A stretch of 64,000 bases of DNA, from assembly GCA_024654445.1 (NCBI GenBank), contig JANLHP010000017.1:33009-97008 (forward strand), in the 5' to 3' direction. Below the pieces are notes generated by a model, which was not told where the DNA came from, made no database searches, and saw nothing but the letters and a program-made list of their open reading frames with translations. The translations under genes and the position numbers were made by a program. Below are positions 1 through 64,000 of this stretch, piece after piece (the stretch's first letter is position 1; each line of letters starts with the position of its first letter). The DNA is from Candidatus Curtissbacteria bacterium. GTDB taxonomy: Bacteria > Patescibacteriota > Microgenomatia > Curtissbacterales > GWA2-41-24.

Positions 1-420
1 TCTCTTCGGTTTGGGCAAACGAGCAACATTAATTTAAAGGGTTTGCTGTTAGGCGGAATGATCATCGGGTCGTTGGGTGTTCTTGACGATATTACGACGA
101 GCCTGGTTGCAACGATTTCGGAAATTGCAAAAAGTAATCCGAAATTAAAATTCGCCCAGCTGGCAAAAAGCGGTTACAGGGTGGGTGTTGAGCATATAAC
201 ATCCCTCGTAAATACTTTGGTTCTCGCATATGCAGGAGTTGCTCTTCCAATTTTTCTATTCATTGTTTTGAACCCTACGAAGCAACCACTGTGGTTTATA
301 TTAAATAGCGAATTTTTGGCAGAAGAAGTAATAAGAACTATGGCAGGAAGCTTTGGGTTACTTTTGGCGGTGCCAATTACAACAATTTCTGCCGCTTGGT
401 ATTTTTCAAGAAAAAAATAA
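1..420 (+). CDS. C-terminal fragment of polytopic membrane protein (YibE/F-like); 5' partial, frame open to window start
   Basis: Frame of ORF 43..420 has no stop back to nt 1; hydrophobic helices; resembles YibE/F family C-terminus; TAA stop at 418-420. Confidence 0.4.
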   Translation, partial: SLRFGQTSNINLKGLLLGGMIIGSLGVLDDITTSLVATISEIAKSNPKLKFAQLAKSGYRVGVEHITSLVNTLVLAYAGVALPIFLFIVLNPTKQPLWFILNSEFLAEEVIRTMAGSFGLLLAVPITTISAAWYFSRKK

Positions 421-1140
421 TTACTTTAATTTGTCTAAATTTTCGTAAGCCTTTTTAAACTTGGCTTCATCAAACTTCAACGCATAGAAGTTGTGGACTG
501 TGCCTTCGGCTGTTTTTGCATTGATCACTCCCTCTATGCTGAAGAGACAATCTGGAAAGTCTTTTTTATTACCAGTAATCAAAATTGATTTCCCGCCAGA
601 AAACATTAAGCGGCCAGTTAAATGAAGATCAACAAAGCTCGCGTTTAAGGCAACGTTATTTTGAGCATATATTTTGGAAATTAAAGGGGCGTTCTCTTGA
701 ATTTTCATGAAGATTGATTGATGATTAATGGCTGGCAAAAAGTAAGGTTTCGACAAAAAATCTTGCTTTAATCTCATTTGCTCAGGAAGAAAAACGCTTC
801 TTAAAAACTCAAATTCTGTGGTTGCGTCTATTAACAACCAAGATTGTTTCAGTACGTCATATAGTTGCAGGAAAACTTCTTCGTCGTTAAAAAGCTTACC
901 CAGAAAGTCACAGTCAAGAAAATATATTGGCTGCTTAATAAGTCTTGTAAACCTTCGCTAAAGAAGATCTTGCTTTCGAGGTTCTGGGGTTGGTTCATTC
1001 TCTTTAACGATTTTTCTATTCTTTCTTATAAGATCTAGGGGTTCTTCGAGAACACTTTGTTCGTCGTAAACCTCTTTTGTAGATGTTGTAGGATAATTAT
1101 TTTCGATATGGGGTTTAGGATTTTTAGGAAAATTTGTCAT
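421..1140 (-). pseudogene. Hypothetical protein split by one in-frame TAG (958-960); ORFs 958..1140 and 421..837 are in the same frame with about 40 open codons between TAG and the TTG used by the ORF track
   Basis: Manual translation: ...RKQDLL-TAG-RRFTRLIKQPIYFLDCDFLGKLFNDEEVFLQLYDVLKQSWLLIDATTEF...; no ATG/GTG between TAG and codon 837; function unrecognised. Confidence 0.35.
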
Positions 1141-1184
1141 GAGTATATTTTAACAGATTTTTCAATTAGGCTTTCAGGCCGATT

Positions 1185-1673
1185 TTATTCACTTCGGCGG
1201 AATTTTCTGGATACTTTTTTAGCCCCCCAATATGCTCCTCCTAACATAGCAGCGAGTATACTTAGGCCAACAACAAAATCCCCCGCAGTTACTTCTGTCT
1301 TCGGACTGGAAGGAGATGGACTTGGTGTTATTACTGAAGATTCGCCTTTCACTTCGGGAGACGGGCTTGGTGTAGGAGTCGGGGTTGGCGTTGGAACTTG
1401 AGTTACACTTGGACTAGGCGTGGCTTTAGGTGGAGCAACAACAGGAGTCGTGTTGGGTGTAATAGTATAGTTTGAAGGTGGTGGCGGTAGACTGCCTCCA
1501 TGACTGTGGTATTCTCCGTAATCCAATCCCCAGTCTTCACAATTTGTTCTGCAGGTGTGCCCTCCCGAAGAATCGGTGCGGCCAGGGTGGGCATAGACAG
1601 GTGAACTGCTTATTAACAAAAGTAGTAGGGCAAGAACGACTCGTTTCGAATTTGTTGCTATCTGCTTTGTCAT
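1185..1673 (-). CDS. Secreted surface protein: signal peptide, small Cys/His-rich domain (HPGRTDSSGGH..YGEYHSHGG, YHYH-like), Thr/Pro-rich linker (PTPTPTPTPSPSP), C-terminal TM helix plus basic tail
   Basis: N-terminal hydrophobic leader LALLLLLISSSPVYA; low-complexity PT linker; C-terminal GLSILAAMLGGAYWGAKKVSRKFRRSE anchor; start overlaps next gene by 4 nt. Confidence 0.5.
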   Translation of the reverse strand: MTKQIATNSKRVVLALLLLLISSSPVYAHPGRTDSSGGHTCRTNCEDWGLDYGEYHSHGGSLPPPPSNYTITPNTTPVVAPPKATPSPSVTQVPTPTPTPTPSPSPEVKGESSVITPSPSPSSPKTEVTAGDFVVGLSILAAMLGGAYWGAKKVSRKFRRSE

Positions 1674-1936
1674 GGCAATGTTTCACAAGCAGCACCGTCA
1701 CTATCTCTATCTAAATTGTGATAGTCTCCACTCGATCCTCCTTCGTTTTCAAAGAAATCTTGTGCCTCACTCTGATAGGTGAAGTCGGAACAATCATAAT
1801 CACCAGTCTCTTCAAATGACCTTTCCGTCGTCGGATCGTCGTCTCTGTCAAAAGAATCTGCGCCATTCAAATTTTGGGGGTTACTGCAAGCGGAAAGGAT
1901 TAATGCAATAGTAAAAGCTACAATTATTTGTTTCAA
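1670..1936 (-). CDS. Lipoprotein with Excalibur (extracellular Ca-binding) domain
   Basis: Lipobox LSAC after signal peptide; acidic region; C-terminal motif DYDCSDF...DRDSDGAACE matches the Excalibur DxDxDGxxCE signature. Confidence 0.6.
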   Translation of the reverse strand: MKQIIVAFTIALILSACSNPQNLNGADSFDRDDDPTTERSFEETGDYDCSDFTYQSEAQDFFENEGGSSGDYHNLDRDSDGAACETLP

Positions 1937-2055
1937 TAGTTGGCAGCGGCGTTAGTATAGACTTTTTAGGGAAAAAGTCAAAATTTAACTGTAATTGGTA
2001 ATGGCAGTCACAAAATAATGTCATTTTTAAACGGATTAGTTAAACTGAAGTAGCT

Positions 2056-3504
2056 GTGAAACTCAAAAAGAATTTTGTTTTTCTGTGTGTGGTTTTAACG
2101 CTAGGGCTTTTTATGCGCCTTTCCCGGATTCGAGATTTTTATATTTTCGAAGCCGACCAGGAAATAAATTCTTTCATCGTCAAGGATATTTTTATTGATC
2201 ACCATATAAGGCTCATTGGGCAAATGAGCAGCATCGAAGGGATATTTCTTGGTCCACTACTTAATTATTTTCTTTCTCCTTTCTATGCAATTTTTGGTAT
2301 GGACCCAATTGGAGGAGTGGTTGCTGTTACTCTAATTTCCCTTGCAACAATTGCAAGCATATATTTTGTGTTTTCTGAATTTTTTGACACCGTAACTGCG
2401 AGGGTCGCTACTTTTCTGTATTCTGTTTCTCTTCCAATTGTGTTTATAGACAGATGGGTTGTCCCATCTCAAGGAGTTTTTCTTTGGTCTATTTGGTTTA
2501 TTTTTGCTTTACTTTCAATTCTTCGAGGCAATTTTAAAGCATTAATTTTGATTGGGCTTTTAGCTGGAGTTGCCTGGAATATTCACCCCACACTTGTGCC
2601 ATCATTGCTTCTAGTTCCTGTTGCTGTTTTCCTTTCTAGGAAAAAGCCACATCTTCGAGAAGTAATAATTTCGACTGCCATATTTTTAATTTCTTCACTA
2701 CCACTCTTGGCATTCGAAGCACGACATGGTTTTACTATGTTAAAAGCATTGGGGAAACTTTTTACTTCTTCTGATCCAGGGCTTCCTTTGGCACTGAAGT
2801 TAAACTTAGTCGTTTCGGGTTTTTCTTCCGTTGCAAGCAGAATCTTTTTCGAAGCCCATTTCCCGACTTTGGTAAATTTTGCTTCTCTGGTCTTGGTTGT
2901 CTGGTTTGTATACGCCAGAAAATTAATGGCCAAAAATCAATTTTCGATTATAGTAGGTTGGTTTTTATTAACTGTTGCTGCTCAGCTTTTTTCTAAGCGT
3001 GCAATCAGCGAATATTACTTTAATAATTTAATTATTCTTTCTCTTCTTCTTTTTAGCCTGACTCTTTCTTATTTACATAAAAAATCAAATAATCTATTGG
3101 TCCCAATACTACTTTCCTTGGTTTTAGTTTTTAACGTTTATTCACTTTTTTCTCGCGAAGAGAATAAATTTAATTACCTCTATAAAAAGCAGGTTGTGGA
3201 GTTTATTAAATCGGATTCGATGGCTCGTGGTTACCCGTGTATTGGCATAGATTACATCGCGGATTTTGGGAGAGCTGTTGGATTTCGTTACATTTTTTGG
3301 CAAAAGGGCCTTGTTGCCATTAAGCCGGATAGCGGTGCGCCTGTATACAAAATATTTATTCCCAGAGATGAATTGCCAGATGACGTGACCCCCCAATTTG
3401 GTAAATTAGGAGTAATAAGACCGGAAAGTGTAACTTTTAATAACACATCTGTTTGTACTGATCCCATAAATAATCTAGATTCTTTATGGGGGCTTACACT
3501 GTAG
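2056..3504 (+). CDS. GT-C fold membrane glycosyltransferase, family 39/83-like (PMT/ArnT-like)
   Basis: 482 aa, >10 predicted TM helices, GTG start, TAG stop followed 10 codons later by TAA; architecture typical of GT39 proteins. Confidence 0.5.
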   Translation: MKLKKNFVFLCVVLTLGLFMRLSRIRDFYIFEADQEINSFIVKDIFIDHHIRLIGQMSSIEGIFLGPLLNYFLSPFYAIFGMDPIGGVVAVTLISLATIASIYFVFSEFFDTVTARVATFLYSVSLPIVFIDRWVVPSQGVFLWSIWFIFALLSILRGNFKALILIGLLAGVAWNIHPTLVPSLLLVPVAVFLSRKKPHLREVIISTAIFLISSLPLLAFEARHGFTMLKALGKLFTSSDPGLPLALKLNLVVSGFSSVASRIFFEAHFPTLVNFASLVLVVWFVYARKLMAKNQFSIIVGWFLLTVAAQLFSKRAISEYYFNNLIILSLLLFSLTLSYLHKKSNNLLVPILLSLVLVFNVYSLFSREENKFNYLYKKQVVEFIKSDSMARGYPCIGIDYIADFGRAVGFRYIFWQKGLVAIKPDSGAPVYKIFIPRDELPDDVTPQFGKLGVIRPESVTFNNTSVCTDPINNLDSLWGLTL

Positions 3505-3524
3505 TTGTTTAAAATTAGATTGTT

Positions 3525-5000
3525 ATGGAATTTCTAAAAACTTACACCCCAGTGCTTATGGTACTTGTTCTCTTGAGCTTTTTAAGATTTTGTAGAGTTT
3601 TGGATGTCCCAATATTCCTGGATGAAGCAACTTATTTAAGTTTTGCAGATTCGATAAGAAATAATCCCCACAATTTGTTTGTATCTTTTCCTGCCGCTGT
3701 TCTCCCAGTTTTACCTTGGTTTCTGGCATTATCTTATTTTATTTTCGGAAATGCCTTCAACATTTTTAATGTTGCGCGCATTCTCTTAACCACCACTGAT
3801 ATTATTTCCGCATTTTTTGTTTTTCTTATAGGAAGGGAGTTGGTAGACAAAAGATTCGGATTTTTATCTTTAATACTCTACATGCTGATACCTCTGAATT
3901 TTTTCCATGGGAGATTAATTATGCTTGAGCCTTTAATGGAAATGCTATTTTTAATTGGTTTATATTTCTTAATTAAAATTTACAAGAAAATTTATGATAA
4001 AAAATACAGCATTAAACTAATTCTTACTTCCGCACTATTTTTAAGCTTATCGTTTCTAACCAAACCCCTTGCTCTGGTTTCTTTCGGCTCTCTATTGTTT
4101 TTACCTCCGTTTTTTATCCTCAAAAGAAAAGTGAGCGTCCTAATGGCTATGATAAAAATGATTCCAGCCTTTTTTGTTTTTCTTTTTTTTACGCTTTTAA
4201 TTTTGCCATTTGCGATCGTTATATTCCCTGGGTTTGAGAATTATCATGCTATTGGAGGAAATAATGATGTTGTTTTTAATTTCAAACAAAATTTATGGAG
4301 GTCTTATTGGTGGATTAAAGCGTATTTTCCGATTCCAATTCTTTTTGCTATATTTTTTTCATCCATTTTGGGTCTTTTTAAGAAAGACGTCTTGGTGGTT
4401 TGGTTTTCGTTATGGGCACTTTCTGTAATTCTTATAGACTCTTTAGTTGGGACAAAATTTTTCCCAAGACACTTATTTCCAGTAGCGGCCCCTGCTTCTT
4501 TTCTTCTTGCTTATCTAGTGTATGAAATAATGGCTCTGAGAAGATGGATGGGTTTTTTAGCATTAGGTTTTGTGTTGATCCCGCTTCTGCAAAAAGACTT
4601 GTTAATTTTGTCGGATGCTAAAAATTCGGGGCTGGCTTTAGAGGATAAGCAGCAGTTTTACGAAGATTGGACTTCCGGTGTAGGACTTGCGGAGATTGGT
4701 TCTTTTTTGAACTCGGTTTCGAGAAGGGAAAAAATTACTCTTTTTGTCGAAAACGATACTCTTTTAACATGGGCTTTACCTAATATTTATCTTGAAGAGA
4801 ATGTCATTGTTTACCCCTTACCGAATCATTTTCCGTCTAGCTTAAATAATTTTCTTGAAAATAATTCTAATACCAATATTAATTTCATCCTCTTAAACAA
4901 AACGGCGGATGCGCCTGAAGACTGGCCCGTTTTTTTGATATTATCACAAGATAAGGGGCCACACCGGAAGATAAATCTATACAAGTATCACCAAAAATGA
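3525..5000 (+). CDS. GT-C fold membrane glycosyltransferase, family 39/ArnT-like
   Basis: 491 aa polytopic; N-terminal VPIFLDEATYLSFADSI motif region typical of ArnT/PMT-like enzymes; stop overlaps next gene start. Confidence 0.55.
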   Translation: MEFLKTYTPVLMVLVLLSFLRFCRVLDVPIFLDEATYLSFADSIRNNPHNLFVSFPAAVLPVLPWFLALSYFIFGNAFNIFNVARILLTTTDIISAFFVFLIGRELVDKRFGFLSLILYMLIPLNFFHGRLIMLEPLMEMLFLIGLYFLIKIYKKIYDKKYSIKLILTSALFLSLSFLTKPLALVSFGSLLFLPPFFILKRKVSVLMAMIKMIPAFFVFLFFTLLILPFAIVIFPGFENYHAIGGNNDVVFNFKQNLWRSYWWIKAYFPIPILFAIFFSSILGLFKKDVLVVWFSLWALSVILIDSLVGTKFFPRHLFPVAAPASFLLAYLVYEIMALRRWMGFLALGFVLIPLLQKDLLILSDAKNSGLALEDKQQFYEDWTSGVGLAEIGSFLNSVSRREKITLFVENDTLLTWALPNIYLEENVIVYPLPNHFPSSLNNFLENNSNTNINFILLNKTADAPEDWPVFLILSQDKGPHRKINLYKYHQK

Positions 5001-5632
5001 CTAAGTCTGATCTTTACGAAATTTGGAGTAGGGTTCCTGTTGATTATTACCAAAAAGGTGTTAGAAGGAACCCTTATCAAAGAATTTGGCACGAGCGTAA
5101 GATTAGGAAGGCTAAAAGTATAATTAGGGACCTTAAATTTAAAAAGGTTCTGGATGTTGGTTGCGCAAGTGGTTTTATGCTTTCCCAGATAGCTCGTGAG
5201 TTTCCTAATGCAAAGTATTTTGGAATTGACGCGTATGACAAAGCTATTGAGTTTGCAAATAAAAAATATAGCCATATAAACTTTAAAGTTGGTGTTGCCG
5301 AAAAACTTCCTTATAAAGATGAGTCTTTTGACTTGATAATTTGCTACGAAACGATGGAACACGTGACACATCCCAAAGTGGCACTCCTTGAAATGAGGCG
5401 CGTTCTTAAAAAGGATGGGGCTTTAATTTTGGCCATGGATTCTGGGAGTTTACTTTTTAGAGCAGTTTGGTTTGTGTGGGAAAATACAAAAGGAAGAGTT
5501 TGGCAAGACGCTCATCTTCATCCGTTTCATCATGAGGAACTGGAGGCACTAATAAAACGCACCAAGTGGAAAGTTCGCAAAAAGTTTTTTACTCATTTTG
5601 GAATGGAAGTGGTATTTGTTCTGCAGAAATGA
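4997..5632 (+). CDS. Class I SAM-dependent methyltransferase
   Basis: Motif I VLDVGCASGFM, acidic motif II FDLIICYE; 4-nt overlap with upstream GT39 gene (operon). Confidence 0.75.
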   Translation: MTKSDLYEIWSRVPVDYYQKGVRRNPYQRIWHERKIRKAKSIIRDLKFKKVLDVGCASGFMLSQIAREFPNAKYFGIDAYDKAIEFANKKYSHINFKVGVAEKLPYKDESFDLIICYETMEHVTHPKVALLEMRRVLKKDGALILAMDSGSLLFRAVWFVWENTKGRVWQDAHLHPFHHEELEALIKRTKWKVRKKFFTHFGMEVVFVLQK

Positions 5633-5639
5633 CGATTTC

Positions 5640-6203
5640 TTAGCCGCTTGTACATGAACCCCAAAGCCCTTTTTTAAGATTTTGGGCTTCTTTTTGGGCA
5701 GCTCTTAATTTTTCCTGGTATTTAACGTCGGGCGGATATGAAGACGCGTAGGCAAATCCTTCTCTGACCATATATTCGTTGACGAAAACATCGTCAACGT
5801 ACACATACCTTAAAAGTCGTTCGTATTTGTCTGTTTCGGATACGTCTTTTTCAAGCCTAACAGTTTTTCCTTCGACGAGCTCTTTATTTTTGCTTGACGC
5901 TTCTTTTCCATAACATTCAATACCTCTTTTTGGGTGGACAGTTTCTGGTGTGTCCATGCCGATATAACGGAGTTTTTGTCCTCCTTCTATTTCAATTGTA
6001 TCGCCGTCAATAACTTTAGTTACAGTAACTGTTGCTGCATCGTGCACTTGCGGCAAAGGAGATTCCTGCGTTGACTGGCTCAATACTTCTTCGGGTTTCT
6101 GAGAGTTGAGGTTTAAATCTGATTTTGTGAATGCGTCAGCTAGAGTAATTATTGCAACTGCGATGATTGCTAGTGCGAGTGAGGATTTTTTGCGAATGGA
6201 CAC
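5640..6203 (-). CDS. Thermonuclease (staphylococcal nuclease/SNase-like), membrane-anchored/secreted
   Basis: N-terminal TM anchor; SNase motifs VIDGDTIEI, RYIGMDTPE, RLLRYVYVDD; TAA stop. Confidence 0.8.
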   Translation of the reverse strand: MSIRKKSSLALAIIAVAIITLADAFTKSDLNLNSQKPEEVLSQSTQESPLPQVHDAATVTVTKVIDGDTIEIEGGQKLRYIGMDTPETVHPKRGIECYGKEASSKNKELVEGKTVRLEKDVSETDKYERLLRYVYVDDVFVNEYMVREGFAYASSYPPDVKYQEKLRAAQKEAQNLKKGLWGSCTSG

Positions 6204-6264
6204 TTTTGTGATTTTATCATGCTTCTCCTTTGTAATGCCTCGTTTTTTGTTTTAAGATAGAGTT

Positions 6265-6879
6265 ATGCCTAGACGCGATCTGCTGTACGCTGCTTCTGTT
6301 TCAATTCTCACGACTGTATTCTTATTTCCAACACTGATTAATACCGGTTCTCTGGACAAGTTGCCCTTGTCTCCGATTTTGATACTCGCTGCTTATCCGC
6401 TTTTAGCAACATTTGGGACTTTTGTTGCGTACTTTTTGGGTAAACGCCTCGCTATTCTGTGGCAATTTTCAAAGTTTGCATTGGTTGGAGTTTGCAACAC
6501 AGCAATTGATTTCGGAATACTTAATTTACTTATACTCGTCACTAATATTACGAGCGGCGTGAGAATCATTCCGCTTAATATAACTTCTTACTCGATTGCG
6601 CTTTTAAACAGCTATTTTTGGAACAAAAGGTGGGTTTTTAGTGCTAGTAAGGGTAGCTTTCTCGCATTTGTAGCCGTAACTTTAGTCGGGCTGGGTATCA
6701 ACACGGGGATTGTTTTTGCTTTGACTACGTTTGCTGATCCTATGTTTGGGCTAGATGAAACTTTGTGGGCGAATTTAGCTAAGGTTTTTGCAACAGTTAT
6801 TTCTCTTGTATGGAATTTTATGGGGTACCGTATAATCGTTTTTGGGTCTTCAAAAAAGCAGGCAGCAGTTTCTTCTTAA
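6265..6879 (+). CDS. GtrA family membrane protein (polysaccharide/lipid-linked sugar translocation) with N-terminal TM extension
   Basis: FALVGVCNTAIDFGILNLL, YSIALLNSYFWNKRWVF, VWNFMGYRIIVF - typical GtrA 4-TM core. Confidence 0.7.
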   Translation: MPRRDLLYAASVSILTTVFLFPTLINTGSLDKLPLSPILILAAYPLLATFGTFVAYFLGKRLAILWQFSKFALVGVCNTAIDFGILNLLILVTNITSGVRIIPLNITSYSIALLNSYFWNKRWVFSASKGSFLAFVAVTLVGLGINTGIVFALTTFADPMFGLDETLWANLAKVFATVISLVWNFMGYRIIVFGSSKKQAAVSS

Positions 6880-8087
6880 ACTACCTTTTTATTTCTCAAG
6901 AGTTTGTAGGAATTAAGTTTCTCGCTAACTAAAGCACCAGATCCTATAAGAACTACAAATAGGGTAACAAGCCAGCCAATTACAGGTATCGTTGTAAGAA
7001 TTCCGTAAATTAACAGACCTGCAATAAGAGCTAAATAGTTATTTTCTTTTCCTTGTGCAAATCTAAGAATTATTCTCCCAACCGCGATCGCGACGAATAA
7101 TTTTGCGAGGTAGAGGACAAATATAAAGTCGACAAGTAAGGCTAGAGCAATTGGGATGCCTACGATTGTAATTGTCAAAACAACCACAGCTAAAGGTGTC
7201 ACGACTAGCGTCAAGAGTCCAACGCCAAGATTTTTCAGAGGTCTTTCGACTACGCTGTCCACAGTCCTTTCCGTAAAGTTCGGCAGGAATTTAATGAACA
7301 GGAGGCCGATTATAAGAGCTGCCAAAAAGCTAATTGCTTTGAAGATCAAGAAGGCGGCGCCTAGAGCTTTTTCTGCATCTTGCTGACTTTGCCTTTGAGG
7401 TACATTTTTAACGGTAGAGCCAGTGACTTGTGCTCCTTGTTGGATTTGCGCATCTTTTTCGCTCCAGTAATTTACATCGCCCTTAACTTGAGCTTTTGAT
7501 GTTAAGGTTAACTGTCCTACGCCTGCAGTAATGTTGCTGCCAACCGTATTTCCGATTGTTGCGTCGCCAGACGCTAAGGTTATTCCTTTGCCAACTGGGG
7601 CAAAAAGACTAAAGCTTCCTGAAGCATTAACCACGCTACCTCCGATGTTTGCTGAATCGGTAAAATTAACTGCTCCTGCAGTGGTTGTTACGTTTCCCCC
7701 AATGTCACCTGAAATTATTACTTCCCCGCCAGCCGCTCGGACGTCATTTTTAACATTACCCATGATGTTAACGGAGCCTCCTGCAACCAGAAGGTCGCCG
7801 TTTACTGTGCCTTCAACGATAACGTTTCCACCAGCGGCGTATACGTCCCCATTAACGGTGCCTGCAATGGTAACTTTTTCTCCTGTTGCAAAATAATCAC
7901 CTTCTATCGTTTCTCCTTGAGGTAAAAGCGCAACTTCTTGATGTACCATGTTTGGCGCGGCAAGAGCCGGAGTAACGAGCGTAAACAATGCGATTACTGT
8001 TAAAAATATGGCTGCTATTTTGTTTCTTGTCATCTTTGTCGTCTCTTTCTCGTTCAGAATAGTCCTTTGATTTTTACTTGTCAACAC
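6876..8087 (-). CDS. Bactofilin-like beta-helix repeat protein with signal peptide and C-terminal multi-TM domain
   Basis: Repeats TVNGDVYAAGGNVIVEGTVNGDLLVAGGSVNIMGNVKNDVRAAGGEVIISGDIGGNV (GxVxGDxxxxGGxV periodicity); C-terminal 6 TM helices; overlaps gtrA stop. Confidence 0.5.
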   Translation of the reverse strand: MLTSKNQRTILNEKETTKMTRNKIAAIFLTVIALFTLVTPALAAPNMVHQEVALLPQGETIEGDYFATGEKVTIAGTVNGDVYAAGGNVIVEGTVNGDLLVAGGSVNIMGNVKNDVRAAGGEVIISGDIGGNVTTTAGAVNFTDSANIGGSVVNASGSFSLFAPVGKGITLASGDATIGNTVGSNITAGVGQLTLTSKAQVKGDVNYWSEKDAQIQQGAQVTGSTVKNVPQRQSQQDAEKALGAAFLIFKAISFLAALIIGLLFIKFLPNFTERTVDSVVERPLKNLGVGLLTLVVTPLAVVVLTITIVGIPIALALLVDFIFVLYLAKLFVAIAVGRIILRFAQGKENNYLALIAGLLIYGILTTIPVIGWLVTLFVVLIGSGALVSEKLNSYKLLRNKKVV

Positions 8088-8631
8088 TATTATTTAGATA
8101 GGCTGCGACTTTTTTCAAAGCCTTTGAGCGGTGCGAAATTTTGTTTTTCAATTCCTGCGGCATTTCGGAATAAGTTTGTTTGTAACCATTTGGGATAAAT
8201 ATCCTGTCGAAACCGAATCCTCCCACGCCTCTGTCTTTTTTGGTGATCGTACCGCTCACTTGGCTTTTGAAGATCTTGAGGTTCTTGCCATCGTAAATCG
8301 CGATAGCCGCTGTCACAGTTGCTTCGGGTTTTTTACCGGTTGTGAGTTTAGCAACTCCTTCGGTTCCTAAAGTTTCAAGAAAAAATTTAATAAAAGGTCC
8401 AGGAAGACCTCTTAATTCTTTTATGTCAACGCTTACATCTTCTACAAGTACGGGTTTTTGGATTTTTTCAAATGCGGACTTCGCTTTTGCCGTAATTACC
8501 TTGTCAATATTCATTGACTGGATTTCGGGAATGTTGATTTTTGAAACTTTGTGATTCGTTCCCAAAATCGCGTTTATTTCGGCAATTTTGTTTCTATTGC
8601 TGGTAACAACTACCAAGTCAGAGAGATTCAT
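8074..8631 (-). CDS. rdgB: Non-canonical purine NTP pyrophosphatase (RdgB/HAM1 family, dITP/XTPase)
   Basis: VVVTSNRNKIAE (TGNxxKxxE), FGFDRIFIP, SHRSKAL motifs. Confidence 0.8.
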   Translation of the reverse strand: MNLSDLVVVTSNRNKIAEINAILGTNHKVSKINIPEIQSMNIDKVITAKAKSAFEKIQKPVLVEDVSVDIKELRGLPGPFIKFFLETLGTEGVAKLTTGKKPEATVTAAIAIYDGKNLKIFKSQVSGTITKKDRGVGGFGFDRIFIPNGYKQTYSEMPQELKNKISHRSKALKKVAAYLNNSVDK

Positions 8632-9127
8632 AATTTAGAAACACCTCCACAAGCACAAAACAAGGAGTGTCTTGCTCTTCTAATGCACGCTCTGAGTGTC
8701 CTTGAACACTTAGACTCTGGCAATTATTTTGAAAATCAAGGATTTCGGTGACTCTGGACGGTAGCCTAGAATGCATTAACCTAATTTCAAAGAAAGTTTA
8801 CAAAAACGGGGACCAATTTTCAAGAAGCCAAAAGGAACTAAATTACCTAAAGCCAAAACTCAATTTTATCTCCCGCAGGAAGCAGAACCAAACCTCGGAT
8901 GGGCATCGCTAGTCCAGTAGTAGGGCAACCCCGGCCGACCGTACCACAAGCGCAGAAACGGAGCGCCGCCAGACTCAACTTGTGTGCCAGGTAGATCAAC
9001 ATAATGTTCTTTTAGTATATCGGGGTTGGAAATATAAAGGGCAATTCCATCTAAAATTGTTGCTCCTCTTTCATCGTCTTCGAAATTGAACGCAGATTAT
9101 ATAGCTACTATGGGTTACTTGTCAAGC

Positions 9128-10648
9128 TCATTCGTATTCTATTGTTGCTGGTGGTTTTTGGGTGATGTCGTAAACAACGCGATTGACCCCTCGAACTTCG
9201 TTGACGATTCGGCTGGAGATTTTTTCCAGAACCTCATGTGGAATTTTGGACCAATCGGCGGTCATAAAGTCTGTGGTGTCTACAGATCTAAGGGATACGA
9301 TATAGGAATAAGTGCGGCTATCACCCATTACGCCTACAGACTTGACAGGTAGAAGGGCTGCCAGTGATTGTCCTACCTTATTATATATGTCATGGAATTT
9401 AAGCTCTGAAATGAATATTTCATCGACTTCTCGCAGTATCGAAAGTCTCTCTTCTGTCACCTCACCTAGGACTCTAATCGCGAGGCCTGGTCCTGGAAAT
9501 GGATGGCGGTTTGTAAAATCGCGGCTAATGCCAAGCAGATTGCCTATTTTTCTTACTTCGTCTTTATAGAGGTCGCGTAATGGTTCGATGAGCGTGAGCT
9601 TTAATCCTGAAGGCAGCGTAACGTTGTGATGGCTTTTGATTTTGTCCGCGTGTTTAGATGTCTGAGCAGATTCAATTCGGTCAGGGTAAATTGTTCCCTG
9701 ACCTAAAAACTTAACATTGCCGATTTTCTTGGCTTCTTCTTCTAATATTTTAAAGTAGAGCTTGGCGATAACTTTCCTTTTTTCTTCTGGGTCACTTACG
9801 CCTTTTAACCCTTTGATGAACCTGCTACTTACGTCTGTTATTTTGAAATTCTTAAAGCCTACGGTTTTAATAACGTTTTTAAGGTCGGAAACGTCATAAT
9901 TCCTGAGCAAGCCGGTATTTATAAAAACCATATGAAGATTTTTGGGTACTGCTTCTTTTATGAGTATCGCCGCGACAAGAGAGTCTACTCCACCTGAGAT
10001 TGCCATCAGAACTTTTTCGTCGCCGATTTGGTTTTTGAGATCGGATACGATTTGTTCTTTTACTTTTTTGATTGTCCAATCACGATTGGCACCAGAAACA
10101 CCAAAAAGAAAATTGCTTAGGATTTCCTTACCTTTTGTTGTGTGAGAAACTTCTGTGTGGAATTGAATTCCAAAGAAATTATGTTTGAGATTTTGTATTG
10201 CAGCAAATTTGGCGCTTTGAGTGGATCCTATTGCTGTGAATCCTTGAGGCAGTTTGCTCACCTGGTCTCCATGAGAGAACCAAACAGTTTGTGGGCTTTT
10301 TAGGTTTTTAAACAGTGGAGATTTTGAAATTTTTAACTCGACCTTACCAAATTGTTTTTTGGTGTGCGGAACTACTTTACCCCTCAGTTGATATGCCATT
10401 AGTTGCTGGCCATAACATATACCTAAAATCGGCAACTTGAGTTTGTAAATTTTAGGATCGATTTTTGGCGCTCCTTTTTCGTAACAAGAGTAAGGGCTAC
10501 CGGAAAGTATAATTGCTTCGGGATTTATTTTTTTTATTTCGGTAGGAGATATTTCCGGTGAAACGAGTTCACTTTTAACATCTAGGTCTCTTATTCTTCT
10601 TGCAATAAGGTGGGCAAATTGCCCACCAAAGTTAACAACAATTACCAT
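9128..10648 (-). CDS. guaA: GMP synthase (glutamine-hydrolysing)
   Basis: GATase ICYGQQLM Cys, ATP-PPase P-loop ISGGVDSLV, conserved C-terminal dimerisation domain ...PPATIEYE; TGA stop. Confidence 0.95.
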   Translation of the reverse strand: MVIVVNFGGQFAHLIARRIRDLDVKSELVSPEISPTEIKKINPEAIILSGSPYSCYEKGAPKIDPKIYKLKLPILGICYGQQLMAYQLRGKVVPHTKKQFGKVELKISKSPLFKNLKSPQTVWFSHGDQVSKLPQGFTAIGSTQSAKFAAIQNLKHNFFGIQFHTEVSHTTKGKEILSNFLFGVSGANRDWTIKKVKEQIVSDLKNQIGDEKVLMAISGGVDSLVAAILIKEAVPKNLHMVFINTGLLRNYDVSDLKNVIKTVGFKNFKITDVSSRFIKGLKGVSDPEEKRKVIAKLYFKILEEEAKKIGNVKFLGQGTIYPDRIESAQTSKHADKIKSHHNVTLPSGLKLTLIEPLRDLYKDEVRKIGNLLGISRDFTNRHPFPGPGLAIRVLGEVTEERLSILREVDEIFISELKFHDIYNKVGQSLAALLPVKSVGVMGDSRTYSYIVSLRSVDTTDFMTADWSKIPHEVLEKISSRIVNEVRGVNRVVYDITQKPPATIEYE

Positions 10649-10653
10649 AGTCT

Positions 10654-11625
10654 TTAGATCAGCTTACTGAGCGCATCAACAATCCGTTTCTGGGGATCTT
10701 CTGTCGTGTCTATTTCTAATTTTTCGCCTGTTAACTTTTCGTAAACTTCTATATATCGTTTTGCGATTTTTATAATGAGGTCTGGGGGCATTTGTGGGAT
10801 TTTACCGCGTCCTACAAATCCTTGCTGGCTAAACCAAATTCGCATAAATTCTTTATCGTAATTTTCAACCTCTTGTCCCTTTTTAAACCTTTCTTTGTAA
10901 GTTTCTTTGCGCCAATATCTGCTGCTGTCGGGTGTATGAATTTCGTCTATTAGTGTTAACTTTCCTCTTTTGTCGAGACCGAATTCGTATTTTGTATCCG
11001 CAAGGATAAATCCGGCATTACCAGCAATTTTGGTTCCCCTTTCAAATAATTTCAGGGCTACTTTTTCGATTTGTTTCCAAATTGCAGGAGAAATTATTTT
11101 TTGCTTGAAGATTTCTTGTTTTGTGATTGGTTCATCGTGGCCTCCTTTACCTGTTGCTCTGGTCGTCGGGGTAAGTACGGGTTTTGGTAGTTTTTGATTT
11201 TTAATAAGCTTGTCAGGAAATTTAATTCCGTAAATGATTCTTTTTCCTTCTGAGTATTGCTTCCAAAGAGATGTGTCTGTTACCCCAGTGATGTATCCTC
11301 TCACGACAATTTCAATGGGTAGTGCTTGAGCTTCTGAAACTAGCATGACGTTTGGATCGATCACTCCGATCATGTGGTTTGGAATTATGTCTCTCGTTTC
11401 TTCGAACCAAAACTCCGAGAGCTTATTTAATACTGCGCCTCTAAATGGCACCAACCCTAAAACTCTGTCGAAAGCGGAGATTCTGTCGGTTGCAATTAAG
11501 ATTCGCAAGCCATTTCTGGTGTACCAATCGCGGACCTTACCACTGTTTCTCTTGCCGAGTTGAGGTACCTTTACTGTGCTTACCTCGCGGCCTATGTTAT
11601 TTTTGATTATGCTATCTGAAGTCAT
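10654..11625 (-). CDS. purC: Phosphoribosylaminoimidazole-succinocarboxamide synthase (SAICAR synthetase, long form)
   Basis: [16 protein letters not shown] motifs; 323 aa. Confidence 0.85.
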
Positions 11626-12140
11626 TTTGCTAGCTGTAAATATTTTTTATATCCTGAGTTTTCTAACTTTTTAGCTTTCTCTCCTACTGTCTTTTTCATT
11701 TTGGCTTTGTATCGAGTTAGCTTACTACTTAAATTTTTATTGTTTGTTGCCAGAATTTCGATCGCAAGGAGGGCCGCATTTGTCGAGCCATTGATGGCAA
11801 CTGTTGCAACAGGAATGCCTGGGGGCATTTGAGCTATTGATAAAAAAGAGTCGATGCCATCCATTGTTTTCGTTTTGATAGGGACGCCGATTACTGGAAG
11901 AGTAGTAATGGAAGCTGTCATTCCCGGTAGGTGGGCCGCGCCGCCCGCGCCGGCTATTATTACTTTAATGCCCTTTGATTTTGCGCTTCTTGCGAACTTG
12001 TACATTCTGTCCGGGGTTCTGTGTGCGGAAACCACGGTCAGCTCATAGCCTACGCCAAAATCATCGAGCACAGTAGCTGACTCTTTCATTATTTCCAGAT
12101 CCGAATCGCTGCCCATGATTATCGCTATTTCTTTTTTCAT
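11622..12140 (-). CDS. purE: N5-carboxyaminoimidazole ribonucleotide mutase
   Basis: [30 protein letters not shown] motifs. Confidence 0.9.
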
Positions 12141-13285
12141 ATTGTAATTAGTTTTCTTGCTTTTTGTGCTTTTGCCAGTGCCTCTTTTACATTTTCTCCA
12201 AGCGCGGTTACATGCCCCATTTTGCGTTCTTTTTTAGTCTGGGCTTTGCCGTAAATATGGACAAATACGTTTTCCAGTTTTTGAGCAGATTCGATACCTT
12301 TGGGCACAGCAGGAGAATTTCTTGTGCCCAAGATGTTGACCATGACGGCCGCGGGACTTGTCATTTTAATCGATTTTAAGGGTAATTTACAAACAGCTCT
12401 TACGTGGTGTTCAAACTGTGACGCGTTAGTTGCTTCTATGGTGTAGTGGCCGCTGTTGTGAACGCGGGGAGCAATTTCGTTAACAAGAACTTTGTTATTT
12501 TTTGTCAGGAACATCTCTATCGCGAAGACTCCATTGCCCTTCAACATTTTTGCCACTTTTCCGGTTATTATATTTGCCTGTTTTTTGACCGTGTCGGTCA
12601 CGCGAGCGGGGGCAATTACGATATGGCAGATGTCGTTTTTCTGAATTGTTTCCACAAGAGGATATATTTTGGTTGTTTTGCCGCTTTTGACGACTTGAAT
12701 TGCAAGTTCACTTTTAAAAGGGACTAGCTTTTCGACATAAAGGTCGCGAGTACCTAATTTTAAGAGAGCCTTTTTAATGTCTGACTCTTTGGCAAGCCTC
12801 GCGTTGCCCCGTCCGTCAAATCCGTGATGGCGCGCTTTTATAACGAGAGGAAAGCCGAACTTTTTCGCTGCGCGTTTTATATCATCTATTGTTTCGACAG
12901 ATAAAAAGTCTGGTACGGGTACATTGGCCTTTTTTAAGATTTGTTTTTGGAGATATTTATCTTGGATTATTTTAAGAGTTTTGGGTGAAGGGTGAATTGA
13001 TTTGCCGGCACCTTTAAGTTCCACGAGAGATTGGGCATGCGCCGACTCAATTTCGTATGTTAAAAAATCAACGAGACTTGCAAGTTTTTTAATCATCTTT
13101 GGGTCTTTGTAATTACCCACAACTTGTTTATCTGCAATTTGCCCGGCAGGGCTTTGGGGGGTGGGGTCCAAAACGACAGTTTTTATGTTTAGATTTTGGG
13201 CGGCTTGGACCAACATTCTGCCCAGTTGGCCTCCGCCGATTATCCCTAAGCTGCTTTTTTTATTTTTTGAAGTAATATTTCGCAT
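12137..13285 (-). CDS. purK: N5-carboxyaminoimidazole ribonucleotide synthase (ATP-grasp)
   Basis: [13 protein letters not shown]-terminus, ATP-grasp core; 4-nt overlap with purE. Confidence 0.85.
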
Positions 13286-14634
13286 TTTTCTTTTGCAAGT
13301 CCTATGTGGGTTTTATAATCAGAAAGTTTATCTATATCTTTGCTATTTAAATACTTTGTAATCTTCTCGTCTTTTTTTAAATTTTCAAAAAGGGGATTTG
13401 TTCCAAGCCGGTTATTGAACTCATAAGCGACAAGGGCGTGTTCGCGTAAAACTTCATGCATTTCTTGTCTGTCGGCGCCTCTTTTTGTCGATTCTAGTAA
13501 AATGAGCTCAATCGCGGCAAAGGGGCCGAAATTCTCCAAGTTTTTTTCAATATTTTTTTGGTTAATGACCAGGCCGCTTACAATTGATTTGGTTGATAAT
13601 AGAATTTCATTTGTTGCGAGAAATGCGTCAGGTAGAACTATTCTCCTGGATGCGGAATCGTCAAGGGTCCGCTCCAGTAGTGAATTTGCTGCATTGTCCC
13701 AGGAGACTTTCGTAAGAGATGCAACATATCTTGCGAGTGAACAAATTTTTTCTGCAGTTATTGGGTTTCTTTTAAATGGCATTGCGGAAGACCCTACCTG
13801 CTTCTTCCCGAATGGTTCCATCCACTCTCCAAATCCTGCGGATTGCATGATTCTTAAATCAAAAGCGAATTTGCTTGCGCTCTGCGCGATGGATGACAGC
13901 AAGCTTAAAATTAGAAAATCCAATTTTCTCGGGTATACTTGTCCGGTGACGTCAAACGCTTCAATTCCGAGTTCTGACATCACATCTTCCTCGAAATTTT
14001 TTGCCTTACTTCCAAGTAATGCTACATATGACGCATAAGTTCCAACTGCTCCTTTTGTTCCTTTGCCTTTAACGTTTTCTTTAACAAAGTTAAGTAGTTG
14101 TAGGTCGATTAAAAGGTCCTGAGCATAAAGTGTGAACCTGTAACCCAATGTTGTTGGCTCGGCTGGCTGCAGATGCGTGTAGGCCATACATACCAGCTCT
14201 TTATATTCGCTTATTTTTTTGGAAAATTCGGCAAGAGCTTGTTTTAATTCTGTTTCGATTATTTCCAAAGCAGAAAGTAGAATAATTGCATCTGCGTTGT
14301 CTTCTATGTCCTGCGATGTGGCGCCAAGATGGATTTTACCTCCACCAATTTTTGATTGAGCCGCGAATGTTTTAAGCTCGGCCATTAGATCATGTTTAAT
14401 TTCTGCTTCTATTTCGTGAGCTTTTTCTATGTCGATTTTTTGTGAATTGTCTCTTATATCCAAAAATTCTGCTTTTGTAAGAAGACCTGCTTTATGCTGA
14501 ACTCTGGCGATCGCCGTCCATACTTTGCGCCACGTTTTTCTTCTATTTATTTCGGAGAAAAGTTGCCGCATTTGGTCGCTGCCATAACGCCAGGAAAATG
14601 CGGATTGATATGTGTTGAAATTAATTTCTGTCAT
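13246..14634 (-). CDS. purB: Adenylosuccinate lyase
   Basis: Fumarate-lyase signature GSSAMPFKRNP; 462 aa; TAG stop followed after one codon by TAA. Confidence 0.9.
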   Translation of the reverse strand: MTEINFNTYQSAFSWRYGSDQMRQLFSEINRRKTWRKVWTAIARVQHKAGLLTKAEFLDIRDNSQKIDIEKAHEIEAEIKHDLMAELKTFAAQSKIGGGKIHLGATSQDIEDNADAIILLSALEIIETELKQALAEFSKKISEYKELVCMAYTHLQPAEPTTLGYRFTLYAQDLLIDLQLLNFVKENVKGKGTKGAVGTYASYVALLGSKAKNFEEDVMSELGIEAFDVTGQVYPRKLDFLILSLLSSIAQSASKFAFDLRIMQSAGFGEWMEPFGKKQVGSSAMPFKRNPITAEKICSLARYVASLTKVSWDNAANSLLERTLDDSASRRIVLPDAFLATNEILLSTKSIVSGLVINQKNIEKNLENFGPFAAIELILLESTKRGADRQEMHEVLREHALVAYEFNNRLGTNPLFENLKKDEKITKYLNSKDIDKLSDYKTHIGLAKEKCEILLQKIKKAA

Positions 14635-14646
14635 ATTTTTGATCTC

Positions 14647-14736
14647 GTCATTCTGGAGACCGAAGGTCGATAGAATCTAAACGATTGAGATCCTATTCGT
14701 AGAAAAGCTCTGCTTATCGGTCGTTTCACTCCCTCC
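14647..14736. repeat. Palindromic intergenic repeat family R2, copy A (GTCATTCTGGAG...CGATAGAATCTA...CTCCAGGATGAC)
   Basis: Terminal inverted repeats gtcattctggag / ctccaggatgac; shared core with copies at 17146, 24477, 51897, 56146. Confidence 0.8.
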
Positions 14737-14748
14737 AGGATGACAGTT

Positions 14749-15864
14749 TTACGTTGTCACCTTCTTGAGTTTCCCGCTTCTGATTGCTGTTTTTATTTCC
14801 ATCGCTACGCGCCTCCCCATACTTATGCTTTGACCAAATAAATATCCACTGTAAGGAGTCGCGAAGATTCCGGGAGAACCTGGCATCCTAGGGGAAACGT
14901 CGAAAACAACTATTTCCTTTTTGGGTGGCCCTGGAGTAATGACGGATTGCAAACTGAACGGCCCAATGACCCCTGGGGGGTACATATTTTTTGCAGCCGC
15001 AACAAATTTTTCCCCGGCTTCAAATGCCCCTTCCAGCATTGATTCGAGAGTGGTAACTGCGATGTGTCCCGCTTCTTCGTATTTGATGTCGAAAAACTGT
15101 TGATCGTTAATGGATAATTGTTCGCTGGCCGGAAGTTTAAGAAACCCTTCAAGATTTGTTTGGCGTCTGGTGTCAGTTCCGATCAACTCAAGTCGATTTA
15201 AAATAGGGGAGTAGAAAAAATTAAAATTCACTTGAACGCCCAGAACGAATTCTTCAATCGTTGCAGCGTCTAAATCTTTTTTAGTTATTTTTCCTTCTTT
15301 AATTAATATCCTGGCTCTTTGCTGATATGAAGTGGGGGAGTTAGCTAAAAAGAAGGCTCTCTCGAAGCCTCTTTGCTTTTCGGGAACTTTAACAATTACT
15401 AATCTGTCGATCTCTTGCGGATTTTGATAGATCTTGGGAAAGCGAATAACAGCAGTTTTTAAAATGTCATATTGATTTCTTTCTTCTGTTCGCTCTTCGG
15501 CGCGGAGTAAAAACCTATTTCCAAATATTGGGATTTTAAAATCCTTCTCGATTGCGTCATAATCACCGATGTAAACCTCGAATGAGCGGTGGGGGATAAA
15601 AATTGCATTTTTGGCCTTTAGAATTTTCTGGAATCGGGGGTCTAAAATATCTTTAAACTTGTCGACATATAAAACTTCGTCCACACAGCCCGTAGGTCCT
15701 GAGCTTGCCGAAGGGCTTCTGCTAGTTGTCTTAAAGTACTTTGCGTAAGTCTTGTCTCTCCCCTCCTCTACTATTACAATAGTTGCCAACCCTTCGTCTT
15801 TAGCTCCTCGGCAGACGTCTAAAGCGCTATGGCTTCCTATGACTGCTACCGCTACCCTAGCCAT
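14749..15864 (-). CDS. PurP-like ATP-grasp protein (archaeal-type 5-formaminoimidazole-4-carboxamide ribonucleotide synthetase paralog, divergent)
   Basis: N-terminus VAVIGSHSALDV; IPHRSFEVYIG, FFYSP, SMGRRVAMEIK - same family as the ORF at 17216 but more divergent. Confidence 0.6.
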   Translation of the reverse strand: MARVAVAVIGSHSALDVCRGAKDEGLATIVIVEEGRDKTYAKYFKTTSRSPSASSGPTGCVDEVLYVDKFKDILDPRFQKILKAKNAIFIPHRSFEVYIGDYDAIEKDFKIPIFGNRFLLRAEERTEERNQYDILKTAVIRFPKIYQNPQEIDRLVIVKVPEKQRGFERAFFLANSPTSYQQRARILIKEGKITKKDLDAATIEEFVLGVQVNFNFFYSPILNRLELIGTDTRRQTNLEGFLKLPASEQLSINDQQFFDIKYEEAGHIAVTTLESMLEGAFEAGEKFVAAAKNMYPPGVIGPFSLQSVITPGPPKKEIVVFDVSPRMPGSPGIFATPYSGYLFGQSISMGRRVAMEIKTAIRSGKLKKVTT

Positions 15865-17137
15865 AGATTACCTCGTTTCTTGCGGGTCCGACACCGATAA
15901 AATCAACCGGCACACCCACAAATTCTTCAATCTTCTGGATATATTTTTTGGCGTTTTTGGGAAGGTCGGCAAATTTCCTGACTTTGGTGATGTCTTCTTG
16001 CCATCCCGGCAGAGTTTGATAAACCGGTTTACATTTTTCAAGTTTGTCCGCGTCGCCCGGAATGTATCCTACTTTTTTACCGTTTAGCAAGTAGCCTATG
16101 CAAATTTTAATTTCGTCAAATTCGGTTAAGATATCTAATTTTGTTACGGCAAGATGTTTTATGTTATTTACTTCACAAGCTGCTTTTAATAGGACGAGGT
16201 CCAGCCATCCAGGGTCTCTGACGCGGCCCGACGTTGTTCCCACTTCCCCACCCTTTTCTATAATTATTTTTCTTTCTTTGCCCTTTATTATTGTCGGCAT
16301 TGGGCCCGCGCCTACTCTTGTCGTATAGGCTTTTGTTATACCAATTGGGTGGTTAATAACAGAAGGGTTTAAATCGAACGACCGTAGAATCCCAACTAGC
16401 CCCGGGTTGGAAGAAGTAACGTACGGGTACGTACCCGCGTCGATATCAAGAAAATATCCTTGGGCGCCTTCGAATAGAACGTTTTGCTTGTTTTTAATCG
16501 CTTCATTTAATATTTCGTTGGTATCAGCAACATAAGGCTTAATGATTTTTGCGTAGTCGGTAAATTTTTGGTGAATTTCGCGGTAAGAAAGTTTTAGGTT
16601 GAAAAACTTATTTTGAACCGTGAGTTCTTCTTTTAATTTTTTAGCAAAATCGGCACTTACCAAGTCTTTAACCCGAAGACCAACTCTTTCGGTTCTGTCG
16701 GCGTATGCTGGGCCCACTCCCCTTTTCAGCGTTCCTAATTTGGAACTTCTCATTTGTTCTCGAAGCGCGTCGCGGAGCTTATGCCACGGCATAACTAAAG
16801 TTGCCCTATGATCGATTCTTAAATTTTTCCAAGAAACGCCAGCAGCTCTAAGTTGCTCCAATTCGTCGTCGATAAGCGATTCCAAATCGACCAAGACGTT
16901 TTTGCCAACTAAACATTTTGTTTTTGGGTTAAATATTCCGGAGGGCATTATATGAAGAGCAAAAGTGCCAAATTCGTTTTTGATCGTATGGCCTGTATTT
17001 GATCCGCCGTTAAATCTGGCAACAACGGCTGCCCTTTGTCCTAAATCGTCAATAAGCCGTCCTTTACCCGAGTCTCCCCAATCGACTCCGATTACGGCAG
17101 CAACACCTGACCAGTTTTTTAAATTATTACTTTTCAC
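15857..17137 (-). CDS. purA: Adenylosuccinate synthetase
   Basis: GVDWGDSGKGRLID P-loop, GGSNTGHTI, conserved C-terminus. Confidence 0.95.
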   Translation of the reverse strand: MKSNNLKNWSGVAAVIGVDWGDSGKGRLIDDLGQRAAVVARFNGGSNTGHTIKNEFGTFALHIMPSGIFNPKTKCLVGKNVLVDLESLIDDELEQLRAAGVSWKNLRIDHRATLVMPWHKLRDALREQMRSSKLGTLKRGVGPAYADRTERVGLRVKDLVSADFAKKLKEELTVQNKFFNLKLSYREIHQKFTDYAKIIKPYVADTNEILNEAIKNKQNVLFEGAQGYFLDIDAGTYPYVTSSNPGLVGILRSFDLNPSVINHPIGITKAYTTRVGAGPMPTIIKGKERKIIIEKGGEVGTTSGRVRDPGWLDLVLLKAACEVNNIKHLAVTKLDILTEFDEIKICIGYLLNGKKVGYIPGDADKLEKCKPVYQTLPGWQEDITKVRKFADLPKNAKKYIQKIEEFVGVPVDFIGVGPARNEVIYG

Positions 17138-17145
17138 TAAATTTT

Positions 17146-17208
17146 GTCATTCTGGAGACTGAAGGTCGATAGAATCTATTTGACCCTATCGCTTCGCTCC
17201 AGGGTGAC
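17146..17208. repeat. R2 palindromic repeat, copy B
   Basis: gtcattctggagactgaaggtcgatagaatcta...cgctccagggtgacgg. Confidence 0.8.
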
Positions 17209-17215
17209 GGTAATA

Positions 17216-18229
17216 TTAATCTAAAATTTTGTTTAACTTTTTTGTTCTAATCGCGTCTTTTATTTCCATTGCGATTCTTCTGCCTGTTGAAACGGGTTTA
17301 TCCCAGTAAAGGGCAGCGTATGGTGAACCATTTATAAATAAGTTAGTTCCAGCAACTATTCGGCAGGAGATTTCTATTATAGAAAATTTTTGCTCCGGAG
17401 TGATAATCGTCTCAAGACAAAATGGGCCCCATATTCCCTTTTTCATTAATTTTTGCGAAGTTGCCACAACTCTTTCCCCCATTTCGAACGCTTCTGCAAG
17501 AAGCGACTCTCGCAGAGTTAACGGTGAGTTTCCAACGACGACGAACGACGGTTCTATTCCAAGACCTGTTTGGTTTTGGACTGGGATTCGCCCTAGAGAG
17601 TCTACGTTAGACTCGTATCTTTTGTCTATTGATAAAATCTCGAGTTCTTTTGATATTGGGGAATAAAAATAATGAATATAAAGAGGAACGCCGATGACGT
17701 ACTCTTGGACGATAAACCTTTGTGGTTTAAACCCTTTTAGACGCCTTAGTAACTCTTTTTCGTTTTTTGCAAAAAAGTACCCTTCGCCTCCCGCTGCCCC
17801 AAAAGCTTTAACAATTACCGGGCTGTCTATCTTGTCTCCTTTTTTATAACGCTTTGGGACTGGAATGTCTGATTGTATTAGCCACTCTCTTTGCATTTTG
17901 CGGTCTGATTCCCAGTCTAAAACTTCTTTATTGCCAAAATAAGGAACTTTCATTTTTTTGTTTTCGTCTATACCCAGATAAGCGACAAAAGATCCGTGAG
18001 GAATTATGATGCAGTTTTCTTTTATTAAAGTTTTTTCTACTTGTGGAAATTCCGCGTATGTGGGGATTTCTATTATCTTGTCGATGAAGTTAAAGCGTTT
18101 GTAGAGGTCTAGTCTGTTTGAGGTCGCGACCAGAACTGTTTTGAATTTTTCGTCGTGTGCGCCTTTTAAAATTTGGAGAGCAGAGTGGGAACCGAGAGTT
18201 GCTATTTTGTAGGATTTTCGTCCCGCCAT
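17216..18229 (-). CDS. purP: 5-formaminoimidazole-4-carboxamide-1-beta-D-ribofuranosyl 5'-monophosphate synthetase (archaeal-type, formate/ATP-dependent)
   Basis: Near-collinear to recalled archaeal PurP: IATLGSHSALQILKGA, YKRF, IPHGSFVAY, VPYFGN, LDWESDR, IHYFYSP, DKRYESN, GPFCLE, GRRIAMEIK. Confidence 0.8.
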   Translation of the reverse strand: MAGRKSYKIATLGSHSALQILKGAHDEKFKTVLVATSNRLDLYKRFNFIDKIIEIPTYAEFPQVEKTLIKENCIIIPHGSFVAYLGIDENKKMKVPYFGNKEVLDWESDRKMQREWLIQSDIPVPKRYKKGDKIDSPVIVKAFGAAGGEGYFFAKNEKELLRRLKGFKPQRFIVQEYVIGVPLYIHYFYSPISKELEILSIDKRYESNVDSLGRIPVQNQTGLGIEPSFVVVGNSPLTLRESLLAEAFEMGERVVATSQKLMKKGIWGPFCLETIITPEQKFSIIEISCRIVAGTNLFINGSPYAALYWDKPVSTGRRIAMEIKDAIRTKKLNKILD

Positions 18230-18253
18230 CTTTGTATTCTACAGACTCTGAGG

Positions 18254-19735
18254 CTAAATTGCAAAAAAGGCGGCGGCTAGAACAAGGAGGATATAAAGCA
18301 GAGACCAGGGGATAATTTTTTTAATGATGTGCCTTTCCTTTCCTTTTAAGTCGACTGCTGTTTGGGCGGCAATAATGTTTGGGATTGAAATCATATTTCC
18401 TGCTGTTGCGCCTAGAAGCTGCAATGAAAGGATAATGGAAATATTTATACCTGCTTGTTCTGCGGCATGAGCTTGTGCAGGGCCGAAAAGTAAGTTTGAG
18501 ACCGTTGCGCTTCCCGCGATAAATGCGCCGAATGCTCCTATAAATGGCGACAAAAGCGGCAGTAGGGGTGTCTCTAAGTTTTTAAAGGCTTGGGTCGCTA
18601 GCTGGCTGTTGACCATTACTTGCATTAGCCCCACAACTAAAAAAATTATTGTTGCAATATAGGGTATTTTGACGAAAGCTTCTTTTGCGCCTTTAAAGAC
18701 GTCTCTTAAAGTTAAGCTTGATACAGCAATAATGACGACTGCCGATATCAAAAATATAGTTCCGGGATTAAAAAGGACAAAAGTATGAGAAATGTTCTCG
18801 TTAATTTCTGCCGTTAACCTCAGGGGTATAAGTTTCGCAATTATCAAGAGTGAAACAAGTAAAGCGTAAGGCATTAAAGCTTTAGTCGGCGAAATCCTCA
18901 CTTTGGGTTCTGATGGATCTTTAATTTTGAAGTCATTATTGAATTTAAACAGTCCTAATTTTAGGGCTAAAAGAACAACCGCCGTTCCGATGGTGGCTCC
19001 CGCAATTGATGGAAATTCCAACCCCAGATATAAACCAAAATAATAAGGAATAACAAAACAGAGTCCTGAAAATATGGCAAAGGGCGAAGCTTTTATAAAA
19101 AATTGCCACACTGGTTTCTTTAATGCATAAGTAAGAATTGCCAGTACCATAAGAGGCACAAAAACTCCAACTATTGCTCCTAACTCAACAGTGTTTTGGG
19201 CTATTTCTTGCATATTAAAATTATGAAAACCTATTTTAATTGGAGTTCCTACCGCACCGAAAGTAACAGGTGCGCTGTTTGCAACTAGTGCGATAACCAC
19301 TGCCCAAATCGGTTTTATTCCTGTTCTTAATAAAAGATACGCAACGATTAGTGCCGGGATTCCAAAGCCGGCTGTGCTTTCCAGAAACGCTCCAAAAAAC
19401 CACGCCAATAAAATTGTTTGTACTCGGATGTCTGGTGATATTTTATGCAGGTATGTTTCGAGGGAAGAAATTACGTCCGCTTTTTGCATTAAATATAAAA
19501 AGGTGAGAGCACCGAAAACAATTAACACAATGTCGAGCGAGACAAAAGCGCCTTTTAAGAGGCTTGAAAGAATAACTTGATAGGACGTATGTAGATAAAA
19601 CGTGCTTAAGATTATGGCAGCAAACAAACTTATGAGTGCTGATATTTTTAGCTTGTTTTTGAAGAGTAAAAGGCCACCTACAAGTATTAATATCGGCAGA
19701 AGCGACAAAAAAGTTTGCACAAAATATTTTAACAA
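18254..19735 (-). CDS. L-lactate permease family (LctP) transporter
   Basis: WFFGAFLESTAGFGIPALIVAYLL...ANSAPVTFGAVGTPI and C-terminal LLFGPAQAHAAEQAGI...GNMISIPNIIAA align to the E. coli LldP conserved blocks. Confidence 0.75.
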   Translation of the reverse strand: MLKYFVQTFLSLLPILILVGGLLLFKNKLKISALISLFAAIILSTFYLHTSYQVILSSLLKGAFVSLDIVLIVFGALTFLYLMQKADVISSLETYLHKISPDIRVQTILLAWFFGAFLESTAGFGIPALIVAYLLLRTGIKPIWAVVIALVANSAPVTFGAVGTPIKIGFHNFNMQEIAQNTVELGAIVGVFVPLMVLAILTYALKKPVWQFFIKASPFAIFSGLCFVIPYYFGLYLGLEFPSIAGATIGTAVVLLALKLGLFKFNNDFKIKDPSEPKVRISPTKALMPYALLVSLLIIAKLIPLRLTAEINENISHTFVLFNPGTIFLISAVVIIAVSSLTLRDVFKGAKEAFVKIPYIATIIFLVVGLMQVMVNSQLATQAFKNLETPLLPLLSPFIGAFGAFIAGSATVSNLLFGPAQAHAAEQAGINISIILSLQLLGATAGNMISIPNIIAAQTAVDLKGKERHIIKKIIPWSLLYILLVLAAAFFAI

Positions 19736-19825
19736 ATAATTATTACGAAGTTAACCGAGGGTTGCGATTTTGTAACTTTTTCGTCCCGCCGCCCGAAATT
19801 AAACTTGCAAGTCTTAATCTTTCGC

Positions 19826-20944
19826 TCATCTTAAATCTAGTGATTCGGATTTGAATGTAAGATTTTTGGGCAGAATTTGGACTTCGCGCGGGCCCTTTTT
19901 GACATAGCCTGCATTGTAAATTTTTAACTTTTGAGACTTTGCTGCAGTTTCTACTTTATTCAAATCTTTTGGATTTATAAAAATACCGAAGCCTGCTCCC
20001 ATATTAAAATTTCCATACATATCTTTCTCGCTTATTTGACCTTGCTCTTGCATGAACGTGAATTCTTCCTGAGGAGTTGGGATCATTTCGATTACATATG
20101 ATAATTTTTTTGGATGGCGCATAATTTTTCGCCAACCGTGTCCGGTAATGTTGACCATGTAATGAATGTCTACTTTTTGATCGAACAATTCGTCGATAAA
20201 TTTAGCATATATAATCGTTGGTCTTCTTAGGGCTTCGCCAAACATTTTGCCGCTTGGCATAGGTGTTGCTAGACCTTGAGGTAATTTTTTCGCAATTCTT
20301 CTTGCGAGCGTTAAACCGTTGGCGTGAATGCCTGACGATTCCAACAGGATTATTAAATCCCCAGCTCCTAATTTTTCCCCAAGCACAAGTCTTGATTTTG
20401 GTCTGATTACGCCAGTGGCAGCACCTGCAAGTTCGATTGTGTTTTTGTGAACGATATTGGTTAAGGTGGGCGTCTCTCCCCCGCCCCAGGTTGCCCCAGC
20501 CAGATTACAAGCACGCTTCCATCCTAAGAGCAATTCTCGGACTCTTTTTTTATCACTGAACCAGGAAGAATGACCCACCGCAAAATATGCATTAATGACT
20601 TCGGGCTTTGCGCCAACGGTAATTAAATCGTTTACTATCATTGCTACTGTGTCCTGCGAAATTACACTGTAGTAACTCTTACCGGTAATTTTGATCATCT
20701 CATCTTCTACAATATTTTTAGTACCGAGTCCTTCTATAACAAATGCGCGGTAATGATCGCCGCAATCGTAGACATAGGATGATTCTCCTCTTGATTCGGG
20801 TACTTCTTTTTCTTTTAGTCTCAGGAGGTTTTTGGCAGTAGATTTTGCCAGTTTTTGCGCACTCTTTTTGACAGGATCCATTGCTCTATAAGAGACTCCT
20901 GATTTTTCGTAGATGTCTCGCGGTGTCATATTTGTTTTTGCCAT
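19826..20944 (-). CDS. purM: Phosphoribosylformylglycinamidine cyclo-ligase (AIR synthetase), with ~60-aa divergent N-terminal extension
   Basis: EGLGTK, DTVAMIVNDLITVGAKP, GGETPTL, LIILLESSGIHANGLTLARR, ITGHGW, MYGNFNMGAGF collinear with E. coli PurM blocks; TGA stop. Confidence 0.75.
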   Translation of the reverse strand: MAKTNMTPRDIYEKSGVSYRAMDPVKKSAQKLAKSTAKNLLRLKEKEVPESRGESSYVYDCGDHYRAFVIEGLGTKNIVEDEMIKITGKSYYSVISQDTVAMIVNDLITVGAKPEVINAYFAVGHSSWFSDKKRVRELLLGWKRACNLAGATWGGGETPTLTNIVHKNTIELAGAATGVIRPKSRLVLGEKLGAGDLIILLESSGIHANGLTLARRIAKKLPQGLATPMPSGKMFGEALRRPTIIYAKFIDELFDQKVDIHYMVNITGHGWRKIMRHPKKLSYVIEMIPTPQEEFTFMQEQGQISEKDMYGNFNMGAGFGIFINPKDLNKVETAAKSQKLKIYNAGYVKKGPREVQILPKNLTFKSESLDLR

Positions 20945-21030
20945 GATTGTCCGAAATTGCCAAGACTTTTTGATGCGAGTTTATTGGCAAATTCTGCTGA
21001 CCATTTTAACGATTTGTCTTTTAAAATCCC

Positions 21031-21861
21031 CTATAGAAATCCCGCGGCAAACGTATCCCCTGCCCCCGTTGTATCTACGATATTGTTCACTTTATGTCTG
21101 CCCGTTAAGAACTGCTTTTTGTTTGTGGTAATTAAAGCGCCTTTTTTGGAAAGAGTGCAAACTACAATTTTTGGACCAAATTTAAGTAAATAATTGCTTC
21201 CTGCTCTTGGAGGTTTTCCGGTTAATTTTTTAAGTTCATGCTCATTTAAGAAAATAATATCGCTCTTTTTAATAATGGGTTTAATTTTAGTTTTAGCTCT
21301 TTGAATATAAAAGCCGCTAGGATTAAAACTAATCATTGGGCCTTTTACGCTTTCTAAAAAATCTAGGGTTTTATTAATACCTTTTTCTACATCGACAACA
21401 AGTGGCGTAATGTGAACAATCTTTGCTTTGTTGATAAAGTTGTAATCTAAACTTGAAAAAAAGTCTCTTTCGTGTTTATTTTCTTCTGACAAGAATGTTC
21501 TTTGTTTGCCTACTCTTGTTAGGATACAAGGGCACATCGGTGTTTTGCCGGCTCGTAAGATTTTTGTTTTTTCTAGATTGATATTTTTTATCCAATAATC
21601 GCCGTCTTCATCTTTGCCAATTACTCCAAGATATGCGCTTTTAGTTTTTAACGTGTATAGCGCTGATAGTGTATTTGGCGCAATTCCCCCAGGACTTTTG
21701 GTTGTGGGTTTAAGATGTTTTAAGATCTCTTCCCTGGTTATTTTCTTTTCGGAGAAAAGGAAATCGTCTTCGGGGTTTAAGTTGATGCTTTTTAAAAAGT
21801 CGTTATTTGTTTCGAAAAAATAATCGGTGTAGGCAGATCCGATTCCAACTATGTCTGCCAT
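21031..21861 (-). CDS. PfkB-family carbohydrate/nucleoside kinase (ribokinase/adenosine kinase-like); ORF ends at in-frame TAG 21031-21033 immediately after DTTGAGDTFAAGFL; homologous C-terminal helix continues in frame to 20926
   Basis: Gly-rich N-terminus, anion-hole motif DTTGAGD; readthrough frame encodes GILKDKSLKWSAEFANKLASKSLGNFGQS matching the conserved PfkB C-terminus (..EAIRFAxAAAAxxVxxxGAQ). Confidence 0.7.
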   Translation of the reverse strand: MADIVGIGSAYTDYFFETNNDFLKSINLNPEDDFLFSEKKITREEILKHLKPTTKSPGGIAPNTLSALYTLKTKSAYLGVIGKDEDGDYWIKNINLEKTKILRAGKTPMCPCILTRVGKQRTFLSEENKHERDFFSSLDYNFINKAKIVHITPLVVDVEKGINKTLDFLESVKGPMISFNPSGFYIQRAKTKIKPIIKKSDIIFLNEHELKKLTGKPPRAGSNYLLKFGPKIVVCTLSKKGALITTNKKQFLTGRHKVNNIVDTTGAGDTFAAGFL

Positions 21862-21882
21862 ATTTTTTTGGGGGCAGGAGAA

Positions 21883-22254
21883 CTAATCACTACTATTAGT
21901 TGTGAAAGCATATGCTATGACATTTGAGTGGCTAACTCTTACCATTAAGTCTGGGTTGTCTCTATGATGAATAACGACCATTTCCTCTCCTGTTACTACT
22001 ACTCTGTCGGGCTCAACATATTCCCAATTTGCAAAAGTTTTGTCGGGCGATTTAACAACAACAAGATGATCAAAGTAGCCACCAAAAAGTATGCCGACTT
22101 TGCGGTCTATTTGGTTACAAATAACTGTGATTTCTGCAGGGGAAAATATGTCTAGTACTTTTATCTCGCCTCTGTTCAAAGTGAAATCTCTTTCAGCTCT
22201 GTTTTGACCGATGAGTCTGTCTACTTCTACAGGGGCCATATTAATTTTTAACAA
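21883..22254 (-). CDS. Hypothetical protein (123 aa)
   Basis: Intact ORF, co-directional, tight spacing; no recognisable motif. Confidence 0.4.
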   Translation of the reverse strand: MLKINMAPVEVDRLIGQNRAERDFTLNRGEIKVLDIFSPAEITVICNQIDRKVGILFGGYFDHLVVVKSPDKTFANWEYVEPDRVVVTGEEMVVIHHRDNPDLMVRVSHSNVIAYAFTTNSSD

Positions 22255-22284
22255 AAGGTAGACTTATCTGTCAATAGAGGGAAA

Positions 22285-22485
22285 CTACTTTTCGTCTTTA
22301 AGGTAGAGGCCGAGGACGCCGAGGACCCCCGCGACGAGGAAGAGCTGAGTTGGCGCAAGAGACGTGAAATCGTTTTGGGTTACCGCTTCATACGCCGCCA
22401 CCATTATGACAACAACTGTTGCCGCGATTAAAAATTGCGACAGCGGATTATTTTTAGACCTCTTTGGAAGTAGCTTTTTTGCCAT
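22285..22485 (-). CDS. Small single-pass/2-TM membrane protein (66 aa)
   Basis: Basic N-terminus then hydrophobic helices; weak. Confidence 0.3.
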   Translation of the reverse strand: MAKKLLPKRSKNNPLSQFLIAATVVVIMVAAYEAVTQNDFTSLAPTQLFLVAGVLGVLGLYLKDEK

Positions 22486-22561
22486 ACAACATTATAATTG
22501 CATCTTTTTGCTTCTTAGTCAATCGGTTTGAGTAAATAGTCTAAATTTGGTAAAATACGTA

Positions 22562-23062
22562 GACTTTTGGGAAGAAGGGCGATTAGGTTTGGAAGAGGGG
22601 CAAGCCCCCCTTCCAGCTTTCCCCCACTCGGGGACGGCTGGTCGATAATTTTTTATAATTCCAGATCAGGAAAGTCCGGACAGCAGGAATCAAGGAACGG
22701 ATTTTTGATCCGACGCGTAAGCGCTAGTTTCTTGAGTACCGAAAGGGAAAAAGGACGGGTCCTGAATTGACAGGATTCGAGAGCCACAGTGACGAAAAGA
22801 TCCTAAGTCGTAAGATATGGATTGAAAGTGAAACGGTCTCCTTCGTTCTGCTTTTGCAGAACTTCGGCGGACTAAAGGCAATCCTTCTTGCTGCAACTCA
22901 GAATTGAGCCGCAATTACCATGATTCCGGGAGGCTCTAAGTAGAGGCATTCTGCATAAAGCAGAACGGAGTGACATTTACATCACTTCGAGACAGATGAT
23001 CGCACAAACCCCACGTCGCTAAAGCTATGAGGGGTGAAACAGAATCCGGCTTACTCTCTTCC
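22562..23062 (+). ncRNA. rnpB: RNase P RNA (bacterial type A), ~500 nt with insertions
   Basis: P4 5' strand AGGAAAGUCCGGAC at 22667-22680 and P4 3' strand ACAGAAUCCGGCUUA at 23038-23053; P1/P2 pairing CUUUUGGGAAGAAG (22564-77) with CUCUUCCCAAAAG (23049-61); overlapping ORFs 22567..22770(+) and 22690..22914(-) are spurious. Confidence 0.8.
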
Positions 23063-23068
23063 CAAAAG

Positions 23069-24097
23069 TTAAACTTCTTGAAGTTCTTCTTCCAGTTTTC
23101 TGTCTTCGACTAAAAACTCTTTAAAAATAATTCTTCCAGCGACAAGCAGCGGGATTGCTAGAAATGCTCCCCCGACTCCTGCTAATTTTGCCCCAATCAA
23201 AAGCGCGATTATAACAACAGTCGGCTGAAGACCTACGGCTCTGGACATAACCATTGGTACGATAAGATGATTTTCCAGCTGTTGAACCACCAGGAAAAGC
23301 GCGGCAACGCCAAGACCGACGACTGGAGAAATTGTGAGACCAACTAAGATTGCAGGAACGGCTGCAATAATTGGACCAATAATTGGGATTATTTCCAAAA
23401 TTCCGGTAACGAGCGCAAGGGGCAGCGCGTATGGAATCCCCAGAACCCTCAAGCCAATATAAGTTATTACTCCGACAATTATGGAAAGAGTTAATTGTCC
23501 CCTAACCCATTTACCTAAGCCGCCTTCAACTTTTGCGATTACGTCTTTTACTTTCTTTTCTTGTCTACCGGAAAACGGGGAAGCGATAAGTCTGACGACG
23601 CTTTTCCACTCCAAGAGAAGGTAGAAGGTAAACACAAGGAAAGTTACTATTAAAAATATGCTAGAAAGTATTGCGCTCGAGATTGCGATTAAATTGCCGC
23701 CTATGGCACGAGCTTGAGATGCAACTACGCTGGAAACATTTTCTACCGGTATTTTGTTAAATATAAGGAAGTCATTGATTGTGCCAGTTATTTGTGGAAG
23801 CTTTGTAACGAATTCTGTCGTTTGAGATATTAATGGTGGGAAGATAATTCCGATTGCAAAAGAAATCAATGCAATAAGTATTACGTAAACGATTAATACA
23901 GAAAGGGCTCTCGGGACCCTTCTTTGTGTCAGGTATTCAACCGGGCCAAGAAGAGCAGAGAGAAGAATCAATGATATAAAGATGAGGATAATTATTTCTC
24001 TTATTTGGACAAGAAACCAAAGTCCGATTAATAAACTTACGGCGAAAATTATTGTTTTATACGAAATCTCGACTCTAACGGTTCTGTCGTCTTTCAT
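23069..24097 (-). CDS. AI-2E family transporter (PerM/YhhT, UPF0118)
   Basis: 8 TM helices; conserved GLxxxxPxLxA-like C-terminal region; 342 aa. Confidence 0.7.
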   Translation of the reverse strand: MKDDRTVRVEISYKTIIFAVSLLIGLWFLVQIREIIILIFISLILLSALLGPVEYLTQRRVPRALSVLIVYVILIALISFAIGIIFPPLISQTTEFVTKLPQITGTINDFLIFNKIPVENVSSVVASQARAIGGNLIAISSAILSSIFLIVTFLVFTFYLLLEWKSVVRLIASPFSGRQEKKVKDVIAKVEGGLGKWVRGQLTLSIIVGVITYIGLRVLGIPYALPLALVTGILEIIPIIGPIIAAVPAILVGLTISPVVGLGVAALFLVVQQLENHLIVPMVMSRAVGLQPTVVIIALLIGAKLAGVGGAFLAIPLLVAGRIIFKEFLVEDRKLEEELQEV

Positions 24098-25114
24098 CTA
24101 TTTGAAGTATATATCAGCTTTGTGTGTGATCGCAATTTTTTCATCTAGCTTATTTTCCCAACCTTTTTGACTGATATCGAAGAGTTCGATTGATTTAAAC
24201 TTATTAAACCAGGTTTTTTGTCGGCGGATAAGGCGGTGTAGGTCTCCTTTTGCAAGGTCGACTGATTCTTCTTTCGACGTTTTCCCTAAAATATAGTCTG
24301 CAAGACGCCTGTATTCCAAACCAAGCGAGTTAATCCATTCAGGGCTAATCCCGCCTTTTATTAGACTTTGAATTTCTTCAATCATTCCATGCTCAAGACG
24401 AGCCTTGAAGGATGCGTCGGCTCTTTTAAAAAGAAAATTATTAGGCGCGGTGAGACCGATGATGAGCACTTTTTCTGTCATCCTGGAGCGTAGTGGAACG
24501 GAGCGATGGGATCTAGATTCTATCGTGGTCGATGCCACTCCAGAATGACGACTTTTGCTTGGCGTCTCTATGGATACCTCTATAGCGCGGATGAGCCGGC
24601 GTGGATTTTTTCTGTCGGATTCGTTCATGGACTTTGCCTTTTGAGGATTTAGTTTTCCTAACTTTAGATAAAGCTCCTGCCTTGATAACTTTTCCAGTTT
24701 TGCGCGTAGTTTTTGGTCAGCTTTTATTCCTAGCGTGTCCATACCGTCCACAAGTGCTTTGATATAAAAACCTGTTCCCCCAACAACAATTGGCATTTTT
24801 TTCAGTTCAGTGATCTGAATTACTGAACTATTGGCGAATTTTAAAAAGTCTGCGACCGTGAATTGTTTGCCAGGTTCTATTAGATCGAAACCGCGGATTT
24901 TTACTCCGTCAACGATCCAATAACCGTTGTGTTTTTCAACCTTAGATTTAAAGCTTACTTTACCGGTTCCGATATCTAGACCTTTATAAACCTGTCGGGA
25001 GTCGGCAGAGATTAATTCACCGTTTGCACATTTGGCTAGTTTTATTCCAAGATCAGTTTTGCCGGTTGCCGTCGGACCATATAGTACCAACATCGTAGAT
25101 TTGCCAGTTTTCAT
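24098..25114 (-). CDS. miaA: tRNA dimethylallyltransferase; carries an in-frame 74-nt insertion of the R2 palindromic repeat
   Basis: P-loop GPTATGKT, SADSRQVYKGLDIGTGK; repeat at 24477-24550 translated as RHSGVASTTIESRSHRSVPLRSRMT between RAIEVSIETPSKS and EKVLIIGLTAPNN. Confidence 0.85.
   Translation of the reverse strand: MKTGKSTMLVLYGPTATGKTDLGIKLAKCANGELISADSRQVYKGLDIGTGKVSFKSKVEKHNGYWIVDGVKIRGFDLIEPGKQFTVADFLKFANSSVIQITELKKMPIVVGGTGFYIKALVDGMDTLGIKADQKLRAKLEKLSRQELYLKLGKLNPQKAKSMNESDRKNPRRLIRAIEVSIETPSKSRHSGVASTTIESRSHRSVPLRSRMTEKVLIIGLTAPNNFLFKRADASFKARLEHGMIEEIQSLIKGGISPEWINSLGLEYRRLADYILGKTSKEESVDLAKGDLHRLIRRQKTWFNKFKSIELFDISQKGWENKLDEKIAITHKADIYFK
24477..24550. repeat. R2 palindromic repeat, copy C (inverted relative to A/B), inside the miaA CDS in frame
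   Basis: gtcatcctggagcg...tagattctatcg...ctccagaatgacg. Confidence 0.8.
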
Positions 25115-26696
25115 CTAAATGAATTTGTGGGTACTTTTTAAAATAGCTTTCATTAATACTAAAGAATGTTTTTTCATGAGGACCAATTGTAACGTATTTT
25201 ATCTTGTATTTTGAAATTAATTTTTCCGCTTCCTCTCCCCCAAGATATATTGTTCTGATGTCTTGTGCCCTTTCTTGGTAAGGCAATCCGTGGGTCCAGG
25301 CCCATCCGTGAAAGCCCAATAGTGTGGTGCGGCCACTTAACGCTGGAATTGGGTGATTGTGGACGGGAGCGGTTACAAAGATTGCATCTTTGTCTGTCAG
25401 ATTTTTAGTTAAAGATGCAATTTCTAAATCATTGTTCGAAAAAATTTGGTAACTGCTTACGGGAGTAAAGGTGCGGAAGATATCTATTGACCCCGCCAGT
25501 ATTGTGAATATAACGATAATAGCTCCAAGTATTTTTCTGTTAACATTTTCTGAAAAGAAATTTTCGTGCAAGAAGAGTGCGACGACGATGCATGATGCGA
25601 AAAACCAATAGAGCATTATCTTGCTGTTATCAAATTCCCAGGGCTGGAATATAAAAATGTTAGATAAGAAAAATATAAATAGAAATGGTAGATAAAGCAA
25701 AAATAGGTTTTTGTACTTTTTATAAAGCCATATAAGAGACCATATTAGAAGTGGCGCAAAAAGTCCTAAATTTTTAAGCCAAAACCAGATTATATTCTCT
25801 GCGCTCGTCCAACCGGGGTCTATTCTTATAAACTTTAGGGCATTACTGCTTTGGGAAATTGACGAGAAGAGTACAAATGACAGAATTGCTGATACAACTG
25901 CGAAGGTTGCCCAGCTTTGAATAAGTTTAGATTTCTTCTTCGCTGTCAAAATGGAGGCCGGCGCAAAGAAAAGCGAAAGGAGAAAAATTACGAAAAGACT
26001 GTGGGCCTGAACTATTGGTAAAGCTCCTGTTATTAAACCCGCTTGAGCAAAGGGTATGAGTTTAACTTTTTTATGTCCTTTAAAAAGCAACAGTAAAACA
26101 ACTAGAGTCATTGGAAATGCAATTAAGAATCCTCTTTGTGGAAGAAAGTAGGCTAGCGTAGTGTTTATAAACCAGTATCCACTTTCTTTAATATCGGTGT
26201 ATTCACCCGGTAAATTGCTTAAAAATTGGAGCGGTAACTGGGCAGATTTTAAGAAATCCGAAAAGAAATAGTAAAAACCGAATCCGCCGTTAACCAAGAA
26301 AAGAAGCAACGTTAAAAATACGGTACCTTCACTTTTGGTGAATTTATTAATAAAAAGTCGTGAGGTGAAGATTAAAACGATACCTGCTGTGAAAGTTGTT
26401 ATAAAAAGTGCAAAGTCTATACTTGATATTTGTGCGATTTTGCTCGTTATAAGATCTGCAAAAATGGGATAGTTAGGTTTCGTGCTTGCAAAAATAGGGC
26501 TTGATATTGTCAGGCTATTCGTCTCTAGGAATCTATTAATAAGGCCAAGATGAAAAACTAAATCGCCGTAAAGGTTAACCTGACCTACATACCAACCATC
26601 GCTTCTTATTTGGAGCATCTGTCTTGCCAGGTGAAAAAACAGAAATCCAAAGAAAATAAATGTGAATGCTGGGAAAATCTGAATCGATTTTCGCAT
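25053..26696 (-). CDS. Large polytopic membrane protein, putative GT-C-type glycosyltransferase with C-terminal periplasmic domain
   Basis: 547 aa, >12 TM helices, soluble C-terminal domain; family not firmly assigned; start overlaps miaA end. Confidence 0.4.
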   Translation of the reverse strand: MRKSIQIFPAFTFIFFGFLFFHLARQMLQIRSDGWYVGQVNLYGDLVFHLGLINRFLETNSLTISSPIFASTKPNYPIFADLITSKIAQISSIDFALFITTFTAGIVLIFTSRLFINKFTKSEGTVFLTLLLFLVNGGFGFYYFFSDFLKSAQLPLQFLSNLPGEYTDIKESGYWFINTTLAYFLPQRGFLIAFPMTLVVLLLLFKGHKKVKLIPFAQAGLITGALPIVQAHSLFVIFLLSLFFAPASILTAKKKSKLIQSWATFAVVSAILSFVLFSSISQSSNALKFIRIDPGWTSAENIIWFWLKNLGLFAPLLIWSLIWLYKKYKNLFLLYLPFLFIFFLSNIFIFQPWEFDNSKIMLYWFFASCIVVALFLHENFFSENVNRKILGAIIVIFTILAGSIDIFRTFTPVSSYQIFSNNDLEIASLTKNLTDKDAIFVTAPVHNHPIPALSGRTTLLGFHGWAWTHGLPYQERAQDIRTIYLGGEEAEKLISKYKIKYVTIGPHEKTFFSINESYFKKYPQIHLDENWQIYDVGTIWSDGNRQN

Positions 26697-28030
26697 ACCA
26701 CATATTATATACTCGAAAGATGAACAAAACTTTTCTCTACGTCTTGATTTTCTTAACCTTAGTTTCCTTTGTAATTCGTATCTACCGATTTACATCTCCA
26801 GGCAAATATTACTTCGACGAGGTGTACCACGTTGTAACAGCAAAGGCATATTCTCAAAATAACCCGGCTGCTTATGATCCGTTTGCACCACCACCCGAAC
26901 AAGGCACTGCTTACGATTGGCTTCATCCTCCTTTGGCTAAATTAATACAAGCCGGGTCTATTAAGGTTTTGGGTGATAATCCTGTGGGCTGGAGACTTCC
27001 AAGTGTAATTTTTGGGACAGCAATTATCCCGCTAACTTTTATCTTGGCCACCCTGCTTTTTGGGCCCCTGGTCGGACTTTTTGCAGCTGCTGTGATTTCG
27101 TTTGAAAATTTAACTTTTGTGATGTCGAGAATTACGATGAACGATGTTTTTGTGGTGGTCTTTATCTTGTTGTCTTTAATATTCGCTGCATTCTACGCAA
27201 AGGCAAGTAAGTCGATGCATATAATTTTAAGCAGCATATTTTTGGGACTGGCAATTTCTTCAAAGTGGTCGGGTGTTTACGCCATTCCTTTAGTTTTTGG
27301 ATATTTGTCTTACATTTCTTTCAAGAAAAGGCGGTGGGACACAAAACTTCTTTTAACGCTACTTTTGCCCCCTCTTATATATCTTTTAAGTTATGGACAG
27401 TTCTGGTTGCAAGGGCATTCGGTCCGCCAGTTTATCGATCTTCATAAGCAAATCTTGTGGTATCAGAACCGCCACGATTTAGTTCATTCTTATGGTACTA
27501 CCCCAATTTACTGCGTACCGGAAGGTCTTGGTGGTCAGAAGAGTTTATGCCCTTGGGTTTTTGATGCCCGCGGGGTTTATTTCTCTTACCATGAACAAGG
27601 CGGAAAAGCCGAATACATCTATGCGCTCGGAAATCCCTTAATTTTTTGGGCCGGGTTCGTTGCTTCTTTCTTTTTAATCGGAAGGTTGGTTGAAAAGAGG
27701 GATAAGCAAAGCTTTTCTGTGAATAAGCAAAGCTTTGCTTCGAAAAAAAAGCTCGCCCTTGTACTTGCTGCTTACTTTATTTTTTGGGTGCCCTGGATAT
27801 TTAGCCCAAGAATAATGTTTTTGTATCACTACCTTCCAGCAATTCCATTTCTTTCAATCGCTCTTGGGATAGTTCTTTCTGATATTTATAAAACACGTCG
27901 AAGTTATATTGCCGTATTTGCGTTAGTTGCATTTGCTTTGGTTTTCTTCTATCTATACCCAATTTCCTCAGGATATCCAATCGAGATCAAATCGATTGGT
28001 AGGTATATGTGGTTTGATAGCTGGCGATAG
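26666..28030 (+). CDS. Glycosyltransferase family 39 (PMT-like, phospholipid-carrier-dependent)
   Basis: N-terminal YFDEVYHVVTAKAY...DPF...HPPLAKL loop motif typical of GT39; 454 aa polytopic; TAG stop. Confidence 0.6.
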   Translation: MLGKSESIFAYHILYTRKMNKTFLYVLIFLTLVSFVIRIYRFTSPGKYYFDEVYHVVTAKAYSQNNPAAYDPFAPPPEQGTAYDWLHPPLAKLIQAGSIKVLGDNPVGWRLPSVIFGTAIIPLTFILATLLFGPLVGLFAAAVISFENLTFVMSRITMNDVFVVVFILLSLIFAAFYAKASKSMHIILSSIFLGLAISSKWSGVYAIPLVFGYLSYISFKKRRWDTKLLLTLLLPPLIYLLSYGQFWLQGHSVRQFIDLHKQILWYQNRHDLVHSYGTTPIYCVPEGLGGQKSLCPWVFDARGVYFSYHEQGGKAEYIYALGNPLIFWAGFVASFFLIGRLVEKRDKQSFSVNKQSFASKKKLALVLAAYFIFWVPWIFSPRIMFLYHYLPAIPFLSIALGIVLSDIYKTRRSYIAVFALVAFALVFFYLYPISSGYPIEIKSIGRYMWFDSWR

Positions 28031-28033
28031 ATA

Positions 28034-28129
28034 TTTAAGGAGACAACCTACGGTTTTCTCCTTAATATTCCTCTTTCCCTAAGAGGACAATTTTGAACTA
28101 GCAAAAGCTAGATTCAAAATTAATTTTAG
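28034..28129. repeat. Intergenic structured repeat family R1, copy 1 (between convergent gene ends)
   Basis: tttaaggagacaacctacggttttctccttaatattcctctttccctaagaggacaattttgaactagcaaaagctagattcaaaattaattttag; 6 copies in window. Confidence 0.85.
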
Positions 28130-28133
28130 GTGC

Positions 28134-29333
28134 TTAGTGAATAGCAGAACGAGGATTTGCGTTTTGGTTTATTAGAGAATCGAGAATTTGGAATCTTCGA
28201 TCTTTTTCCTTGTGGGTTATGTTGTCTTCGAATGCTTTTGTGGCTGCTGTATTGGGTCTAAGTGAATATTTGTTAACGTAAGCATAGGTAAAACCAACTT
28301 CCTTGGCGAGCTTTACTGTGTTTTCGAATTGTTCTTTGGTTTCACCCGGAAAACCGACAATTATGTCTGTTGAAATTTGAGCGTCTTTGACTTTGTTTTT
28401 TATTTTTTGGGTCAGCTTAATGTACTGATCTCTTGTGTACCATCTGTTCATTCGTTTTAGAACTGAGTCGTCTCCGGACTGAACTGCAAGATGGATGTTT
28501 CTGTCTACTTTGGGATTCTTCGCGATAGTTTCTATAAGCTCATCCGAAAAATCCCAGGGATTAGAAGAAATAAACTTCACTTTTTCGATTCCGCGAGTTT
28601 TGCAAACTTCTTCCAATAGATAAGGAAAAAGGGTAGGTATTCTGTATCGTCCCAAATGTTTTACCATCACTGGTTTTACCTTTTTACCATTTGGAAGCAA
28701 ATAACCTTTTTGAGCGTTTTTGACTAAATCTGTTCCATAGGAGTTAACGTTTTGACCTAAAAGCGTTACTTGGCGACAGCCGAGTTTTGCTAGTTCATCT
28801 ATTTCACCAAGAATGTCTGCAAATGGTCTAGAGACTTCTCTCCCCCTTGTGAAAGGGACTACGCAGAATGTGCAGAAATTGTTACAACCATTAGAAATTG
28901 GTACCCAGGAATGTTCGACCGTATGTCTCAGCGCCGGGTAATCAAAGCCGACTTCTTCGAGCGGTAAAAATTCGTCGACTTCGGGCATACGATTTCTTAA
29001 GGCTTTTAAATACTTTCCAGTTTCGTCTCTCGCTGCCATTCCAACCATACACCCAGTAATGACGATTTTGGGTTTTTCTTTTCTATTTGCTGTTATATTT
29101 TTGACCAAGCCCGTTACTCTATCTTCTGCGCTTTGACGGATCATGCAGGTATTAATGACAACAGCGCTTGCGGTTTTCATTGATTTTGCAACCTTGTACC
29201 CTCGCGCTACGTAGTAGCTGGAAATCCTTTCGCTGTCAGCTATATTTTGCTGGCAACCAAACGTCTTAATATAAAAAGTAGAATCTTTCATCGCTTGAAA
29301 TTTTAGCACAGAATTAGATGATTTTGGGAGCAA
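28134..29333 (-). CDS. miaB: MiaB-family radical-SAM methylthiotransferase (tRNA 2-methylthio-N6-isopentenyladenosine synthase-like)
   Basis: MTTase N-domain FGCQQN, radical SAM Cys triad NGCNNFCTFC, TRAM-like C-terminus; true start probably M15 (MKDSTFYIKTFGCQ). Confidence 0.7.
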   Translation of the reverse strand: MLPKSSNSVLKFQAMKDSTFYIKTFGCQQNIADSERISSYYVARGYKVAKSMKTASAVVINTCMIRQSAEDRVTGLVKNITANRKEKPKIVITGCMVGMAARDETGKYLKALRNRMPEVDEFLPLEEVGFDYPALRHTVEHSWVPISNGCNNFCTFCVVPFTRGREVSRPFADILGEIDELAKLGCRQVTLLGQNVNSYGTDLVKNAQKGYLLPNGKKVKPVMVKHLGRYRIPTLFPYLLEEVCKTRGIEKVKFISSNPWDFSDELIETIAKNPKVDRNIHLAVQSGDDSVLKRMNRWYTRDQYIKLTQKIKNKVKDAQISTDIIVGFPGETKEQFENTVKLAKEVGFTYAYVNKYSLRPNTAATKAFEDNITHKEKDRRFQILDSLINQNANPRSAIH

Positions 29334-29682
29334 AAATAATTATGCCGATTGCGGCTGCGGCGACTGAAAGAATAAGGACCGCGCCTGCAGCACAGTGCTT
29401 TGCAAGCCTAGCTTTCGGATGCTCGTCTGGATGTAAAATGTCGCATGTTTCTTCGATTGCCGTATTCATTGTTTCTGCAGAAATGACTGCTGATATTGTT
29501 AAAATTAATACTAGCCATTCTAAGGGCGAGACTGTGTAGAAAAGACCCAAAACAACAACGGCAATTGCAGTTATTGTATGAATTTTGAAATGTGTTCCTT
29601 TTTTGAAGCTGTACGCTATTCCTTCAATTGCAAAAGAGAAGCTTTTCACTTGATGGACTAAAAATGAGTCTCGTTTTACCAT
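29314..29682 (-). CDS. dgkA: Diacylglycerol kinase / undecaprenol kinase (DgkA family)
   Basis: 3 TM helices, AIEETCD... motif region, 122 aa. Confidence 0.65.
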   Translation of the reverse strand: MVKRDSFLVHQVKSFSFAIEGIAYSFKKGTHFKIHTITAIAVVVLGLFYTVSPLEWLVLILTISAVISAETMNTAIEETCDILHPDEHPKARLAKHCAAGAVLILSVAAAAIGIIIFAPKII

Positions 29683-29785
29683 TATTTAATTATACATAGC
29701 GGCACATATCTGGCAAGCTATAGGATTTGGCTACGTTGACTTTTAGCCTCGAAAAGAGTATATTTCGGCCAGAAAGAGTAATAAA

Positions 29786-30097
29786 ATGACAGAAAAAGAT
29801 ACAGAGAGACTAGGAACTGTTGTAAGCAACAGTAATGACGACGCCGTCAAAAAAGCGAAGTATGATTCAATACGCGATGAGATTCAGGGTATTTTCCCAA
29901 AACCTCCAATAGACGCAGAACTTTCTGGCGTAGAAATACTCGACCCAAGGACAATAAACGGATCTCACGTTCCATCTACGGTGAAATCTAGTTCATTGAC
30001 TACCCCTGAACAGGTTGGCGATCATGAGTCTAAAAAGGGACTTATAATTTTTGCCGATAGAGCTGCTAGATTAAAAGCTAAAAGGAAAGCTGCTTGA
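29786..30097 (+). CDS. Hypothetical protein (103 aa)
   Basis: ATG-started ORF in otherwise empty gap; no motif. Confidence 0.3.
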   Translation: MTEKDTERLGTVVSNSNDDAVKKAKYDSIRDEIQGIFPKPPIDAELSGVEILDPRTINGSHVPSTVKSSSLTTPEQVGDHESKKGLIIFADRAARLKAKRKAA

Positions 30098-30108
30098 TTC
30101 TTCTTAAA

Positions 30109-30381
30109 TTATTTAATTAGTCTTCTGAGAGTTTTTCCGGCTGTGAAGCCGGGGAGTTTGTGCCCGCCAATTTGTATGGCGTCGCCGGTTTGGGGATTGC
30201 GACCTTTCCTGGTTTTTCGATTTCTAACCTTGAACGTTCCGAAACCCGTAATTACAACTTTATCACCTTTTGCAAGTGATTCACGGATCGTTCCAAAAAC
30301 AGCATTGACTGCGTCAAAACCCGACTTTTTGGTTAAACCTACTTTTTTGGAAACTCTTTCGGCAAGTTCGTTTTTCGTCAT
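30109..30381 (-). CDS. hup: HU family DNA-binding protein
   Basis: MTKNELAERVS..., GFGTFKVRNRKTRKGRNPQTGDAIQI arm motif. Confidence 0.9.
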   Translation of the reverse strand: MTKNELAERVSKKVGLTKKSGFDAVNAVFGTIRESLAKGDKVVITGFGTFKVRNRKTRKGRNPQTGDAIQIGGHKLPGFTAGKTLRRLIK

Positions 30382-30469
30382 AATTTTCCCCTATTTTTTA
30401 GGAAACCTTGCGGTTTCCTTTGACAGTCTTACAAACTAGAATTATATTCACTCAAGCTAAGTTAGTCAA

Positions 30470-31969
30470 TCACTTTGCAATATCGACTGCCCTTGTTTCA
30501 CGAATAACTGTAACGGTTATCTGTCCGGGGTATGCAAGCTCTTTTTCTAATCTTTCTTTAATTTCGTGGGCGAGAATCACGATCTTATCATCGTCTAAAA
30601 TCTGCGGATTAACTATAACTCTTACTTCTCTCCCTGCTTGAATTGCGTAGGCTTTGTCGACACCTTCGTAGTTCATGGCGATATTTTCAATTTCTGTAAG
30701 TCTCTTAATGTAGTCCTCTACTGCTTCATGGCGCGCACCTGGTCTTGCGCCAGAAACCGCGTCTGCGATATGAACGATAATAGATTCGTTATGGGAGAAA
30801 GGCTCGTCTTCATGATGCTGAGCGATACAATCGATAACCTGTTGAGGGAAATTCCATTTTTTGGCCAGCTCCACACCTAGCTGCACATGAGTCCCTTCTT
30901 TGTCTACCTGAGTTTTTCCGATATCATGGAAGAGGCCTCCAGTTGCTGCAATTGTACTGTTTGCCCCTAATTCTTCTGCGAGTTTTTTAGCAATTTTACC
31001 GGTTTCCAAAGACGCGATTAATTGGTTTTGGCCGTATGAATATCGGAATTTGAGTCGACCTAAGGTGTCGAGAGCTTCCTGGGGTAGATTGTAAAGGCCA
31101 AGCTCGTGAGCGGCTTTCCTTCCAGCTTCTGACATGTCTTCTTCGACTTGTTGCCTTGCTTTTTCTACGAGCTGCTCGATCCGAGTTGGTTGGATCCTTG
31201 CATCTTTTACTAACCATTCGAGCGCCATTCTGGCAATTTCCCTTCTTACAGAATCAAAGGAAGAAAGCCTTACTTCACCTTCTATATCACTGTCGAGTTC
31301 AACGTCTACTCCAGTCGCAAGTTCGAAGGCGCGAATGTTTCTGCCTTCTTTCCCGATAATTCGGCCTTTGATATCGTCTGATTCAAGCTTTATTGTGCTA
31401 ACCGTGTATTCCGCGACCCAATCAGTGGCGCCTGCCATCATGGAATTTATTAAAATTTCTTTTGCTTTCTCATCTGCCGATGCTTTAATTTCCTCTTCGG
31501 CTTCTTTAATTCTTTTTGCGATTTCGCTTTTTAATTTTTCTTCTGTATTTTCTAGAATTATTTTCTTGGCTTCTTCGGATGTAAGGCTGGTTACTTTTTG
31601 GAGTTTTTCAGAAAGATCGTCTCTTAGTTTTTCGAGTTCTTTTTCCTGCTTGAGAATCGCTTGGGTTTTACTTTGGAAACTTCCTTCTTGGCGAGACAAT
31701 TCCTCGATCTTTGATTCTAGGGATTCCTCTTTTTGGGCAATCCTCTTTTCAATTTCGAGGGATTCTTGCCTAAGTTTTCTGGCTTCGTCTTCCGCGGCTT
31801 TTTTAATGCGGAAGGCTTCGTCTCTTGCGTCCTGAACTATGTTTCTTGCGTGTGATGATTGATCGCTATTGCCTCCTGAGTTTCCCACAGAAACGACGAC
31901 CTTTTTGGGTTCATTCACTTGGTCTCGTTGATCGTTATATTGAGTTTTTTTACCAAAAACTTTAGCCAT
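30470..31969 (-). CDS. rny: Ribonuclease Y
   Basis: Coiled-coil N-half, KH domain IIGKEGRNIRAFELATGVDV, HD domain GLFHDIGK...HH; 499 aa; the 233-aa Ser-rich antisense ORF 31134..31835 is an artefact. Confidence 0.85.
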   Translation of the reverse strand: MAKVFGKKTQYNDQRDQVNEPKKVVVSVGNSGGNSDQSSHARNIVQDARDEAFRIKKAAEDEARKLRQESLEIEKRIAQKEESLESKIEELSRQEGSFQSKTQAILKQEKELEKLRDDLSEKLQKVTSLTSEEAKKIILENTEEKLKSEIAKRIKEAEEEIKASADEKAKEILINSMMAGATDWVAEYTVSTIKLESDDIKGRIIGKEGRNIRAFELATGVDVELDSDIEGEVRLSSFDSVRREIARMALEWLVKDARIQPTRIEQLVEKARQQVEEDMSEAGRKAAHELGLYNLPQEALDTLGRLKFRYSYGQNQLIASLETGKIAKKLAEELGANSTIAATGGLFHDIGKTQVDKEGTHVQLGVELAKKWNFPQQVIDCIAQHHEDEPFSHNESIIVHIADAVSGARPGARHEAVEDYIKRLTEIENIAMNYEGVDKAYAIQAGREVRVIVNPQILDDDKIVILAHEIKERLEKELAYPGQITVTVIRETRAVDIAK

Positions 31970-32107
31970 TTAATTGTGAGAAATGCAAAATATTTCCTGC
32001 TTCTGAGGAACTGGTGTAAGTTTAAATACGAATGGAGAAAGATCCCGTTTGGTAATTCATTTTTCACACTTACAAAAATGCTATTTCTCTTTCTTTAATT
32101 TAAAATT

Positions 32108-32764
32108 CTAGCCCTTTTTCGGTAAATTTGCAAATATTTCGCGGATTATTTCTACGCTGAATCCTCGCGCCCCTAAATACATATACACCTTTTTTTTAAG
32201 ATCTAAATTGGAAAGATTTTGCCACCTTTTGATCTTTTTTTGAATAGCTTTTTGGGCAAGTTCCAACTCGTTAACTGCACCTTCTAACATCTTCGCAATC
32301 AAATCTTCTTCGACGCCTTTGGCTTTTAATTCGGATCTTAATGCGATTTTCCCTTTTGGCTTAGAGCGCATTCTTGATTCAATGAACCACTTTGCAAACT
32401 GTTGGTCGTTGATGTATTTGTATTTTTTTAACTTTTTTATGACAATTGCTATCTGTAGACTTTCTTTTGCTTCATGGAATTTAATTTTTTGTCTTAGTGA
32501 AATCTTTTTTATCAAATAATCTGCAACTTCTTTTTCGCTTCTCGGCCTGTACGATAAAAAGTGGGCGGCAAGGTCTGTAAGCCTCCCTATTTCTTCTTTG
32601 GCCAAGATATTTGTTACGTCTTCTTCGGTAATGTTTTTACCGATTTTTAAGTTGTGTTCGAAAACGGCAATTTCTTTAACTCCAAAGGCGAATTTTCCAT
32701 CGAGGAAAATATTGAATCTCTGGGGGTTTTTCTTTTGAGGTTCTATAGAAGTTATCTGTGGCAC
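32108..32764 (-). CDS. recX: RecA regulator RecX
   Basis: Immediately downstream of recA; helical-repeat protein of RecX size and composition. Confidence 0.6.
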   Translation of the reverse strand: MPQITSIEPQKKNPQRFNIFLDGKFAFGVKEIAVFEHNLKIGKNITEEDVTNILAKEEIGRLTDLAAHFLSYRPRSEKEVADYLIKKISLRQKIKFHEAKESLQIAIVIKKLKKYKYINDQQFAKWFIESRMRSKPKGKIALRSELKAKGVEEDLIAKMLEGAVNELELAQKAIQKKIKRWQNLSNLDLKKKVYMYLGARGFSVEIIREIFANLPKKG

Positions 32765-32772
32765 AAACAGAT

Positions 32773-33855
32773 TTACACTTGAGGTGATTCTCCTGTTAAT
32801 GACTCTAAAATTTCGTCGTCTTCGCTTTCGTGGTTTATGACTTTTGTTGGCTTAATCCCTGACCCTTTTTTGACTTTTGCCCAAATTTCTTTTTCTAGGC
32901 TTTGGGCTTCTTTTTTATGTTCAGCAAGATATGCCTTGGCGCTTTCTCTACCTTGGCCAATCAGTTTTGTGCCGAGGCGGAAAAATGCGCCTGACTTGGA
33001 GACTAGCCCAAGTTCTACGGCAACATCCAAGAGTCCCGCCTCTCTTGATATGCCTTCTTCGGCCATTATGTCGAATTCTGCAATTCTAAAGGGAGGAGCA
33101 ACTTTATTTTTGACAACTTTTACTCGATGCCGGCTGCCGATTACTTTGTCGCCTTCCTTTATATTATCAATCCTGCGAATATCAAGCCTGACAGAAGAAT
33201 AAAACTTGAGAGCTCGACCACCCGGAGTCACTTCAGGATTCCCAAACATGATGCCGATTTTTTCTCGGAGTTGGTTAGTGAAAATGGCGATGGTTTTGGA
33301 TTTTGAGATTGCACCAGTTAATTTTCTGAGGGCCTGGGACATTAATCTGGCCTGAATTCCCATTACGGAATCGCCCATCTCGCCTTCTATTTCCGCCCTA
33401 GGGACAAGAGCTGCAACCGAATCGATAACTATGACGTCGACTGCCCCAGAGCGAATTAATGTTTCTGTTATTTCCAATGCTTGTTCACCGGTGTCTGGTT
33501 GAGAGATGAGTAGGTCTTCAAGATTAACGCCAATCTTTTGGGCCCATACAGGATCGAGGGCGTGTTCGGCGTCGATTAACGCAACGTTGCCGCCATTTTT
33601 CTGCGCTTGGGCAATTATAGAAAGGGCTACTGAAGTTTTTCCGGAAGCTTCCGGGCCATAAATTTCAATAATTCTACCCCGGGGCAAACCGCCAACGCCG
33701 AGGGCGAGATCTACTGGAATTATCCCTGTGGAGATAACCTCTATGTCCCATTTGCCTACAGATTCCCCCATCTTCATGATGGAGCCTTTCCCATAGGCTT
33801 TTTCTATTTGGGAGATGGCAGTTGCGATTGCTTGTTTTTTAGCGTCGGAACTCAT
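32773..33855 (-). CDS. recA: Recombinase RecA
   Basis: Walker [14 protein letters not shown]1/L2 loops, 360 aa. Confidence 0.97.
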
Positions 33856-34084
33856 TTTTTGAAAGGTAAGGTTCGGAGCAGAGTCAAATCAGGGTTATTT
33901 TTACTACAGTTAATCCTAAAATACAATAAGCAGTTTTACGAGTGAGAAAATTGCCTCGACGATATATAATATCCCCTGTTAGGGGAGCAGTATAAAAACC
34001 TTCTTCGCTCGCAGTATTTGATAATTTTACTGCTCGCTTGAAGAACTTTGATTTTTCGCAAGCGAAAAAGTAGTGGCAGATTTT

Positions 34085-34155
34085 CGGGGTGTAGTATAGT
34101 GGTAGTACGTACGCATGGGGTGTGTATAGTCTCGGTTCGATTCCGAGCACCCCGA
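34085..34155 (+). tRNA. tRNA-Pro (anticodon GGG), 71 nt, CCA not encoded
   Basis: Acceptor CGGGGUG/CACCCCG, D-loop AGUGGUAG, anticodon stem UACGC/GUGUA with loop AUGGGGU, T-arm CUCGG-UUCGAUU-CCGAG, discriminator A. Confidence 0.65.
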
Positions 34156-34308
34156 CATAGCTGTCAAAAAGTGTTGTATCGGGATTCGATTTCGAGCGAA
34201 GCGAAGAAATATCAGGTGAGCTTGCGAGAGCTGATATTCTCCCCTCCCCGACATCTTCTTATGTTTGTGGTTGACTGCTTTTATAAAAGCGCATATCATT
34301 AACTTGAA

Positions 34309-34770
34309 GTGCGTAAGCTGCTCTTATTTGTATTACTATTGATTTTGGTTGGTGTACCCCTCATTTACTTTTTGTATTCAAAGGGATACCTTAGTAGATC
34401 TGATTCTTCGCAAGTTACCAGTCAACTTACTCCGGGCATAGAAGGATTTGAACTCATACAGCTTAACTCTGTTGGAAATGTTGAAGGGACATTACATTCA
34501 TCAAGAAACTATGACGGAAAATGGTTTAGGCACAGTGTGTCGGGGGAGCTCCCGAGTCCTCCAGAGGGAAAATTTTATGAGGCTTGGTTGGCGAAGGGGA
34601 ATTTATTTCTTTCAACTGGTGAACTTTATCCTGAAGGAGCCGAAATGAGAATTGATTTTCGAGATGATATAGATCTAACAGATTACAATAAAGTTGTTGT
34701 TACTCTTGAAACTAGGTTAAATGGTCTGGATGGAAAACCTGAAGAGCATATTTTTGAAGGAAATTTCTAA
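34309..34770 (+). CDS. Hypothetical secreted/membrane-anchored protein (153 aa)
   Basis: N-terminal signal/anchor MRKLLLFVLLLILVGVPLIYFL; no known motif. Confidence 0.4.
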   Translation: MRKLLLFVLLLILVGVPLIYFLYSKGYLSRSDSSQVTSQLTPGIEGFELIQLNSVGNVEGTLHSSRNYDGKWFRHSVSGELPSPPEGKFYEAWLAKGNLFLSTGELYPEGAEMRIDFRDDIDLTDYNKVVVTLETRLNGLDGKPEEHIFEGNF

Positions 34771-34821
34771 TATCGCTGGATTACTTCTTCGCTCATTAAA
34801 TTTGCTTTCCATAGGATAAGT

Positions 34822-35276
34822 TTGAGAAACTATGTAGACCTACGAGGTGTTTTTTTTATGCCTAAAAAGATAAGAAAAAATAAATTGGACGTTCTGGAAG
34901 GATTCTCTTTCCAACTTACTCATTGGATTGGTACTCCATTGTCTATAATCTTGCATACTTTATTATTCATGGGGATTTTTGCGCTCTCAATTTTTGGTGT
35001 CAGCACAGATAAGATTCTACTCATTTTGACAACAGCTGTATCGCTTGAAGCAATTTACATGGCAATTTTTATTCAAATGACGGTTAATAGAAATACTGCA
35101 TCCCTGGAAGCAGTTGAGGATGAAATCGAAGATATCCGGTGAAAGTTGAAGAAATATCTGAGGACATCGAAGAGGATGACACGCAAGATAAAGCAATAAT
35201 GGCAACGCTAAATCAAATAAATCAGGGTCTCAAAAAGTTACAGCGAGATATATCTTTGCTCGTTGGGAAAAAATGA
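34822..35276 (+). pseudogene. DUF1003-family membrane protein with apparent +2 frameshift near 35140 (ORF track stops at 35142; coiled-coil C-terminus continues in another frame to 35276)
   Basis: TM core FSFQLTHWIGTPLSIIL...; after EDEIEDIR-TGA the shifted frame reads VKVEEISEDIEEDDTQDKAIMATLNQINQGLKKLQRDISLLVGKK, typical acidic/coiled tail of this family. Confidence 0.45.
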
Positions 35277-35284
35277 TTTGAGCT

Positions 35285-35737
35285 TTATCGCTTTGGAGAT
35301 TGTTTCCCTTTTCGCGCTTTTTGCGCGTTTCCGTACTTTCGTCTTTCTTTAACTCTGGGGTCGCGTGTCAAAAGATGAGCTTTTTTAAGAATCGCTCTAT
35401 ATTCTGGACTCGCCGCACTCAACGCTCTTGATAGTCCAAGTATTATCGCGTCGATCTGGCTGGCTTTGCCTGAACCCACAACCCTGATTGTCGCGTAAAA
35501 TGTATCGTTTGTTTTAGTTAACCTGAAAGGCTTTTGCCACATGCTTTTGGCGACTGCTGACGTGAAGTATTTTTCTGCAGGAGTATCATTTACAAGTGTC
35601 TCTCCTTTACCCGTAAAAAGTCTTATGCTCGCAGTTGCTTCTTTCCTTCGTCCGTGCACGGAAATATATCCGGGTGTTTTTTTGTTTGTAGTTATTGGCG
35701 GTGATGCTACCTCAGTTGTTTTTAATTCGTCGTTCAT
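35285..35737 (-). CDS. rpsI: 30S ribosomal protein S9 (with N-terminal extension)
   Basis: C-terminal KARKGKQSPKR; conserved S9 core. Confidence 0.9.
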   Translation of the reverse strand: MNDELKTTEVASPPITTNKKTPGYISVHGRRKEATASIRLFTGKGETLVNDTPAEKYFTSAVAKSMWQKPFRLTKTNDTFYATIRVVGSGKASQIDAIILGLSRALSAASPEYRAILKKAHLLTRDPRVKERRKYGNAQKARKGKQSPKR

Positions 35738-36150
35738 TTTGGTTTAGAAAATTTATCTTGAAAAGGGTTTTCGGAACCAGGAAAAATGTAAAGTTTTTTA
35801 AGCATACCTCTTGCTAATTTATTTTTCGGTAACATTCCTTTGACTGAATGCCTAATTAACTCCTCACTTTTTTGGCTTCTTACTTGTTGTGCAGTTTTAA
35901 CCTTAAGGCCGCCTGGGTACCCTGAATGTCGATAATAAGGTTTATTAATTTCTTTCTTTCCAGACAGTTCGACTTTCGCTGAGTTAACCACAACAACGTT
36001 ATCTCCACAATCCATATACGGCGCGTAGTAAGGTTTGTTTTTACCCATAAGGATGTGCGCGACTTCTGTGGAGAGTCTTCCTAGTATTTTTCCTTTTGCG
36101 TCTATTTGGCGCCACTCTCTTTTTATTTCTGCAGCTTTCGGGTTTTTCAT
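35734..36150 (-). CDS. rplM: 50S ribosomal protein L13
   Basis: REWRQIDAKGKILGRLSTEVA... Confidence 0.9.
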   Translation of the reverse strand: MKNPKAAEIKREWRQIDAKGKILGRLSTEVAHILMGKNKPYYAPYMDCGDNVVVVNSAKVELSGKKEINKPYYRHSGYPGGLKVKTAQQVRSQKSEELIRHSVKGMLPKNKLARGMLKKLYIFPGSENPFQDKFSKPK

Positions 36151-36632
36151 TTCTTTTTGACTTCTGTTGACTTTGGCTTGGCAGATTTGGTCGTTTCTGT
36201 ATCTACCGGTTTTTTGGCTAGAGTGGCCGCCCCTTTAGCTGTCTCCGGTTTGCTAGCCACGACAGCGACTTTAGGTTTTTCGAATTCTAAAATCTCTAGT
36301 CTTGCCATCGGAGAAGAATCTCCGGTCCTTGTATTTAGCTTGATAATTCGAGTGTAACCACCCGGTCTCTCTTTAAAGCCTGGTCCAATTTCCCTAATTA
36401 GTTTTTGGAAGGCATCTCGACTAAGAGTCGCGGCCAGACGTCTATTTTTGGATAACTTATTTTTAGCCGCAAGTGTAATGAGTTCTTCGATGTGGCCTTT
36501 TGCGAACTTCGCTTTTGTCAGAGTTGTCGTAATTTTTCCAGACACAAGTAGAGCGCTTGCTAAATTGTTCGTAAGCGCCTTTCTTGCGTTAGTATCCCTT
36601 CCAAGTTTGCGTCCAGAGTTTAAGTGTCTCAC
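36147..36632 (-). CDS. rplQ: 50S ribosomal protein L17 with ~40-aa Lys/Ala/Thr-rich C-terminal tail
   Basis: MRHLNSGRKLGRDTNARKAL L17 N-terminus. Confidence 0.9.
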   Translation of the reverse strand: MRHLNSGRKLGRDTNARKALTNNLASALLVSGKITTTLTKAKFAKGHIEELITLAAKNKLSKNRRLAATLSRDAFQKLIREIGPGFKERPGGYTRIIKLNTRTGDSSPMARLEILEFEKPKVAVVASKPETAKGAATLAKKPVDTETTKSAKPKSTEVKKK

Positions 36633-37552
36633 TTTGCCTCTATTCCTTTCTCTCTAAGCTTTTCCTCAACGAGGGAAATCGATTTAGGACCCATATTTTT
36701 CATCTTTAAGAGTTCTCTTCTGTCTCTGTCCAGAAAATCTCCTATCGTTTCTATCTTTCCCGATTTAAGACTATTTGTGAGTCTTACGGGAAGGTCGAGT
36801 TCTTCAAGAGAAGTGTTTCTTAGTTCACCAGTTACTTCAGTAACTTGTGTTTCTGGGACCTCTTTTTTCTTCGCCTGCTGAGGTTCGTAAATTGTTGCAA
36901 AATGATCTACCAAAATCTTAGCTGATTGTCTTAGTGCGTCTGACGCTTTTATGGTTCCGTCCGTTGTTATTTCCAGTGTTAATTTGTCAAAGTTTGTAAC
37001 CCTTCCGATACGTGTTGCTTCTACTTTGTAATTAACATTAATAACGGGTGAAAAATTGGCATCCAGAGGAATTAATCCAATTTCGCCGGTTTTTCTCTCT
37101 GTTGCAAGAGAATAACCACTGCCGACTTCTGCAACCATTTGTACGGAAAGTCTGCTCTTGCTGTCTGCAAGATGTGCGATAGTCAAATCGGCATTGACTA
37201 TTTCTACGCCTGCGCTTCTTTCAATATCGCTAGCCTTAACTTCTTTTGGACCTCTTACATCAAGAGATAATTTAACTGGCTTGTCTGAAGTTATTTTTAA
37301 TCTTACTTTTTTGAGATTAAGAATAAATTCGACAATATCCTCGGACATTCCGGAAAGGGTAGAAAATTGATGACGAACACCAGCTATTTTGACTTGAGTA
37401 ATAGCTGCGCCGGAAAGAGAACTTAAGAGTACTCTTCTGAGGGAATTTCCGATTGTGTGACCATATCCTTGATCTAAAGGTTCAATAATAAACTTACCAA
37501 AATTTGGTGTTTCTTTTTCTGTTTGGACTTCTATCTGTGATAAATCAAGCAT
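36629..37552 (-). CDS. rpoA: DNA-directed RNA polymerase subunit alpha
   Basis: alpha NTD plus CTD (ELDLPVRLTNSLKSGKIETIGDF). Confidence 0.95.
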   Translation of the reverse strand: MLDLSQIEVQTEKETPNFGKFIIEPLDQGYGHTIGNSLRRVLLSSLSGAAITQVKIAGVRHQFSTLSGMSEDIVEFILNLKKVRLKITSDKPVKLSLDVRGPKEVKASDIERSAGVEIVNADLTIAHLADSKSRLSVQMVAEVGSGYSLATERKTGEIGLIPLDANFSPVINVNYKVEATRIGRVTNFDKLTLEITTDGTIKASDALRQSAKILVDHFATIYEPQQAKKKEVPETQVTEVTGELRNTSLEELDLPVRLTNSLKSGKIETIGDFLDRDRRELLKMKNMGPKSISLVEEKLREKGIEAK

Positions 37553-37573
37553 CTAATTCACCTCCTTTTTTTA

Positions 37574-37680
37574 ATTTAAGGGACAACCTACGGCCTGCCT
37601 GTCGGCAGACAGGTTTTCCCTTAATATTCCTTTTCCTTTAATGGACAAAATTAAACTGGCTAAGCCAGATTTAATTTTAG
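37574..37680. repeat. R1 repeat, copy 2 (with extra internal hairpin ctgtcggcagacag)
   Basis: tttaagggacaacctacggcctgcctgtcggcagacaggttttcccttaatattccttttcctttaatggacaaaattaaactggctaagccagatttaattttag. Confidence 0.85.
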
Positions 37681-37706
37681 ATTTTATGATAGCTCTTTCC
37701 ATAATT

Positions 37707-38315
37707 TTATCTTGAATAGAACTCAACGATTAATCTTTCGTTTACTTCAACGTCTAAATCTTCACGTTTGGGCATAGCTGCAACTTTTCCAACAGTAGCT
37801 TTTCTTTCCAGCCACGGAGGAAGTTTCGCATCTTTTGTGTCCTCTATCAGTTTTTTAATGAAATCGAGGTTGGCAGTTTTTGTCGACAGAGAAATGACAT
37901 CACCAATTTTAACATTGAAGGATGGTATTGTCACTTTCTTTCCGTTGACTAAGACGTGCCCGTGCGAAACGAGTTGCCTTGCTTGACTTCGGCTTGATGC
38001 AAGGTTTAAGCGATAAACGACGTTGTCGAGTCGGGTTTCCAGAATACTAAGAAGTGCCTCGCCGGTTGCGACTTTCTTGCCCGCCGCCATTTTATAGTAC
38101 TTGGCGAATTGTCGTTCTAATATGCCGTACATTCTTTTTACTTTTTGTTTTTCTCGCAACTGAATTCCGTATTCGGAAAGCTTTCTTCTCATCTTTGCAC
38201 CGTGCTGACCTGGAGGTCCTGCATTTTTTCTAGTAACTGGACACTTGGGTGAACCACAAAGGGCAACGCCTTCTGCTCGACAAAGTCTATGTTTTGGTCC
38301 TGTATATCTTGCCAT
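37707..38315 (-). CDS. rpsD: 30S ribosomal protein S4
   Basis: MARYTGPKHRLCR, Zn-ribbon-like Cys, S4 domain. Confidence 0.95.
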   Translation of the reverse strand: MARYTGPKHRLCRAEGVALCGSPKCPVTRKNAGPPGQHGAKMRRKLSEYGIQLREKQKVKRMYGILERQFAKYYKMAAGKKVATGEALLSILETRLDNVVYRLNLASSRSQARQLVSHGHVLVNGKKVTIPSFNVKIGDVISLSTKTANLDFIKKLIEDTKDAKLPPWLERKATVGKVAAMPKREDLDVEVNERLIVEFYSR

Positions 38316-38316
38316 T

Positions 38317-38712
38317 TTATGCTCTTCTCCTTTTTGTTGCTCTTGGCCCGTTGTGTGGAATCGGCGTTACGTCTGCAATCATTGTTATATCCAGACCGGC
38401 AGACTTGAATGCTCTAATTGCTCCATCTCTCCCCGGCCCGGGACCTTTAATATAAAGCTCGATTTTCGTGACTCCGAGTTCTTTGGCTTTTTTGGCTAGG
38501 TTATCAACTGTTGAAGTTGCAGCATAAGGAGTCGCTTTTCTTGCGCCCTTAAATCCGGATGCCCCAGCAGATCCCCATAAAACAGTATTACCGTTTTCAT
38601 CGGTAATTGTGATTATGGTGTTGTTGAAAGTTGCAGTAACGTAAGCCCTTGCAGTGCTTAAACTTTTTCTACTTCTTTCTTTTGGCTTTGATTTGGTTTT
38701 TGCTTGTGCCAT
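38317..38712 (-). CDS. rpsK: 30S ribosomal protein S11
   Basis: Conserved S11 core and C-terminus. Confidence 0.95.
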   Translation of the reverse strand: MAQAKTKSKPKERSRKSLSTARAYVTATFNNTIITITDENGNTVLWGSAGASGFKGARKATPYAATSTVDNLAKKAKELGVTKIELYIKGPGPGRDGAIRAFKSAGLDITMIADVTPIPHNGPRATKRRRA

Positions 38713-38715
38713 ATA

Positions 38716-39114
38716 TTATTGCTGTTTAGGTGGTTGGTTTGTAACCACTTCTTTTCTGACAGTTCCTATTGTTATTCGTTTGCCTCTTTTGGTTCTGGCG
38801 TTGGTTCTGGTTCTTTGTCCTCGTGCCGGTAAATTTTTCGTGTGTCTCGTACCCCTGTAGCTTCCAATTTCTTGCAACCTTTTAATGTTTCCTTGAACTT
38901 CGCGCCTTAGGTCGCCTTCGACTTTATATTCTTCAAGCGCTTTTTGCAACTTGCTTACTTCACCTTCCGTTAAGTTCTTCGTTCTTGTGCTTGGGTCTAT
39001 TTGACATTTAATTAGAATATCTTTTGTCACCTTTGGCCCAACTCCATATATATAAGGAAGGGAGGCTTCTATTCGTTTTTCGTTTGGTAAGTCTACTCCT
39101 GCAATTCTTGCCAT
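38716..39114 (-). CDS. rpsM: 30S ribosomal protein S13 (true start [10 protein letters not shown]; track ORF begins 36 nt upstream at a GTG inside rpmJ)
   Basis: [17 protein letters not shown]13 N-terminus. Confidence 0.9.
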
Positions 39115-39115
39115 G

Positions 39116-39229
39116 TTATCCTTGTCTTTGCTTATGACGAGGGTTAACACAAATTACGTAAAGGACCCCTCGTCTTTTGACGATTTTACAATTTACACAT
39201 CTTTTTCTAACGCTTGCTTGAACTTTCAT
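39116..39229 (-). CDS. rpmJ: 50S ribosomal protein L36 (37 aa; absent from the ORF track)
   Basis: Manual translation [37 protein letters not shown]; Zn-ribbon C..C..C..H; TAA stop one nt before rpsM ATG. Confidence 0.9.
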
Positions 39230-39234
39230 ACACT

Positions 39235-39328
39235 TTAAAGGGACACCTACGGTTTCCCTTTAATATTTCCTTTCTCTTTTAGTGGACGATTTTGTACTGG
39301 CAAAGCCAGATCCAAAATTAATTTTATA
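39235..39328. repeat. R1 repeat, copy 3 (between infA and rpmJ)
   Basis: tttaaagggacacctacggtttccctttaatatttcctttctcttttagtggacgattttgtactggcaaagccagatccaaaattaatttta. Confidence 0.8.
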
Positions 39329-39341
39329 TTTTAAACTCATA

Positions 39342-39581
39342 TTACCTAAGTCTGTACGATATTCTCCCTTTTGTTAAATCGTAAGGCGTCATTTCAATCC
39401 TAACTCTGTCTCCGGGAAGGATTCTTACATAATGGATTCTCATTTTTCCGGAAAGATGGCAGAGAACAACCTTGTCTTCTTCAACGCTTGGCAGCGATCC
39501 TCTTGCGATTTTAACCCTAAACATTGTGTTGGGCAGAGCTTCAATTACTTCTCCTTCGACTTCAATGATTCCTGGCTTCAT
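39342..39581 (-). CDS. infA: Translation initiation factor IF-1
   Basis: [20 protein letters not shown]...[33 protein letters not shown]. Confidence 0.95.
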
Positions 39582-39613
39582 GACTTTTGATCCGAAACTG
39601 TATTGTACATAAT

Positions 39614-40363
39614 TTAAAGATACGGCGTCAAGACTATAGGGCCACTTTTTGTGACTGCTATTGTTTTTTCAAACAACCCTCCGAGCGATCCGTCTTCAGT
39701 ACTTATGGTCCAACCATCAGATTCCATCATTATATTACCAGAGCCTTCAGCGTAAATCGCTTCGACTGCAAGCGTCATACCTTCTTTAATTTTTAGTCCT
39801 GTTCCTTCTTCCCCAAAACCTGGAACCATTGGCTCTTCATGAAGTTCTCTACCAATCCCGTGACCCGTCAAGTTTTTTACAACAGAATACCCAGCTTCTT
39901 CTATATTTATTTGCAATGTCGCTGAAATATCTCCGATATGATTGCCTGGCTTTGCCTTTTTGATGGCTTCCTCCAAAGCTTTCCGGCCAACTTCTAAAAA
40001 CTTTTCAGTGGACGGTTTGACTTTGCCTACCGGAACAGAAATAGCCATGTCACTATGGAAACCTTCGTAAAGTGCCCCTGTGTCGATGCTCAAAATATCG
40101 CCCTCCTCTAATTTTCTCTCTGTTGGTATGCCATGTACCACCTGATTATTTATCGTAATGCACGTCGCCCATTTGTAATCTTCGACTGTCGGAAAGGAAA
40201 GTTTCGCTCCATGTTTTTCTATTTCGTCTTGCGCGATTTTATCAAGATCTATACACTTTGCTCCGACTTTTACATTTTGTAAGACTTTTTTTAGAGCAAG
40301 GGCGGCAATTTTCCCAGAAATCTTCATTGACTCTATTTGCTTATCATTTTTTACCATCTTCAT
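39614..40363 (-). CDS. map: Methionine aminopeptidase type I
   Basis: Pita-bread fold metal ligands D..D..H..E..E pattern; 249 aa. Confidence 0.9.
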
Positions 40364-40892
40364 TTTCTTGTACTCTTGCCCTTATGTCTTCGTGAATTTC
40401 CTCAATAGTTCTTTCGCCGTCGATTTCAATTAACATTCCACTTTTTTCAAATTCAGAAATAAGTGGTTCAGTTTCCGAATGAAATAATTCCAGTCTTCTT
40501 TTTATAATATCTTCGCTGTCATCATGCCTTCCCCTTTTTGTGAGCCTTGTGAGCGCCTCATCGTCCGACACCTTAACGTAAATTGCTTTGTCTGCTTTGT
40601 AAGGCAGCTGTTCAAGTTGGGTTATGTTTCTTGGATAACCGTCCAAAACAAAACCACCTTTTGCGTCTGGTTTCTCTAACCTTTGTTTGAGTGCTTCTAT
40701 TGTTATTTCGTTCGGAACAAGATTTCCTGTTTCGAGCGCGTATCTAATTTTTGCCGCATCTTCGTCATTGTCTTCGGCTTTATCCCTAAGAATTTGGCCC
40801 ATTTCGACGTAAGGCAAATTTAATTTCTCTGCAAGCATTTTTGCCTGCGTCGATTTTCCTGATCCCTGAGGGCCAAGAAATATTAGTTTCAT
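40344..40892 (-). CDS. adk: Adenylate kinase (short form)
   Basis: P-loop GPQGSGKSTQA; 182 aa. Confidence 0.9.
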   Translation of the reverse strand: MKLIFLGPQGSGKSTQAKMLAEKLNLPYVEMGQILRDKAEDNDEDAAKIRYALETGNLVPNEITIEALKQRLEKPDAKGGFVLDGYPRNITQLEQLPYKADKAIYVKVSDDEALTRLTKRGRHDDSEDIIKRRLELFHSETEPLISEFEKSGMLIEIDGERTIEEIHEDIRARVQENEDGKK

Positions 40893-42181
40893 TATTTGCG
40901 CCTCCTCAAAAATGAATCATAATCTCTCATTACAAGTTGTGATCCTACCTGCTTGGTTGTTTCCAAAACTACCGAAACGACTATTAAAAGACCTGTACCC
41001 CCAACCATAAGCGTTGAAATCCCCGTTAGTCTTTGACCGATTGACGGAAGAATTGCGATAAGTCCTAAAAATAAAGCGCCAAAAAGCGTGATCCGAAGCG
41101 AGACATAATCCAAAAATGCTTTTGTTGGTTTTCCGGGACGAATTCCGGGGAGAAATCCTCCTTGTTTCATTAACATTTCGGAAATTTGTTTTGTGTTAAA
41201 AGCGACTGTGGTGTAGAAATACGTGAAAGCAACCACAAGTACAAAATATGTGACGTTATAGGCGATGCCTACAGGATTGAATGCTCTTTGAATGGTTTGT
41301 GCTAAATTTGCGACAAAAACGTTCGGTGATGATTGAAGAAAATTTGCAAATGTAGTTGGTAAGAGAATCAATGATACTGCGAAAATTATTGGTATAACAC
41401 CTGCTTGATTTACTCTTAGTGGTATGTAACTTGAAACGACACTAGTTGCCGCATTTGCTGCCCTTCTTGAGTAATTTACAGGAATTGGCCTTCGTGCTTC
41501 CGTAACTATAACTATGGAGACGATGACCAAAAGAGCCATTGCTAAAAAGATTAGGATATTTCTGATTTGACTCGGGTCGAAAACGGACGCGGTCTGAAAT
41601 AAAGTTACGGGTAACCTTGCTACTATTCCTGCGAAAATTATCATTGATATTCCGTTGCCTATGCCCTTTTCTGTAATCAGTTCTCCTAACCACATCAACA
41701 GAATCGTGCCGGCGGCCATCGTCGCGACGAGTGAAAGAAGGCTTAAGGGTGTAATCGTAGAGATGATTTGAGAGTTTCTCAAAAGAATATACATACCAAA
41801 TGACTGCATTACAGCAAGGGGAACAGTGAGGTACCTTGTGTACTGGTTAATTTTCTCTCTACCCGATTCTCCTTCCTTTGCCATCTCGTCTAGTTTTGGA
41901 ATTACCAATTGCAAAAGCTGCATGATAATGCTGGCGTTAATGTAAGGATTTAGGCCGAGGGACATAACAGAAAAATTAGCTAAGGTTCCGCCGGAAAAAA
42001 TGTCGAGAAGAGAGAGTAGCTGACTTTGAGCAAAAATGTTTTTGATTGATGCTAAGTCGACACCTGGAACAGGGACGAAGGCGAAAATTCTAAACACGAG
42101 AAATATAAATGCTGTGAAAAGTATTTTCTTTCTTAATTCTTTTACTCTGAATATTTTCCTGATTAGTTCTAAATATTTCAT
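40892..42181 (-). CDS. secY: Preprotein translocase subunit SecY
   Basis: 10 TM, conserved SecY blocks; 429 aa. Confidence 0.95.
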   Translation of the reverse strand: MKYLELIRKIFRVKELRKKILFTAFIFLVFRIFAFVPVPGVDLASIKNIFAQSQLLSLLDIFSGGTLANFSVMSLGLNPYINASIIMQLLQLVIPKLDEMAKEGESGREKINQYTRYLTVPLAVMQSFGMYILLRNSQIISTITPLSLLSLVATMAAGTILLMWLGELITEKGIGNGISMIIFAGIVARLPVTLFQTASVFDPSQIRNILIFLAMALLVIVSIVIVTEARRPIPVNYSRRAANAATSVVSSYIPLRVNQAGVIPIIFAVSLILLPTTFANFLQSSPNVFVANLAQTIQRAFNPVGIAYNVTYFVLVVAFTYFYTTVAFNTKQISEMLMKQGGFLPGIRPGKPTKAFLDYVSLRITLFGALFLGLIAILPSIGQRLTGISTLMVGGTGLLIVVSVVLETTKQVGSQLVMRDYDSFLRRRK

Positions 42182-42702
42182 TTGCTAGGTATTTCTTTTT
42201 TAGGTGAAGGTTTAACTGGTTTTTTGGTTGTTGTTTTTTCTGTCTTTTGGACATCACCAGGTAGGATTTTACCTCCTGCTTGGGTGATTTTTTCTGCTGC
42301 GCTTTTTGATGTCGGGAGAGCAATGTTAAGAGAATTTGTTAGAATTCCTTCGCCTAAAATTTTGACTCCATAGACTTTTGCATCTGCCTTATCAACGATT
42401 CTTAATTCTATTAGGGTCTCTAGATTAACTGCTGATCCTTTGGGAATGCTACTTAAGTCGCGCAGGTTTACAACTAGAGGTTTTTTAGATATCTTTTTAT
42501 TCCCTTTGCCTCTTCTATAGGGGAGCCTTTTGAAAAGAGGCCTTTGACCACCTTCAAAATGAGGATGTCCAATTGATAGTTTTCCTCTTGCATTTTGACC
42601 TTTTTGCCCCCTGCCGCTGGTTTTCCCTTTCCCTGATCCCGGCCCTCGGCCAATCCTTTTCGGGGAGTTCTTTTTTAGTTTTGGTAATTTATCAAGTTTC
42701 AT
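42178..42702 (-). CDS. rplO: 50S ribosomal protein L15 with Lys/Pro-rich C-terminal tail
   Basis: GRGPGSGKGKTSGRGQKGQ; directly follows rpsE with no L30 gene between. Confidence 0.9.
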   Translation of the reverse strand: MKLDKLPKLKKNSPKRIGRGPGSGKGKTSGRGQKGQNARGKLSIGHPHFEGGQRPLFKRLPYRRGKGNKKISKKPLVVNLRDLSSIPKGSAVNLETLIELRIVDKADAKVYGVKILGEGILTNSLNIALPTSKSAAEKITQAGGKILPGDVQKTEKTTTKKPVKPSPKKEIPSK

Positions 42703-43154
42703 CTTTCAAGACTTTTAAGCGCTTCCAAAGTTGCGTAAACGTTGGAAGCTTGATTTTTAGTTCCAAGAACTTTACTTGAAATATTCCTAATTCCAGCTGC
42801 TTCTACTACGCTTCTTACTGCGCCGCCTGCAATTACACCCGAACCTTCGGGAGCGGGTTTAAGGATGATTTTTGCGGCTCCTCTTTTAATATAAACATCG
42901 TGAGGAATCGTTCCGTTTACCAAAGGCACCTCTATTAAATGCTTTTTGGCGTAAGCGATTCCTTTTCTTATTCCAGAAGATACGTCTTTTGCTTTTCCAA
43001 GACCCACACCTACTCTGCCTTTTTTATCGCCTATTACCATCAAAACGGAAAAGCCTATTTTGTTTCCGCCCTGAGTTTTTTTGGATACCCTGTTGACTTG
43101 AATGACTTTTTCGTCGAATTCTTTAGGTTGGTCTTGATAATATGGATTTGCCAT
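42699..43154 (-). CDS. rpsE: 30S ribosomal protein S5
   Basis: dsRBD plus S5 C-domain. Confidence 0.95.
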   Translation of the reverse strand: MANPYYQDQPKEFDEKVIQVNRVSKKTQGGNKIGFSVLMVIGDKKGRVGVGLGKAKDVSSGIRKGIAYAKKHLIEVPLVNGTIPHDVYIKRGAAKIILKPAPEGSGVIAGGAVRSVVEAAGIRNISSKVLGTKNQASNVYATLEALKSLER

Positions 43155-43156
43155 TT

Positions 43157-43504
43157 TTAGAAGATTAACCCTCCTTCTCTCGCGCCTTCTGCGAGCGCTT
43201 TAACTCTTCCACTATATTTGTAGCCTCCACGGTCGAAAACTACTTTTTTGATTTTTTTAACAAGCGCGGCTTTTGCGAGTTCTGTTCCTACCTTCTTCGC
43301 TTTTTCGACTTTATTTTCCTTCTCGCCAGACTTGATGGCACTTGATGCCGCAACAAGCGTTTTAGAGTTTGTGTCGTCTATTATTTGTGCGTACAAGAAT
43401 TTATTAGATCTGTACACAGTCAGTCGTGGCTGTTCGCTGGTTCCCGAAATTCTTCTTCTTATTTTGAAATGTCGCTTTTGTCTTTTAAGTTGTTTGTTTA
43501 CCAT
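43157..43504 (-). CDS. rplR: 50S ribosomal protein L18
   Basis: L18 conserved core. Confidence 0.9.
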
Positions 43505-43507
43505 AGA

Positions 43508-44050
43508 TTATTGCGCAGTTTTGACTGCTTTGCCTGCCTTTCTTCTTACAATCTCACCGGCGTATTTGATACCTTTCCCTTTGTAAGGCTCAGGCGGTCT
43601 TACTCTTCTGATTTTAGCGGCTACTTCACCGACCAGAACTTTATCGGCGCCGCTTATTATTATTTTGTTTTCTTTGGCTTCGATATTTATACCTTTGATT
43701 TGTTCAAAGGTCACGGGATGCGAATATCCAATATTCAATACCAGACTCTCGCCTTGTTTTGCTGCGCGGTAACCAACACCAACGAGTTCCAAAACTTTTT
43801 CGTGCCCATCTGTTACACCCTTTACCATATTTGCAATAACGCTTCTGGTTAACCCGTGAAGAGATTTAGCAAATTTTGTTTCTGAAAGGCGATTTACGTC
43901 TACTTTCCCGTCATTCACATCGACTTTTATTTCTGGACGAATTTGGAATGACAATTCACCCTTTGGGCCCACTACGTTAATTTGAGAATCCATCACGGAA
44001 ACCGTAACGCCTTGTGGGATCGGTACTGGTTGTTTTCCTATCTTTGACAT
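43508..44050 (-). CDS. rplF: 50S ribosomal protein L6
   Basis: MSKIGKQPVPIPQGVTV. Confidence 0.95.
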   Translation of the reverse strand: MSKIGKQPVPIPQGVTVSVMDSQINVVGPKGELSFQIRPEIKVDVNDGKVDVNRLSETKFAKSLHGLTRSVIANMVKGVTDGHEKVLELVGVGYRAAKQGESLVLNIGYSHPVTFEQIKGINIEAKENKIIISGADKVLVGEVAAKIRRVRPPEPYKGKGIKYAGEIVRRKAGKAVKTAQ

Positions 44051-44110
44051 AATATGCTCCTTTCAGTCGCAAGAATCTCAAAGTTCAAAGTGCAAAGTTC
44101 AAAATTGAGG
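44051..44110. promoter_or_regulatory. Conserved leader motif R3 upstream of rplF (minus-strand sense TTTGAACTTTGCACTTTGAACTTTGAG...TGCGACTGAAAGGAGCA-ATG)
   Basis: Same 45-60 nt motif with SD GAAAGGAG recurs at 44547..44607 and 46880..46945. Confidence 0.6.
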
Positions 44111-44170
44111 AAGCCAAAAGATTTTTGGCTTTTTATTTTGATATTTGATATTTGATATTTGATATTTTTG
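44111..44170. repeat. Hairpin (gccaaaagatttttggc) followed by microsatellite (TTTGATA)x4-5
   Basis: gccaaaagatttttggctttttattttgatatttgatatttgatatttgatattttt. Confidence 0.8.
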
Positions 44171-44171
44171 G

Positions 44172-44546
44172 TTACCATACAATACATATCACTTCTCCCC
44201 CTAATTTTTTAGACCTTGCATCGCTTCCCGTCATAACACCTTGAGGTGTAGAAACAATTGTTATGCCTCTTCCGCCTTTTATAGACTTAATATCTTTGCT
44301 TTTTGTGTAAACTCTAAGACCTAATTTAGAGACTTTTTTGACTTCTTTTAACTTTGGTTTATTGTTTTCGTATAAGAGACCTACTTCGAGTTTAGTGTCT
44401 GTTTTTTGAACGCTAGCGATAAATTTACTTTTTTCTAAAACTTTAGCAATCTCAAATTTGAATTTTGAATGCGGCATAGAAACGGTTTGTTTCCGGGCCA
44501 TATAACCATTTTTTATCGCAACTAACATGTCTGCTATTGGATCCAC
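44172..44546 (-). CDS. rpsH: 30S ribosomal protein S8
   Basis: MDPIADMLVAIKNG. Confidence 0.95.
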   Translation of the reverse strand: MDPIADMLVAIKNGYMARKQTVSMPHSKFKFEIAKVLEKSKFIASVQKTDTKLEVGLLYENNKPKLKEVKKVSKLGLRVYTKSKDIKSIKGGRGITIVSTPQGVMTGSDARSKKLGGEVICIVW

Positions 44547-44607
44547 TGTTTTGCTCCTTTCTGTCGCAAAAATTTTAAATTTAAAATTTCAAATTTAAAG
44601 TTAATTA
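44547..44607. promoter_or_regulatory. R3 leader motif upstream of rpsH
   Basis: minus-sense ...TTTAAATTTGAAATTTTAAATTTAAAATTTTTGCGACAGAAAGGAGCAAAACA-ATG. Confidence 0.55.
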
Positions 44608-44793
44608 TTACCATGATGATTTTTTCACTCCTGGCACTTCTCCTTTATGAACAAGTTCCCTGAAACAAAGCCTGCACATACCAAATTTTCTTAGATAAGC
44701 CCTTGGCCTGCCGCATAGACGGCAACGGTTTCTGTGCCTTACTTCAAATTTCTGCTTTTTATCGTTTTTAATAACTTTAGATTTTCTTGCCAT
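44608..44793 (-). CDS. rpsN: 30S ribosomal protein S14 type Z (Zn-binding)
   Basis: [23 protein letters not shown]; 61 aa. Confidence 0.95.
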
Positions 44794-44795
44794 TT

Positions 44796-45338
44796 TTAAA
44801 CTTTTCTAAATGGAACTCCAATTTGTTCCAATAATTTTTTGGATTTCTCTGGATCACTATTTTTGATAACGATTGTGACAACTAAACCTCTAACTTTGTC
44901 TACTTTCGAATAATCAACTTCCGAAAATAGAACTTGTTCCGCAATACCGAGACTGTAATTGCCCGCACGGTCAAATTTATCTGTCGTAAGCCCGCGGAAA
45001 TCTCTCATTTTTGGTAGAACTATAATTGTTAATTTTTCTAAAAAGTTCCATGCCTTCTTGCCTCTTAGGGTAACTGCAAGTCCTATTTCGTCTCCTTGTC
45101 TCAGAGAGAATCCCGAGATAGCTTTTTTTGCTTTCGTAACCCTTGGTTTTTGTCCAGAAATAGCTGCCAGTTGTTCCGCTGCTTTTGCCATTACTTCTTT
45201 GTTCCCTGCAGCTTCTGCTAGCCCCATATTCAAAACGACTTTTTCGATACGGGGAACCGAGAGGTTGTTCGTAAGTTTTAATTCCTCTTTTAACTTTGGT
45301 AACACTTGTTCGTTGTATATTGCCTGCAGTGATGCCAT
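44796..45338 (-). CDS. rplE: 50S ribosomal protein L5
   Basis: L5 core. Confidence 0.95.
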
Positions 45339-45339
45339 T

Positions 45340-45645
45340 TTATATTTCTCCTTTACACTTCTTGCATATCCTTTTTTTAGTTTTACCTTCTATTTGAAAC
45401 CCAACCCTTGTCGGTTTACCGCATTTAGGGCAAATAAGAGCTGCTTTAGATATAACAATTGGTCTTGTTATTTCATATATACCGGCCTTTTGAGTTGCGG
45501 TCGCTTTTTTATGCCTTTTATAAACGTTTACTCCAGCGACCACTATTTTGCTTTCTTTGGCCAAAACTTTTTCGACTTTGCCTTTTTTACCTTTGTCTTT
45601 GCCTACGTTTATTAAGACTTCATCACCGGCTTTAATTTTTAACAT
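45340..45645 (-). CDS. rplX: 50S ribosomal protein L24 (start taken as MLKIKAGDEV)
   Basis: KOW motif KIKAGDEVLINVGKDKGKKGKV. Confidence 0.9.
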   Translation of the reverse strand: MLKIKAGDEVLINVGKDKGKKGKVEKVLAKESKIVVAGVNVYKRHKKATATQKAGIYEITRPIVISKAALICPKCGKPTRVGFQIEGKTKKRICKKCKGEI

Positions 45646-45646
45646 T

Positions 45647-46015
45647 TTAAACGACCTCCTTGGCGAGTGACGCAATTTTAGCGAAACCTTTTTCTTTTAC
45701 TTCCTGCGCGATGGGTCCGAATATTCTGGTTCCCCTAGGTGCTTTTGTTTGGTCTATTATCACGGCAGCGTTTTCGGAAAACCTGACGTATGAGCCGTCT
45801 CTTCTTCTCGTTTCTTTTCTTGTTCTGACAATTACAGCCTTAACCTTTTCGTGATCTTTAACTTGTCCTGTTGGACTTGCTCCGTGGACAACACACGTCG
45901 CAATTTCTCCAAGCCTGAGAAACCTTTTCCCTGTGCCCTTACCCATACCAATTACATAGAGACCTTTTGCGCCACTATTGTCTGCAACAATTAGTTTTGA
46001 TCTTTTAATGAGCAT
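45647..46015 (-). CDS. rplN: 50S ribosomal protein L14
   Basis: MLIKRSKLIVADNSGAK. Confidence 0.95.
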   Translation of the reverse strand: MLIKRSKLIVADNSGAKGLYVIGMGKGTGKRFLRLGEIATCVVHGASPTGQVKDHEKVKAVIVRTRKETRRRDGSYVRFSENAAVIIDQTKAPRGTRIFGPIAQEVKEKGFAKIASLAKEVV

Positions 46016-46246
46016 TTAAGATACAACCTCCAAAACTTTAAAATGGACATCTTTTGAAAAAGGTTTTGATTCTATGATTTTGACGGTTTGACCAACCTTA
46101 ACTTCTAGATCGTTATGCGCTTTAAATTTTTTGGTTCTTGTAATTTGCTTTTTGTACAGAGGATGCTTTATCTTGCTTGCTACATTAACAACGACTGTGT
46201 TTTGCATTTTGACAGAAACCACTGTACCTTGTTTAACTTGTGGCAT
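46016..46246 (-). CDS. rpsQ: 30S ribosomal protein S17
   Basis: S17 OB fold; 76 aa. Confidence 0.95.
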   Translation of the reverse strand: MPQVKQGTVVSVKMQNTVVVNVASKIKHPLYKKQITRTKKFKAHNDLEVKVGQTVKIIESKPFSKDVHFKVLEVVS

Positions 46247-46469
46247 TTTTGTCCTCCTTCGCTACTTTGTCTGCACTTATTTTTGCCGAAAGTATAGTCT
46301 TAGCTATTGCTATTTCTTTTCTCTTTGAATTTGCCATGTGTACGTTTTTAACTTTTCCCATTCTTGTTTCTAGCTGAGTGTTAGCAACTTCTTTTCTAAA
46401 ATCTTGAATTGTTTTTTTAAGATCATCTACTGTTTTATTTTTTAAACTATCAAATTCGTTTTTTTTCAT
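46233..46469 (-). CDS. rpmC: 50S ribosomal protein L29
   Basis: Position between rplP and rpsQ, helical 78-aa protein. Confidence 0.85.
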   Translation of the reverse strand: MKKNEFDSLKNKTVDDLKKTIQDFRKEVANTQLETRMGKVKNVHMANSKRKEIAIAKTILSAKISADKVAKEDKNATS

Positions 46470-46471
46470 CT

Positions 46472-46879
46472 TTATCCTTTTGTTACTATTTTTGTCTTAA
46501 GTGGTAACTTATGAGCTGCAAGTCTCATTGCCTCCATGGCAACTTTTTCCTCTACTGCTCCCATTTCAAAAATGATTACTCCAGGTCTTACAACTGCAAC
46601 GTATTGGTCAACGTCACCTTTACCAGAACCCATACGGGTTTCTGCTGGCTTTTTGGTAACAGGTTTGTCTGGAAAAATCCTAATCCAAATACGCCCACCT
46701 CTTTTGGTATAGTGAGTCATTGCGCGCCTTGCCGCTTCAATTTGCCTGGCAGTCACCCAACCCGCCGCCTGACTTTTGAGTCCATATGAACCAAAGGCGA
46801 GGACGCTGCCTCTTATCGAGACGCCACCCATTTTCCCTCTAAATTGTTTCCTAAATTTTGCTCTTTTTGGCGCTAACAT
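46472..46879 (-). CDS. rplP: 50S ribosomal protein L16
   Basis: [17 protein letters not shown]. Confidence 0.95.
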
Positions 46880-46945
46880 GGTTTGCTCCTTTCAGTCGCA
46901 GAAAGTTTAAAGTTCAAAGTGCAAAGTTCAAAGTTAAGGAGGTTA
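46880..46945. promoter_or_regulatory. R3 leader motif upstream of rplP; followed (46990..47030) by tttgatttttgacttttgatttttgatg short tandem repeats
   Basis: minus-sense TTTGAACTTTGCACTTTGAACTTTAAACTTTCTGCGACTGAAAGGAGCAAACC-ATG. Confidence 0.6.
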
Positions 46946-47033
46946 ACTTCGTTAACTTTTAATTTTATTGTTCGAGCGAAGTCGAGAACTTCCATAAATT
47001 TGATTTTTGACTTTTGATTTTTGATGTTGTTAT

Positions 47034-47675
47034 TCATGCTTCTTGTTTTAATATCCAAACTTTTACTCCCACGATTCCTGCTTTTGGAACTTTAACGTGT
47101 ATTTTGGCAAAGTCTATTTCCGCTCTAATTGTGTGCAGTGGTATGGCACCGTCTTTTACAGTTTCACGACGTGCTATTTCCGAACCACCAAGTCTTCCTG
47201 CAAGCGATATTCTTACGCCTTTTGCGCCCGATCTTTTTGCTCGTTCCAAAGATTGAGACATTACTCTCCTAAACGGTATTCTTCTTGTCAGCTGGTCGCC
47301 GATGTTTGTCGCAACCAGATAGGCATTTAGGTCCGGAGATTTAACTTCCTCAAATTTTATTTCTAATTTACCCGGATCCGAGATTTTAAATTTTTTGATT
47401 AACGCTTCTTTAAGTTGTTCAATCCCCGTACCTCCTCTGCCGATTGCGACACCGGGTCTTGCTACGTGAATAAATATGGTTCTTTTGTCGAAGGACCTTT
47501 CGATTTCTACTTCAGTTATACCTGCAGCTCTAAGGTTTTCCATTAAGTACTTTCTCAGCTGTTGATCTTCAAGTAGCTGCTTTGCGTATACTTCACCCTT
47601 TGGCGCAAACCATCTTGACTTCCAGGTGTAAACGGTTCCTAATCTGAATCCGAAAGGACTAACTTTTTGTCCCAT
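47034..47675 (-). CDS. rpsC: 30S ribosomal protein S3 (start taken as MGQKVSPFGFRLG)
   Basis: KH and S3-C domains. Confidence 0.95.
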   Translation of the reverse strand: MGQKVSPFGFRLGTVYTWKSRWFAPKGEVYAKQLLEDQQLRKYLMENLRAAGITEVEIERSFDKRTIFIHVARPGVAIGRGGTGIEQLKEALIKKFKISDPGKLEIKFEEVKSPDLNAYLVATNIGDQLTRRIPFRRVMSQSLERAKRSGAKGVRISLAGRLGGSEIARRETVKDGAIPLHTIRAEIDFAKIHVKVPKAGIVGVKVWILKQEA

Positions 47676-48054
47676 TTTCCCCTCCTTCAATAACTTTTTC
47701 TTTTGGCTCTGACTTTGCTTTTGGCTGACCTTCAAGAACAATCCTTATGTGGCTTGTCCGTTTAAGAATCGGGTGAGCTCTGCCTCTTGAGACTGCTCTG
47801 TATCTTTTAAACACGGGTCCTTTTGTCACTATTATTGACTTGAACGATAATGTGCCTTCATCTAAATTAAAATTATTCTTGGCGTTTGCTATTGCCGATG
47901 CAATTACCTTCTTTACGGGTTTTGCCGCAGATTTGTCAACAAAATCCAGGACTGCAATGCCGTCAGCCGGTTTTACTTTTTTGATTTGATCAGTAACAAT
48001 GCTGACTTTTTGCGGTGATATTCTTATGTTTTTAGCTGTTGCAATTACTTCCAT
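47659..48054 (-). CDS. rplV: 50S ribosomal protein L22 (with C-terminal extension)
   Basis: L22 core; 131 aa. Confidence 0.9.
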   Translation of the reverse strand: MEVIATAKNIRISPQKVSIVTDQIKKVKPADGIAVLDFVDKSAAKPVKKVIASAIANAKNNFNLDEGTLSFKSIIVTKGPVFKRYRAVSRGRAHPILKRTSHIRIVLEGQPKAKSEPKEKVIEGGENGTKS

Positions 48055-48075
48055 TTGTAACCTCCGGTTACTTAC

Positions 48076-48118
48076 TAATTTGAACTAATTTTGCTAATTT
48101 ATACGAATATTTGTTCAT
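48076..48118. promoter_or_regulatory. Conserved leader motif R4 upstream of rplV (TAATTTGAACTAATTTTGCTAATTTATACGAATATTTGTTCAT; SD ACCGGAGGTT)
   Basis: Near-identical 43-nt element at 56953..56996 upstream of rpsG. Confidence 0.6.
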
Positions 48119-48153
48119 ATTCGGTTTAATTTGTTCGTATTCGTTAAAAAATT

Positions 48154-48438
48154 TCATTTTTTTGCTGATGATTTTTCTGTCATTTTGCCGTGTCCTCTAA
48201 AAGTTCTGGTTGGCGCGAATTCACCGAGCCTGTGACCTACCATTGGTTCGGAAACGAAAACATTAATGAATGTTCTGCCGTTATGAACGGAGAACGTATG
48301 ATTTACAAATTCGGGCGCAATCTGGCTAGCCCTAGCCCAAGTTTTAATAGGTGCTTTTTGTGCAGCCTGTTTTTGGGCCATAACTTTCTTCATTAATTTT
48401 TCGTCAACGTATGGACCTTTCTTACTCGATCTACTCAT
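48154..48438 (-). CDS. rpsS: 30S ribosomal protein S19
   Basis: [15 protein letters not shown]; TGA stop. Confidence 0.95.
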
Positions 48439-48443
48439 TTTGA

Positions 48444-48539
48444 CTTTAAGGGCAAACCTAACGGTTTTCCCTTAATATTCCCTTTCCCTTTATTGGACAA
48501 ATTTGGACTGGCAAACCCAGATCCAAATTTTAATTTTAG
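48444..48539. repeat. R1 repeat, copy 4 (between rplB and rpsS)
   Basis: ctttaagggcaaacctaacggttttcccttaatattccctttccctttattggacaaatttggactggcaaacccagatccaaattttaattttag. Confidence 0.85.
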
Positions 48540-48556
48540 ATTTTTAAAATTAATTG

Positions 48557-49384
48557 TCATTTACGTCGTCTCGATAATATGAATTTGCTTGATGGCTTAT
48601 TCCTGTTTCTTGTTTTCTTACCCATTGCCGGTTTACCCCATGGAGTTTTTGGATTCATTCCTGTGCCGGATTTTGCTTCTCCACCACCGTGTGGATGAGA
48701 ACCGGGATCCATGGCAACACCTCTAACTTTTGGTTTCATGCCCATGTGTCTGGCCCTTCCCGCTTTTCCGATTGAAATCTTTTTCCATTCGACGTTTCCC
48801 ACTTGGCCAACTGTTGCATAACAGGTAGCGTTAACTTTTCTGACTTCTTTTGAGGGAAGTTTTATGTGTACCCAAGTTCCTTCTTTTGCGGCAACTATTG
48901 CTCCCGCCCCTGCACTTCTAACGATCTGGCCGCCTCTGCCGGGAATGAGTTCTACATTGTGGATTACAGTCCCAATAGGCATTCTGCCAAGAGGTAGCGC
49001 GTTACCCGGTTTGATCACTGCAGCTTGGCCGCTGACCACGTTAATATTTACATTCAGACCAACTGGAGCAAGAATATATCTTTTTTCGCCGTCGACATAA
49101 TGCAAAAGGGCGATATTTGCAGATCTGTTAGGATCGTATTCAATGCTAGCTACTTTTGCCATAATTTCCCTTTTGTTTCTTTTAAAATCTACTTGCCTAA
49201 AATTTCTTTTATGGCCGCCACCCTTTCCTCTGACCGACACTTTACCGGTGCCTGCCCTTCCCCCTGTTTTGTTGAGTGCGGAGACAAGAGTTTTTTCGGG
49301 CTTTGTTTTTGTTATTTCTTCAAACGTTAGCCCTGATTTAAATCTTTGTCCTGGTGTTGTTGGTCTGTAAATTTTAATTGCCAT
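48557..49384 (-). CDS. rplB: 50S ribosomal protein L2
   Basis: [14 protein letters not shown]; 275 aa. Confidence 0.97.
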
Positions 49385-49750
49385 TTATTTTTCCTTCCCT
49401 TCTATATTTGCTATTTCGACGTCTTTTTCTTTGCCGGATGTTTTTGTTTTTTTGGAAGCGGTTTTTGGTGAAAGTATTGCAATCTTTTGGCCCGCTTTTA
49501 AAGTTACTATTGCTTTTTTGCCCCCTCCGCTTTTTGTGAATTTTTTAGTTTTGTTGACCCTTTTTGTTTTTGGTTTAACAGAGGCAATGTTTACGTTGAC
49601 AACGTCTACTGAAAATAAGTTTTGGACATATTTTGCAATTTCTTCTTTTGTAGAGTGCTTTTCTACCATAAAAGTGTAGATACCTTTTTCCATGAGGCCA
49701 TACGCTTTTTCAGAAAGTATTGCTTTTTGCACTATGTTTTTATTTGTCAT
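49385..49750 (-). CDS. rplW: 50S ribosomal protein L23 with Lys-rich C-terminal tail
   Basis: L23 core; 121 aa. Confidence 0.9.
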   Translation of the reverse strand: MTNKNIVQKAILSEKAYGLMEKGIYTFMVEKHSTKEEIAKYVQNLFSVDVVNVNIASVKPKTKRVNKTKKFTKSGGGKKAIVTLKAGQKIAILSPKTASKKTKTSGKEKDVEIANIEGKEK

Positions 49751-50444
49751 TAAATTTTTCTACCGCCTCCTTCGAGAGTAAAAGGTTTCTTACTTGTAAT
49801 ACTCGATACGCGTTAAGTCCCTGAGGAGTGTCGATAAGAATTCCTTTGATATTTCTGGATGCGAGTTTTATATTTTGGCTTTTTTGTGAAACTACAAGTA
49901 TCGTTTTTCCAGAAATTTCCAGCCTTTTCAAAAGATTTGCAACGATTTTTGTTTTTGGTTCAACTTTTTCTAAATTAGTAATTACTTTTATTTGTCCTGC
50001 TTCAGTTTTAGTGGAGAGAGCGGAGATTAATGCTTTGTGCTTCATTTTTTTAGGCAGGGATAACTTCACAATTTTTGTTTGTGGCCCAAATGTTATTCCT
50101 CCACCAACCCAAAGCGGAGACCTTCGAGACCCCGCTCGTGCCCTTCCTGTTCCCTTTTGTCTCCATGGCTTCGCTCCTCCACCTCTTACTTCACCACGGG
50201 TTTTGGTATTTGCAGTATTGCTTGCTTCATTGAACCTATAGATTCTGAGGGCTTGCGTTAAAAGCTTCTCGTTCGGCTCTTGACCAAATATTTCTTTTGG
50301 CAGTGCCACCACTCCGGCTGCCTTTCCTTGCATGTCGAAAGCTTTTGCACTTGGTCTTTTAACAGCCGCAGTTTTTGCGACAGGTTTTTTAGCAACTGCC
50401 ACTTTTGGTTTTAGTTCAGTTTGAGCTTTAACACTTTCACTCAT
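49740..50444 (-). CDS. rplD: 50S ribosomal protein L4 with ~35-aa N-terminal Ala/Lys/Pro-rich extension
   Basis: L4 core; 234 aa. Confidence 0.9.
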   Translation of the reverse strand: MSESVKAQTELKPKVAVAKKPVAKTAAVKRPSAKAFDMQGKAAGVVALPKEIFGQEPNEKLLTQALRIYRFNEASNTANTKTRGEVRGGGAKPWRQKGTGRARAGSRRSPLWVGGGITFGPQTKIVKLSLPKKMKHKALISALSTKTEAGQIKVITNLEKVEPKTKIVANLLKRLEISGKTILVVSQKSQNIKLASRNIKGILIDTPQGLNAYRVLQVRNLLLSKEAVEKFNDK

Positions 50445-51259
50445 TTATCTTTCCCTCCGCTTTGATCAGGTCGTTCGACTCTGAGGGATGAGCCCTCGGG
50501 CTCAGATTCGATGAGACCTTCGTCTTTTTGCTCAGTTTTTTGGGGTTTTTCTTCCCCCTTTGGTTTATCGCCATCTTCGGACTTGCCTTCAGTCTTCTTT
50601 TCTCCTTCTCCTTCTCCTTCATCTTCATCCGGTTTTTCTTCCGGAGGCGCAATATATCTTTTAACTTTTCCTGTTTTTTCGATTATTAAATAGCCGTTTT
50701 TGGCGCCTGGCACTGCTCCTTTTACTAGTAGCAAGTTGTTGGCAATATCAACTTCTATTACTTCCAGCCCTATCGTTGTTGATTGTGCGCTCCCATAATG
50801 CCCCGCCATTTTTTTGCCTTTTAAAACCCGCCCCGGCGTTGTTCCCTGCCCGATAGATCCTGGAGCACGATGTCTGTCTGATTGTCCATGGGTTTTAGGA
50901 CCTCCGTGGAATCCCCATCTTTTAATTCCCCCTGCAAAACCTTTTCCTTTTGATATTCCAGTTACTTTAACGGCATCTCCTTTTGCAAAAAGGGAGACAG
51001 TTATCTTATCTCCAATTTTTATTTCGCCTTCACTTTTAACTTCTTTTCTAAACTTTGGTGCGTAGCCAAGATCTGTTATAAATTTATTGTCAGTTTTTTT
51101 GACTTGTTTCTTTGTGCCAAAGCCTAAAAGGACTTTCTTATCCCTTAACTGAGCAATAACGTTCGGTTCAACGCGCAAAACAGTAACGGGGATTCTTTGA
51201 CCCCTCGTGTCATAGCCTGATTTCATTTCTCCTTTTATTCCAATAATTGTGTTTAACAT
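50441..51259 (-). CDS. rplC: 50S ribosomal protein L3 with ~65-aa acidic/Lys-rich C-terminal tail
   Basis: L3 core then PPEEKPDEDEGEGEGEKKTEGKSEDGDKPKGEEKPQK... Confidence 0.9.
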   Translation of the reverse strand: MLNTIIGIKGEMKSGYDTRGQRIPVTVLRVEPNVIAQLRDKKVLLGFGTKKQVKKTDNKFITDLGYAPKFRKEVKSEGEIKIGDKITVSLFAKGDAVKVTGISKGKGFAGGIKRWGFHGGPKTHGQSDRHRAPGSIGQGTTPGRVLKGKKMAGHYGSAQSTTIGLEVIEVDIANNLLLVKGAVPGAKNGYLIIEKTGKVKRYIAPPEEKPDEDEGEGEGEKKTEGKSEDGDKPKGEEKPQKTEQKDEGLIESEPEGSSLRVERPDQSGGKDK

Positions 51260-51532
51260 TTAAGTTTCCCAAAAAGTACTAAAAAAGCAGGACTCCTTGA
51301 AATTAATCACATTCCTGTGAGTTTCAGGTGCCCCACCAATTAACGTCTCTCGTTAATCGATTATTATTTAATTGTTTTTTCGCCTCTCGATGTACTCATT
51401 ACATCTTTAGCTCAATATCAACTCCAGCCGGGAGTTCCAAATGAGTCAAGGAATCAACTGTTTTTAGAGAGTGAAACACTATCAAACAACGACTTTGATA
51501 GTAGTGAAACTCTCGCAAGACAGTTGACGAAC

Positions 51533-51841
51533 TTACATCTTAAGTTCTATATCCACACCTGCTGGCAATTCAAGATGAGTAAGTGAGTCAATTGTCTTAT
51601 TCGTTGGTTCGATGATGTCAATAAAGCGTTTATGGATTCTCATTTCGAATTGCTCTCTCGCGTCTTTGTCTGTATGAGGCGAAGTGAGTACGGTGAATTT
51701 TCCGATTTTGGTCGGGAGTGGAACTGGCCCGGAAATTTTGGCTCCGGTTGAGAGCCCAGTATTTATAATATCCCGACAAGCAATATCGATTACCCTGCCG
51801 TCGTACGCTTTAAGTTTTATTCTAATTCTACCTTTAGGCAT
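51533..51841 (-). CDS. rpsJ: 30S ribosomal protein S10
   Basis: [14 protein letters not shown]. Confidence 0.95.
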
Positions 51842-51896
51842 CTTTTAATGTGCTCCTTTTTTCCCTTCGACTACGCTCAGGGAATATTTACTTTTT

Positions 51897-51953
51897 GTCA
51901 TCCTGAACTCGATTCAGGATCCAGATTCTATCGCTTCGCTCCAGAATGACAGT
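51897..51953. repeat. R2 palindromic repeat, copy D (tuf-rpsJ spacer)
   Basis: gtcatcctgaactcgattcaggatccagattctatcgcttcgctccagaatgacag. Confidence 0.8.
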
Positions 51954-52191
51954 TATTGGTCGAGAAATTCTGTAGTGCAAAAAGAGCCGAGAGTTAATTA
52001 ACTTAAGCGGTTAGGCTTGAAGATTAAACTGGTTGAATTCATGTAATGTGTTCTTTCTTCGACTCGACTCGAACAAAATCACTCGAACAATTGTAACAGT
52101 GCAAATTGTACAAAAAAAGACCTCTTTGTGCAACTTATCTGCAAGCTTCTGTTAGGCTTGTAGTAAGTGGCTGTTTGAGATCTTGTCTTAT

Positions 52192-53373
52192 TTAGGCAAC
52201 TATCTTGCTTACAACGCCGGCACCAACAGTGTGGCCGCCTTCACGAATTGCGAATCTAAGGCCCTCGTCCATAGCAACTGGAGCAATTAACTTGACCTTC
52301 ATTTTGACGTTGTCGCCAGGCATAACCATTTCGGTTCCTTCAGGAAGTGTGGCTTCACCTGTGACGTCTGTGGTTCTAATGTAGAATTGTGGCCTGTAAC
52401 CAGTGAAAAATGGTGTGTGCCTTCCGCCTTCTTCTTTAGTTAAGATGTAGACTTCTGCTTCGAATTCGGTGTGAGGTGTAGCGGTACCCGGTTTTGCCAA
52501 AACTTGTCCTCTTTCAACATCGTCTTTTTCAACGCCTCGAAGAAGAACGCCGACGTTGTCACCGGCTTGACCTTCATCGAGTTGTTTTCGGAACATTTCG
52601 ACACCTGTAACGACAGTTTTCTTGGTTGGTCTGATTCCAACAATTTCGATTTCGTCGTTAACTTTTACGATTCCCCGCTCTACTCTTCCTGTAACAACTG
52701 TTCCTCGGCCTTTAATAGAAAAGACGTCTTCTACAGGCATAATAAATGGTTTGTCGAGGTCTCTTACTGGTGTTGGAATCTTTTCGTCGACTGCTGCCAT
52801 CAGATCTTCGATCGCTTTTTCCGATTCTGCATCGCCTTCGAGGGCCTTTTTTGCGGATCCGCGGATGATTGTTGCGTTTTTACCGTCGAATTCGTATTTG
52901 TCCAAAAGCTCCCTGACTTCTAGTTCGACCAAGTCGAGCAGTTCAGGGTCGTCTACCATGTCGACTTTGTTGAGGAAAACGACGATCGCTGGAACATTGA
53001 CCTGTTTGGCAAGAAGTACATGCTCTCGTGTTTGAGGCATAGGGCCGTCTGGTGCGCTAACAACTAGAATCGCACCATCCATTTGTGCTGCACCTGTAAT
53101 CATGTTTTTGATGTAATCAGCGTGACCCGGGGCGTCGATGTGGGCGTAGTGCCTTTTTTCTGTTTCGTATTCTACGTGGGTAATATTAATAGTAATTCCA
53201 CGTTGTCGCTCTTCTGGAGCGCTGTCGATCTGCTCAAAGCTTCGGGCTTCGGCGTGACCTTTTTTGGCAAGAACAGTGGTAATCGCACTTGTAAGCGTGG
53301 TTTTACCGTGGTCGACGTGACCAATTGTTCCAATATTTACGTGCGGTTTAGTTCTTTCAAATTTTTCAGCCAT
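52192..53373 (-). CDS. tuf: Elongation factor Tu
   Basis: [19 protein letters not shown]; 393 aa. Confidence 0.99.
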
Positions 53374-53478
53374 GTTTCTTTTTAAAACAACAGATCAGCC
53401 AAAAGAGGCTGATTCGTTTGCTAAGTTTAATATAAAAACTTTCCCAAATGCAAGTAGTTAAAACGTTTTATGTCGGTT

Positions 53479-55626
53479 TTAACTTTCTTTGCTTTCGCCT
53501 CTATTTTTAGCAACTATTTTATCTGCTATATTACTTGGTACTTCTTCGTAGTGGGATGGTTCCATATAAGCGGACCCTCGACCTTGAGTCATTGAGCGGA
53601 GAGTTGTGACGTAGCCGGACATTTCTGCAAGAGGAACGATGGCGTTGATGATGACGCTGTTGCCATGGTGGTCAGAACCGTGAATTTGAGCCCGTTTTGC
53701 GGAAAGATCACCAATGACATCGCCCATAAATTCTTCGGGGATTGTTACTTCAACTTTCATAATTGGCTCGATTAGCACGAGTTCGGCGTTTTTTGCGGCC
53801 GCTTCTAAGGCCATGCTGCCCGCGATTTTAAAGGCGATGTCACTTGAATCAACGTCGTGGAAACTACCGTCGTAGACTGCTGCTTTTACGTCAACAAGCG
53901 GATAGCCTGCAAGAACTCCCATGTCGAGTTTTTCCTTTACACCTTTTTCGACTGAGCCGATAAATTCCTGAGGAATCGCACCACCTTTAATTTCGGAAAC
54001 AAATTGAGAACCTTCACCTCTTGGTTGCGGCTCGACCCTGATGAAACAATGTCCGTATTGACCGCGGCCGCCGGATTGTTTGATGTATTTGCCTTCGCCC
54101 TTACCGGTTTGCTTGATCGTTTCGCGGTAAGCAACTTGTGGGCTACCGATATTTGCAGAAACTTGGAATTCCCTTTTCATCCTGTCTACCAAAATTTCTA
54201 GGTGGAGTTCACCCATACCTGAAATAATAGTTTGGCCTGTTTCCGGATCTCCTTTTATACGGAATGTTGGATCTTCTTCGGAAAGTCTGCCCAGAGCATA
54301 ACCGAGTTTTTCCTGGTCGGCTTTAGTTGTCGGTTCGATAGCAAGAGAAATAACAGGTTCTGGGAAAGAAATATTTTCGAGAACAATAGGGGCTGCGGGG
54401 TCGCAAAGAGTGTCACCAGTTACAGTATTTTTGAGCCCGACGACGGCGACGATTTCACCGGCGTATGATTCCGGGATTTCTTCCCTTGTGTTTGCGTGCA
54501 TCAAAAGAATTCTTCCGATTCGCTCTGTATTCTTTTTAGTGGAGTTCATAACGGAAGCACCGGCCTTCATAACTCCAGAATAAACCCGAACGTAAGTAAT
54601 TTTACCGACATGGGGGTCGATTTGGATTTTGAAAGCAATTCCACAAAATGGAGAATCTTTATCTTGTTTTCTTTTTTCCGCCTCTCCCGTTTTTGGATTG
54701 ATACCTTCGATTTCCGGAATATCCATAGGGGACGGCAAGTATTCAACAACTGCGTCAAGAAGTGGCTGGACGCCTTTGTTTCTAAGGCTAGATCCTGCCA
54801 GAACAGGGACAATTTTGTAATCGATTACTGCTTTTCTTAAAACCTTTTTGAGTTCTTCGACAGATAATTCCTCGCCTGCGAGATATTTCTCGAGTAGTGT
54901 GTCGTCACCTTCGGCAATTTTTTCAATAAGTTCGTGTCTGTATTTTTCGACGTTTTCTTTTTCGCTATCTGGAATCGGTACTTCTGTAAATTTCATTCCG
55001 GATTTATCGCCTTCATCCCAGGTGTATGCTTTTTGAGTTAAAAGATCGATTATGCCTTTAAAATCATTTTCTTTCCCAAGCGGAAGATTATAAGGATAAG
55101 CAGGGGCTCCAAGTTTATCACGAATGGACTTTAAGGTAGCGTAGTAGTCTGCGCCAAGTTTATCCATTTTGTTAACAAAACATACTCTTGGAACTTTGTA
55201 TTTGTCAGCTTGTCTCCAAACCGTTTCAGATTGCGACTGAACTCCTTCTTCGGCATCCAAGACTGTAACGCCACCGTCCAAAACGCGAAGCGATCTTTCG
55301 ACTTCTGCGGTGAAGTCAACGTGTCCTGGCGTGTCGATAATATTGATTCTAGTTTCTACGTCTTTATAAGGACCGGACTTTGGAGTCCAAAAAGTAGTGA
55401 CAGCTGCAGAAACTATGGTAATTCCTCTTTCTCTTTCCTGCTCCATCCAATCTGTTACCGTTGTTCCTTCATCGATGTTGCCGAGTTTGTAAGATCTACC
55501 TGTGTAATAGAGAATTCGCTCTGTAGTCGTCGTTTTGCCCGCGTCGATGTGGGCAATAATGCCAATGTTCCTTATTCTATCCAGCGGATACAACCTATTT
55601 GTTTTTTCCTGTTGAGCTTGGGCCAT
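53479..55626 (-). CDS. fusA: Elongation factor G
   Basis: AHIDAGKTT, DTPGHVDF, NKMD; 715 aa. Confidence 0.99.
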   Translation of the reverse strand: MAQAQQEKTNRLYPLDRIRNIGIIAHIDAGKTTTTERILYYTGRSYKLGNIDEGTTVTDWMEQERERGITIVSAAVTTFWTPKSGPYKDVETRINIIDTPGHVDFTAEVERSLRVLDGGVTVLDAEEGVQSQSETVWRQADKYKVPRVCFVNKMDKLGADYYATLKSIRDKLGAPAYPYNLPLGKENDFKGIIDLLTQKAYTWDEGDKSGMKFTEVPIPDSEKENVEKYRHELIEKIAEGDDTLLEKYLAGEELSVEELKKVLRKAVIDYKIVPVLAGSSLRNKGVQPLLDAVVEYLPSPMDIPEIEGINPKTGEAEKRKQDKDSPFCGIAFKIQIDPHVGKITYVRVYSGVMKAGASVMNSTKKNTERIGRILLMHANTREEIPESYAGEIVAVVGLKNTVTGDTLCDPAAPIVLENISFPEPVISLAIEPTTKADQEKLGYALGRLSEEDPTFRIKGDPETGQTIISGMGELHLEILVDRMKREFQVSANIGSPQVAYRETIKQTGKGEGKYIKQSGGRGQYGHCFIRVEPQPRGEGSQFVSEIKGGAIPQEFIGSVEKGVKEKLDMGVLAGYPLVDVKAAVYDGSFHDVDSSDIAFKIAGSMALEAAAKNAELVLIEPIMKVEVTIPEEFMGDVIGDLSAKRAQIHGSDHHGNSVIINAIVPLAEMSGYVTTLRSMTQGRGSAYMEPSHYEEVPSNIADKIVAKNRGESKES

Positions 55627-55717
55627 ATTTTTATTGTGTCAATGTGTCAAAGTATCATGTATCACTGTTTATGCTTTGACACTTTAAGTCTTAGACGCTT
55701 TGATTCATTTTAATCTC

Positions 55718-55993
55718 TTACTTGGAAAGCTTTTCTTTGGTGGAGTTAGCTTGACCGATTCCAATTGGAGGACGTTCTATCTTTCTTATTTCTGCTTTAA
55801 TTTCGGCAACCATGGCCCGAAGCACAGAAACTTCTTCGTCCGCGAGTTCCCAGGCGGCGTTTTCGTTCCAAGCAGCACCAGAATCTTGATAAGCTTCTCC
55901 ATAACGAGTCAGAGCATCTTTGAGTTTGACCTCCTCGAGCTCTTTTAGCTTTGTCCTAAGTTGTTTTAACTTCTGTCCTTTTGATAATGCCAT
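55718..55993 (-). CDS. Hypothetical small coiled-coil protein inserted between rpsG and fusA (start taken at MALSKGQKLK; track ORF extends into R1 repeat)
   Basis: 91 aa, Lys/Glu heptad-like N-half, acidic Trp-containing middle (AAWNENAAWELADEE); no recognisable family. Confidence 0.45.
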   Translation of the reverse strand: MALSKGQKLKQLRTKLKELEEVKLKDALTRYGEAYQDSGAAWNENAAWELADEEVSVLRAMVAEIKAEIRKIERPPIGIGQANSTKEKLSK

Positions 55994-56001
55994 GTTTCTG
56001 A

Positions 56002-56134
56002 TTTTAAGGGACAACCTAATAAGCAAAGCTTGCGGTCCTCGTCCTTCGGACTGCGGGCCTAACGGTTTTCCCTTAATATTCCCTTTCCCTTAATGGAGAA
56101 ATTTAAACTAGCAAAGCTAGATTTAAATTTCGAT
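56002..56134. repeat. R1 repeat, copy 5 (with extra internal UUCG-tetraloop hairpin gtccttcggac)
   Basis: ttttaagggacaacctaataagcaaagcttgcggtcctcgtccttcggactgcgggcctaacggttttcccttaatattccctttcccttaatggagaaatttaaactagcaaagctagatttaaattt. Confidence 0.85.
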
Positions 56135-56145
56135 TGTATTGCACT

Positions 56146-56199
56146 GTCATTCTGAATGAAATGAAGAATCTAGATCCTTCGCTGCGCTCAGGATGACAT
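56146..56199. repeat. R2 palindromic repeat, copy E
   Basis: gtcattctgaatgaaatgaagaatctagatccttcgctgcgctcaggatgacat. Confidence 0.75.
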
Positions 56200-56319
56200 T
56201 TATACGCAAATTTCATTTAAGCAGAAAATGCTTCCCTTATACAAGGGTCATTTCGGCTTGTTCCGCGACATCCGTTTTGAGCAAAATCCAAGAGGATAAC
56301 GGAGGATTCTTAAGCGGGA

Positions 56320-56349
56320 ATTATATGCTAGACATTTGGTAAAAGTCAA
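56320..56349 (-). promoter_or_regulatory. Near-consensus sigma70 promoter (minus strand): -35 TTGACT, 18-nt spacer, -10 TATAAT; drives small ORF-fusA-tuf with R2+R1 copies in the 5' UTR
   Basis: revcomp of 56318-56350 = aTTGACTtttaccaaatgtctagcaTATAATtc. Confidence 0.6.
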
Positions 56350-56437
56350 TTTGTTAATTTACCATCTGAAATGGGAAAAAGCTTTTAGATAGTTACTACG
56401 GACCGAAAGGTCCGGAACTATCGCAAGGCGGAACACA

Positions 56438-56932
56438 TTACCACCGGAAATGTGAGAACGCCTTATTCGCCTCTGCCATGCGATGCATTTCTTCCCTTTT
56501 GGCGACAGCTTTACCTGCACCTTGAGCTGCTTCTTGAAGTTCGGCCACGATTTTCGCGGCAATCGGTGGTAATTTGCCTATTTTTTCGACGTCTTTTGGA
56601 GACCTGCTTCTAGCTGCATCTACCAACCAAGTTAAGGCAAGAGATTGCCTTCTTGGTCCACGTACTTCAATAGGCACCATGTAAGAGGCACCGCCAACTC
56701 TTCTTGGTTTAACTTCCATTTTAGGGGTGATATTTTCGAGGGCTCTTTCGAATAAAACGATTGGGTCTTCGCCTTTTCTCTCTATTTCTGCAAAAGCTCC
56801 GTAAACCGCTTTTTCGGCGATGGTTTTTTTACCGTCTTTCATTACCTTGTTGATGAATTTGGTCACAAGAGGGCTATTGTAGATTGGGTCTGCGCCCACT
56901 TGCCTTTTTATGATTTTTCCGGTTCTAGGCAT
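56438..56932 (-). CDS. rpsG: 30S ribosomal protein S7
   Basis: MPRTGKIIKRQ...ANKAFSHFRW; TAA stop then hairpin CCGGACCUUUCGGUCCG. Confidence 0.97.
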   Translation of the reverse strand: MPRTGKIIKRQVGADPIYNSPLVTKFINKVMKDGKKTIAEKAVYGAFAEIERKGEDPIVLFERALENITPKMEVKPRRVGGASYMVPIEVRGPRRQSLALTWLVDAARSRSPKDVEKIGKLPPIAAKIVAELQEAAQGAGKAVAKREEMHRMAEANKAFSHFRW

Positions 56933-56952
56933 AGAAACCTCCGGTTTCTTGC

Positions 56953-56996
56953 AAATTTGAACTAATTTTGACTAATTTAATCGAATATTCGTTCAT
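56953..56996. promoter_or_regulatory. R4 leader motif upstream of rpsG
   Basis: aatttgaactaattttgactaatttaatcgaatattcgttcat; SD ccggaggtt. Confidence 0.6.
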
Positions 56997-57025
56997 GGTA
57001 GGTTCATTCGTTTGCATTTGTAGCG

Positions 57026-57505
57026 TTAGCCTTCGGCTGGCGGAGCTGCTGCTGCAGATGCTCCGGCTGTCGTGGCTGCTTGAGCGCCGCTTGTCGCGCC
57101 AGATTTCTTAGTTCCATAAAGGGATCTTCCTTGTTTTCTGTTGTTAACGCCAGTTGTGTCGTATTTACCGCGAATAATGTGATATTTAACGCCGGGTAAA
57201 TCTTTGACACGTCCGCCTCTGACTAAAACTACAGAGTGCTCTGCAAGTTCGTGTCCGATTCCCGGAATGTAAGCTGTAATTTCTTGTTTGTTGGAAAGCC
57301 TTACACGTGCGACTTTTCGAAGAGCAGAATTTGGTTTTTTAGGAGTCATTGTTTTTACCACGACACAAACTCCCCTCTTTTGTCCGGAAGGATAGCTTGT
57401 GTATCTATTAGTTCTAGAGTTGAAGGCACGTCTCAAAGCGGTTGCCCTAATGCGCTTTATCTTAGACGTCCTGCCTTTTCTAATTAATTGATTTACTGTT
57501 GGCAT
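57026..57505 (-). CDS. rpsL: 30S ribosomal protein S12 with ~35-aa Ala/Gly/Thr-rich C-terminal tail
   Basis: [12 protein letters not shown]...[10 protein letters not shown]; 159 aa vs ~124 typical. Confidence 0.95.
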
Positions 57506-57579
57506 AATTTATCTCAATTTCAAAATTTAAAGTTTAAAAGTCAAAATTACAACTCAAAACTTAAAAGTTGCGTTGGGAG

Positions 57580-57608
57580 ATTATAACAATCTGGGCGTAG
57601 TATGTCGA
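57580..57608 (-). promoter_or_regulatory. Sigma70-like promoter for rpsL-rpsG: -35 TCGACA, 17-nt spacer, -10 TATAAT
   Basis: minus-sense ctCGACAtactacgcccagattgtTATAATctcccaacgc; ~67-nt AT-rich leader with TTTTGA/TTTAAA repeats. Confidence 0.55.
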
Positions 57609-57825
57609 GATCTGGTAGTAAAATAAAAATTTGATCCGAACAATTTTAAGGCTTGAGGGGCTGGCAATATTTCTTTTATCCTTTCAGCTTCAGCCATATT
57701 TGTGATTAAATCTAGCTTTCTGTTGGACGATTTTGGCGCGGTCGGGGTTGGTTGGAATCAGGTGACCGATGATATCAGCAGGTCGCTTCGCGCTCCTCTG
57801 ATATAATTTTTGTTTCTAATGGAGT

Positions 57826-60800
57826 TTAAGACTCGGTGCTTATTTTTGCCCTATCAGGGCTCGTAGGAATTAACCTACCAATTATGACGTTTTCCTTTAG
57901 ACCAAGAAGCGGATCGTACTTGCCTTCGCTAGCTGCGTCTGTAAGGATTCTAGTTGTTTCCTGGAAGGATGCAGCAGACAAGAAGCTTTCTGTGTAAAGG
58001 GCAGCTCTCGTGATACCAAGGATAACAACTTGGGCTGTCGCTGGCTCTCCGCCTTCTGCCAAGACTTTTCCGTTTTCGCCTTCGAATCGGTTCTTGTCGA
58101 CTAACTCGCCCGGTAGAAGAGTCGTGTCGCCGGATGTTTCGATTCTGACTTTTTCGCTCATCTTTCTGACGATTGCCTCAAAATGCTTGTCGTTAATTGC
58201 AACACCCTGGCTTTCGTACACTTGTTGAGCACCCGCAATTATGTACTTCTGAGCTGCGCGCAAGCCGGAAATTGCCAGAACCTCTTTGATGTCGAGATAT
58301 CCAGATGAAAGAGGAGTACCGGCCGCAATTAAGTCTCCGTCTGCGACTAAAAGGTCGACTGCGGATGGAATAAAGTATTCTTTTTCTTGGGCTGGTTTGA
58401 TTCTGGTGCTTTTAATTGTGACGGCGTAACCTTCTTCGTTCTCTTCGACTTTAACTTTGCCGGCAATTTCTGCAAGCTGAGCGACAAATTTTGGAACTCT
58501 TGCTTCAAAGAGTTCTTCGACCCTTGGAAGACCCTGAGTAATATCGAGACCTACGATACCACCAGTGTGGAACGTTCTCATAGTAAGCTGCGTTCCAGGT
58601 TCTCCGATACTCTGGGCGGCAATTACGCCAACTGGTGTTCCAATTTTAACTAACTCTCTGGTTACCAAATCTCTTCCGTAACACAATGCGCAGAGGCCAT
58701 GCTTTGCCTGGCAAGTAAGAACGGACCTTACAAGTACTTCTTCTATGCCGGCCTTTTCGATTTCTGCGACTTTTTCTTCGGTGATTTCTTCGCCTGCTTT
58801 TACAATCGCATTTTTGCCCTTTGATGAAAGTACATCTTTGGCAGCGTATCTTCCGTGAATCCTTGAAGCAAGGGGCGCTTGTCTTTTGTCACGTTTGGAG
58901 AATTCTATTCCTTCTGTCGTACCGCAGTCTTCAAGTCTAATTATCGCATCGTGAGCAACGTCAACAAGCCTTCGAGTTAGATATCCAGATTCCGCTGTCT
59001 TAATAGCCCGATCGGCTAGTCCCTTCCTTGCGCCTCGGGCACTTGTGAAGTACTCGAATACGGAAAGACCTTCACGGAAGTTGGATTTAACTGGCAGTGG
59101 AACGATTTGACCTGATGGGTCTGTAACGAGTCCTCGAATTGCTGAAAGCTGTTTAATCTGCTCTGCGGTTGCCCTTGAACCGCCGGAATCCGAGATAATC
59201 TTGATGGCGTTTGTCCCGGGAAGATTTCTCCATGTCAGGTCTGCAAGTTCGTTGGTTGTTGTAAGCCATACTTCCTGGGATAGGCGTCTTTCTTCTTCTT
59301 TTGTGATAAGACCCATCTTGAAGTTCTTTTCGATCGCTTCGACTTCTTTTTCGGCTTTGGCAATAATATTCGGTTTGTCTCCTACAATCTGACAGTCAAA
59401 AACAGAAACCGAAAGACCTGAGAACGTTGCGCCTTCGAACCCTAAGCTCTTAAGTCTGTCGATAATTCCAAGAACTTCTTCTTCGGGGAGTGTGTCGATA
59501 CTCTTGTTGATGATGCCTTTGATTGCAGCAGCTGTTATGGGTTCGTTTATGAACCGGAGTGACTCCGGAAGTTGAATGTTAAAAATAACTCTGCCCGCCG
59601 TTGTGTCAATGATTTCTTTTCCGAGTTTGATTTTAATTCTTTGTCTTATGCCAACCCTTCCGGTCGCGACCCCAATTACAACTTCTTCTTCGTCGCGGAA
59701 GATGCCTTCGTAAGGTTCTTTCCCCTCGTCGATAGAAGTTAAGTAGTAAACACCTAGCGCCATTTCTTTATTTGGCAAAGTAATTGGAGAGCCGTCTGCG
59801 GGTCTAAGCAAGTTTTTAGAAGCAACCATCAGGCTTATCGCTTCTGCTTGAGACGCTTCAGAAAGAGGAACATGAACCGCCATTTGGTCTCCGTCGAAGT
59901 CGGCGTTAAACCCGGCACATATACAAGGGTGAATTCTGATCGCGTCGCCTTCTATTAGAATCGGGTAGAAAGCTTGGATACCAAGGCGGTGGAGAGTCGG
60001 GGCTCTATTTAAAAGAACTGGATGATTTTTAGTAATTTCTTCGAGGATATCCCAAATTTCTCCGCTTCTTCTCTCTAAAAAGTGTTTCGCGCTTTTGACA
60101 TTCGGGGCATGACCTCTTGATATGATTTCGCGCAGTACAAATGGCTTAAACATTTCGAGCGCCATTTCTTTAGGAATACCTGTTTGGTGCAGGTCGAGTT
60201 CCGGTCCGACGACGATTACGGACCTACCGGAGTAATCAACACGTTTTCCAAGAAGGTTTTGTCTGAATCTTCCCTGTTTTCCTCGAAGCATGTCAGAAAG
60301 TGATCTTAGTTCTTGTGATGCCCGAGTTGTTTTAACTTTTTGAGAATCGATGAGAGCATCGACTGCTTCTTGGAGCATTCTTTTTTCGTTTCTCAGAATG
60401 ATCTCCGGAGCCCCAAGCTCTATTAACTTTTTGAGTCGGTTATTTCTGTTGATGACTCTTCTGTAAAGATCGTTAAGGTCCGAAGTTGCGAACCTTCCAC
60501 CTGAAAGCTGAACCATAGGGCGAAGATCTGGCGGCAGAACAGGGAGAGTTTTTATAATCATCCAGGTTGGGGAAATTTGCGCCTTTCGCATTCCTTCAAC
60601 AACCCTCAATCTTTTTGCGGCTTTGATGTATTTCTGGCTGCTGGCGGTCGTTAATTCTTTTCTAAGATTAGCCGCAAGTTGTGCAAGGTCTATTTTCTCA
60701 AGAACAGCCAGGACGGATTCAGCACCCATTCCAACTTTTAAGAACTCGTGCGCTTCGTAGTCTGCAATTTTTTGATATTCGTCTTCAGAAATTAAATCGA

Positions 60801-61518
60801 GAGGTTTGACAGAGTTGACCATACTGGTAATGCTCTTGTAGATTTCCTCGAGTCTGGAAACTTCCTTGGCGTTTTCGTCCCGGAGCATTGCCTGTCTTTG
60901 GCGCGTGATCAGCTGCATTTCTTCGATTTTAAGTTCTGATTGTTCTTTTGCTGTCGATTTACCTTTGACTTCCGCGACCTCTTTTTTGCCTTCTTTTTCC
61001 TGCTCTTCTAAGTTTTTCTTTAAAAGTACTTGTTGTTCTTTTCTCTTTGCTTCCAGATCCTGTTCTAAGCGTTTTATGATTTCTGCTCTTTTATCTTCGT
61101 CGAGGTCGATGACGATGTATGACGCGAAATAAATTACAGCGTCTAAGCTCCTTGGGGAAACATCAAGAAGAAGCCCGAGCTTCGACGGGCTGCCTTTGAA
61201 AAACCAGTTGTGAACAACCGGAGCAGCAAGTGTAATGTGGCCCATTCTTTCACGACGGACTCTAGATTGGGTTACTTCAACGCCACATTTGTCACAAATT
61301 ATTCCGCGGTACCTGATCCTTTTGTATTTACCGCAGTAACACTCCCAGTCTTTTGTGGGGCCGAAAATGCGTTCGTCGAAAAGTCCGTCTTTTTCCGGCT
61401 TCAGCGTTCTGTAGTTAATGGTTTCAGGTTTTGTGACCTCACCAAAAGACCACGTCTTGATGTCGTCTGCTGACGCGAGTGTTAATTTTAAGGCTTCAAA
61501 ATCGATTAGTTCGTTCAT
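57826..61518 (-). CDS. rpoC: DNA-directed RNA polymerase subunit beta'
   Basis: Zn-binding CxxC..CxxC N-terminus, NADFDGD catalytic motif; 1230 aa. Confidence 0.99.
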   Translation of the reverse strand: MNELIDFEALKLTLASADDIKTWSFGEVTKPETINYRTLKPEKDGLFDERIFGPTKDWECYCGKYKRIRYRGIICDKCGVEVTQSRVRRERMGHITLAAPVVHNWFFKGSPSKLGLLLDVSPRSLDAVIYFASYIVIDLDEDKRAEIIKRLEQDLEAKRKEQQVLLKKNLEEQEKEGKKEVAEVKGKSTAKEQSELKIEEMQLITRQRQAMLRDENAKEVSRLEEIYKSITSMVNSVKPLDLISEDEYQKIADYEAHEFLKVGMGAESVLAVLEKIDLAQLAANLRKELTTASSQKYIKAAKRLRVVEGMRKAQISPTWMIIKTLPVLPPDLRPMVQLSGGRFATSDLNDLYRRVINRNNRLKKLIELGAPEIILRNEKRMLQEAVDALIDSQKVKTTRASQELRSLSDMLRGKQGRFRQNLLGKRVDYSGRSVIVVGPELDLHQTGIPKEMALEMFKPFVLREIISRGHAPNVKSAKHFLERRSGEIWDILEEITKNHPVLLNRAPTLHRLGIQAFYPILIEGDAIRIHPCICAGFNADFDGDQMAVHVPLSEASQAEAISLMVASKNLLRPADGSPITLPNKEMALGVYYLTSIDEGKEPYEGIFRDEEEVVIGVATGRVGIRQRIKIKLGKEIIDTTAGRVIFNIQLPESLRFINEPITAAAIKGIINKSIDTLPEEEVLGIIDRLKSLGFEGATFSGLSVSVFDCQIVGDKPNIIAKAEKEVEAIEKNFKMGLITKEEERRLSQEVWLTTTNELADLTWRNLPGTNAIKIISDSGGSRATAEQIKQLSAIRGLVTDPSGQIVPLPVKSNFREGLSVFEYFTSARGARKGLADRAIKTAESGYLTRRLVDVAHDAIIRLEDCGTTEGIEFSKRDKRQAPLASRIHGRYAAKDVLSSKGKNAIVKAGEEITEEKVAEIEKAGIEEVLVRSVLTCQAKHGLCALCYGRDLVTRELVKIGTPVGVIAAQSIGEPGTQLTMRTFHTGGIVGLDITQGLPRVEELFEARVPKFVAQLAEIAGKVKVEENEEGYAVTIKSTRIKPAQEKEYFIPSAVDLLVADGDLIAAGTPLSSGYLDIKEVLAISGLRAAQKYIIAGAQQVYESQGVAINDKHFEAIVRKMSEKVRIETSGDTTLLPGELVDKNRFEGENGKVLAEGGEPATAQVVILGITRAALYTESFLSAASFQETTRILTDAASEGKYDPLLGLKENVIIGRLIPTSPDRAKISTES

Positions 61519-61524
61519 TTTTGA

Positions 61525-61620
61525 CTTTAAGGAGACAACCTACGATTTTCTCCTTAATATTCCTCTTTCCCTAAAAAGATAATTTTAAACTGGCAAATCT
61601 AGATTTAAAATTCATTTTAG
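61525..61620. repeat. R1 repeat, copy 6 (between rpoB and rpoC)
   Basis: tttaaggagacaacctacgattttctccttaatattcctctttccctaaaaagataattttaaactggcaaatctagatttaaaattcattttag. Confidence 0.85.
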
Positions 61621-64000
61621 TCACTTCTCTACTTCTGCAAGGTCCATGCCGCTTGCAGCTTCAGGCGTAAGGCCGCCTTCTGTTGCAATAATTTCTGCTC
61701 CTGATTCTCGAGCAAGTTCGGCTGCTTCTTTTGAGACCTCTTCCTCTTTAGGCGAAACTTCCGCTTCTAAGGTTTTTGCGCCAATTGTCTGGACGTTTAA
61801 GGAAAGACTGTTTAATTCTTTAACCAAAACCTTAAATGATTCCGGAATAAGGGCTTGTGGAATTTCGGTTCCTTTGATGATAGCTTCAAACGCTTTTGCG
61901 CGTCCTACAATGTCGTCGGATTTAATCGTTAACATTTCTTGCAGGGTGTAAGCAGCTCCATACGCTTCGAGCGCCCAGACTTCCATTTCTCCAAGTCTCT
62001 GACCACCCATTTGAGCTTTTCCACCCAAAGGCTGTTGGGTAATTAGAGAGTACGGGCCTGTGCTTCTTGCGTGAGTTTTGTCTTCGACCATGTGAATTAA
62101 TTTCATAATATAGCCGCGACCAACAACGATTGGGCGATCGAAGGCTTTACCGGTTCGGCCATCGTAAAGTGTGAGCCTGCCGTCTTCAGGAAGGTTTGCT
62201 TTTCGGAGCTCATCGGTAATTCGATCTTCCGAAATGTGTTCGAAAACTGGAAGAGCAACTTTATAGTTTAGTTTATCTACGGCAAGACCAAGATGAGCTT
62301 CCAGAAGCTGGCCCAAGTTCATACGCGAAAGAACAGAAAGCGGACTGATGATGATATCAACTGGGGTGCCATCTGAAAGGTATGGCATATCTTGAGCGGC
62401 AACGATTTTCGAAATAACACCTTTGTTTCCGTGGCGTCCCGCTAATTTGTCACCGACTACTACTTTTCGCATTTGGGCAACTTTTACGTATATTTTGGAA
62501 ATTGCGCCGTGTTCCAACTCGTCGCCTTTTTCGCGCGACAGAATCTTAACGTCTATTACTGTTCCTTTTTCTCCGTGAGACATGCGAAGAGACGTGTCTC
62601 TTACTTCCCTTGCCTTTTCTCCAAAGATCGCACGAAGTAGTCTTTCTTCTGCTGTTAATTCTGTTTCGCCTTTTGGAGCAATTTTGCCGACTAAAATATC
62701 ATTTTGGCCGACTTCTGCTCCGACTACAACAATTCCGTTTTCGTCTAAGTTTCTAAGATCTTCTTCGGAAACGTTGGGGATGTCTCTTGTAGTTTCTTCC
62801 GGACCAAGCTTTGTTTCGACAACGGAAGTTTCATACTCTTCAATGTGAATTGAAGTCAAAACGTCTTCTTTGAAAAGCTTGTCGGAAATGACGATTGAAT
62901 CCTCGTAACCCAGACCGTCGAAGCTCATGTAGGCAATTGTTAAGTTTTGACCAAGCGCTAGCTCTCCATTTTGGGTCGCGGGACCATCTACCAAAACATC
63001 GCCGCGCTTAACTTTTTGACCCACGGTTACAATGGGTTTTTGAGAATAACACGTGCTTTGAGGAGATCTTAAGAATTTCTGAATGGGGATCGTAATTTCG
63101 CGAGAGTTATTTCCATCCTTAATTGTGTAAACTACTTTCTTGCTGTCCGCGTAAGTTACTTCACCGTCGCCTTCTGCGATAGAAACTCTACCCATATTTT
63201 TACCAACCACTTCTTCCATTCCAGTCCCGACGACGGGAGAATTAGGGCTGATAAGAGGTACTGCTTGGCACTGCATGTGTGTTCCCATGAGTGCCCGGTT
63301 TGCTTCGTCATGAGCCAAAAATGGAATTAGGGCGGCTGATGTACCTGTGATTTGTCTGGGGATAACGTCTATGTAATCGACAACGTTTTGGGGGGCAGTT
63401 GTAAATTCCCCTTTGTATCTTACTGGCAACCTGTCTTCCACAAAGTAACCTTTGCCGTCTAGTGGCACCTGTGCATGTGTAATGTAGTAATCTTCTTCGT
63501 CGTCTGCTGCCAGATAAACGATTTCGTCTGTTACTCTACCTTTTCCGTTTTGGTCTTTTTCAACTTTTCTGTAAGGAGCTTCTAAAAATCCGTACTCGTT
63601 AATTTTGGCGTAAAGCGACATGTAGGTAACAAGACCGATGTTGGGACCTTCGGGCGAACGAATTGGACAAATTCTGGAGTACTGAGAATGGTTGATGTCA
63701 CGAATCGAAAACGCAGCTCTTTCTCTTGCAATTCCGCCAGTGCCCATAACTGTAAGTCTTCTTAAATTGTCTAGTTCGGAAAGTGGGTTGGTCTGGTCTA
63801 GAATTGTCGAAAGTTGGGAAGATCGGAAAAATTCGTTGACCGCAGAAATCACCGGTCTTGCGTTAATTAATGATGATGGGGTAGGGGTTGTATCTGTTGG
63901 GGTCAAGCTCATTCTTTCCCTAATTACTCTTTCTAACCTCAAAATTCCGACCCTGAAAGCATTTTGAGAAACGAGTTCACCTACTCTTCTTACTCTTCGG
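61621..64000 (-). CDS. rpoB: DNA-directed RNA polymerase subunit beta (3' portion; N-terminus beyond window)
   Basis: Frame open to window edge (..RRVRRVGELVSQNAFRVGILRLERVIRERMSL..); conserved C-terminal blocks; TGA stop. Confidence 0.98.
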   Translation of the reverse strand, partial: RRVRRVGELVSQNAFRVGILRLERVIRERMSLTPTDTTPTPSSLINARPVISAVNEFFRSSQLSTILDQTNPLSELDNLRRLTVMGTGGIARERAAFSIRDINHSQYSRICPIRSPEGPNIGLVTYMSLYAKINEYGFLEAPYRKVEKDQNGKGRVTDEIVYLAADDEEDYYITHAQVPLDGKGYFVEDRLPVRYKGEFTTAPQNVVDYIDVIPRQITGTSAALIPFLAHDEANRALMGTHMQCQAVPLISPNSPVVGTGMEEVVGKNMGRVSIAEGDGEVTYADSKKVVYTIKDGNNSREITIPIQKFLRSPQSTCYSQKPIVTVGQKVKRGDVLVDGPATQNGELALGQNLTIAYMSFDGLGYEDSIVISDKLFKEDVLTSIHIEEYETSVVETKLGPEETTRDIPNVSEEDLRNLDENGIVVVGAEVGQNDILVGKIAPKGETELTAEERLLRAIFGEKAREVRDTSLRMSHGEKGTVIDVKILSREKGDELEHGAISKIYVKVAQMRKVVVGDKLAGRHGNKGVISKIVAAQDMPYLSDGTPVDIIISPLSVLSRMNLGQLLEAHLGLAVDKLNYKVALPVFEHISEDRITDELRKANLPEDGRLTLYDGRTGKAFDRPIVVGRGYIMKLIHMVEDKTHARSTGPYSLITQQPLGGKAQMGGQRLGEMEVWALEAYGAAYTLQEMLTIKSDDIVGRAKAFEAIIKGTEIPQALIPESFKVLVKELNSLSLNVQTIGAKTLEAEVSPKEEEVSKEAAELARESGAEIIATEGGLTPEAASGMDLAEVEK

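Follow-up and report, generated by a model that had tools for sequence, protein, structure and literature searches.

The duplex-guided sites of RNase Y, known from the saePQRS spacer of Staphylococcus aureus and from cggR/gapR-gapA in Bacillus subtilis and S. aureus, are the closest described systems to the element reported here. They lie in operon spacers, need a double-stranded element downstream and are cut a few nt upstream of it, with a G preceding the cut; both the pairing and the sequence of the stem hairpin matter, the downstream fragment is stabilised and the ratios of the cistrons shift (PMC5449607, PMC11321564). The sites described for RNase Y are separate loci whose consensus is weak (PMC11780869). 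R1, the element that we describe, likewise sits in intercistronic operon spacers and has a single-stranded A/U-rich stretch after G, with a hairpin a few nt downstream, but it is a repeated, near-invariant family that also comprises another hairpin along with a conserved purine tract, and it abuts start codons.

Repeats such as REP/BIME, BOX, ERIC, RUP and the Correia elements of Neisseria are, like R1, short, structured, multi-copy and intergenic, often co-transcribed in operons and patchy between relatives; some of them affect mRNA stability or are RNase III substrates. In contrast to these, R1 is concentrated ahead of translation genes, with a short and fixed spacing to the start codon; its few copies are strictly sense, and its core is under strong sequence selection. 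The r-protein leader RNAs (Rfam r-leaders) share with R1 a structured, covariation-conserved form immediately 5′ of r-protein start codons, but each serves one operon and mimics its own regulator's rRNA site, whereas R1 is one motif found before more than 20 different genes as well as tRNA-Met and tmRNA; no Rfam leader matches it. The RNase III hairpins of phage T7 early genes are repeated signals as well, dividing a polycistronic transcript into pieces with protective hairpins at their ends, and the E. coli rplL-rpoB spacer holds an RNase III site within a ribosomal/RNA polymerase operon; neither has a sequence relation to R1, whose stems are of 13 pairs and conserved in sequence.

Within the 64-kb window (the whole stretch of DNA that was analysed), R1 is a transcribed, cis-acting RNA module of ~100 nt with two hairpins, belonging to Curtissbacteria (Patescibacteria/CPR) and placed in the leaders and inter-cistron spacers of translation-apparatus operons. 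Exactly six copies are present (covariance model, filters off; 50-114 bits, E 1e-7 to 7e-20; Table 1), all of them located by an earlier note on this DNA, and the next matches (E at least 0.025) are antisense echoes of the hairpins. A pattern of the 23-24-nt core matches five of the six, against 0.00 expected from 100 shuffles. The first 28 kb of the window lack R1, and a stretch of ~24 kb of ribosomal and RNA polymerase genes holds five of the six copies. The earlier note had the modular layout right, its flanking genes are confirmed with Pfam, and the copies do lie inside r-protein and RNA polymerase transcripts. It had also called them near-identical, which does not hold: ungapped identity of the window copies to one reference copy is just 61-72%, and conservation is high only in the purine tract and hairpin 1. 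Nor is placement orientation-independent, as had been proposed; all six copies share one orientation, strictly sense to transcription (the operon genes that flank them are all on the minus strand), and the homologues too are co-oriented with their flanking genes. The element that the note wrote out is real, but its transcribed form is the reverse complement of the strand given there.

Table 1. R1 copies in the window, their parts and surroundings, and the RNase Y gene (scores are from the covariance model).
Feature	Coordinates	Strand	Score (bits)	Hairpin 2	Linker + purine tract	Hairpin 1	Location, flanks or domains
R1 copy 1 (GGAG class)	28027..28132	-	114.3	28089-28121	28066-28088	28035-28065	PMT glycosyltransferase (+, ends 28030) and UPF0004/radical-SAM (-, stop 28134-28136), Pfam
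R1 copy 2 (GGGA class)	37568..37689	-	77.4	37647-37678	37625-37646	37576-37624	rpsD/rpoA junction; S4 and RpoA (Pfam)
R1 copy 3 (UAAAGGG variant)	39227..39330	-	81.7	39288-39319	39264-39287	39235-39263	infA/rpmJ junction; IF-1 and L36 (Pfam)
R1 copy 4 (GGGA class)	48438..48541	-	87.1	48499-48530	48476-48498	48446-48475	rplB/rpsS junction; L2 and S19 (Pfam)
R1 copy 5 (GGGA class)	55996..56141	-	75.1	56099-56130	56077-56098	56004-56076	orf91-fusA leader
R1 copy 6 (GGAG class)	61519..61623	-	109.4	61581-61612	61558-61580	61527-61557	rpoB/rpoC junction
RNase Y gene	30470-31969	-					RNase_Y_N, KH and HD domains

Along the gene strand from 5′ to 3′, R1 is made up of an A/U-rich TAAAAT-like edge, hairpin 2, a UCC linker, a purine tract (GGGAAAG[A/G]GGAAUAUU), AAUAUU and hairpin 1, with 5-10 A-rich nt (about 9) between hairpin 1 and the AUG. 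The linker and purine tract are single-stranded. The 13 pairs of hairpin 1 form a stem of almost invariant sequence (UUAAGGAGAAAACC / GGUUGUCUCCUUAA), and insertions are tolerated at its tip, while hairpin 2, which the earlier note had found but confined to CTGGC/GCCAG, is a 13-bp bulged stem conserved in structure and not in sequence. In two evaluations of the 26 pairs of both hairpins, 95.2% and 95.6% of cells are paired, with double changes at 24/26 and 19/26 pairs; none of 500 shuffles reaches the observed values, and slid controls pair only 31-65%. The earlier argument for structural selection, built in part on a compensatory change between GGAGA/TCTCC and GGGA/TCCC, is supported: that change is correct, and the double changes extend far beyond it. 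In the stems, transcribed sense, G·U pairs number 43 against 14 A·C mismatches, and both hairpins fold in all six copies with the AUG unpaired (predicted RNA folds). The RNA structure of R1 is under selection.

The end of hairpin 1 lies 5 nt before the rpmJ ATG (39229) in copy 3, 7 nt before the rpsS ATG (48438) in copy 4 and 8 nt before the rpoC ATG (61518) in copy 6, each spacer being without a Shine-Dalgarno; copy 6 begins immediately behind the rpoB stop codon (61621-61623). Copy 5 had been placed in the fusA 5′ UTR, and it does lie in the orf91-fusA leader, with a conserved 91-aa ORF (orf91; ATG at 55993, 10 nt past the hairpin-1 end) intervening before fusA. Downstream of copy 2 come first a real Shine-Dalgarno (AGGAGGTG) and next the rpoA ATG (37552), an arrangement also present at the rpoA orthologue in L046. 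Copy 1 is found towards the 3′ end of a MiaB-like radical-SAM gene, where the ends of two genes converge, and no start codon follows it; its RNA fold has -38.1 kcal/mol (z -5.5).

Self-complementary inserts in hairpin 1 of copies 2 and 5 had been pointed out before and are present: the tip is extended in copy 2 by a 20-nt self-complementary stretch (37594-37613), and in copy 5 it holds a nested 43-nt mini-insert (AGGCCCGCAG..GAGGACCGCAAGCTTTGC, 56018-56060), which recurs in L027, L102, L115, L124 and L168. The UUCG tetraloop ascribed to copy 5 was a misreading; GTCC-TTC-GGAC, a part of the mini-insert, is GUCC-GAA-GGAC on the transcribed strand, with a three-base loop.

R1 is not restricted to the window, which the earlier note had set as a check on its proposal. 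With the covariance model, homologues come to about 160 (121 distinct), spread over metagenomes and at least 20 Curtissbacteria-type genomes, with one to roughly ten copies per genome in the stretches examined. At orthologous junctions R1 comes and goes: it is also at rpmJ of L047, L038 and L019, and at the rpoB/rpoC junction it is present in L040 and L126 and absent from L020 and L058. Orthologous junctions without R1 are short and bear a Shine-Dalgarno; those of rplB/rpsS in L031 and L005 are short, and L031 has GAGGAGG.

Among 87 distinct copies, 61 have a start codon 1-13 nt (mode 9) past the end of hairpin 1; in 60 of these 61 the spacer has no Shine-Dalgarno-like motif. The downstream genes include those for ribosomal proteins, EF-Tu, RpoA/C, IF1, NusA, SecY and GroES. 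Other copies lie 8-10 nt before tmRNA (Rfam matches) and before tRNA-Met whose 5′ end, CGCGGGG, is of initiator type.

This placement could reflect a translational operator or enhancer, with the 30S subunit or one trans-acting protein binding R1 next to the start codon, which we consider rather unlikely. The invariant purine tract is Shine-Dalgarno-like and complementary to the 16S 3′ tail; it would be bound together with hairpin 1, a Shine-Dalgarno:anti-Shine-Dalgarno-like duplex, and many translation-apparatus genes would come under one control, as a bacterial counterpart of a shared leader motif. Such an operator fits the set of downstream genes, the replacement of Shine-Dalgarno-bearing junctions by R1 and the distance from hairpin 1 to the AUG, which falls in the range of Shine-Dalgarno-to-AUG spacing with no Shine-Dalgarno between; GGAAAG(G/A)GG resembles the native Shine-Dalgarno of the window (GAAAGGAGC, AAAGGAGGTGA), and a core that is near-invariant between species and between phyla points to a trans partner that is itself conserved. 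However, R1 also precedes untranslated tRNA-Met and tmRNA, and copies without a downstream start codon (copy 1 and those of L057, L084 and L048) retain equally perfect cores, which favours a translation-independent role. The effective distance from purine tract to AUG is about 16-19 nt even with hairpin 1 bridged, it would be odd for the operator of a regulon to occur at some orthologous genes and be missing at others, and A-rich starts without a Shine-Dalgarno are common here without R1 (tuf, fusA, rpsL).

We instead favour, tentatively and with rather less than even confidence, a role for R1 as an operon punctuation module, combining an endoribonuclease cut with protection of the resulting ends by the two hairpins; the processing signal that the earlier note had suggested among other roles is still the best mechanistic guess. 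An endoribonuclease, most plausibly RNase Y, would be positioned by the sequence-specific duplex of hairpin 1 and would cut in the single-stranded GG/AAUAUU, a few nt 5′ of that hairpin. Hairpin 1 would cap and protect the 5′ end of the downstream RNA and keep the short, A-rich, Shine-Dalgarno-less start region unpaired, while hairpin 2 would stop 3′ exonucleases from degrading the RNA upstream; neighbouring cistrons would no longer be coupled in abundance, and precursors of the initiator-type tRNA-Met and of tmRNA would be freed from upstream RNA.

Compared with the features of RNase Y sites taken from PMC5449607 and PMC11321564, R1 lies in a transcribed operon spacer or leader, has a G and an A/U-rich single strand (an invariant GG-AAUAUU directly 5′ of hairpin 1, unpaired in predicted folds) with a hairpin downstream, and RNase Y is encoded (Table 1). 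Against punctuation, R1 as a repeated near-invariant family is unlike known RNase Y sites, its tight 3-13-nt spacing of hairpin 1 to the start codon is not required by a processing model, and the trinucleotide after the cut would be AAU, not of the NUN type favoured in S. aureus (PMC11321564). Its presence at some orthologous junctions and not at others means, moreover, that it is dispensable at any one site; the -10-like 5′ edge leaves room for promoter activity; and the mirroring of the hairpin-1 5′ arm by the purine tract (see below) finds no explanation in this model.

Canonical sigma-70 promoters lie upstream of copy 5 (TTGACT-18-TATAAT, 56349-56320), of the rpsL copies in L020, L025 and L058 (TGATATAAT) and of the infA copy in L046 (TTGACG-17-TACAAT); R1 is therefore transcribed. 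It is distinctly improbable that the TAAAAT/TACAAT/TATAAT edge is the -10 box of an internal promoter, with R1 forming the 5′ leader of its own transcript. A -10-like hexamer (at least 5/6, with A2 and T6) does occur at the edge in 48 of 90 distinct copies, and ~7 copies have a good -35 at 16-18 nt from it, compared with 1-2 at control spacings (for example TTGACT-17-TATAAT in L048, TTGACA-18-TACAAT in L032 and ATGACA-16-TAAAAT in copy 4). On the other hand, -35 scores of at least 4/6 are not enriched (16 copies, versus 17 and 14 at control spacings), a consensus promoter scan of the region stays at background level, and copies at the start of an operon are preceded, 9-35 nt further upstream, by separate canonical promoters. 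A start ~7 nt past the hexamer would drop the lowest pairs of hairpin 2, yet these covary; copy 1 would direct antisense transcription into a convergent gene; and neither the covariation of the hairpins nor the G·U bias is accounted for by promoter DNA.

R1 is probably not a promoter; it is not a MITE, a REP element or an Rfam family, and it matches no described RNA family. Rfam release 15 gives no match to R1 at gathering or E-value thresholds (the only Rfam match in the window is a tRNA-Pro, and E-value searches with copies 1 and 5 and with the non-CPR units return noise far below threshold), there is no match in phage and plasmid collections, and literature searches found no description of it, in agreement with the earlier note's view that the element is undescribed. 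With copies 1.7-9.5 kb apart and genes in between, R1 is no CRISPR array. The earlier description as MITE/REP-like is not supported, for several reasons: placement is strictly sense, copies are few, they are concentrated before translation-apparatus genes and are found again at orthologous junctions in other species, and terminal inverted repeats and target-site duplications are lacking. At its ends R1 has TAAAAT.. and ..CCTTAAAG, with no inverted repeats besides the two internal hairpins; no duplicated bases are shared by the flanks of the six copies, and filled and empty junctions differ by replacement, not by clean insertion. REP/BIME elements are imperfect palindromes of ~35 nt with a GTAG head, present in hundreds of copies in clusters of alternating orientation, with a RAYT transposase; R1 has no such GTAG-headed palindrome and is found in six unclustered copies in 64 kb, or one to about ten per genome stretch, in one orientation.

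A broader possibility is a selfish or neutral mobile repeat (of MITE, REP, BOX or Correia-like kind) that spread by transposition or recombination and is tolerated where harmless to expression, an origin that we think quite improbable. It would accord with several copies per genome, with polymorphic presence at orthologous junctions, with sub-families of R1 that coexist within one genome, and with a second, interchangeable cassette family that occupies the same kind of junctions; the nested mini-insert of copy 5 shows that small insertions are active in R1 spacers, and in Omnitrophota, Actinomycetota and Planctomycetia the R1 core adjoins tRNA genes, flanked by duplicated tRNA 3′ ends. Besides the strict sense orientation, the lack of terminal repeats or a consistent target duplication, the absence from the first 28 kb of the window, the placement of five of the six copies among ribosomal and RNA polymerase genes and the lack of a match in phage and plasmid collections, the pattern of conservation speaks against it. 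Mean pairwise identity between genomes is 87% in the purine tract plus AAUAUU, 83% in the hairpin-1 stem, 69% in hairpin 2 and about 50% in the flanks; in the very same copies, hairpin 2 diverged through compensatory changes and the core is still ~87% identical, which indicates purifying selection and not recent spread. The best R1 copies are 86-93% identical where the tuf and rpoC genes of the same genomes are only 74-81% identical, and by these identities R1 is better conserved than its neighbouring genes.

Over 9-10 nt the purine tract is a mirror image of the 5′ arm of hairpin 1, with which the 3′ arm pairs as Watson-Crick complement, and all three change together across R1 sub-families, with exceptions to the mirror rule in 11 distinct copies. 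This mirror could mean a triple helix. Fold-back triplexes are exemplified by H-DNA mirror repeats, the SAM-II and preQ1-II riboswitches and ENE elements, and in R1, too, a strand beside a hairpin covaries with one stem strand as in base triples. Most known RNA triplexes in nature are of the U·A-U type in the major groove or of the A-minor type, whereas the third strand in R1 would be a purine strand antiparallel to a purine strand, a motif documented for DNA and not for RNA. The mirror might act at the level of DNA: the coding strand, when single-stranded as lagging-strand template or in a transcription bubble, would fold into a purine·purine-pyrimidine triplex hairpin from the purine tract and both hairpin-1 arms, with an effect on replication, transcription or recombination. 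Purine-motif triplexes are stable for DNA and disfavoured for RNA, and a tolerance of G·T wobble fits single-stranded DNA as well as RNA. We nevertheless hold a DNA-level structure to be highly improbable; the arms are short, the 11 exceptions break the rule, and the tight spacing to start codons and mature RNA 5′ ends has no rationale at the DNA level.

As a minor observation, hairpin 2 is flagged as terminator-like on both strands in copies 2 and 5 and not in the other copies; the U stretch pairs with an upstream A stretch, and hairpin 1 is without a U run.

The six stretches that the earlier note had marked out as copies of R1 are all present where it placed them, and they are mutually related, but "near-identical" was too strong a term, overall identity among them being just 61-72%. 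Nor is their placement orientation-independent, as had been proposed; the copies, numbered 1-6 by ascending coordinate, share one orientation. The genes of the ribosomal/RNA polymerase cluster lie on the minus strand, so that the relevant reading of R1 is the reverse complement of the one first described. In this transcribed sense R1 has a TAAAAT-like edge and then hairpin 2, after which a UCC linker precedes the purine tract, GGGAAAG(A/G)GGAAUAUU, hairpin 1 follows it, and a short A-rich spacer leads from hairpin 1 to the start codon. An R1 core pattern of 23-24 nt matches five of the six copies (0.00 expected from shuffles), and a covariance model built from 25 sequences, run over the whole window with filters off, finds exactly the six, all on the minus strand, at 50-114 bits; beyond these it gives no E in the window better than 0.025, save for antisense echoes of the hairpins.

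Features of the window and of R1-bearing loci elsewhere (neighbours of R1 copies from Pfam; positions refer to the window unless a locus is named)
Feature	Position	Strand	Upstream	Downstream
R1 copy 1		-	MiaB-like radical-SAM gene	convergent PMT glycosyltransferase gene
R1 copy 2		-	rpsD	rpoA
R1 copy 3		-	infA	rpmJ
R1 copy 4		-	rplB	rpsS
R1 copy 5		-	rpsG, then promoter	orf91-fusA
R1 copy 6		-	rpoB	rpoC
Promoter, TTGACT-18-TATAAT	56349-56320			R1 copy 5
Nested mini-insert, copy 5	56018-56060
orf91	55718-55993	-	rpsG	fusA
RNase Y gene	30470-31969	-
RecX gene	32108-32764	-
RecA gene	32773-33855	-
tuf; fusA; rpsL	53373; 55626; 57505
Second cassette family	44047-44111, 44544-44608, 46876-46940	-		rplF, rpsH, rplP
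Short palindromic repeats	14642-14679, 17141-17178, 51896-51929, 56150-56198
35-nt repeat	48059-48093, 56936-56970			rplV, rpsG
tmRNA (Rfam)	L051 7323-7689; L059 818-1212		R1
R1 copy with own promoter	L048 1350-1640			nrdR

RNAalifold predicts two hairpins from the R1 alignment, and covariation extends beyond the GGAGA/GGGA exchange that had been noticed at first. In two alignment sets, which were fitted to the model and have some genomes in common, 95.2% and 95.6% of cells pair, with double-sided changes in 24/26 and 19/26 pairs respectively, and none of 500 shuffles reached the observed value in either; when the 3′ partner is slid by one to three columns, pairing falls to 31-65% in both. Hairpin 2 has double changes in 13/13 of its pairs; hairpin 1 has a near-invariant lower stem and a middle pair that is G-C or A-U according to sub-family (sub-families being named by core sequence). 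In the transcribed sense G·U combinations outnumber A·C by 43 to 14, and since an A·C here would be a G·U on the opposite strand, this points to the gene-sense strand as the one that folds. When the six window copies are folded as RNA, both hairpins form and the start codon is unpaired, with z-scores of -1.8 to -5.5.

Conservation is unevenly spread along R1, with a mean pairwise identity between genomes of 87% for the purine tract plus AAUAUU, 83% for the hairpin-1 stem, 69% for hairpin 2 and about 50% for the flanks. Across 25 copies of the GGAG sub-family, from many genomes, a run of 44 core columns shows no variation at all, whereas hairpin 2 varies with compensation. That the same copies keep the core as sequence, and hairpin 2 as structure only, fits purifying selection and not a recent burst of a selfish repeat, an account of R1 that we consider improbable. 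The hairpin tips accept insertions: copy 2 has a 20-nt self-complementary extension, and the insert of copy 5, which had been described as a UUCG tetraloop, has a loop of three bases. The nested mini-insert of about 43 nt in the hairpin-1 tip of copy 5 (AGGCCCGCAG, a short hairpin, GAGGACCGCAAGCTTTGC) also occurs in R1-bearing loci L027, L102, L115, L124, L168 and L152, lying in other genomes just after hairpin 2; within it GG(C/A)CCGCA is directly repeated, and its ends may bear short TTA/TTAGG duplications.

Some further structures were considered and set aside. A third hairpin, UCCUCU/AGAGGA, is predicted upstream of the purine tract in GGAG-class copies, but only UCC/GGA is kept and no covariation is visible; conserved TAA triplets and the compensatory changes speak against a small ORF; and for a G-quadruplex, the third G tract is paired within a conserved stem.

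R1 is also found outside the window. An exact-pattern scan of one genome per species gave 59 loci, with full-length copies in 11 Candidatus Curtissbacteria MAGs and in four others filed under Patescibacteria or Saccharimonadales; a further six go by the label "uncultured Gammaproteobacteria" but, with ribosomal proteins at 88-92% identity to the window's own, are almost certainly Curtissbacteria-like. A metagenome scan added 111 stretches with the pattern, and the covariance model matched 78 + 82 sequences, 121 of them distinct, among genome loci and metagenome stretches. In the nearest relatives among the loci, tuf and rpoC are only 74-81% identical to the window at the DNA level, and the best R1 copies are 86-93% identical to those of the window. 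No rRNA genes were found near R1 in 175 loci. Rfam, searched at gathering as well as at E-value thresholds with 25 loci, two copies and the window itself as queries, gave only tRNA, tmRNA and group I introns, and R1 matches no Rfam family; two copies used as BLAST queries had no match in phage and plasmid collections, and an R1-like element is absent from the literature searched. R1 is a real, well-supported and apparently undescribed structured RNA family. It belongs to known kinds, being both a cis-acting leader/spacer RNA and a transcribed intergenic repeat, and its unusual combination is that of a single near-invariant motif ahead of many translation-apparatus genes and stable RNAs.

Five pattern matches in IMG/VR (viral contigs L060-L064) are not R1 and consist of an ordinary phage ribosome-binding site (AAGGAGAAAACAATG) without the hairpin. 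In these related contigs the 19-nt string GGAATATTAAGGAGAAAAC stands directly before ATG as an ordinary viral ribosome-binding site, and the hairpin-1 5′ arm therefore resembles a canonical strong one.

The position of R1 relative to genes was counted in 87 distinct Curtissbacteria-type copies with enough downstream sequence, a start codon being required to open an ORF of at least 35 codons. Such a codon lies within 27 nt downstream in 69 of the 87; in 61 of these 69 the gap from the last hairpin-1 pair is 1-13 nt (mode 9), and 60 of the 61 have no Shine-Dalgarno-like motif in the gap. The other eight have gaps of 16-27 nt, most with a real Shine-Dalgarno, as in copy 2. The genes that follow encode small-subunit proteins (S12, S7, S13, S19, S3, S8, S16), large-subunit proteins (L36, L16, L6, L22, L14, L3), factors and polymerase subunits (EF-Tu, IF1, NusA, RpoA, RpoC), SecY, GroES, Lon and a few others. 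At orthologous junctions R1 is present before rpsS in 2/4, rpmJ in 4/10 (including the window copy, which the proximity flag overlooked), rpoC in 2/4 and rpsL in 4/5; junctions that do not have it are short, with a canonical Shine-Dalgarno.

This placement bears on the possibility that the 30S subunit or a protein binds R1 as a translational operator or enhancer, which we regard as unlikely. R1 also stands about 8-10 nt ahead of the mature tmRNA 5′ end in L051 and L059, where the tmRNA genes were found by Rfam and missed by ARAGORN (L077 has the same tmRNA 5′ sequence after R1), and directly before tRNA-Met genes with the initiator-type 5′ end CGCGGGG (L042, L121). No start codon follows a few of the copies, namely copy 1, those in L057, L084 and L142, before terminator hairpins, and those in L048, L032, L105 and L137, before the NrdR-box promoter of nrdR-nrdJ; these rank among the best-scoring by the covariance model. 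In the latter four loci R1 has its own canonical promoter (TTGACT-17-TATAAT in L048); shortly downstream comes a TTGACA promoter that contains an NrdR-box-like palindrome (CACAATATATTGTG), before nrdR and a class II ribonucleotide reductase gene.

Two likenesses to ribosome binding were rejected. A hairpin-bridged Shine-Dalgarno of the T4 gene 38 type would have too long an effective spacing, and AACCGUAGG..CUCCUUA, which looks like helix 45 plus the anti-Shine-Dalgarno at the 16S 3′ end, was judged a coincidence, because only Curtissbacteria copies have this loop sequence and those of other phyla do not keep it. Several highly expressed genes of the window (tuf, fusA, rpsL, rpsK, rplR, secY) have neither a Shine-Dalgarno nor R1, and only A/U-rich sequence upstream; Shine-Dalgarno-independent initiation thus seems common in this organism.

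Canonical promoters are found before R1 copies that open an operon: one lies upstream of copy 5, TGATATAAT stands 9-25 nt before the rpsL copies in three genomes, and TTGACG-17-TACAAT precedes one infA copy. Operon-internal copies begin 0-40 nt from the upstream stop codon. R1 is therefore part of transcripts. That it serves as an internal promoter plus leader would accord with a -10-like 5′ edge in about half of the copies, but a convincing -35 at the right distance occurs in only about seven, lower-scoring -35 matches are not enriched and a general promoter scan of the region stays at background level. We think this explanation improbable also; R1 may have promoter activity in some contexts, without this being what the family is selected for. 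A promoter within R1 (TTGTCC-15/17-TATTAA/AATATT, or TAAAGT as -10) was rejected for its poor hexamers, for the tip insertions that break its spacing and for the canonical promoters elsewhere; a leaderless-mRNA promoter, for the too variable 1-13 nt to ATG; and a boxA-like CUCCUUAA, for lying inside a stem and differing among sub-families.

We tentatively favour the reading of R1 as an operon punctuation module for RNase Y, which we hold to be quite possible though short of probable. RNase Y cuts operon spacers a few nt upstream of a required double-stranded element, as in saePQRS, where the downstream fragment is stabilised and cistron ratios are shifted (PMC5449607); it is positioned by a G before the cut and by sequence elements inside the downstream stem, and its efficiency hinges on duplex formation (PMC11321564). 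R1 fits the same anatomy: its GG-AAUAUU is invariant, single-stranded and immediately 5′ of a duplex that is conserved in sequence, another hairpin upstream is kept as structure only, and the setting is in the spacers and leaders of long operons. An RNase Y gene lies in the window. R1 is also indifferent to what follows, be it mRNA, tRNA, tmRNA or nothing. In this model hairpin 1 would guide the cut and then cap the 5′ end, and hairpin 2 would stop 3′ exonucleases. However, RNase Y processing leaves unexplained both the tight spacing to the start codon and a mirror relation between the purine tract and the hairpin-1 5′ arm.

For 9-10 nt the reversed purine tract equals the 5′ arm of hairpin 1, whose Watson-Crick complement is the 3′ arm. 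The tract and the arm read GAGGAAU and UAAGGAG in the GGAG state, GGGAAU and UAAGGG in GGG, GGGGAAU and UAAGGGG in GGGG, GAGGGAAU and UAAGGGAG in GGGAG, and GGAAAU and UAAAGG in UAAAGG. The three strands change state together, both in copies from the CPR and where other phyla have the core alone, with 11 distinct copies as exceptions. As sub-family descent links these segments, what counts as evidence is that three or four coordinated changes are of the mirror kind, and not the raw association. Mirror repeats cannot base-pair. Structurally they can be read only as a fold-back triple helix in which the purine tract runs antiparallel to the stem's purine strand; antiparallel purine-motif triplexes are established for DNA and disfavoured for RNA.

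The core (purine tract plus hairpin 1) is not confined to CPR bacteria. Its ~50 nt alone match 11 Omnitrophota MAGs, two Actinomycetota, one Planctomycetia and one Onthoplasma, almost always adjoining tRNA genes. In type A units the order is tRNA gene, terminator, inverted copy of the tRNA 3′ half, an AAGGAGG/CCUCCUU (Shine-Dalgarno:anti-Shine-Dalgarno) hairpin, core, variable hairpin and, as a direct copy, the tRNA's final 19-27 nt with CCA. These units of 200-330 nt are placed after tRNA genes in Omnitrophota (L004, L045, L028, L050, L022) and Actinomycetota (L018, L049, with a group I intron nearby), and their ends are able to pair (14/16 in L045). In type B (L024, L035, L009, L011, L053, L106, L129, L096, L086) some 7 nt separate the core from a structured unit of 60-110 nt (GGGCGCWAGCCC...), which a long-range stem closes; its end lies 2 nt away from the 3′ end of a convergent tRNA gene, and the reverse complement of that complete gene (Glu, Arg, Met, Val, Lys or Cys) follows. 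Neither unit type has an Rfam match, and that of type B may be a new small RNA or mobile module.

It is conceivable, if improbable, that the core is an ancient and hitherto unrecognised RNA motif, spread over at least four phyla, which forms a purine·purine-pyrimidine triple helix and is read by a universal component of translation or RNA maturation; its purine tract would fold back, antiparallel, and lie along the Shine-Dalgarno-like strand of a duplex that is itself Shine-Dalgarno:anti-Shine-Dalgarno-like. A triplex at the DNA level we consider very improbable indeed. If the RNA reading is true, the folded core would keep the ribosomal proteins, factors, initiator tRNA and tmRNA co-ordinated in their output, as a bacterial counterpart of a shared "ribosome-regulon" leader, and would be the first natural purine-motif RNA triplex.

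Bacteria of the candidate phyla radiation have tiny genomes with few recognisable regulators, and how they balance their ribosome components is, to our knowledge, unknown. R1 is a single, strongly conserved RNA module that stands ahead of over 20 distinct genes of the translation apparatus, of initiator-type tRNA-Met and of tmRNA, and it offers a direct, testable handle on post-transcriptional co-ordination in these bacteria. With ~120 distinct sequences and clear covariation its candidacy as a new RNA family is well supported, and the three-strand covariation of its core raises the possibility of an unusual triple helix. For annotation, R1 accounts for the Shine-Dalgarno-less start of many Curtissbacteria ribosomal genes and for ~100-nt spacers in otherwise compact operons.

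Other features of the window were seen in passing. The genes for RNase Y, RecX and RecA stand in a row just upstream of the ribosomal cluster. The 91-aa product of orf91 has no Pfam match and is conserved at the same position in L025, L058 and L001 (65-73% identity). A second intergenic cassette family, directly before its downstream genes and also ahead of rpsH and rpsM in L030 and L017, has a periodic, A/T-rich stretch (TTGAACTTTGCACTTTGAAC...) with GCGACTGAAAGGAGC after it and then the start codon; it shares the junction type of R1 but has a strong Shine-Dalgarno. Short intergenic palindromic repeats (GTCATTCTGGAG..GAATC / GTCATCCTGAGCGCAGCGAAGGATC) include one in the leader upstream of copy 5, and a 35-nt repeat (91% identity) spans the Shine-Dalgarno regions (AACCGGAGGTT) of rplV and rpsG.

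Follow-up and report, generated by a model that had tools for sequence, protein, structure and literature searches.

Three internal spacers in the ribosomal-protein operon of a Candidatus Curtissbacteria bacterium end in the same leader, which is composed of about four tandem 7-nt units (heptads), a 17-nt box TGCGAC(T/A)GAAAGGAGCA, a gap of 4–5 nt and the start codon of the following gene. With confidence that we would put at about even, we suggest that this leader is a portable, transcribed and start-associated element which would provide the cistron behind it with a strong ribosome entry site of its own. The window analysed comprises 64 kb of the genome (GCA_024654445.1 JANLHP010000017.1:33009-97008), and the three copies of the leader (A, B and C) as well as the neighbouring ribosomal-protein genes all lie on the minus strand (Table 1). 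The initial annotation had singled out these spacers as unusually long for an spc/S10 operon, and the measured lengths of 154, 61 and 121 nt agree with this. It had also described a repeated leader in one orientation with a strong Shine–Dalgarno sequence at its end, which is borne out in all three spacers. Three details of that description have to be corrected. The box is common to all three copies, but the unit TTTGCAC is lacking in copy B, whose heptads are only a degenerate AT-rich run (TTTAAAT TTGAAAT TTTAAAT TTAAAAT), and the strong Shine–Dalgarno sequence does not precede an ATG in each case, as rpsH starts with GTG; furthermore, GGAG and the start codon are separated by 6–7 nt and not by 5–7 nt.

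Table 1. Spacers and parts of the three leader copies; positions are counted from the first nucleotide of the window.
Feature	Position	Strand	Remarks and basis
Spacer A, rpsC>rplP	46880–47033	minus	154 nt
Copy A 5′ arm, A-rich heptads AACATCAAAAATCAAAAGTCAAAAATCAAA	46999–47028	minus	period-7 array, 87% periodicity; predicted pairing with 3′ arm
Copy A central segment, small local hairpins, CCTCCTT at its end	46936–46998	minus	RNA fold
Copy A 3′ arm, U-rich: TTTGAAC TTTGCAC TTTGAAC TTTAAAC TTTC	46901–46935	minus	repeat and periodicity searches
Copy A box TGCGACTGAAAGGAGCA	46884–46900	minus	exact match
rplP start ATG, 4 nt past box	46877–46879	minus	gene calls
Spacer B, rpsN>rpsH	44547–44607	minus	61 nt
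Copy B AT-rich heptads TTAACTTTAAATTTGAAATTTTAAATTTAAAATTTT	44569–44604	minus	period-7 array; self-folds into 11-bp A-U hairpin, fold z-score about −2.5
Copy B box TGCGACAGAAAGGAGCA, stem extendable to UUUUGC/GCAAAA	44552–44568	minus	one mismatch (T>A) to TGCGACTGAAAGGAGCA; fold
rpsH start GTG, 5 nt past box	44544–44546	minus	gene calls
Spacer C, rpsH>rplF	44051–44171	minus	121 nt
Copy C 5′ arm, A-rich (ATATCAA)x4	44137–44167	minus	perfect period-7 array; predicted pairing with 3′ arm
Copy C capping hairpin AAGCCAAAA-AUC-UUUUGGCUU	44111–44131	minus	terminator-like flag on both strands; top of long hairpin in fold
Copy C 3′ arm, U-rich: TTTGAAC TTTGCAC TTTGAAC TTTGAGA TTCT	44072–44103	minus	repeat and periodicity searches
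Copy C box TGCGACTGAAAGGAGCA	44055–44071	minus	exact match
rplF start ATG, 4 nt past box	44048–44050	minus	gene calls

The similarity between the copies is well above chance. The 24-mer TTTGAACTTTGCACTTTGAACTTT occurs exactly at 44080–44103 and at 46909–46932 and was not matched in 100 shuffles, and the box has two exact sites and one site with a single mismatch where 0.11 matches are expected by chance and no shuffle reached three. A repeat search joins the three copies into one 65-nt family with identities of 85% and 63%, and period-7 arrays are present in all three spacers. The simple repeats reported earlier for spacers A and C were recovered as well, the (TTTGATA)n array being perfect and the other run 87% periodic; read in gene sense both are A-rich heptads which are complementary to the U-rich ones, and the A-rich run of copy A begins 5 nt past the rpsC stop codon. 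The motif is not scattered at random through coding regions, a pattern that had been named as speaking against it: neither the coding nor the non-coding parts of the 64-kb window contain a further copy of the 24-mer or of the box. The likeness to the region upstream of rpsL that had been pointed out does exist at 57522–57557, but it is weak (72%).

The same arrangement is found far beyond this genome. More than 120 metagenomic and 14 viral stretches contain the exact box, and together with locus-specific heptads and a start codon it also occurs in contigs of 39–67% GC which were assigned to Firmicutes, Acidobacteriota, Burkholderiales and phages; the hosts (Defluviitaleaceae, Pyrinomonadaceae and Burkholderiales) were named via 90% protein clusters. 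The genes downstream of box and heptads code for ribosomal proteins, SSB, an acyl-CoA dehydrogenase, a CoA transferase and a DUF4242 protein, and in phages for the major head, major tail and tail sheath proteins, with a single element for each highly expressed gene in the phage structural operons. Thus the search for further copies before other highly expressed genes, which was proposed with the initial annotation, does find them in other phyla and in phages (SSB, head, tail and sheath), and the genes for abundant proteins behind the element are those of ribosomal proteins, SSB, major head, major tail and tail sheath. Altogether 28 unique instances have a start codon, an open reading frame and a lag-7 periodicity. 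In the window as in the other members the box always points in gene sense, and in all 12 instances with the strongest periodicity the start codon follows 2–6 nt past the box. An unbiased viral scan in which only CGACTGAAAGGAG plus ATG was held fixed gave an upstream autocorrelation with a peak of 0.40 at lag 7 versus 0.24–0.29 at other lags. The heptad units vary by site and genome and are homogeneous inside one array, and the strong Shine–Dalgarno box follows them; the bases of the box outside the Shine–Dalgarno sequence are identical across phyla. The association with abundant-protein genes, the anatomy, the orientation and spacing, the covariation of the stem, the complementarity of the arms, the non-randomness, the presence or absence in relatives and the distribution across phyla and phages are direct observations.

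The box itself folds into a stem of 3 bp, which covaries, and a loop of 11 nt in which the extended Shine–Dalgarno sequence is exposed; in copy A these are the stem UGC/GCA, the loop GACUGAAAGGA and the sequence GAAAGGAG, which we take to be complementary to the 3′ tail of the 16S rRNA. The stem has the form NNC...GNN and was seen as UGC/GCA, UUC/GAA (in two entries), ACC/GGU, CUC/GAG, AAC/GUU and GGC/GCC. Of 25 viral instances with heptads, 15 have complementary bases at both free positions of the stem (five pair types), versus 5 of 62 without heptads (Fisher p = 9e-7, an optimistic value because some of the viral instances are related to one another). On its own a stem of 3 bp is thermodynamically marginal. 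In the predicted folds of spacers with two heptad runs these runs pair with each other and the box stays a separate small hairpin. The fold z-scores are −3.26 for spacer C, −1.86 for spacer A and −2.52 for spacer B; spacers A and C are predicted to form interrupted duplexes of more than 20 bp and spacer B a hairpin of 11 A-U pairs. A complementary arm upstream is found at z < −2 in 14 of the 28 instances. The large hairpins are more stable on the sense than on the antisense strand in 12 of 28 cases, and as there is no sense bias an RNA-level role of the arms is only putative; the arms may also have their origin in single-stranded DNA or in mutation alone.

These predicted duplexes raise the alternative that the heptad hairpin would mainly serve to be cut by a double-strand RNase (RNase III) or to hold back exonucleases, so that the polycistronic mRNA would be split into segments with a stability of their own and the box would merely be the ribosome-binding site remaining at the new 5′ end, comparable to the intergenic RNase III sites of phage T7 and the hmw heptad hairpin of Haemophilus influenzae. 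Such a role would suit the duplexes of spacers A and C and of many other members, the strictly intercistronic position right after the upstream stop codon and the presence of one element per highly expressed gene in phage structural operons, and there is a precedent in a heptad-repeat 5′-UTR hairpin, for which cleavage by RNase III and a concomitant increase in expression have been demonstrated experimentally (PMC12721329). Nevertheless we regard this explanation as unlikely, as the hairpin of copy B has only 11 bp, all A-U, about half of the members have no significant upstream partner arm, the folding has no sense-strand bias, and it is the box and not the duplex that is most conserved, with a covarying stem that processing leaves unexplained.

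Comparison with related genomes gave a divided answer on the conservation of the motif. It is absent from the same junctions of the closest relatives (L081, L085 and L087), which have 1–25 nt there. In other Curtissbacteria, heptads with a variant of the box are present before rpsC, rplP and rpsH, with the units AACTACA, CTTGTCA, CTTTTCA and GAAATTA. At orthologous junctions the module is present or absent, or a different module occupies the same junction, and judging from these sequences it appears to be portable, having been gained, lost and re-sited among Curtissbacteria.

Such a pattern would also be left by selfish or slippage DNA that is essentially neutral, that is, an intergenic insertion or expansion of microsatellite-like heptads, possibly mobile, which is tolerated only because of its good Shine–Dalgarno sequence and has no regulatory role of its own. 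Slippage predicts units that differ between sites and are homogeneous inside arrays, as found here; period 7 dominates over periods 4–12 in the tandem arrays of many lineages, and the absence of a strand bias in folding is also compatible with neutrality. We consider this reading improbable all the same. The AT-rich arm of copy B is identical at 35 of 36 nt to the orthologous spacer of L003, whereas the coding DNA on either side has visibly diverged further (the whole alignment of 227 columns is 86% identical), the non-Shine–Dalgarno bases of the box are conserved across phyla and its stem covaries, orientation and spacing to the start codons are strict, and the element is enriched before abundant-protein genes. 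Terminal inverted repeats or an associated transposase were not seen, nor was a target duplication at the junctions compared with relatives. MITE- or REP-like traits are missing too, as the three copies lie inside 3 kb with none in the other 61 kb of the window and the arms vary by copy and genome.

The initial annotation had offered two roles, internal promoters and repeated translational operators, and the evidence goes against both, since a sigma-70-like consensus is found in only 2 of 57 instances with heptads and box and the downstream genes extend beyond ribosomal proteins. In the first of these roles, the AT-rich heptads would serve as −35 or UP-like elements of sigma-70-type promoters that re-initiate transcription in the long operon. 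In fact copy B contains TTTAAA-16-TAAAAT, which passes the consensus scan with 9/12, and copy A TTGAAC-16-TAAACT with 8/12, where TAAACT also serves as the −10 element in the tuf promoter conserved in this clade; the sigma-70-like hexamers in copies A and B were counted against the start-associated reading. A terminator-like hairpin upstream in spacer C (44111–44131) would fit a promoter behind it. According to the terminator scan this hairpin has three G-C pairs and an interrupted tail CCUCAAUUUU, and the scan flagged no hairpin in spacers A and B. We find internal promoters quite improbable, however. Copy B alone passes the scan, copy C has a poor −10 element (TTGAAC-16-TGAGAT), promoter-like sites are not enriched in the region (30 versus 27.2 in shuffles), usable hexamers are missing from the heptads in the modules of L001, L003, L005 and L115, 55 of the 57 instances lack such hexamers and GC-rich members cannot have the consensus. 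Moreover, the recognisable conserved promoters of the clade are different (TGnTAcAAT and TTGACA/TTGCAT-17/18-TAAACT/TATAAA), and the covarying stem begins 3 nt past the putative −10 element, so that a start site 6–8 nt past this element would delete the 5′ arm of the stem and the functional RNA would have to begin further upstream, which is an indirect argument against a promoter at this position.

A repeated autoregulatory operator that mimics an rRNA site and has the ribosomal protein S8 or an L protein as its ligand is very improbable in spite of the position at ribosomal-protein cistron starts in the spc region and of the small conserved hairpin overlapping the Shine–Dalgarno sequence, because the identical box and architecture precede the genes of SSB, acyl-CoA dehydrogenase, CoA transferase, the DUF4242 protein and phage head, tail and sheath proteins in other phyla and so cannot be a site specific for ribosomal-protein autoregulation, the same junctions of the nearest relatives are without the element, and Rfam ribosomal-protein leaders gave no match even at E = 5.

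We keep, as initially proposed, an action at the start of the downstream cistron as the most likely one. As a start-associated leader, each copy would act in cis and be transcribed within the polycistronic ribosomal-protein mRNA. The heptads, about four, U-rich and G-poor in the mRNA, would pair in copies A and C with the complementary A-rich run just past the upstream stop codon to give a long interrupted hairpin, and in copy B with themselves. Directly 3′ of the heptads the box with its 3-bp stem would show the 8-nt extended Shine–Dalgarno sequence in its 11-nt loop, with the start codon 4–5 nt beyond. In relatives the genes at these junctions overlap or nearly abut, which fits translational coupling; in this lineage a self-contained, structurally insulated and strong entry site would instead allow rplP, rpsH and rplF to be initiated independently. 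The leader may raise or insulate translation, the heptads may be read by a single-strand-binding OB-fold protein (S1- or Csp-like) or by the 30S subunit, RNase III may cleave the long hairpin, and the module may have spread by duplication, conversion or horizontal transfer. This model accounts neither for the unit length of 7 nt nor for the change of the unit from site to site.

The closest analogues are the SAS/ESAS elements of mycobacteriophages and the TAACTGA/TTTTGAA heptamer repeats. SAS and ESAS are elements of Cluster K mycobacteriophages (2011, PMC3203893; survey of 188 genomes, PMC12699233). Like the box, SAS is a short asymmetric conserved motif with a Shine–Dalgarno core located 3–7 nt before start codons, with flanks that are unable to pair with the 16S rRNA and are mutually symmetric (GGG...CCC in SAS, NNC...GNN in the box). 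Both have a single orientation, are linked to unusually long intergenic gaps, carry an imperfect inverted-repeat pair directly upstream in about half of the copies and precede genes of different families, and the role of both is putative. On the other hand the sequences differ (GGGATAGGAGCCC versus TGCGACTGAAAGGAGCA), SAS occurs in a single phage cluster and before non-structural genes only, while the heptad-box element occurs in several cellular phyla and, in phages, before structural genes, and the arms of ESAS have a fixed 17-bp consensus in contrast to the locus-specific tandem heptads. As both the sequence (GGGATAGGAGCCC, at up to two mismatches) and the hosts differ, the heptad-box element is an analogue of SAS and not a member. 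RNA pairing of the ESAS arms was judged unlikely by the authors (PMC3203893; PMC12699233).

Tandem TAACTGA heptamers are found upstream of start codons in Beggiatoaceae, Cyanobacteria and Bacteroidetes (MacGregor 2015, PMC4679880) and TTTTGAA/TTCAAAA heptamers in Nostoc PCC 7120 (bioRxiv 10.1101/2022.06.06.494920). They resemble our element in having two to six or more tandem 7-nt units in forward orientation directly upstream of the start codon, in their patchy cross-phylum distribution and in a proposed post-transcriptional role with S1, Csp and CsrA as candidate binders, and the Nostoc unit TTTTGAA is nearly the unit TTTGAAC of the window. However, these repeats use one fixed unit genome-wide, usually in place of a Shine–Dalgarno sequence, and no box or hairpin partner has been described for them, whereas in the heptad-box element the unit varies by site, the conserved strong Shine–Dalgarno box follows and a complementary run is often found upstream. 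A third comparison is the (ATCTTTC)n hairpin in the 5′-UTR of H. influenzae hmw1A, which is processed by RNase III (Rapun-Araiz et al. 2025, PMC12721329). There too pyrimidine-rich heptads in a transcribed leader make up one of the two arms of a long hairpin, and they modulate the expression of the downstream gene after transcription, as the heptads described here may do by analogy. The hmw1A array differs in being phase-variable, with at least 10 repeats, a G-rich non-repetitive partner arm, a monocistronic 5′ UTR and no conserved box, and cleavage by RNase III has been shown for hmw1A while for the heptad-box spacers the duplex is a prediction.

Several well-known elements can be compared as well. 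The spc operator of Escherichia coli, bound by S8 at the rplE start, is likewise a small structure at a cistron start in the spc region. Operators of this type imitate an rRNA site, occur singly and belong to ribosomal-protein operons only, unlike the heptad-box element, which is multiplied, absent from close relatives, located before unrelated genes and without a match to an Rfam leader. REP/BIME elements and the RNase III sites of phage T7 are intercistronic stem–loops which set segmental mRNA stability, and like the heptad-box element they are hairpins between the cistrons of a polycistronic mRNA; their sequences are family-specific and lack heptad periodicity, and no conserved Shine–Dalgarno hairpin is attached to them. 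The STAB-SD stabiliser GAAAGGAGG of Bacillus thuringiensis cry3A is an extended Shine–Dalgarno sequence close to GAAAGGAG which acts far from the start codon.

The design found before three ribosomal-protein genes of this bacterium is the same as that before highly expressed genes of unrelated bacteria and phages. We tentatively raise the idea, which on balance we still doubt, that heptad arms and the CGACUGAAAGGAG hairpin box form a single, previously undescribed start-associated class common to CPR bacteria, Firmicutes, Acidobacteriota, Proteobacteria and their phages. This class would have a universal component as its reader (the 30S subunit, S1 or a Csp-like OB-fold protein, with one heptad per domain) and would act as a horizontally mobile high-expression cassette for single cistrons. 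If this is true, a single class with a universal reader would also explain the heptamer repeats close to start codons in cyanobacteria and Beggiatoaceae as well as the SAS/ESAS elements of mycobacteriophages.

The initial annotation had noticed a leader element repeated inside the ribosomal-protein operon, and this observation is confirmed: copies A, B and C occupy three spacers (see the table) and share a conserved 17-nt box, which contains a Shine–Dalgarno (SD) sequence and precedes the start codon, and runs of tandem 7-nt units (heptads) on its 5′ side. By repeat detection the three copies form a single 65-nt family, and no further copies were found within the 64-kb window. The sequence TTTGAACTTTGCACTTTGAACTTT is exact, in gene sense, in copies A and C and had no match in shuffles of the window, and TGCGAC(T/A)GAAAGGAGCA is present in all three copies at a chance expectation of 0.11 matches. 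Likewise, all five period-7 tandem arrays of the window fall inside these spacers. In spacers A and C an A-rich heptad run (the 5′ arm) lies just past the stop codon of the preceding gene, and the box is directly preceded by a U-rich run (the 3′ arm); copy B, whose only heptads form a degenerate AT-rich run, is followed by rpsH, which starts with GTG. The start codon is located 4–5 nt 3′ of the box in each copy.

Coordinates of the leaders and neighboring features in the window, with the order of the genes
Feature	Position	Size	Strand	Location
Spacer A	46880–47033	154 nt	minus	rpsC>rplP
Spacer B	44547–44607	61 nt	minus	rpsN>rpsH
Spacer C	44051–44171	121 nt	minus	rpsH>rplF
F2 copy	61516–61612		minus	before rpoC
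F2 copy	56050–56139		minus	before unknown ORF (102 aa)
F2 copy	48436–48538		minus	before rpsS
F2 copy	39224–39327		minus	before rpmJ
F2 copy	37571–37692		minus	before rpoA
F2 copy	28026–28128		minus	after gene at 28134–29333
F3 copy	48057–48116		minus	rpsS>rplV
F3 copy	56933–56994		minus	rpsL>rpsG
CCTTGCGA/TCTAAAAG motif	56382–56428		minus	3′ of stop codon, after rpsG
CCTTGCGA/TCTAAAAG motif	51461–51520		minus	3′ of stop codon, after rpsJ
GGTGGGRCACCTGAAA...AAGGAGTCCTGCTTTTTTAG block	51279–51337		minus	rpsJ>rplC spacer
ORF	55718–56026	102 aa	minus	between rpsG and fusA
rpsE	42699–43154		minus	directly followed by rplO
rplO	42178–42702		minus	
Gene string, first half			minus	rpoB-rpoC-rpsL-rpsG-(ORF)-fusA-tuf-rpsJ...rplB-rpsS-rplV-rpsC-rplP-rpmC-rpsQ-rplN-rplX-rplE
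Gene string, second half			minus	rpsN-rpsH-rplF-rplR-rpsE-rplO-secY-adk-map-infA-rpmJ-rpsM-rpsK-rpsD-rpoA-rplQ-rplM-rpsI

In the predicted RNA folds of spacers C and A the two heptad runs, one A-rich and the other U-rich, pair as a long hairpin (z = −3.26 and −1.86, respectively), which is interrupted at every heptad and capped by a local hairpin, and copy B folds on itself (z = −2.52). The box forms a separate small hairpin in each fold, with a 3-bp stem UGC/GCA and the loop GACUGAAAGGA. Because this stem encloses GACUGAAAGGA, most of the extended SD sequence GAAAGGAG sits in the loop. A U-turn of the YUNR type (CUGA) was rejected as a general feature of the loop, as copy B (CAGA) and other variants (CCGA, UCGA) lack it.

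The stem was examined further by a scan of viral contigs in which only CGACTGAAAGGAG-N(4–9)-ATG was fixed and the stem was left free. Upstream of the 95 unique instances with an ORF the autocorrelation peaks at lag 7 (0.40 vs 0.24–0.29 elsewhere). With heptads, 15 of 25 instances have complementary bases at the two free stem positions, vs 5 of 62 without heptads, the latter being about the chance level (Fisher p = 9e-7, an optimistic value as some viral instances are mutually related, with at least 10 independent contexts). Five pair types are found in the heptad-bearing viral instances (AA/TT, TT/AA, GG/CC, AG/CT, and AC/GT), and the stem variants of Curtissbacteria agree with this (UUC/GAA, ACC/GGU, CUC/GAG, CGC/GCG). 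For the long hairpin a comparison of the two strands, meant to tell an RNA role from a DNA role, detected no bias; because the sense strand folds no better than the antisense strand, an RNA role of the arms is putative. The near-identical phage contigs L216 and L220 show two differences, neither of which is compensatory.

Scans of contigs found the exact box in at least 120 metagenome stretches and 14 viral stretches. Among the matches listed, 28 unique instances with a start codon and an ORF have a clear lag-7 periodicity in the upstream 30 nt, and half of these 28 also have an upstream run that could pair with the 3′ run (z < −2 for complementarity); again among the matches listed, the best lag is 7 in 12 of 15 strongly periodic cases and the start codon lies 2–6 nt 3′ of the box in all 12 instances with the strongest periodicity. 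The box-bearing contigs among these matches range from 39% to 67% G+C. Among the genes downstream are ssb, several ribosomal-protein genes (rpsC, rplR, rpmA, rpmI), and genes for a DUF4242 protein, a CoA transferase, and an acyl-CoA dehydrogenase. The 90%-identity protein clusters point to Defluviitaleaceae (at the rplF>rplR junction), Pyrinomonadaceae, and Burkholderiales, and in phages the downstream genes include those of the major head, major tail, and tail sheath proteins. In all, the box with its covarying stem and with heptad arrays specific to each locus is found ahead of the genes for the proteins that phages make in greatest amounts (major head, major tail, and sheath) and, in at least four bacterial phyla, ahead of ribosomal genes and others. 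A GenBank search of cultured phages with the box and its flanks gave partial SD-like matches only, the full box being absent.

The 17-mer is also present in three other conserved contexts on metagenome contigs of 31–40% GC, without heptads and without an adjoining start codon (first class: L095, L106, L111, L123, L127, L136–L138, L163; second class: L092, L107, L125, L130, L131; third class: L093, L105, L126, L133, L154). One example reads ...GAGAGCCTGCAAGGCGTGG-box-AGTAGCGATGGCAC. These contexts resemble structured RNAs or the ends of mobile elements, and Rfam gave no family for them.

The leaders reside in one minus-strand gene string which spans ∼35 kb to 64 kb of the window (40.7% G+C). 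The nearest species representatives belong to Candidatus Curtissbacteria (Microgenomates, CPR) with a RpsH identity of 58–69%. An exact-protein look-up of RpsH and RplF gave no record; in a homologue search the RplF of the window proved identical to a protein of a Curtissbacteria MAG at NCBI, and the next relative shows 78% identity. The L30 gene (rpmD) is missing between rpsE and rplO, a trait reported for CPR bacteria and consistent with the assignment to Curtissbacteria.

The closest relatives (L081/L082, L085, L087) have only 1–25 nt at the same three junctions and lack the element there, and in most species representatives the rpsN>rpsH and rpsH>rplF junctions measure 5–20 nt; therefore, the long spacers of the window are lineage-specific gains. 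On the other hand, other Curtissbacteria carry the module as well: about four tandem heptads and a box variant precede rpsC in L001, L003, L005, and L115, and heptads with a box variant precede rplP in L003 and L115 and rpsH in L003. The heptad units vary from case to case (AACTACA, CTTGTCA, CTTTTCA, GAAATTA). Of the 36 nt in the AT-rich arm of copy B, 35 match the orthologous spacer of L003. The coding flanks are visibly more diverged (86% identity over all 227 alignment columns), and the box has diverged too. In L004, L005, and L083 the rpsC>rplP junction has a different module, F2 (see below), and thus the junctions swap leader modules over time.

The spacers had been interpreted either as internal promoter or UP-like modules or as multiplied translational operators of the S8 type. 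This interpretation is supported in part: a leader acting at the start of the cistron is probable, whereas a promoter module and a ribosomal-protein operator are unlikely. Copy A does read TTGAAC-16-TAAACT, and one or two copies may have incidental promoter activity. Nevertheless, a consensus scan shows no enrichment in the region (30 sites vs 27.2 in shuffled sequence), copy B is the only copy that it flags, the −10 of copy C is poor, and a sigma-70-type consensus match is present in only 2 of 57 instances with heptads and box, GC-rich members being unable to have one. The recognizable promoters of the clade with conservation between orthologs, TGnTAcAAT before rpsJ, rpsL, and infA and TTGACA/TTGCAT-17/18-TAAACT/TATAAA before tuf, are unlike the heptad leader. 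In addition, the covarying stem begins 3 nt past the putative −10, so that a functional RNA must start further upstream. An operator bound by a ribosomal protein is contradicted by the non-ribosomal and phage genes downstream of the element, by its absence in the nearest relatives, and by the lack of a match to an Rfam leader; over 35–64 kb the spacers gave no Rfam family, either at the gathering cutoffs or with E relaxed to 5. A similarity of the box to boxA (TGCTCTTTAACAA) is antisense and thus on the wrong strand, and integron attC sites, REP/RAYT, and IS200 ends were discounted for want of a matching core site, a fixed arm sequence, and an associated gene. The element is most likely a transcribed, portable, start-associated leader.

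In architecture the nearest parallel is SAS/ESAS, a motif of Cluster K mycobacteriophages that is 13 nt long and asymmetric, has an SD core between symmetric flanks, and is found 3–7 nt before starts, in a single orientation and at long gaps; half the copies have inverted repeats upstream (PMC3203893). As of 2025 its function had yet to be verified (PMC12699233). Among repeats the nearest parallel is the tandem heptamers at start codons, namely TAACTGA in Beggiatoaceae, Cyanobacteria, and Bacteroidetes, ribosomal-protein operons included (PMC4679880), and TTTTGAA in Nostoc (bioRxiv 10.1101/2022.06.06.494920). The heptad and box leader joins the features of both, and its range takes in CPR, other phyla, and the structural genes of phages. 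The literature searched describes neither this box sequence nor its combination with heptads, and because most subscription journals lie outside its coverage this result does not prove novelty. The leader is a variant of a kind already known yet unexplained, with a box identical across phyla and phages.

Further leader families are found nearby. F2 is a second repeated family of ∼95 nt with an invariant GGGAAAGGGAATATTAAGG between two hairpins, and compensatory changes occur at 12 of the 23 predicted pairs among the window copies and those of L004, L005, L083, and L085. The arms of its second hairpin are AAGGAGA, which is SD-like, and UCUCCUU, which is anti-SD-like, and in three copies the start codon comes next without any other SD; F2 has no Rfam match. 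In relatives F2 is located at junctions other than those of the window, rpsC>rplP being one example. One copy lies, together with a promoter-like TAGCATATAAT, in the 411-nt spacer preceding the 102-aa ORF. F3, a third family, consists of an AT-rich part, an SD inside a small hairpin, and a start codon at 2–4 nt; its two hairpins differ by compensatory change (GAAACC-GGA-GGUUUC vs GUAACC-GGA-GGUUAC). A motif CCTTGCGA-[stem-loop]-TCTAAAAG directly 3′ of stop codons also follows rpsC in L001, L002, and L005. Its outer CCUU/AAGG and its inner stem both differ from copy to copy; the motif has the look of a small structured RNA or of a processing site, and Rfam gave no match up to E = 5. The rpsJ>rplC spacer is unusually long across Curtissbacteria (180–270 nt), and its block is kept at the same junction in L081, L083, and L087. 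The block ends in a hairpin and a T run that resemble an attenuator placed after rpsJ instead of before.

In ribosomal-protein regions of many phyla (L008–L080) period 7 is by far the commonest among tandem repeats with periods of at least 5, with 42 arrays vs 15 for period 6 and one for period 8. These period-7 arrays are often inverted pairs around a bare loop, for example, ATAGCGT/ACGCTAT in L033, AAAATAG/CTATTTT in L014, and GATGGTC/GACCATC in L058, and often adjoin start codons without any SD. L034, labelled as an uncultured Saccharibacteria MAG, has near the contig start (195–230) a run of (CCCTAAA)n, a plant-type telomere repeat, which may reflect chimeric assembly or contamination.

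For tight packing and translational coupling, ribosomal-protein operons serve as the textbook example. We suggest that the leader would replace this coupling with an autonomous, strong, and insulated ribosome entry site. The 3′ heptad run is poor in G (G 0.11, C 0.29, A 0.25, T 0.35) and would offer unstructured or protein-bound RNA beside the extended SD displayed in the loop. The link with genes of abundant proteins fits a high-expression role, and the heptad arrays are likely to have arisen by mutation (slippage). Candidate readers of the heptads, taken from the literature, are S1, CsrA, and Csp proteins, the last with one protein on each heptamer (PMC4679880), and the long hairpin may be cut by RNase III like that of the hmw 5′ UTR (PMC12721329).

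If the reading as a leader is true, an imported leader has taken the place of coupling three times in a ribosomal-protein operon. The element also raises the directly testable mechanistic question of what reads the 7-nt register. Should it serve generally for high, autonomous translation or for segmental mRNA stability, it would provide a compact host-independent part for synthetic operons, a marker for highly expressed genes in uncultured genomes, and a handle on the start-proximal heptamer repeats and SAS/ESAS, both of which are unexplained.

Follow-up and report, generated by a model that had tools for sequence, protein, structure and literature searches.

The 91-aa ORF situated between rpsG and fusA in this DNA (termed gene X) is, as judged from sequence comparison, an uncharacterised member of the Gre superfamily that comprises the coiled-coil finger only and has become a constant part of the str operon in a CPR clade. 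We favour, at a probability of about 0.5, the reading that X, which holds a fixed place upstream of fusA and is most likely co-transcribed with fusA and tuf, occupies or modulates the RNAP secondary channel without stimulating cleavage. To our knowledge, every described bacterial secondary-channel factor (GreA/B, Gfh1, Rnk, DksA, TraR) joins a coiled coil to a globular anchor. A finger-only Gre homologue would bear on how little of a Gre factor suffices to act on RNAP, on whether streamlined CPR bacteria regulate transcription elongation differently, and on whether transcription factor dosage is coupled to elongation-factor synthesis. Positions of the features are collected in Table 1; "the window" is the whole stretch of DNA that was analysed (64 kb).

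Table 1. Features of the rpoB to tuf region of the window, in the order in which the minus-strand genes are read.
Feature	Position	Strand	Remarks
rpoB	61621-	minus	top of cluster
rpoC (beta')	57826-61518	minus	
rpsL	57026-57505	minus	
rpsG (ribosomal protein S7)	56438..56932	minus	neighbour upstream of X
rpsG-fusA gap			811 nt; holds gene X
Palindromic insert	56386-56437	minus	52 nt; directly after rpsG
Second, non-coding rpsG tail	56359-56385	minus	last 8 codons + stop; follows the 52-nt palindromic insert
Promoter-like site P1	56320..56349	minus	TTGACT-18-TATAAT; -35 at 56349-56344, -10 at 56325-56320; 11/12 matches
GC-rich discriminator/start region	56311..56319	minus	TCCCGCTTA; conserved, directly after the P1 -10
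Block P2	56215..56244	minus	TTGTAT-18-(TGc)TTAAAT; conserved across species
R2, palindromic REP/REPIN-like element	56146..56197	none	GTCATCCTGAGCGCAGCGAAGGATC / GATTCTTCATTTCATTCAGAATGAC; in X leader
R1, structured leader element	~56003..56133	minus	hairpin 1, purine-rich SD-like tract, hairpin 3
GC-rich hairpin in loop of R1 hairpin 3	56015..56057	plus	43 nt; TTAGG direct repeat flanks
Gene X, stand-alone Gre N-terminal coiled coil ("mini-Gre")	55718..55993	minus	91 aa; ATG 55993, stop 55718-55720
X-fusA spacer	55627..55717	minus	91 nt; hairpin GTGTCAAAG...CTTTGACAC at 55682-55644
fusA (EF-G)	53479..55626	minus	invariant partner downstream of X
tuf (EF-Tu)	52192..53373	minus	

An earlier note on this DNA had described a novel small coiled-coil gene, with its own promoter, inserted between rpsG and fusA. 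The ORF was recovered with exactly the sequence quoted there, and its protein is identical to NCBI NUV69_02780; a longer version beginning at TTG 56026 (102 aa) was rejected, since the homologues begin with MALSK or MAxxK. Among 5.8 billion proteins searched, 268 homologues were found; the 120 matches listed of the 268 are about 80-120 aa long (72-124 aa when the relatives listed for P0137, below, are counted in), and where the source name is informative it is Candidatus Curtissbacteria or "Patescibacteria group". Residues 8-73 of X are nearly invariant and the C-terminal tail is free to vary. When X was compared with 28 orthologues, pN was about 0.14 against a saturated pS of about 0.75: X is a genuine gene under strong purifying selection, and it is conserved at least as well as S7 (identity across loci of 62-80% for X vs 56-76% for S7). 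The coiled-coil gene of the earlier note is thereby real, although "novel" is not the word for it, the family being already deposited as hypothetical proteins and its relatives bearing the automatic UniRef name "GreA/GreB N-terminal domain-containing protein". The family nonetheless appears to be uncharacterised, and no paper on stand-alone Gre N-terminal domains was found in the literature.

The word "inserted" did not survive either. In a collection holding one genome for each of 185,579 species, 27 X loci were found, all in Curtissbacteria-type MAGs (some of the records being mislabelled), and X lies immediately 5' of fusA in 29/29 distinct loci. In one of these (L026), rpsG, rpsL and rpoC are absent within the 4 kb upstream and X-fusA-tuf is intact; in several relatives, the X-fusA spacer is 2-3 nt or the two genes overlap. 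Because X is kept beside fusA in all of these arrangements, it belongs with fusA, and is neither a recent insertion nor a cassette. All through Curtissbacteria, and in Patescibacteria lineages further removed, the gene is a constant part of the operon and is inherited vertically.

What kind of protein X encodes was judged from profiles, single-sequence comparisons being weak. X alone matched TIGR01462 at E = 0.0029 and PF03449 at E = 0.025 (15.2 bits, below the Pfam cut-off of 24.5), in both cases over residues 7-72. A profile of the X family, searched against 1.84 billion representatives, retrieved just 21 clusters, all of 54-120 aa, and the distant ones carry the canonical Gre tip GD(L/W)xEN (for example GDLSENAGY and GDWHENAEY); PF03449 was matched by 9/20 X-family members, with a best E of 5.6e-12. 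The top PDB match of the broad X profile was E. coli GreA (1grj), residues 12-70, in register (E = 1.6e-4); the narrow X-family profile returned coiled-coil noise only from the PDB sequences. Alignment by hhalign of the Curtissbacteria X family with a Gre NTD profile, made of E. coli GreA/GreB, the NTD of Thermus Gre-C1 (a GreA/Gfh1 chimera) and the canonical-tipped mini proteins, gave a probability of 98.7% and E = 3.1e-16; the comparison was decisive only with this profile, as against the single E. coli GreA sequence it was weak (E = 0.049). AF2 models X (pLDDT 72) as a helical hairpin, in which residues 5-37 and 46-73 form the two helices (33 + 28 residues), 38-45 a predicted tip loop and 74-91 a variable tail that is predicted to be disordered. 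Foldseek of X against the PDB gave nothing significant, Gfh1 standing at rank 4 with E = 1.8.

The same slot between rpsG and fusA is occupied in distant relatives (P0126, P0127, P0132 and P0137) by genes with a canonical or near-canonical tip, that of P0137 being fully canonical, and some sister lineages have two tandem mini-Gre paralogues there; other relatives, of the DGWHDN type, are located elsewhere. When P0137 was used as query, 7 small proteins were returned and full-length GreA was not among them. Taken together, the profile comparison and the canonical-tipped relatives in the same slot lead us to regard X as a stand-alone homologue of the GreA/GreB N-terminal coiled coil, the finger which Gre factors insert into the RNAP secondary channel: its homology to the Gre N-terminal domain is well supported, and it is likely orthologous to the canonical-tipped mini-Gre genes of the same locus.

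The C-terminal globular domain (PF01272) was found neither in the 91 aa of X, nor in the listed homologues, nor in the 21 representative clusters. At the tip, the equivalent of Asp41 is Ala in 111, Ser in 5, Asn in 3 and Gly in 1 of the 120 listed homologues, and is acidic in none of them; the equivalent of Glu44 is present in 120/120, Glu44-Asn45 reads EN in 119/120, and the aromatic residue at position 48 is invariant among the listed homologues. X thus retains the RNA-contacting motif (E-N-A-x-aromatic) and has neither the catalytic Asp nor the RNAP anchor. In M. tuberculosis Gre, the D43N change (the Asp41 position) abolished stimulation of cleavage, Asn47 and Tyr50 were implicated in contact with backtracked RNA, and the CTD mutation S127E abolished activity, in the authors' view probably because the interaction with RNAP was lost (PMC3132773). 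In all the secondary-channel factors that have been described, it is the CTD that binds RNAP (PMC4598747).

Since the C-terminal anchor is missing and the tip Asp is replaced by Ala, with Glu-Asn-Ala-x-aromatic retained, we infer a non-cleaving modulator. The X finger would enter the RNAP secondary channel without stimulating cleavage, and would act there as an abundant, low-affinity occupant or modulator, similar in effect to Gfh1 or DksA; co-transcription with fusA and tuf would guarantee a high level of X, tied to that of the elongation factors. RNAP binding, lack of cleavage activity and physiological role are here proposed from homology and gene context. Genes for transcription factors within ribosomal or RNAP operons have precedents in nusG and nusA. 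Two points weigh against the channel reading: we know of no docking of a Gre finger on RNAP at useful affinity without the C-terminal domain, and the tightest genomic link of X is with fusA, not with rpoBC.

This link with fusA would fit a place of X in translation instead. The earlier note had suggested an unknown translation-associated factor; X being homologous to the GreA/GreB N-terminal domain, such a role could have arisen only as a secondary exaptation, by which a Gre-derived coiled coil came to bind EF-G, S7 or the ribosome. The invariant adjacency of X and fusA would fit this, as would the 2-3 nt spacers and overlaps, which imply translational coupling, and the persistence of X beside fusA where rpsG lies elsewhere (L026); the hairpin surface is invariant at almost all of its residues, suggesting an extensive interface with protein or RNA. 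However, the sole detectable homology is to a domain of transcription factors, the gene cluster also includes rpoB and rpoC, and transcription factor genes are common in ribosomal-protein operons. The retained E-N-A-x-aromatic motif is moreover the one by which Gre contacts RNA (PMC3132773). We regard exaptation to translation as unlikely.

An improbable alternative is that X remains an active cleavage factor, a GreA of which a streamlined genome has kept the catalytic finger alone. In vitro, the N-terminal domain of GreA by itself reportedly still induces cleavage weakly (Koulich et al. 1998), high co-expression with EF-G and EF-Tu could offset a low affinity, and E44, N45 and aromatic 48 are conserved. 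A search with E. coli GreA (phmmer, six-frame ORFs) that covered the 64-kb window and the DNA flanking 30+ loci found no canonical GreA, which is weak support in that it concerns these regions only. Against this reading, an Asp essential in M. tuberculosis Gre has no acidic equivalent in any of the 120 listed homologues, and sister lineages with the tip SDSWHQS at the same locus have lost the Glu as well. GreA is, besides, kept even in very small genomes, which also speaks against its having been pared down here.

The tandem paralogues of some sister lineages suggest another arrangement, in which X would form an oligomeric coiled coil (a homo- or hetero-dimeric four-helix bundle) and act outside the RNAP channel, for example as a regulator of fusA/tuf; the tandem copies could then make a hetero-oligomeric bundle rather than channel-inserting monomers. 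X has no nucleic-acid-binding motif, however, and the invariant motif of the tip loop argues for a functional tip rather than the core of a bundle, and we rate this arrangement as distinctly improbable.

Upstream of X, the near-consensus sigma70 promoter of the earlier note was confirmed as the promoter-like site P1 (Table 1) and is conserved in other species. Sigma70-type sites with at least 11/12 matches number 6 in the 64-kb window, vs 1.09 +/- 0.95 in first-order Markov simulation, and 6/6 are intergenic; the organism therefore evidently uses such promoters, and P1 is credible. The 15-mer TATAATyCCCGCTTA, which joins the -10 to the discriminator, is unique in the window; if up to 2 mismatches are allowed, it is found ahead of X in 15/30 spacers (window included), although synonymous sites are saturated. 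The second block, P2, is kept across species as TTGnnA / 17-18 nt / TGnTnnAAT; it may be a promoter of the extended -10 type, or else a motif of the leader that has been conserved. P2 stands 7-61 nt from the ATG in relatives and about 213-214 nt from it in the window, because R2 and R1 have been inserted there; the X leader measures about 320 nt from P1, and contains one R2 and one R1 copy as the earlier note had it. In three loci the rpsG-X gap is 5-10 nt, too small for a promoter, so that in this clade X is also reached by read-through from rpsG. The X-fusA spacer (55627..55717) contains no terminator-like site. X, fusA and tuf most likely share one or more conserved internal sigma-70-type promoters, in agreement with the transcription of fusA and tuf from the X promoter proposed earlier, and tuf probably forms one transcription unit with X and fusA.

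The hairpin reported after rpsG was also found, and proved to be two (-35.7 kcal/mol, z = -4.2). As an intrinsic terminator it was rejected, there being no U-tract; it is part of a palindromic insert lying between duplicated rpsG tails. The copied tail differs from the functional one at 6 positions, 6/6 of them synonymous.

The spacer between rpsG and X is an insertion hot spot for REP-like elements, a transposase gene and other genes. Depending on the locus, rpsG and X are separated by as little as 5 nt or as much as about 1.7 kb, and the longer spacers can hold a 486-aa ORF without Pfam match, a patatin-like ORF or an IS200-like Y1 transposase; the last, a RAYT-type Y1_Tnp gene, was seen in related genomes (L010, L027 and L028), and no RAYT gene was found in the 64-kb window. 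A tblastn search of the rpsG-X spacer for a decayed second mini-Gre copy gave none. R2 is a palindromic doublet, GTCATYCTG...CAGRATGAC, with 5 copies in the window, where its arms match 9 times vs 0.85 expected. As a short palindromic doublet with several intergenic copies it is like REP/REPIN elements, for which the Y1 transposase gene seen in related genomes would be at most a putative partner.

R1, of about 95 nt, is present in 6 copies in the window and 9 in other Curtissbacteria loci, and two of its helices are backed by compensatory changes in 14/24 pairs. In 12/15 copies the end of R1 is 4-10 nt away from the start codon of the gene that follows (rpsL, rpsG, rpoC, rpsS, rpmJ or X), with no SD between the two in those copies; in the case of X the distance to the ATG is 9 nt, and a separate SD is lacking. 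The last R1 hairpin (about 31 nt) is immediately preceded on its 5' side by a conserved purine-rich tract, GGGAAAGRGGAATA. By analogy, we infer that R1 may serve as a hairpin-bridged ribosome-binding site. Such "split" sites are those of phage T4 genes 38 and 25, in which, as would be so in R1, folding of the hairpin gives a normal SD-ATG spacing; R1 is unlike them in that it is repeated, shows covariation, extends over about 95 nt and precedes many different genes. This points to R1 as a structured leader, so far undescribed, for genes of the ribosome and of RNAP. No Rfam 15 model reached its gathering threshold anywhere in the window, and none matched at E <= 1 in 55600-56500. Inserts of the family to which the GC-rich hairpin nested in the R1 loop belongs also lie between rpsG-tail copies at two other loci (L018 and L030).

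R1 and R2 are absent from the orthologous leaders, including that of the closest available relative (82% identity), and the repeats are therefore separate, later insertions. They are lineage-specific additions to a leader that is normally short, and R1 would now supply the translation-initiation region of X in this genome. The X locus is a clean natural example of repeats remodelling the 5' leader of an essential operon. The remaining suggestion of the earlier note, that the repeats and the ORF form a mobile cassette, draws on the hot-spot character of the spacer, and along with the notion of a chance ORF it can be dismissed, given the purifying selection, the 268 homologues and the fixed position of X, the orthologues that lack R1 and R2, and the copies of R1 and R2 found elsewhere without X.

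More tentatively, and with considerable doubt, X and its relatives may represent a previously unrecognised, free-standing "Gre-finger" class, established in the str operon of a CPR clade and working without an anchoring domain, which either plugs or tunes the RNAP channel in proportion to the synthesis of EF-G/EF-Tu or has moved to the ribosome/EF-G, with R1 as a portable initiation module. In the former case, control of transcription elongation would be directly and genetically coupled to translation capacity; R1, for its part, would be a structured translation-initiation module exchanged between ribosomal and RNAP genes.

Among known systems, the HelD arm is a Gre-like coiled coil that occupies the secondary channel without a Gre C-terminal domain (PMC7749165); the arm belongs to a large helicase-like protein which supplies the anchoring, whereas X is free-standing. 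GreA and GreB (PF03449 + PF01272) are the closest in sequence, their coiled coil being homologous to X, of the same length (about 70 residues) and in register over GreA 12-70, with the motif E44-N45-A46-x-aromatic48 in common; X differs from them in its want of a C-terminal RNAP-binding domain, in Ala for the essential tip Asp41, in a 2-residue insertion before the tip, and in the position of its gene in the str operon. Thermus Gfh1 and M. tuberculosis Rv3788 are Gre homologues that have no cleavage activity and are competitors for the secondary channel, and the likely action of X, as occupancy or inhibition, may be likened to theirs; failure of a Gre-type coiled coil to stimulate cleavage has been shown for Gfh1/Rv3788 and is predicted for X. 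These two proteins keep the C-terminal domain and acidic tips, whereas X has neither the domain nor the Asp. DksA and TraR are likewise coiled-coil binders of the secondary channel which modulate and do not cleave, as is proposed for X, but they are unrelated to X in sequence and have a zinc-binding globular anchor and a DxxDxA tip. TraR, at about 70 aa, is able to work in the secondary channel.

The spacer between rpsG and X, the 91-aa stand-alone Gre N-terminal coiled-coil ("mini-Gre") gene that precedes fusA, is an insertion hot spot. Three related genomes carry within it a Y1 transposase gene of the IS200-like/RAYT type (Pfam Y1_Tnp, E = 2.8e-12), and in one lineage (L003/L004) a 486-aa ORF without a Pfam match has been inserted between the two genes. 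Some more distant lineages hold two diverged mini-Gre paralogues in tandem in the rpsG-fusA interval, whose tips belong to the WE(V/E)(D/N)P and SDSWHQSASFE types.

The leader of X contains one copy of R1, a structured element of about 95 nt with covariation and no match in Rfam. R1 has its 3' end 4-10 nt upstream of start codons, namely those of rpoC, rpsS, rpmJ and X here and of rpsL/rpsG in other genomes, the set of R1-bearing genes varying from genome to genome; no separate Shine-Dalgarno sequence was found between the end of R1 and these start codons. R1 may be a portable, hairpin-bridged RBS. Within the loop of its last hairpin, the copy ahead of X holds a GC-rich hairpin of 43 nt, flanked on both sides by a TTAGG direct repeat; a loop insertion is also present in the R1 copy at 37575-37684. 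fusA lacks a recognisable Shine-Dalgarno sequence (ACAATAAAAATATG); the 91-nt X-fusA spacer contains a hairpin with a 9-bp stem and two TTGACA motifs.

The window contains other repeats too. R2 is palindromic (arms GTCATYCTG.../...CAGRATGAC) and occurs five times; the copy at 24477-24549 falls within a long ORF listed at 24098-25114. A 35-nt repeat immediately precedes both rpsG and the gene that starts at 48054, and its small hairpin (GAAACCGGAGGTTTC) presents GGAGG in the loop, 3 nt upstream of ATG. A further intergenic family, CTCCTTTCAGTCGCA...AAAGTTCAAAGTGCAAAGTTCAAA, lies inside the ribosomal-protein gene cluster.

Coordinates of repeats, insertions and paralogues (window positions, or locus coordinates for L-numbered related loci)
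Feature	Location	Positions
rpsG tail with its extra copy	window	56359-56464
Extra rpsG-tail copies	L007, L009, L010, L018, L023, L025, L027, L030, L031	
R1	window	28034-28129, 37575-37684, 39234-39326, 48445-48538, 56003-56133, 61526-61620
R1	L003, L008, L010, L014, L025, L027, L028	
43-nt hairpin in R1	window	56015-56057
R2	window	14647-14744, 17146-17210, 24477-24549, 51897-51950, 56146-56197
35-nt repeat	window	56936-56970, 48059-48093
CTCCTTTCAGTCGCA...AAAGTTCAAAGTGCAAAGTTCAAA family	window	44047-44111, 44544-44608, 46876-46940
X-fusA spacer	window	55627-55717
Spacer hairpin	window	55682-55644
Y1 transposase (minus strand)	L010	3097-3759
Y1 transposase (minus strand)	L027	3098-3760
Y1 transposase (minus strand)	L028	3154-3822
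486-aa ORF	L003/L004	4402-5862
Tandem mini-Gre	L032	1257-1508, 1462-1731
Tandem mini-Gre	L036	514-738, 738-950

At 10 of the 28 loci the end of rpsG (its last 8 codons and stop, KAF[AS]HFRW*) is duplicated downstream of the gene as one or two non-coding copies, with palindromic inserts of 30-100 nt lying between the copies; the inserts in L018 and L030 belong to the same family as the 43-nt hairpin nested in R1, in the opposite orientation. The differences between copies are synonymous, because 11 of the 13 extra copies encode the same peptide despite changes at 4-8 of 27 nt. These copies resemble att-site-type scars, as if left by an element carrying its own rpsG end.
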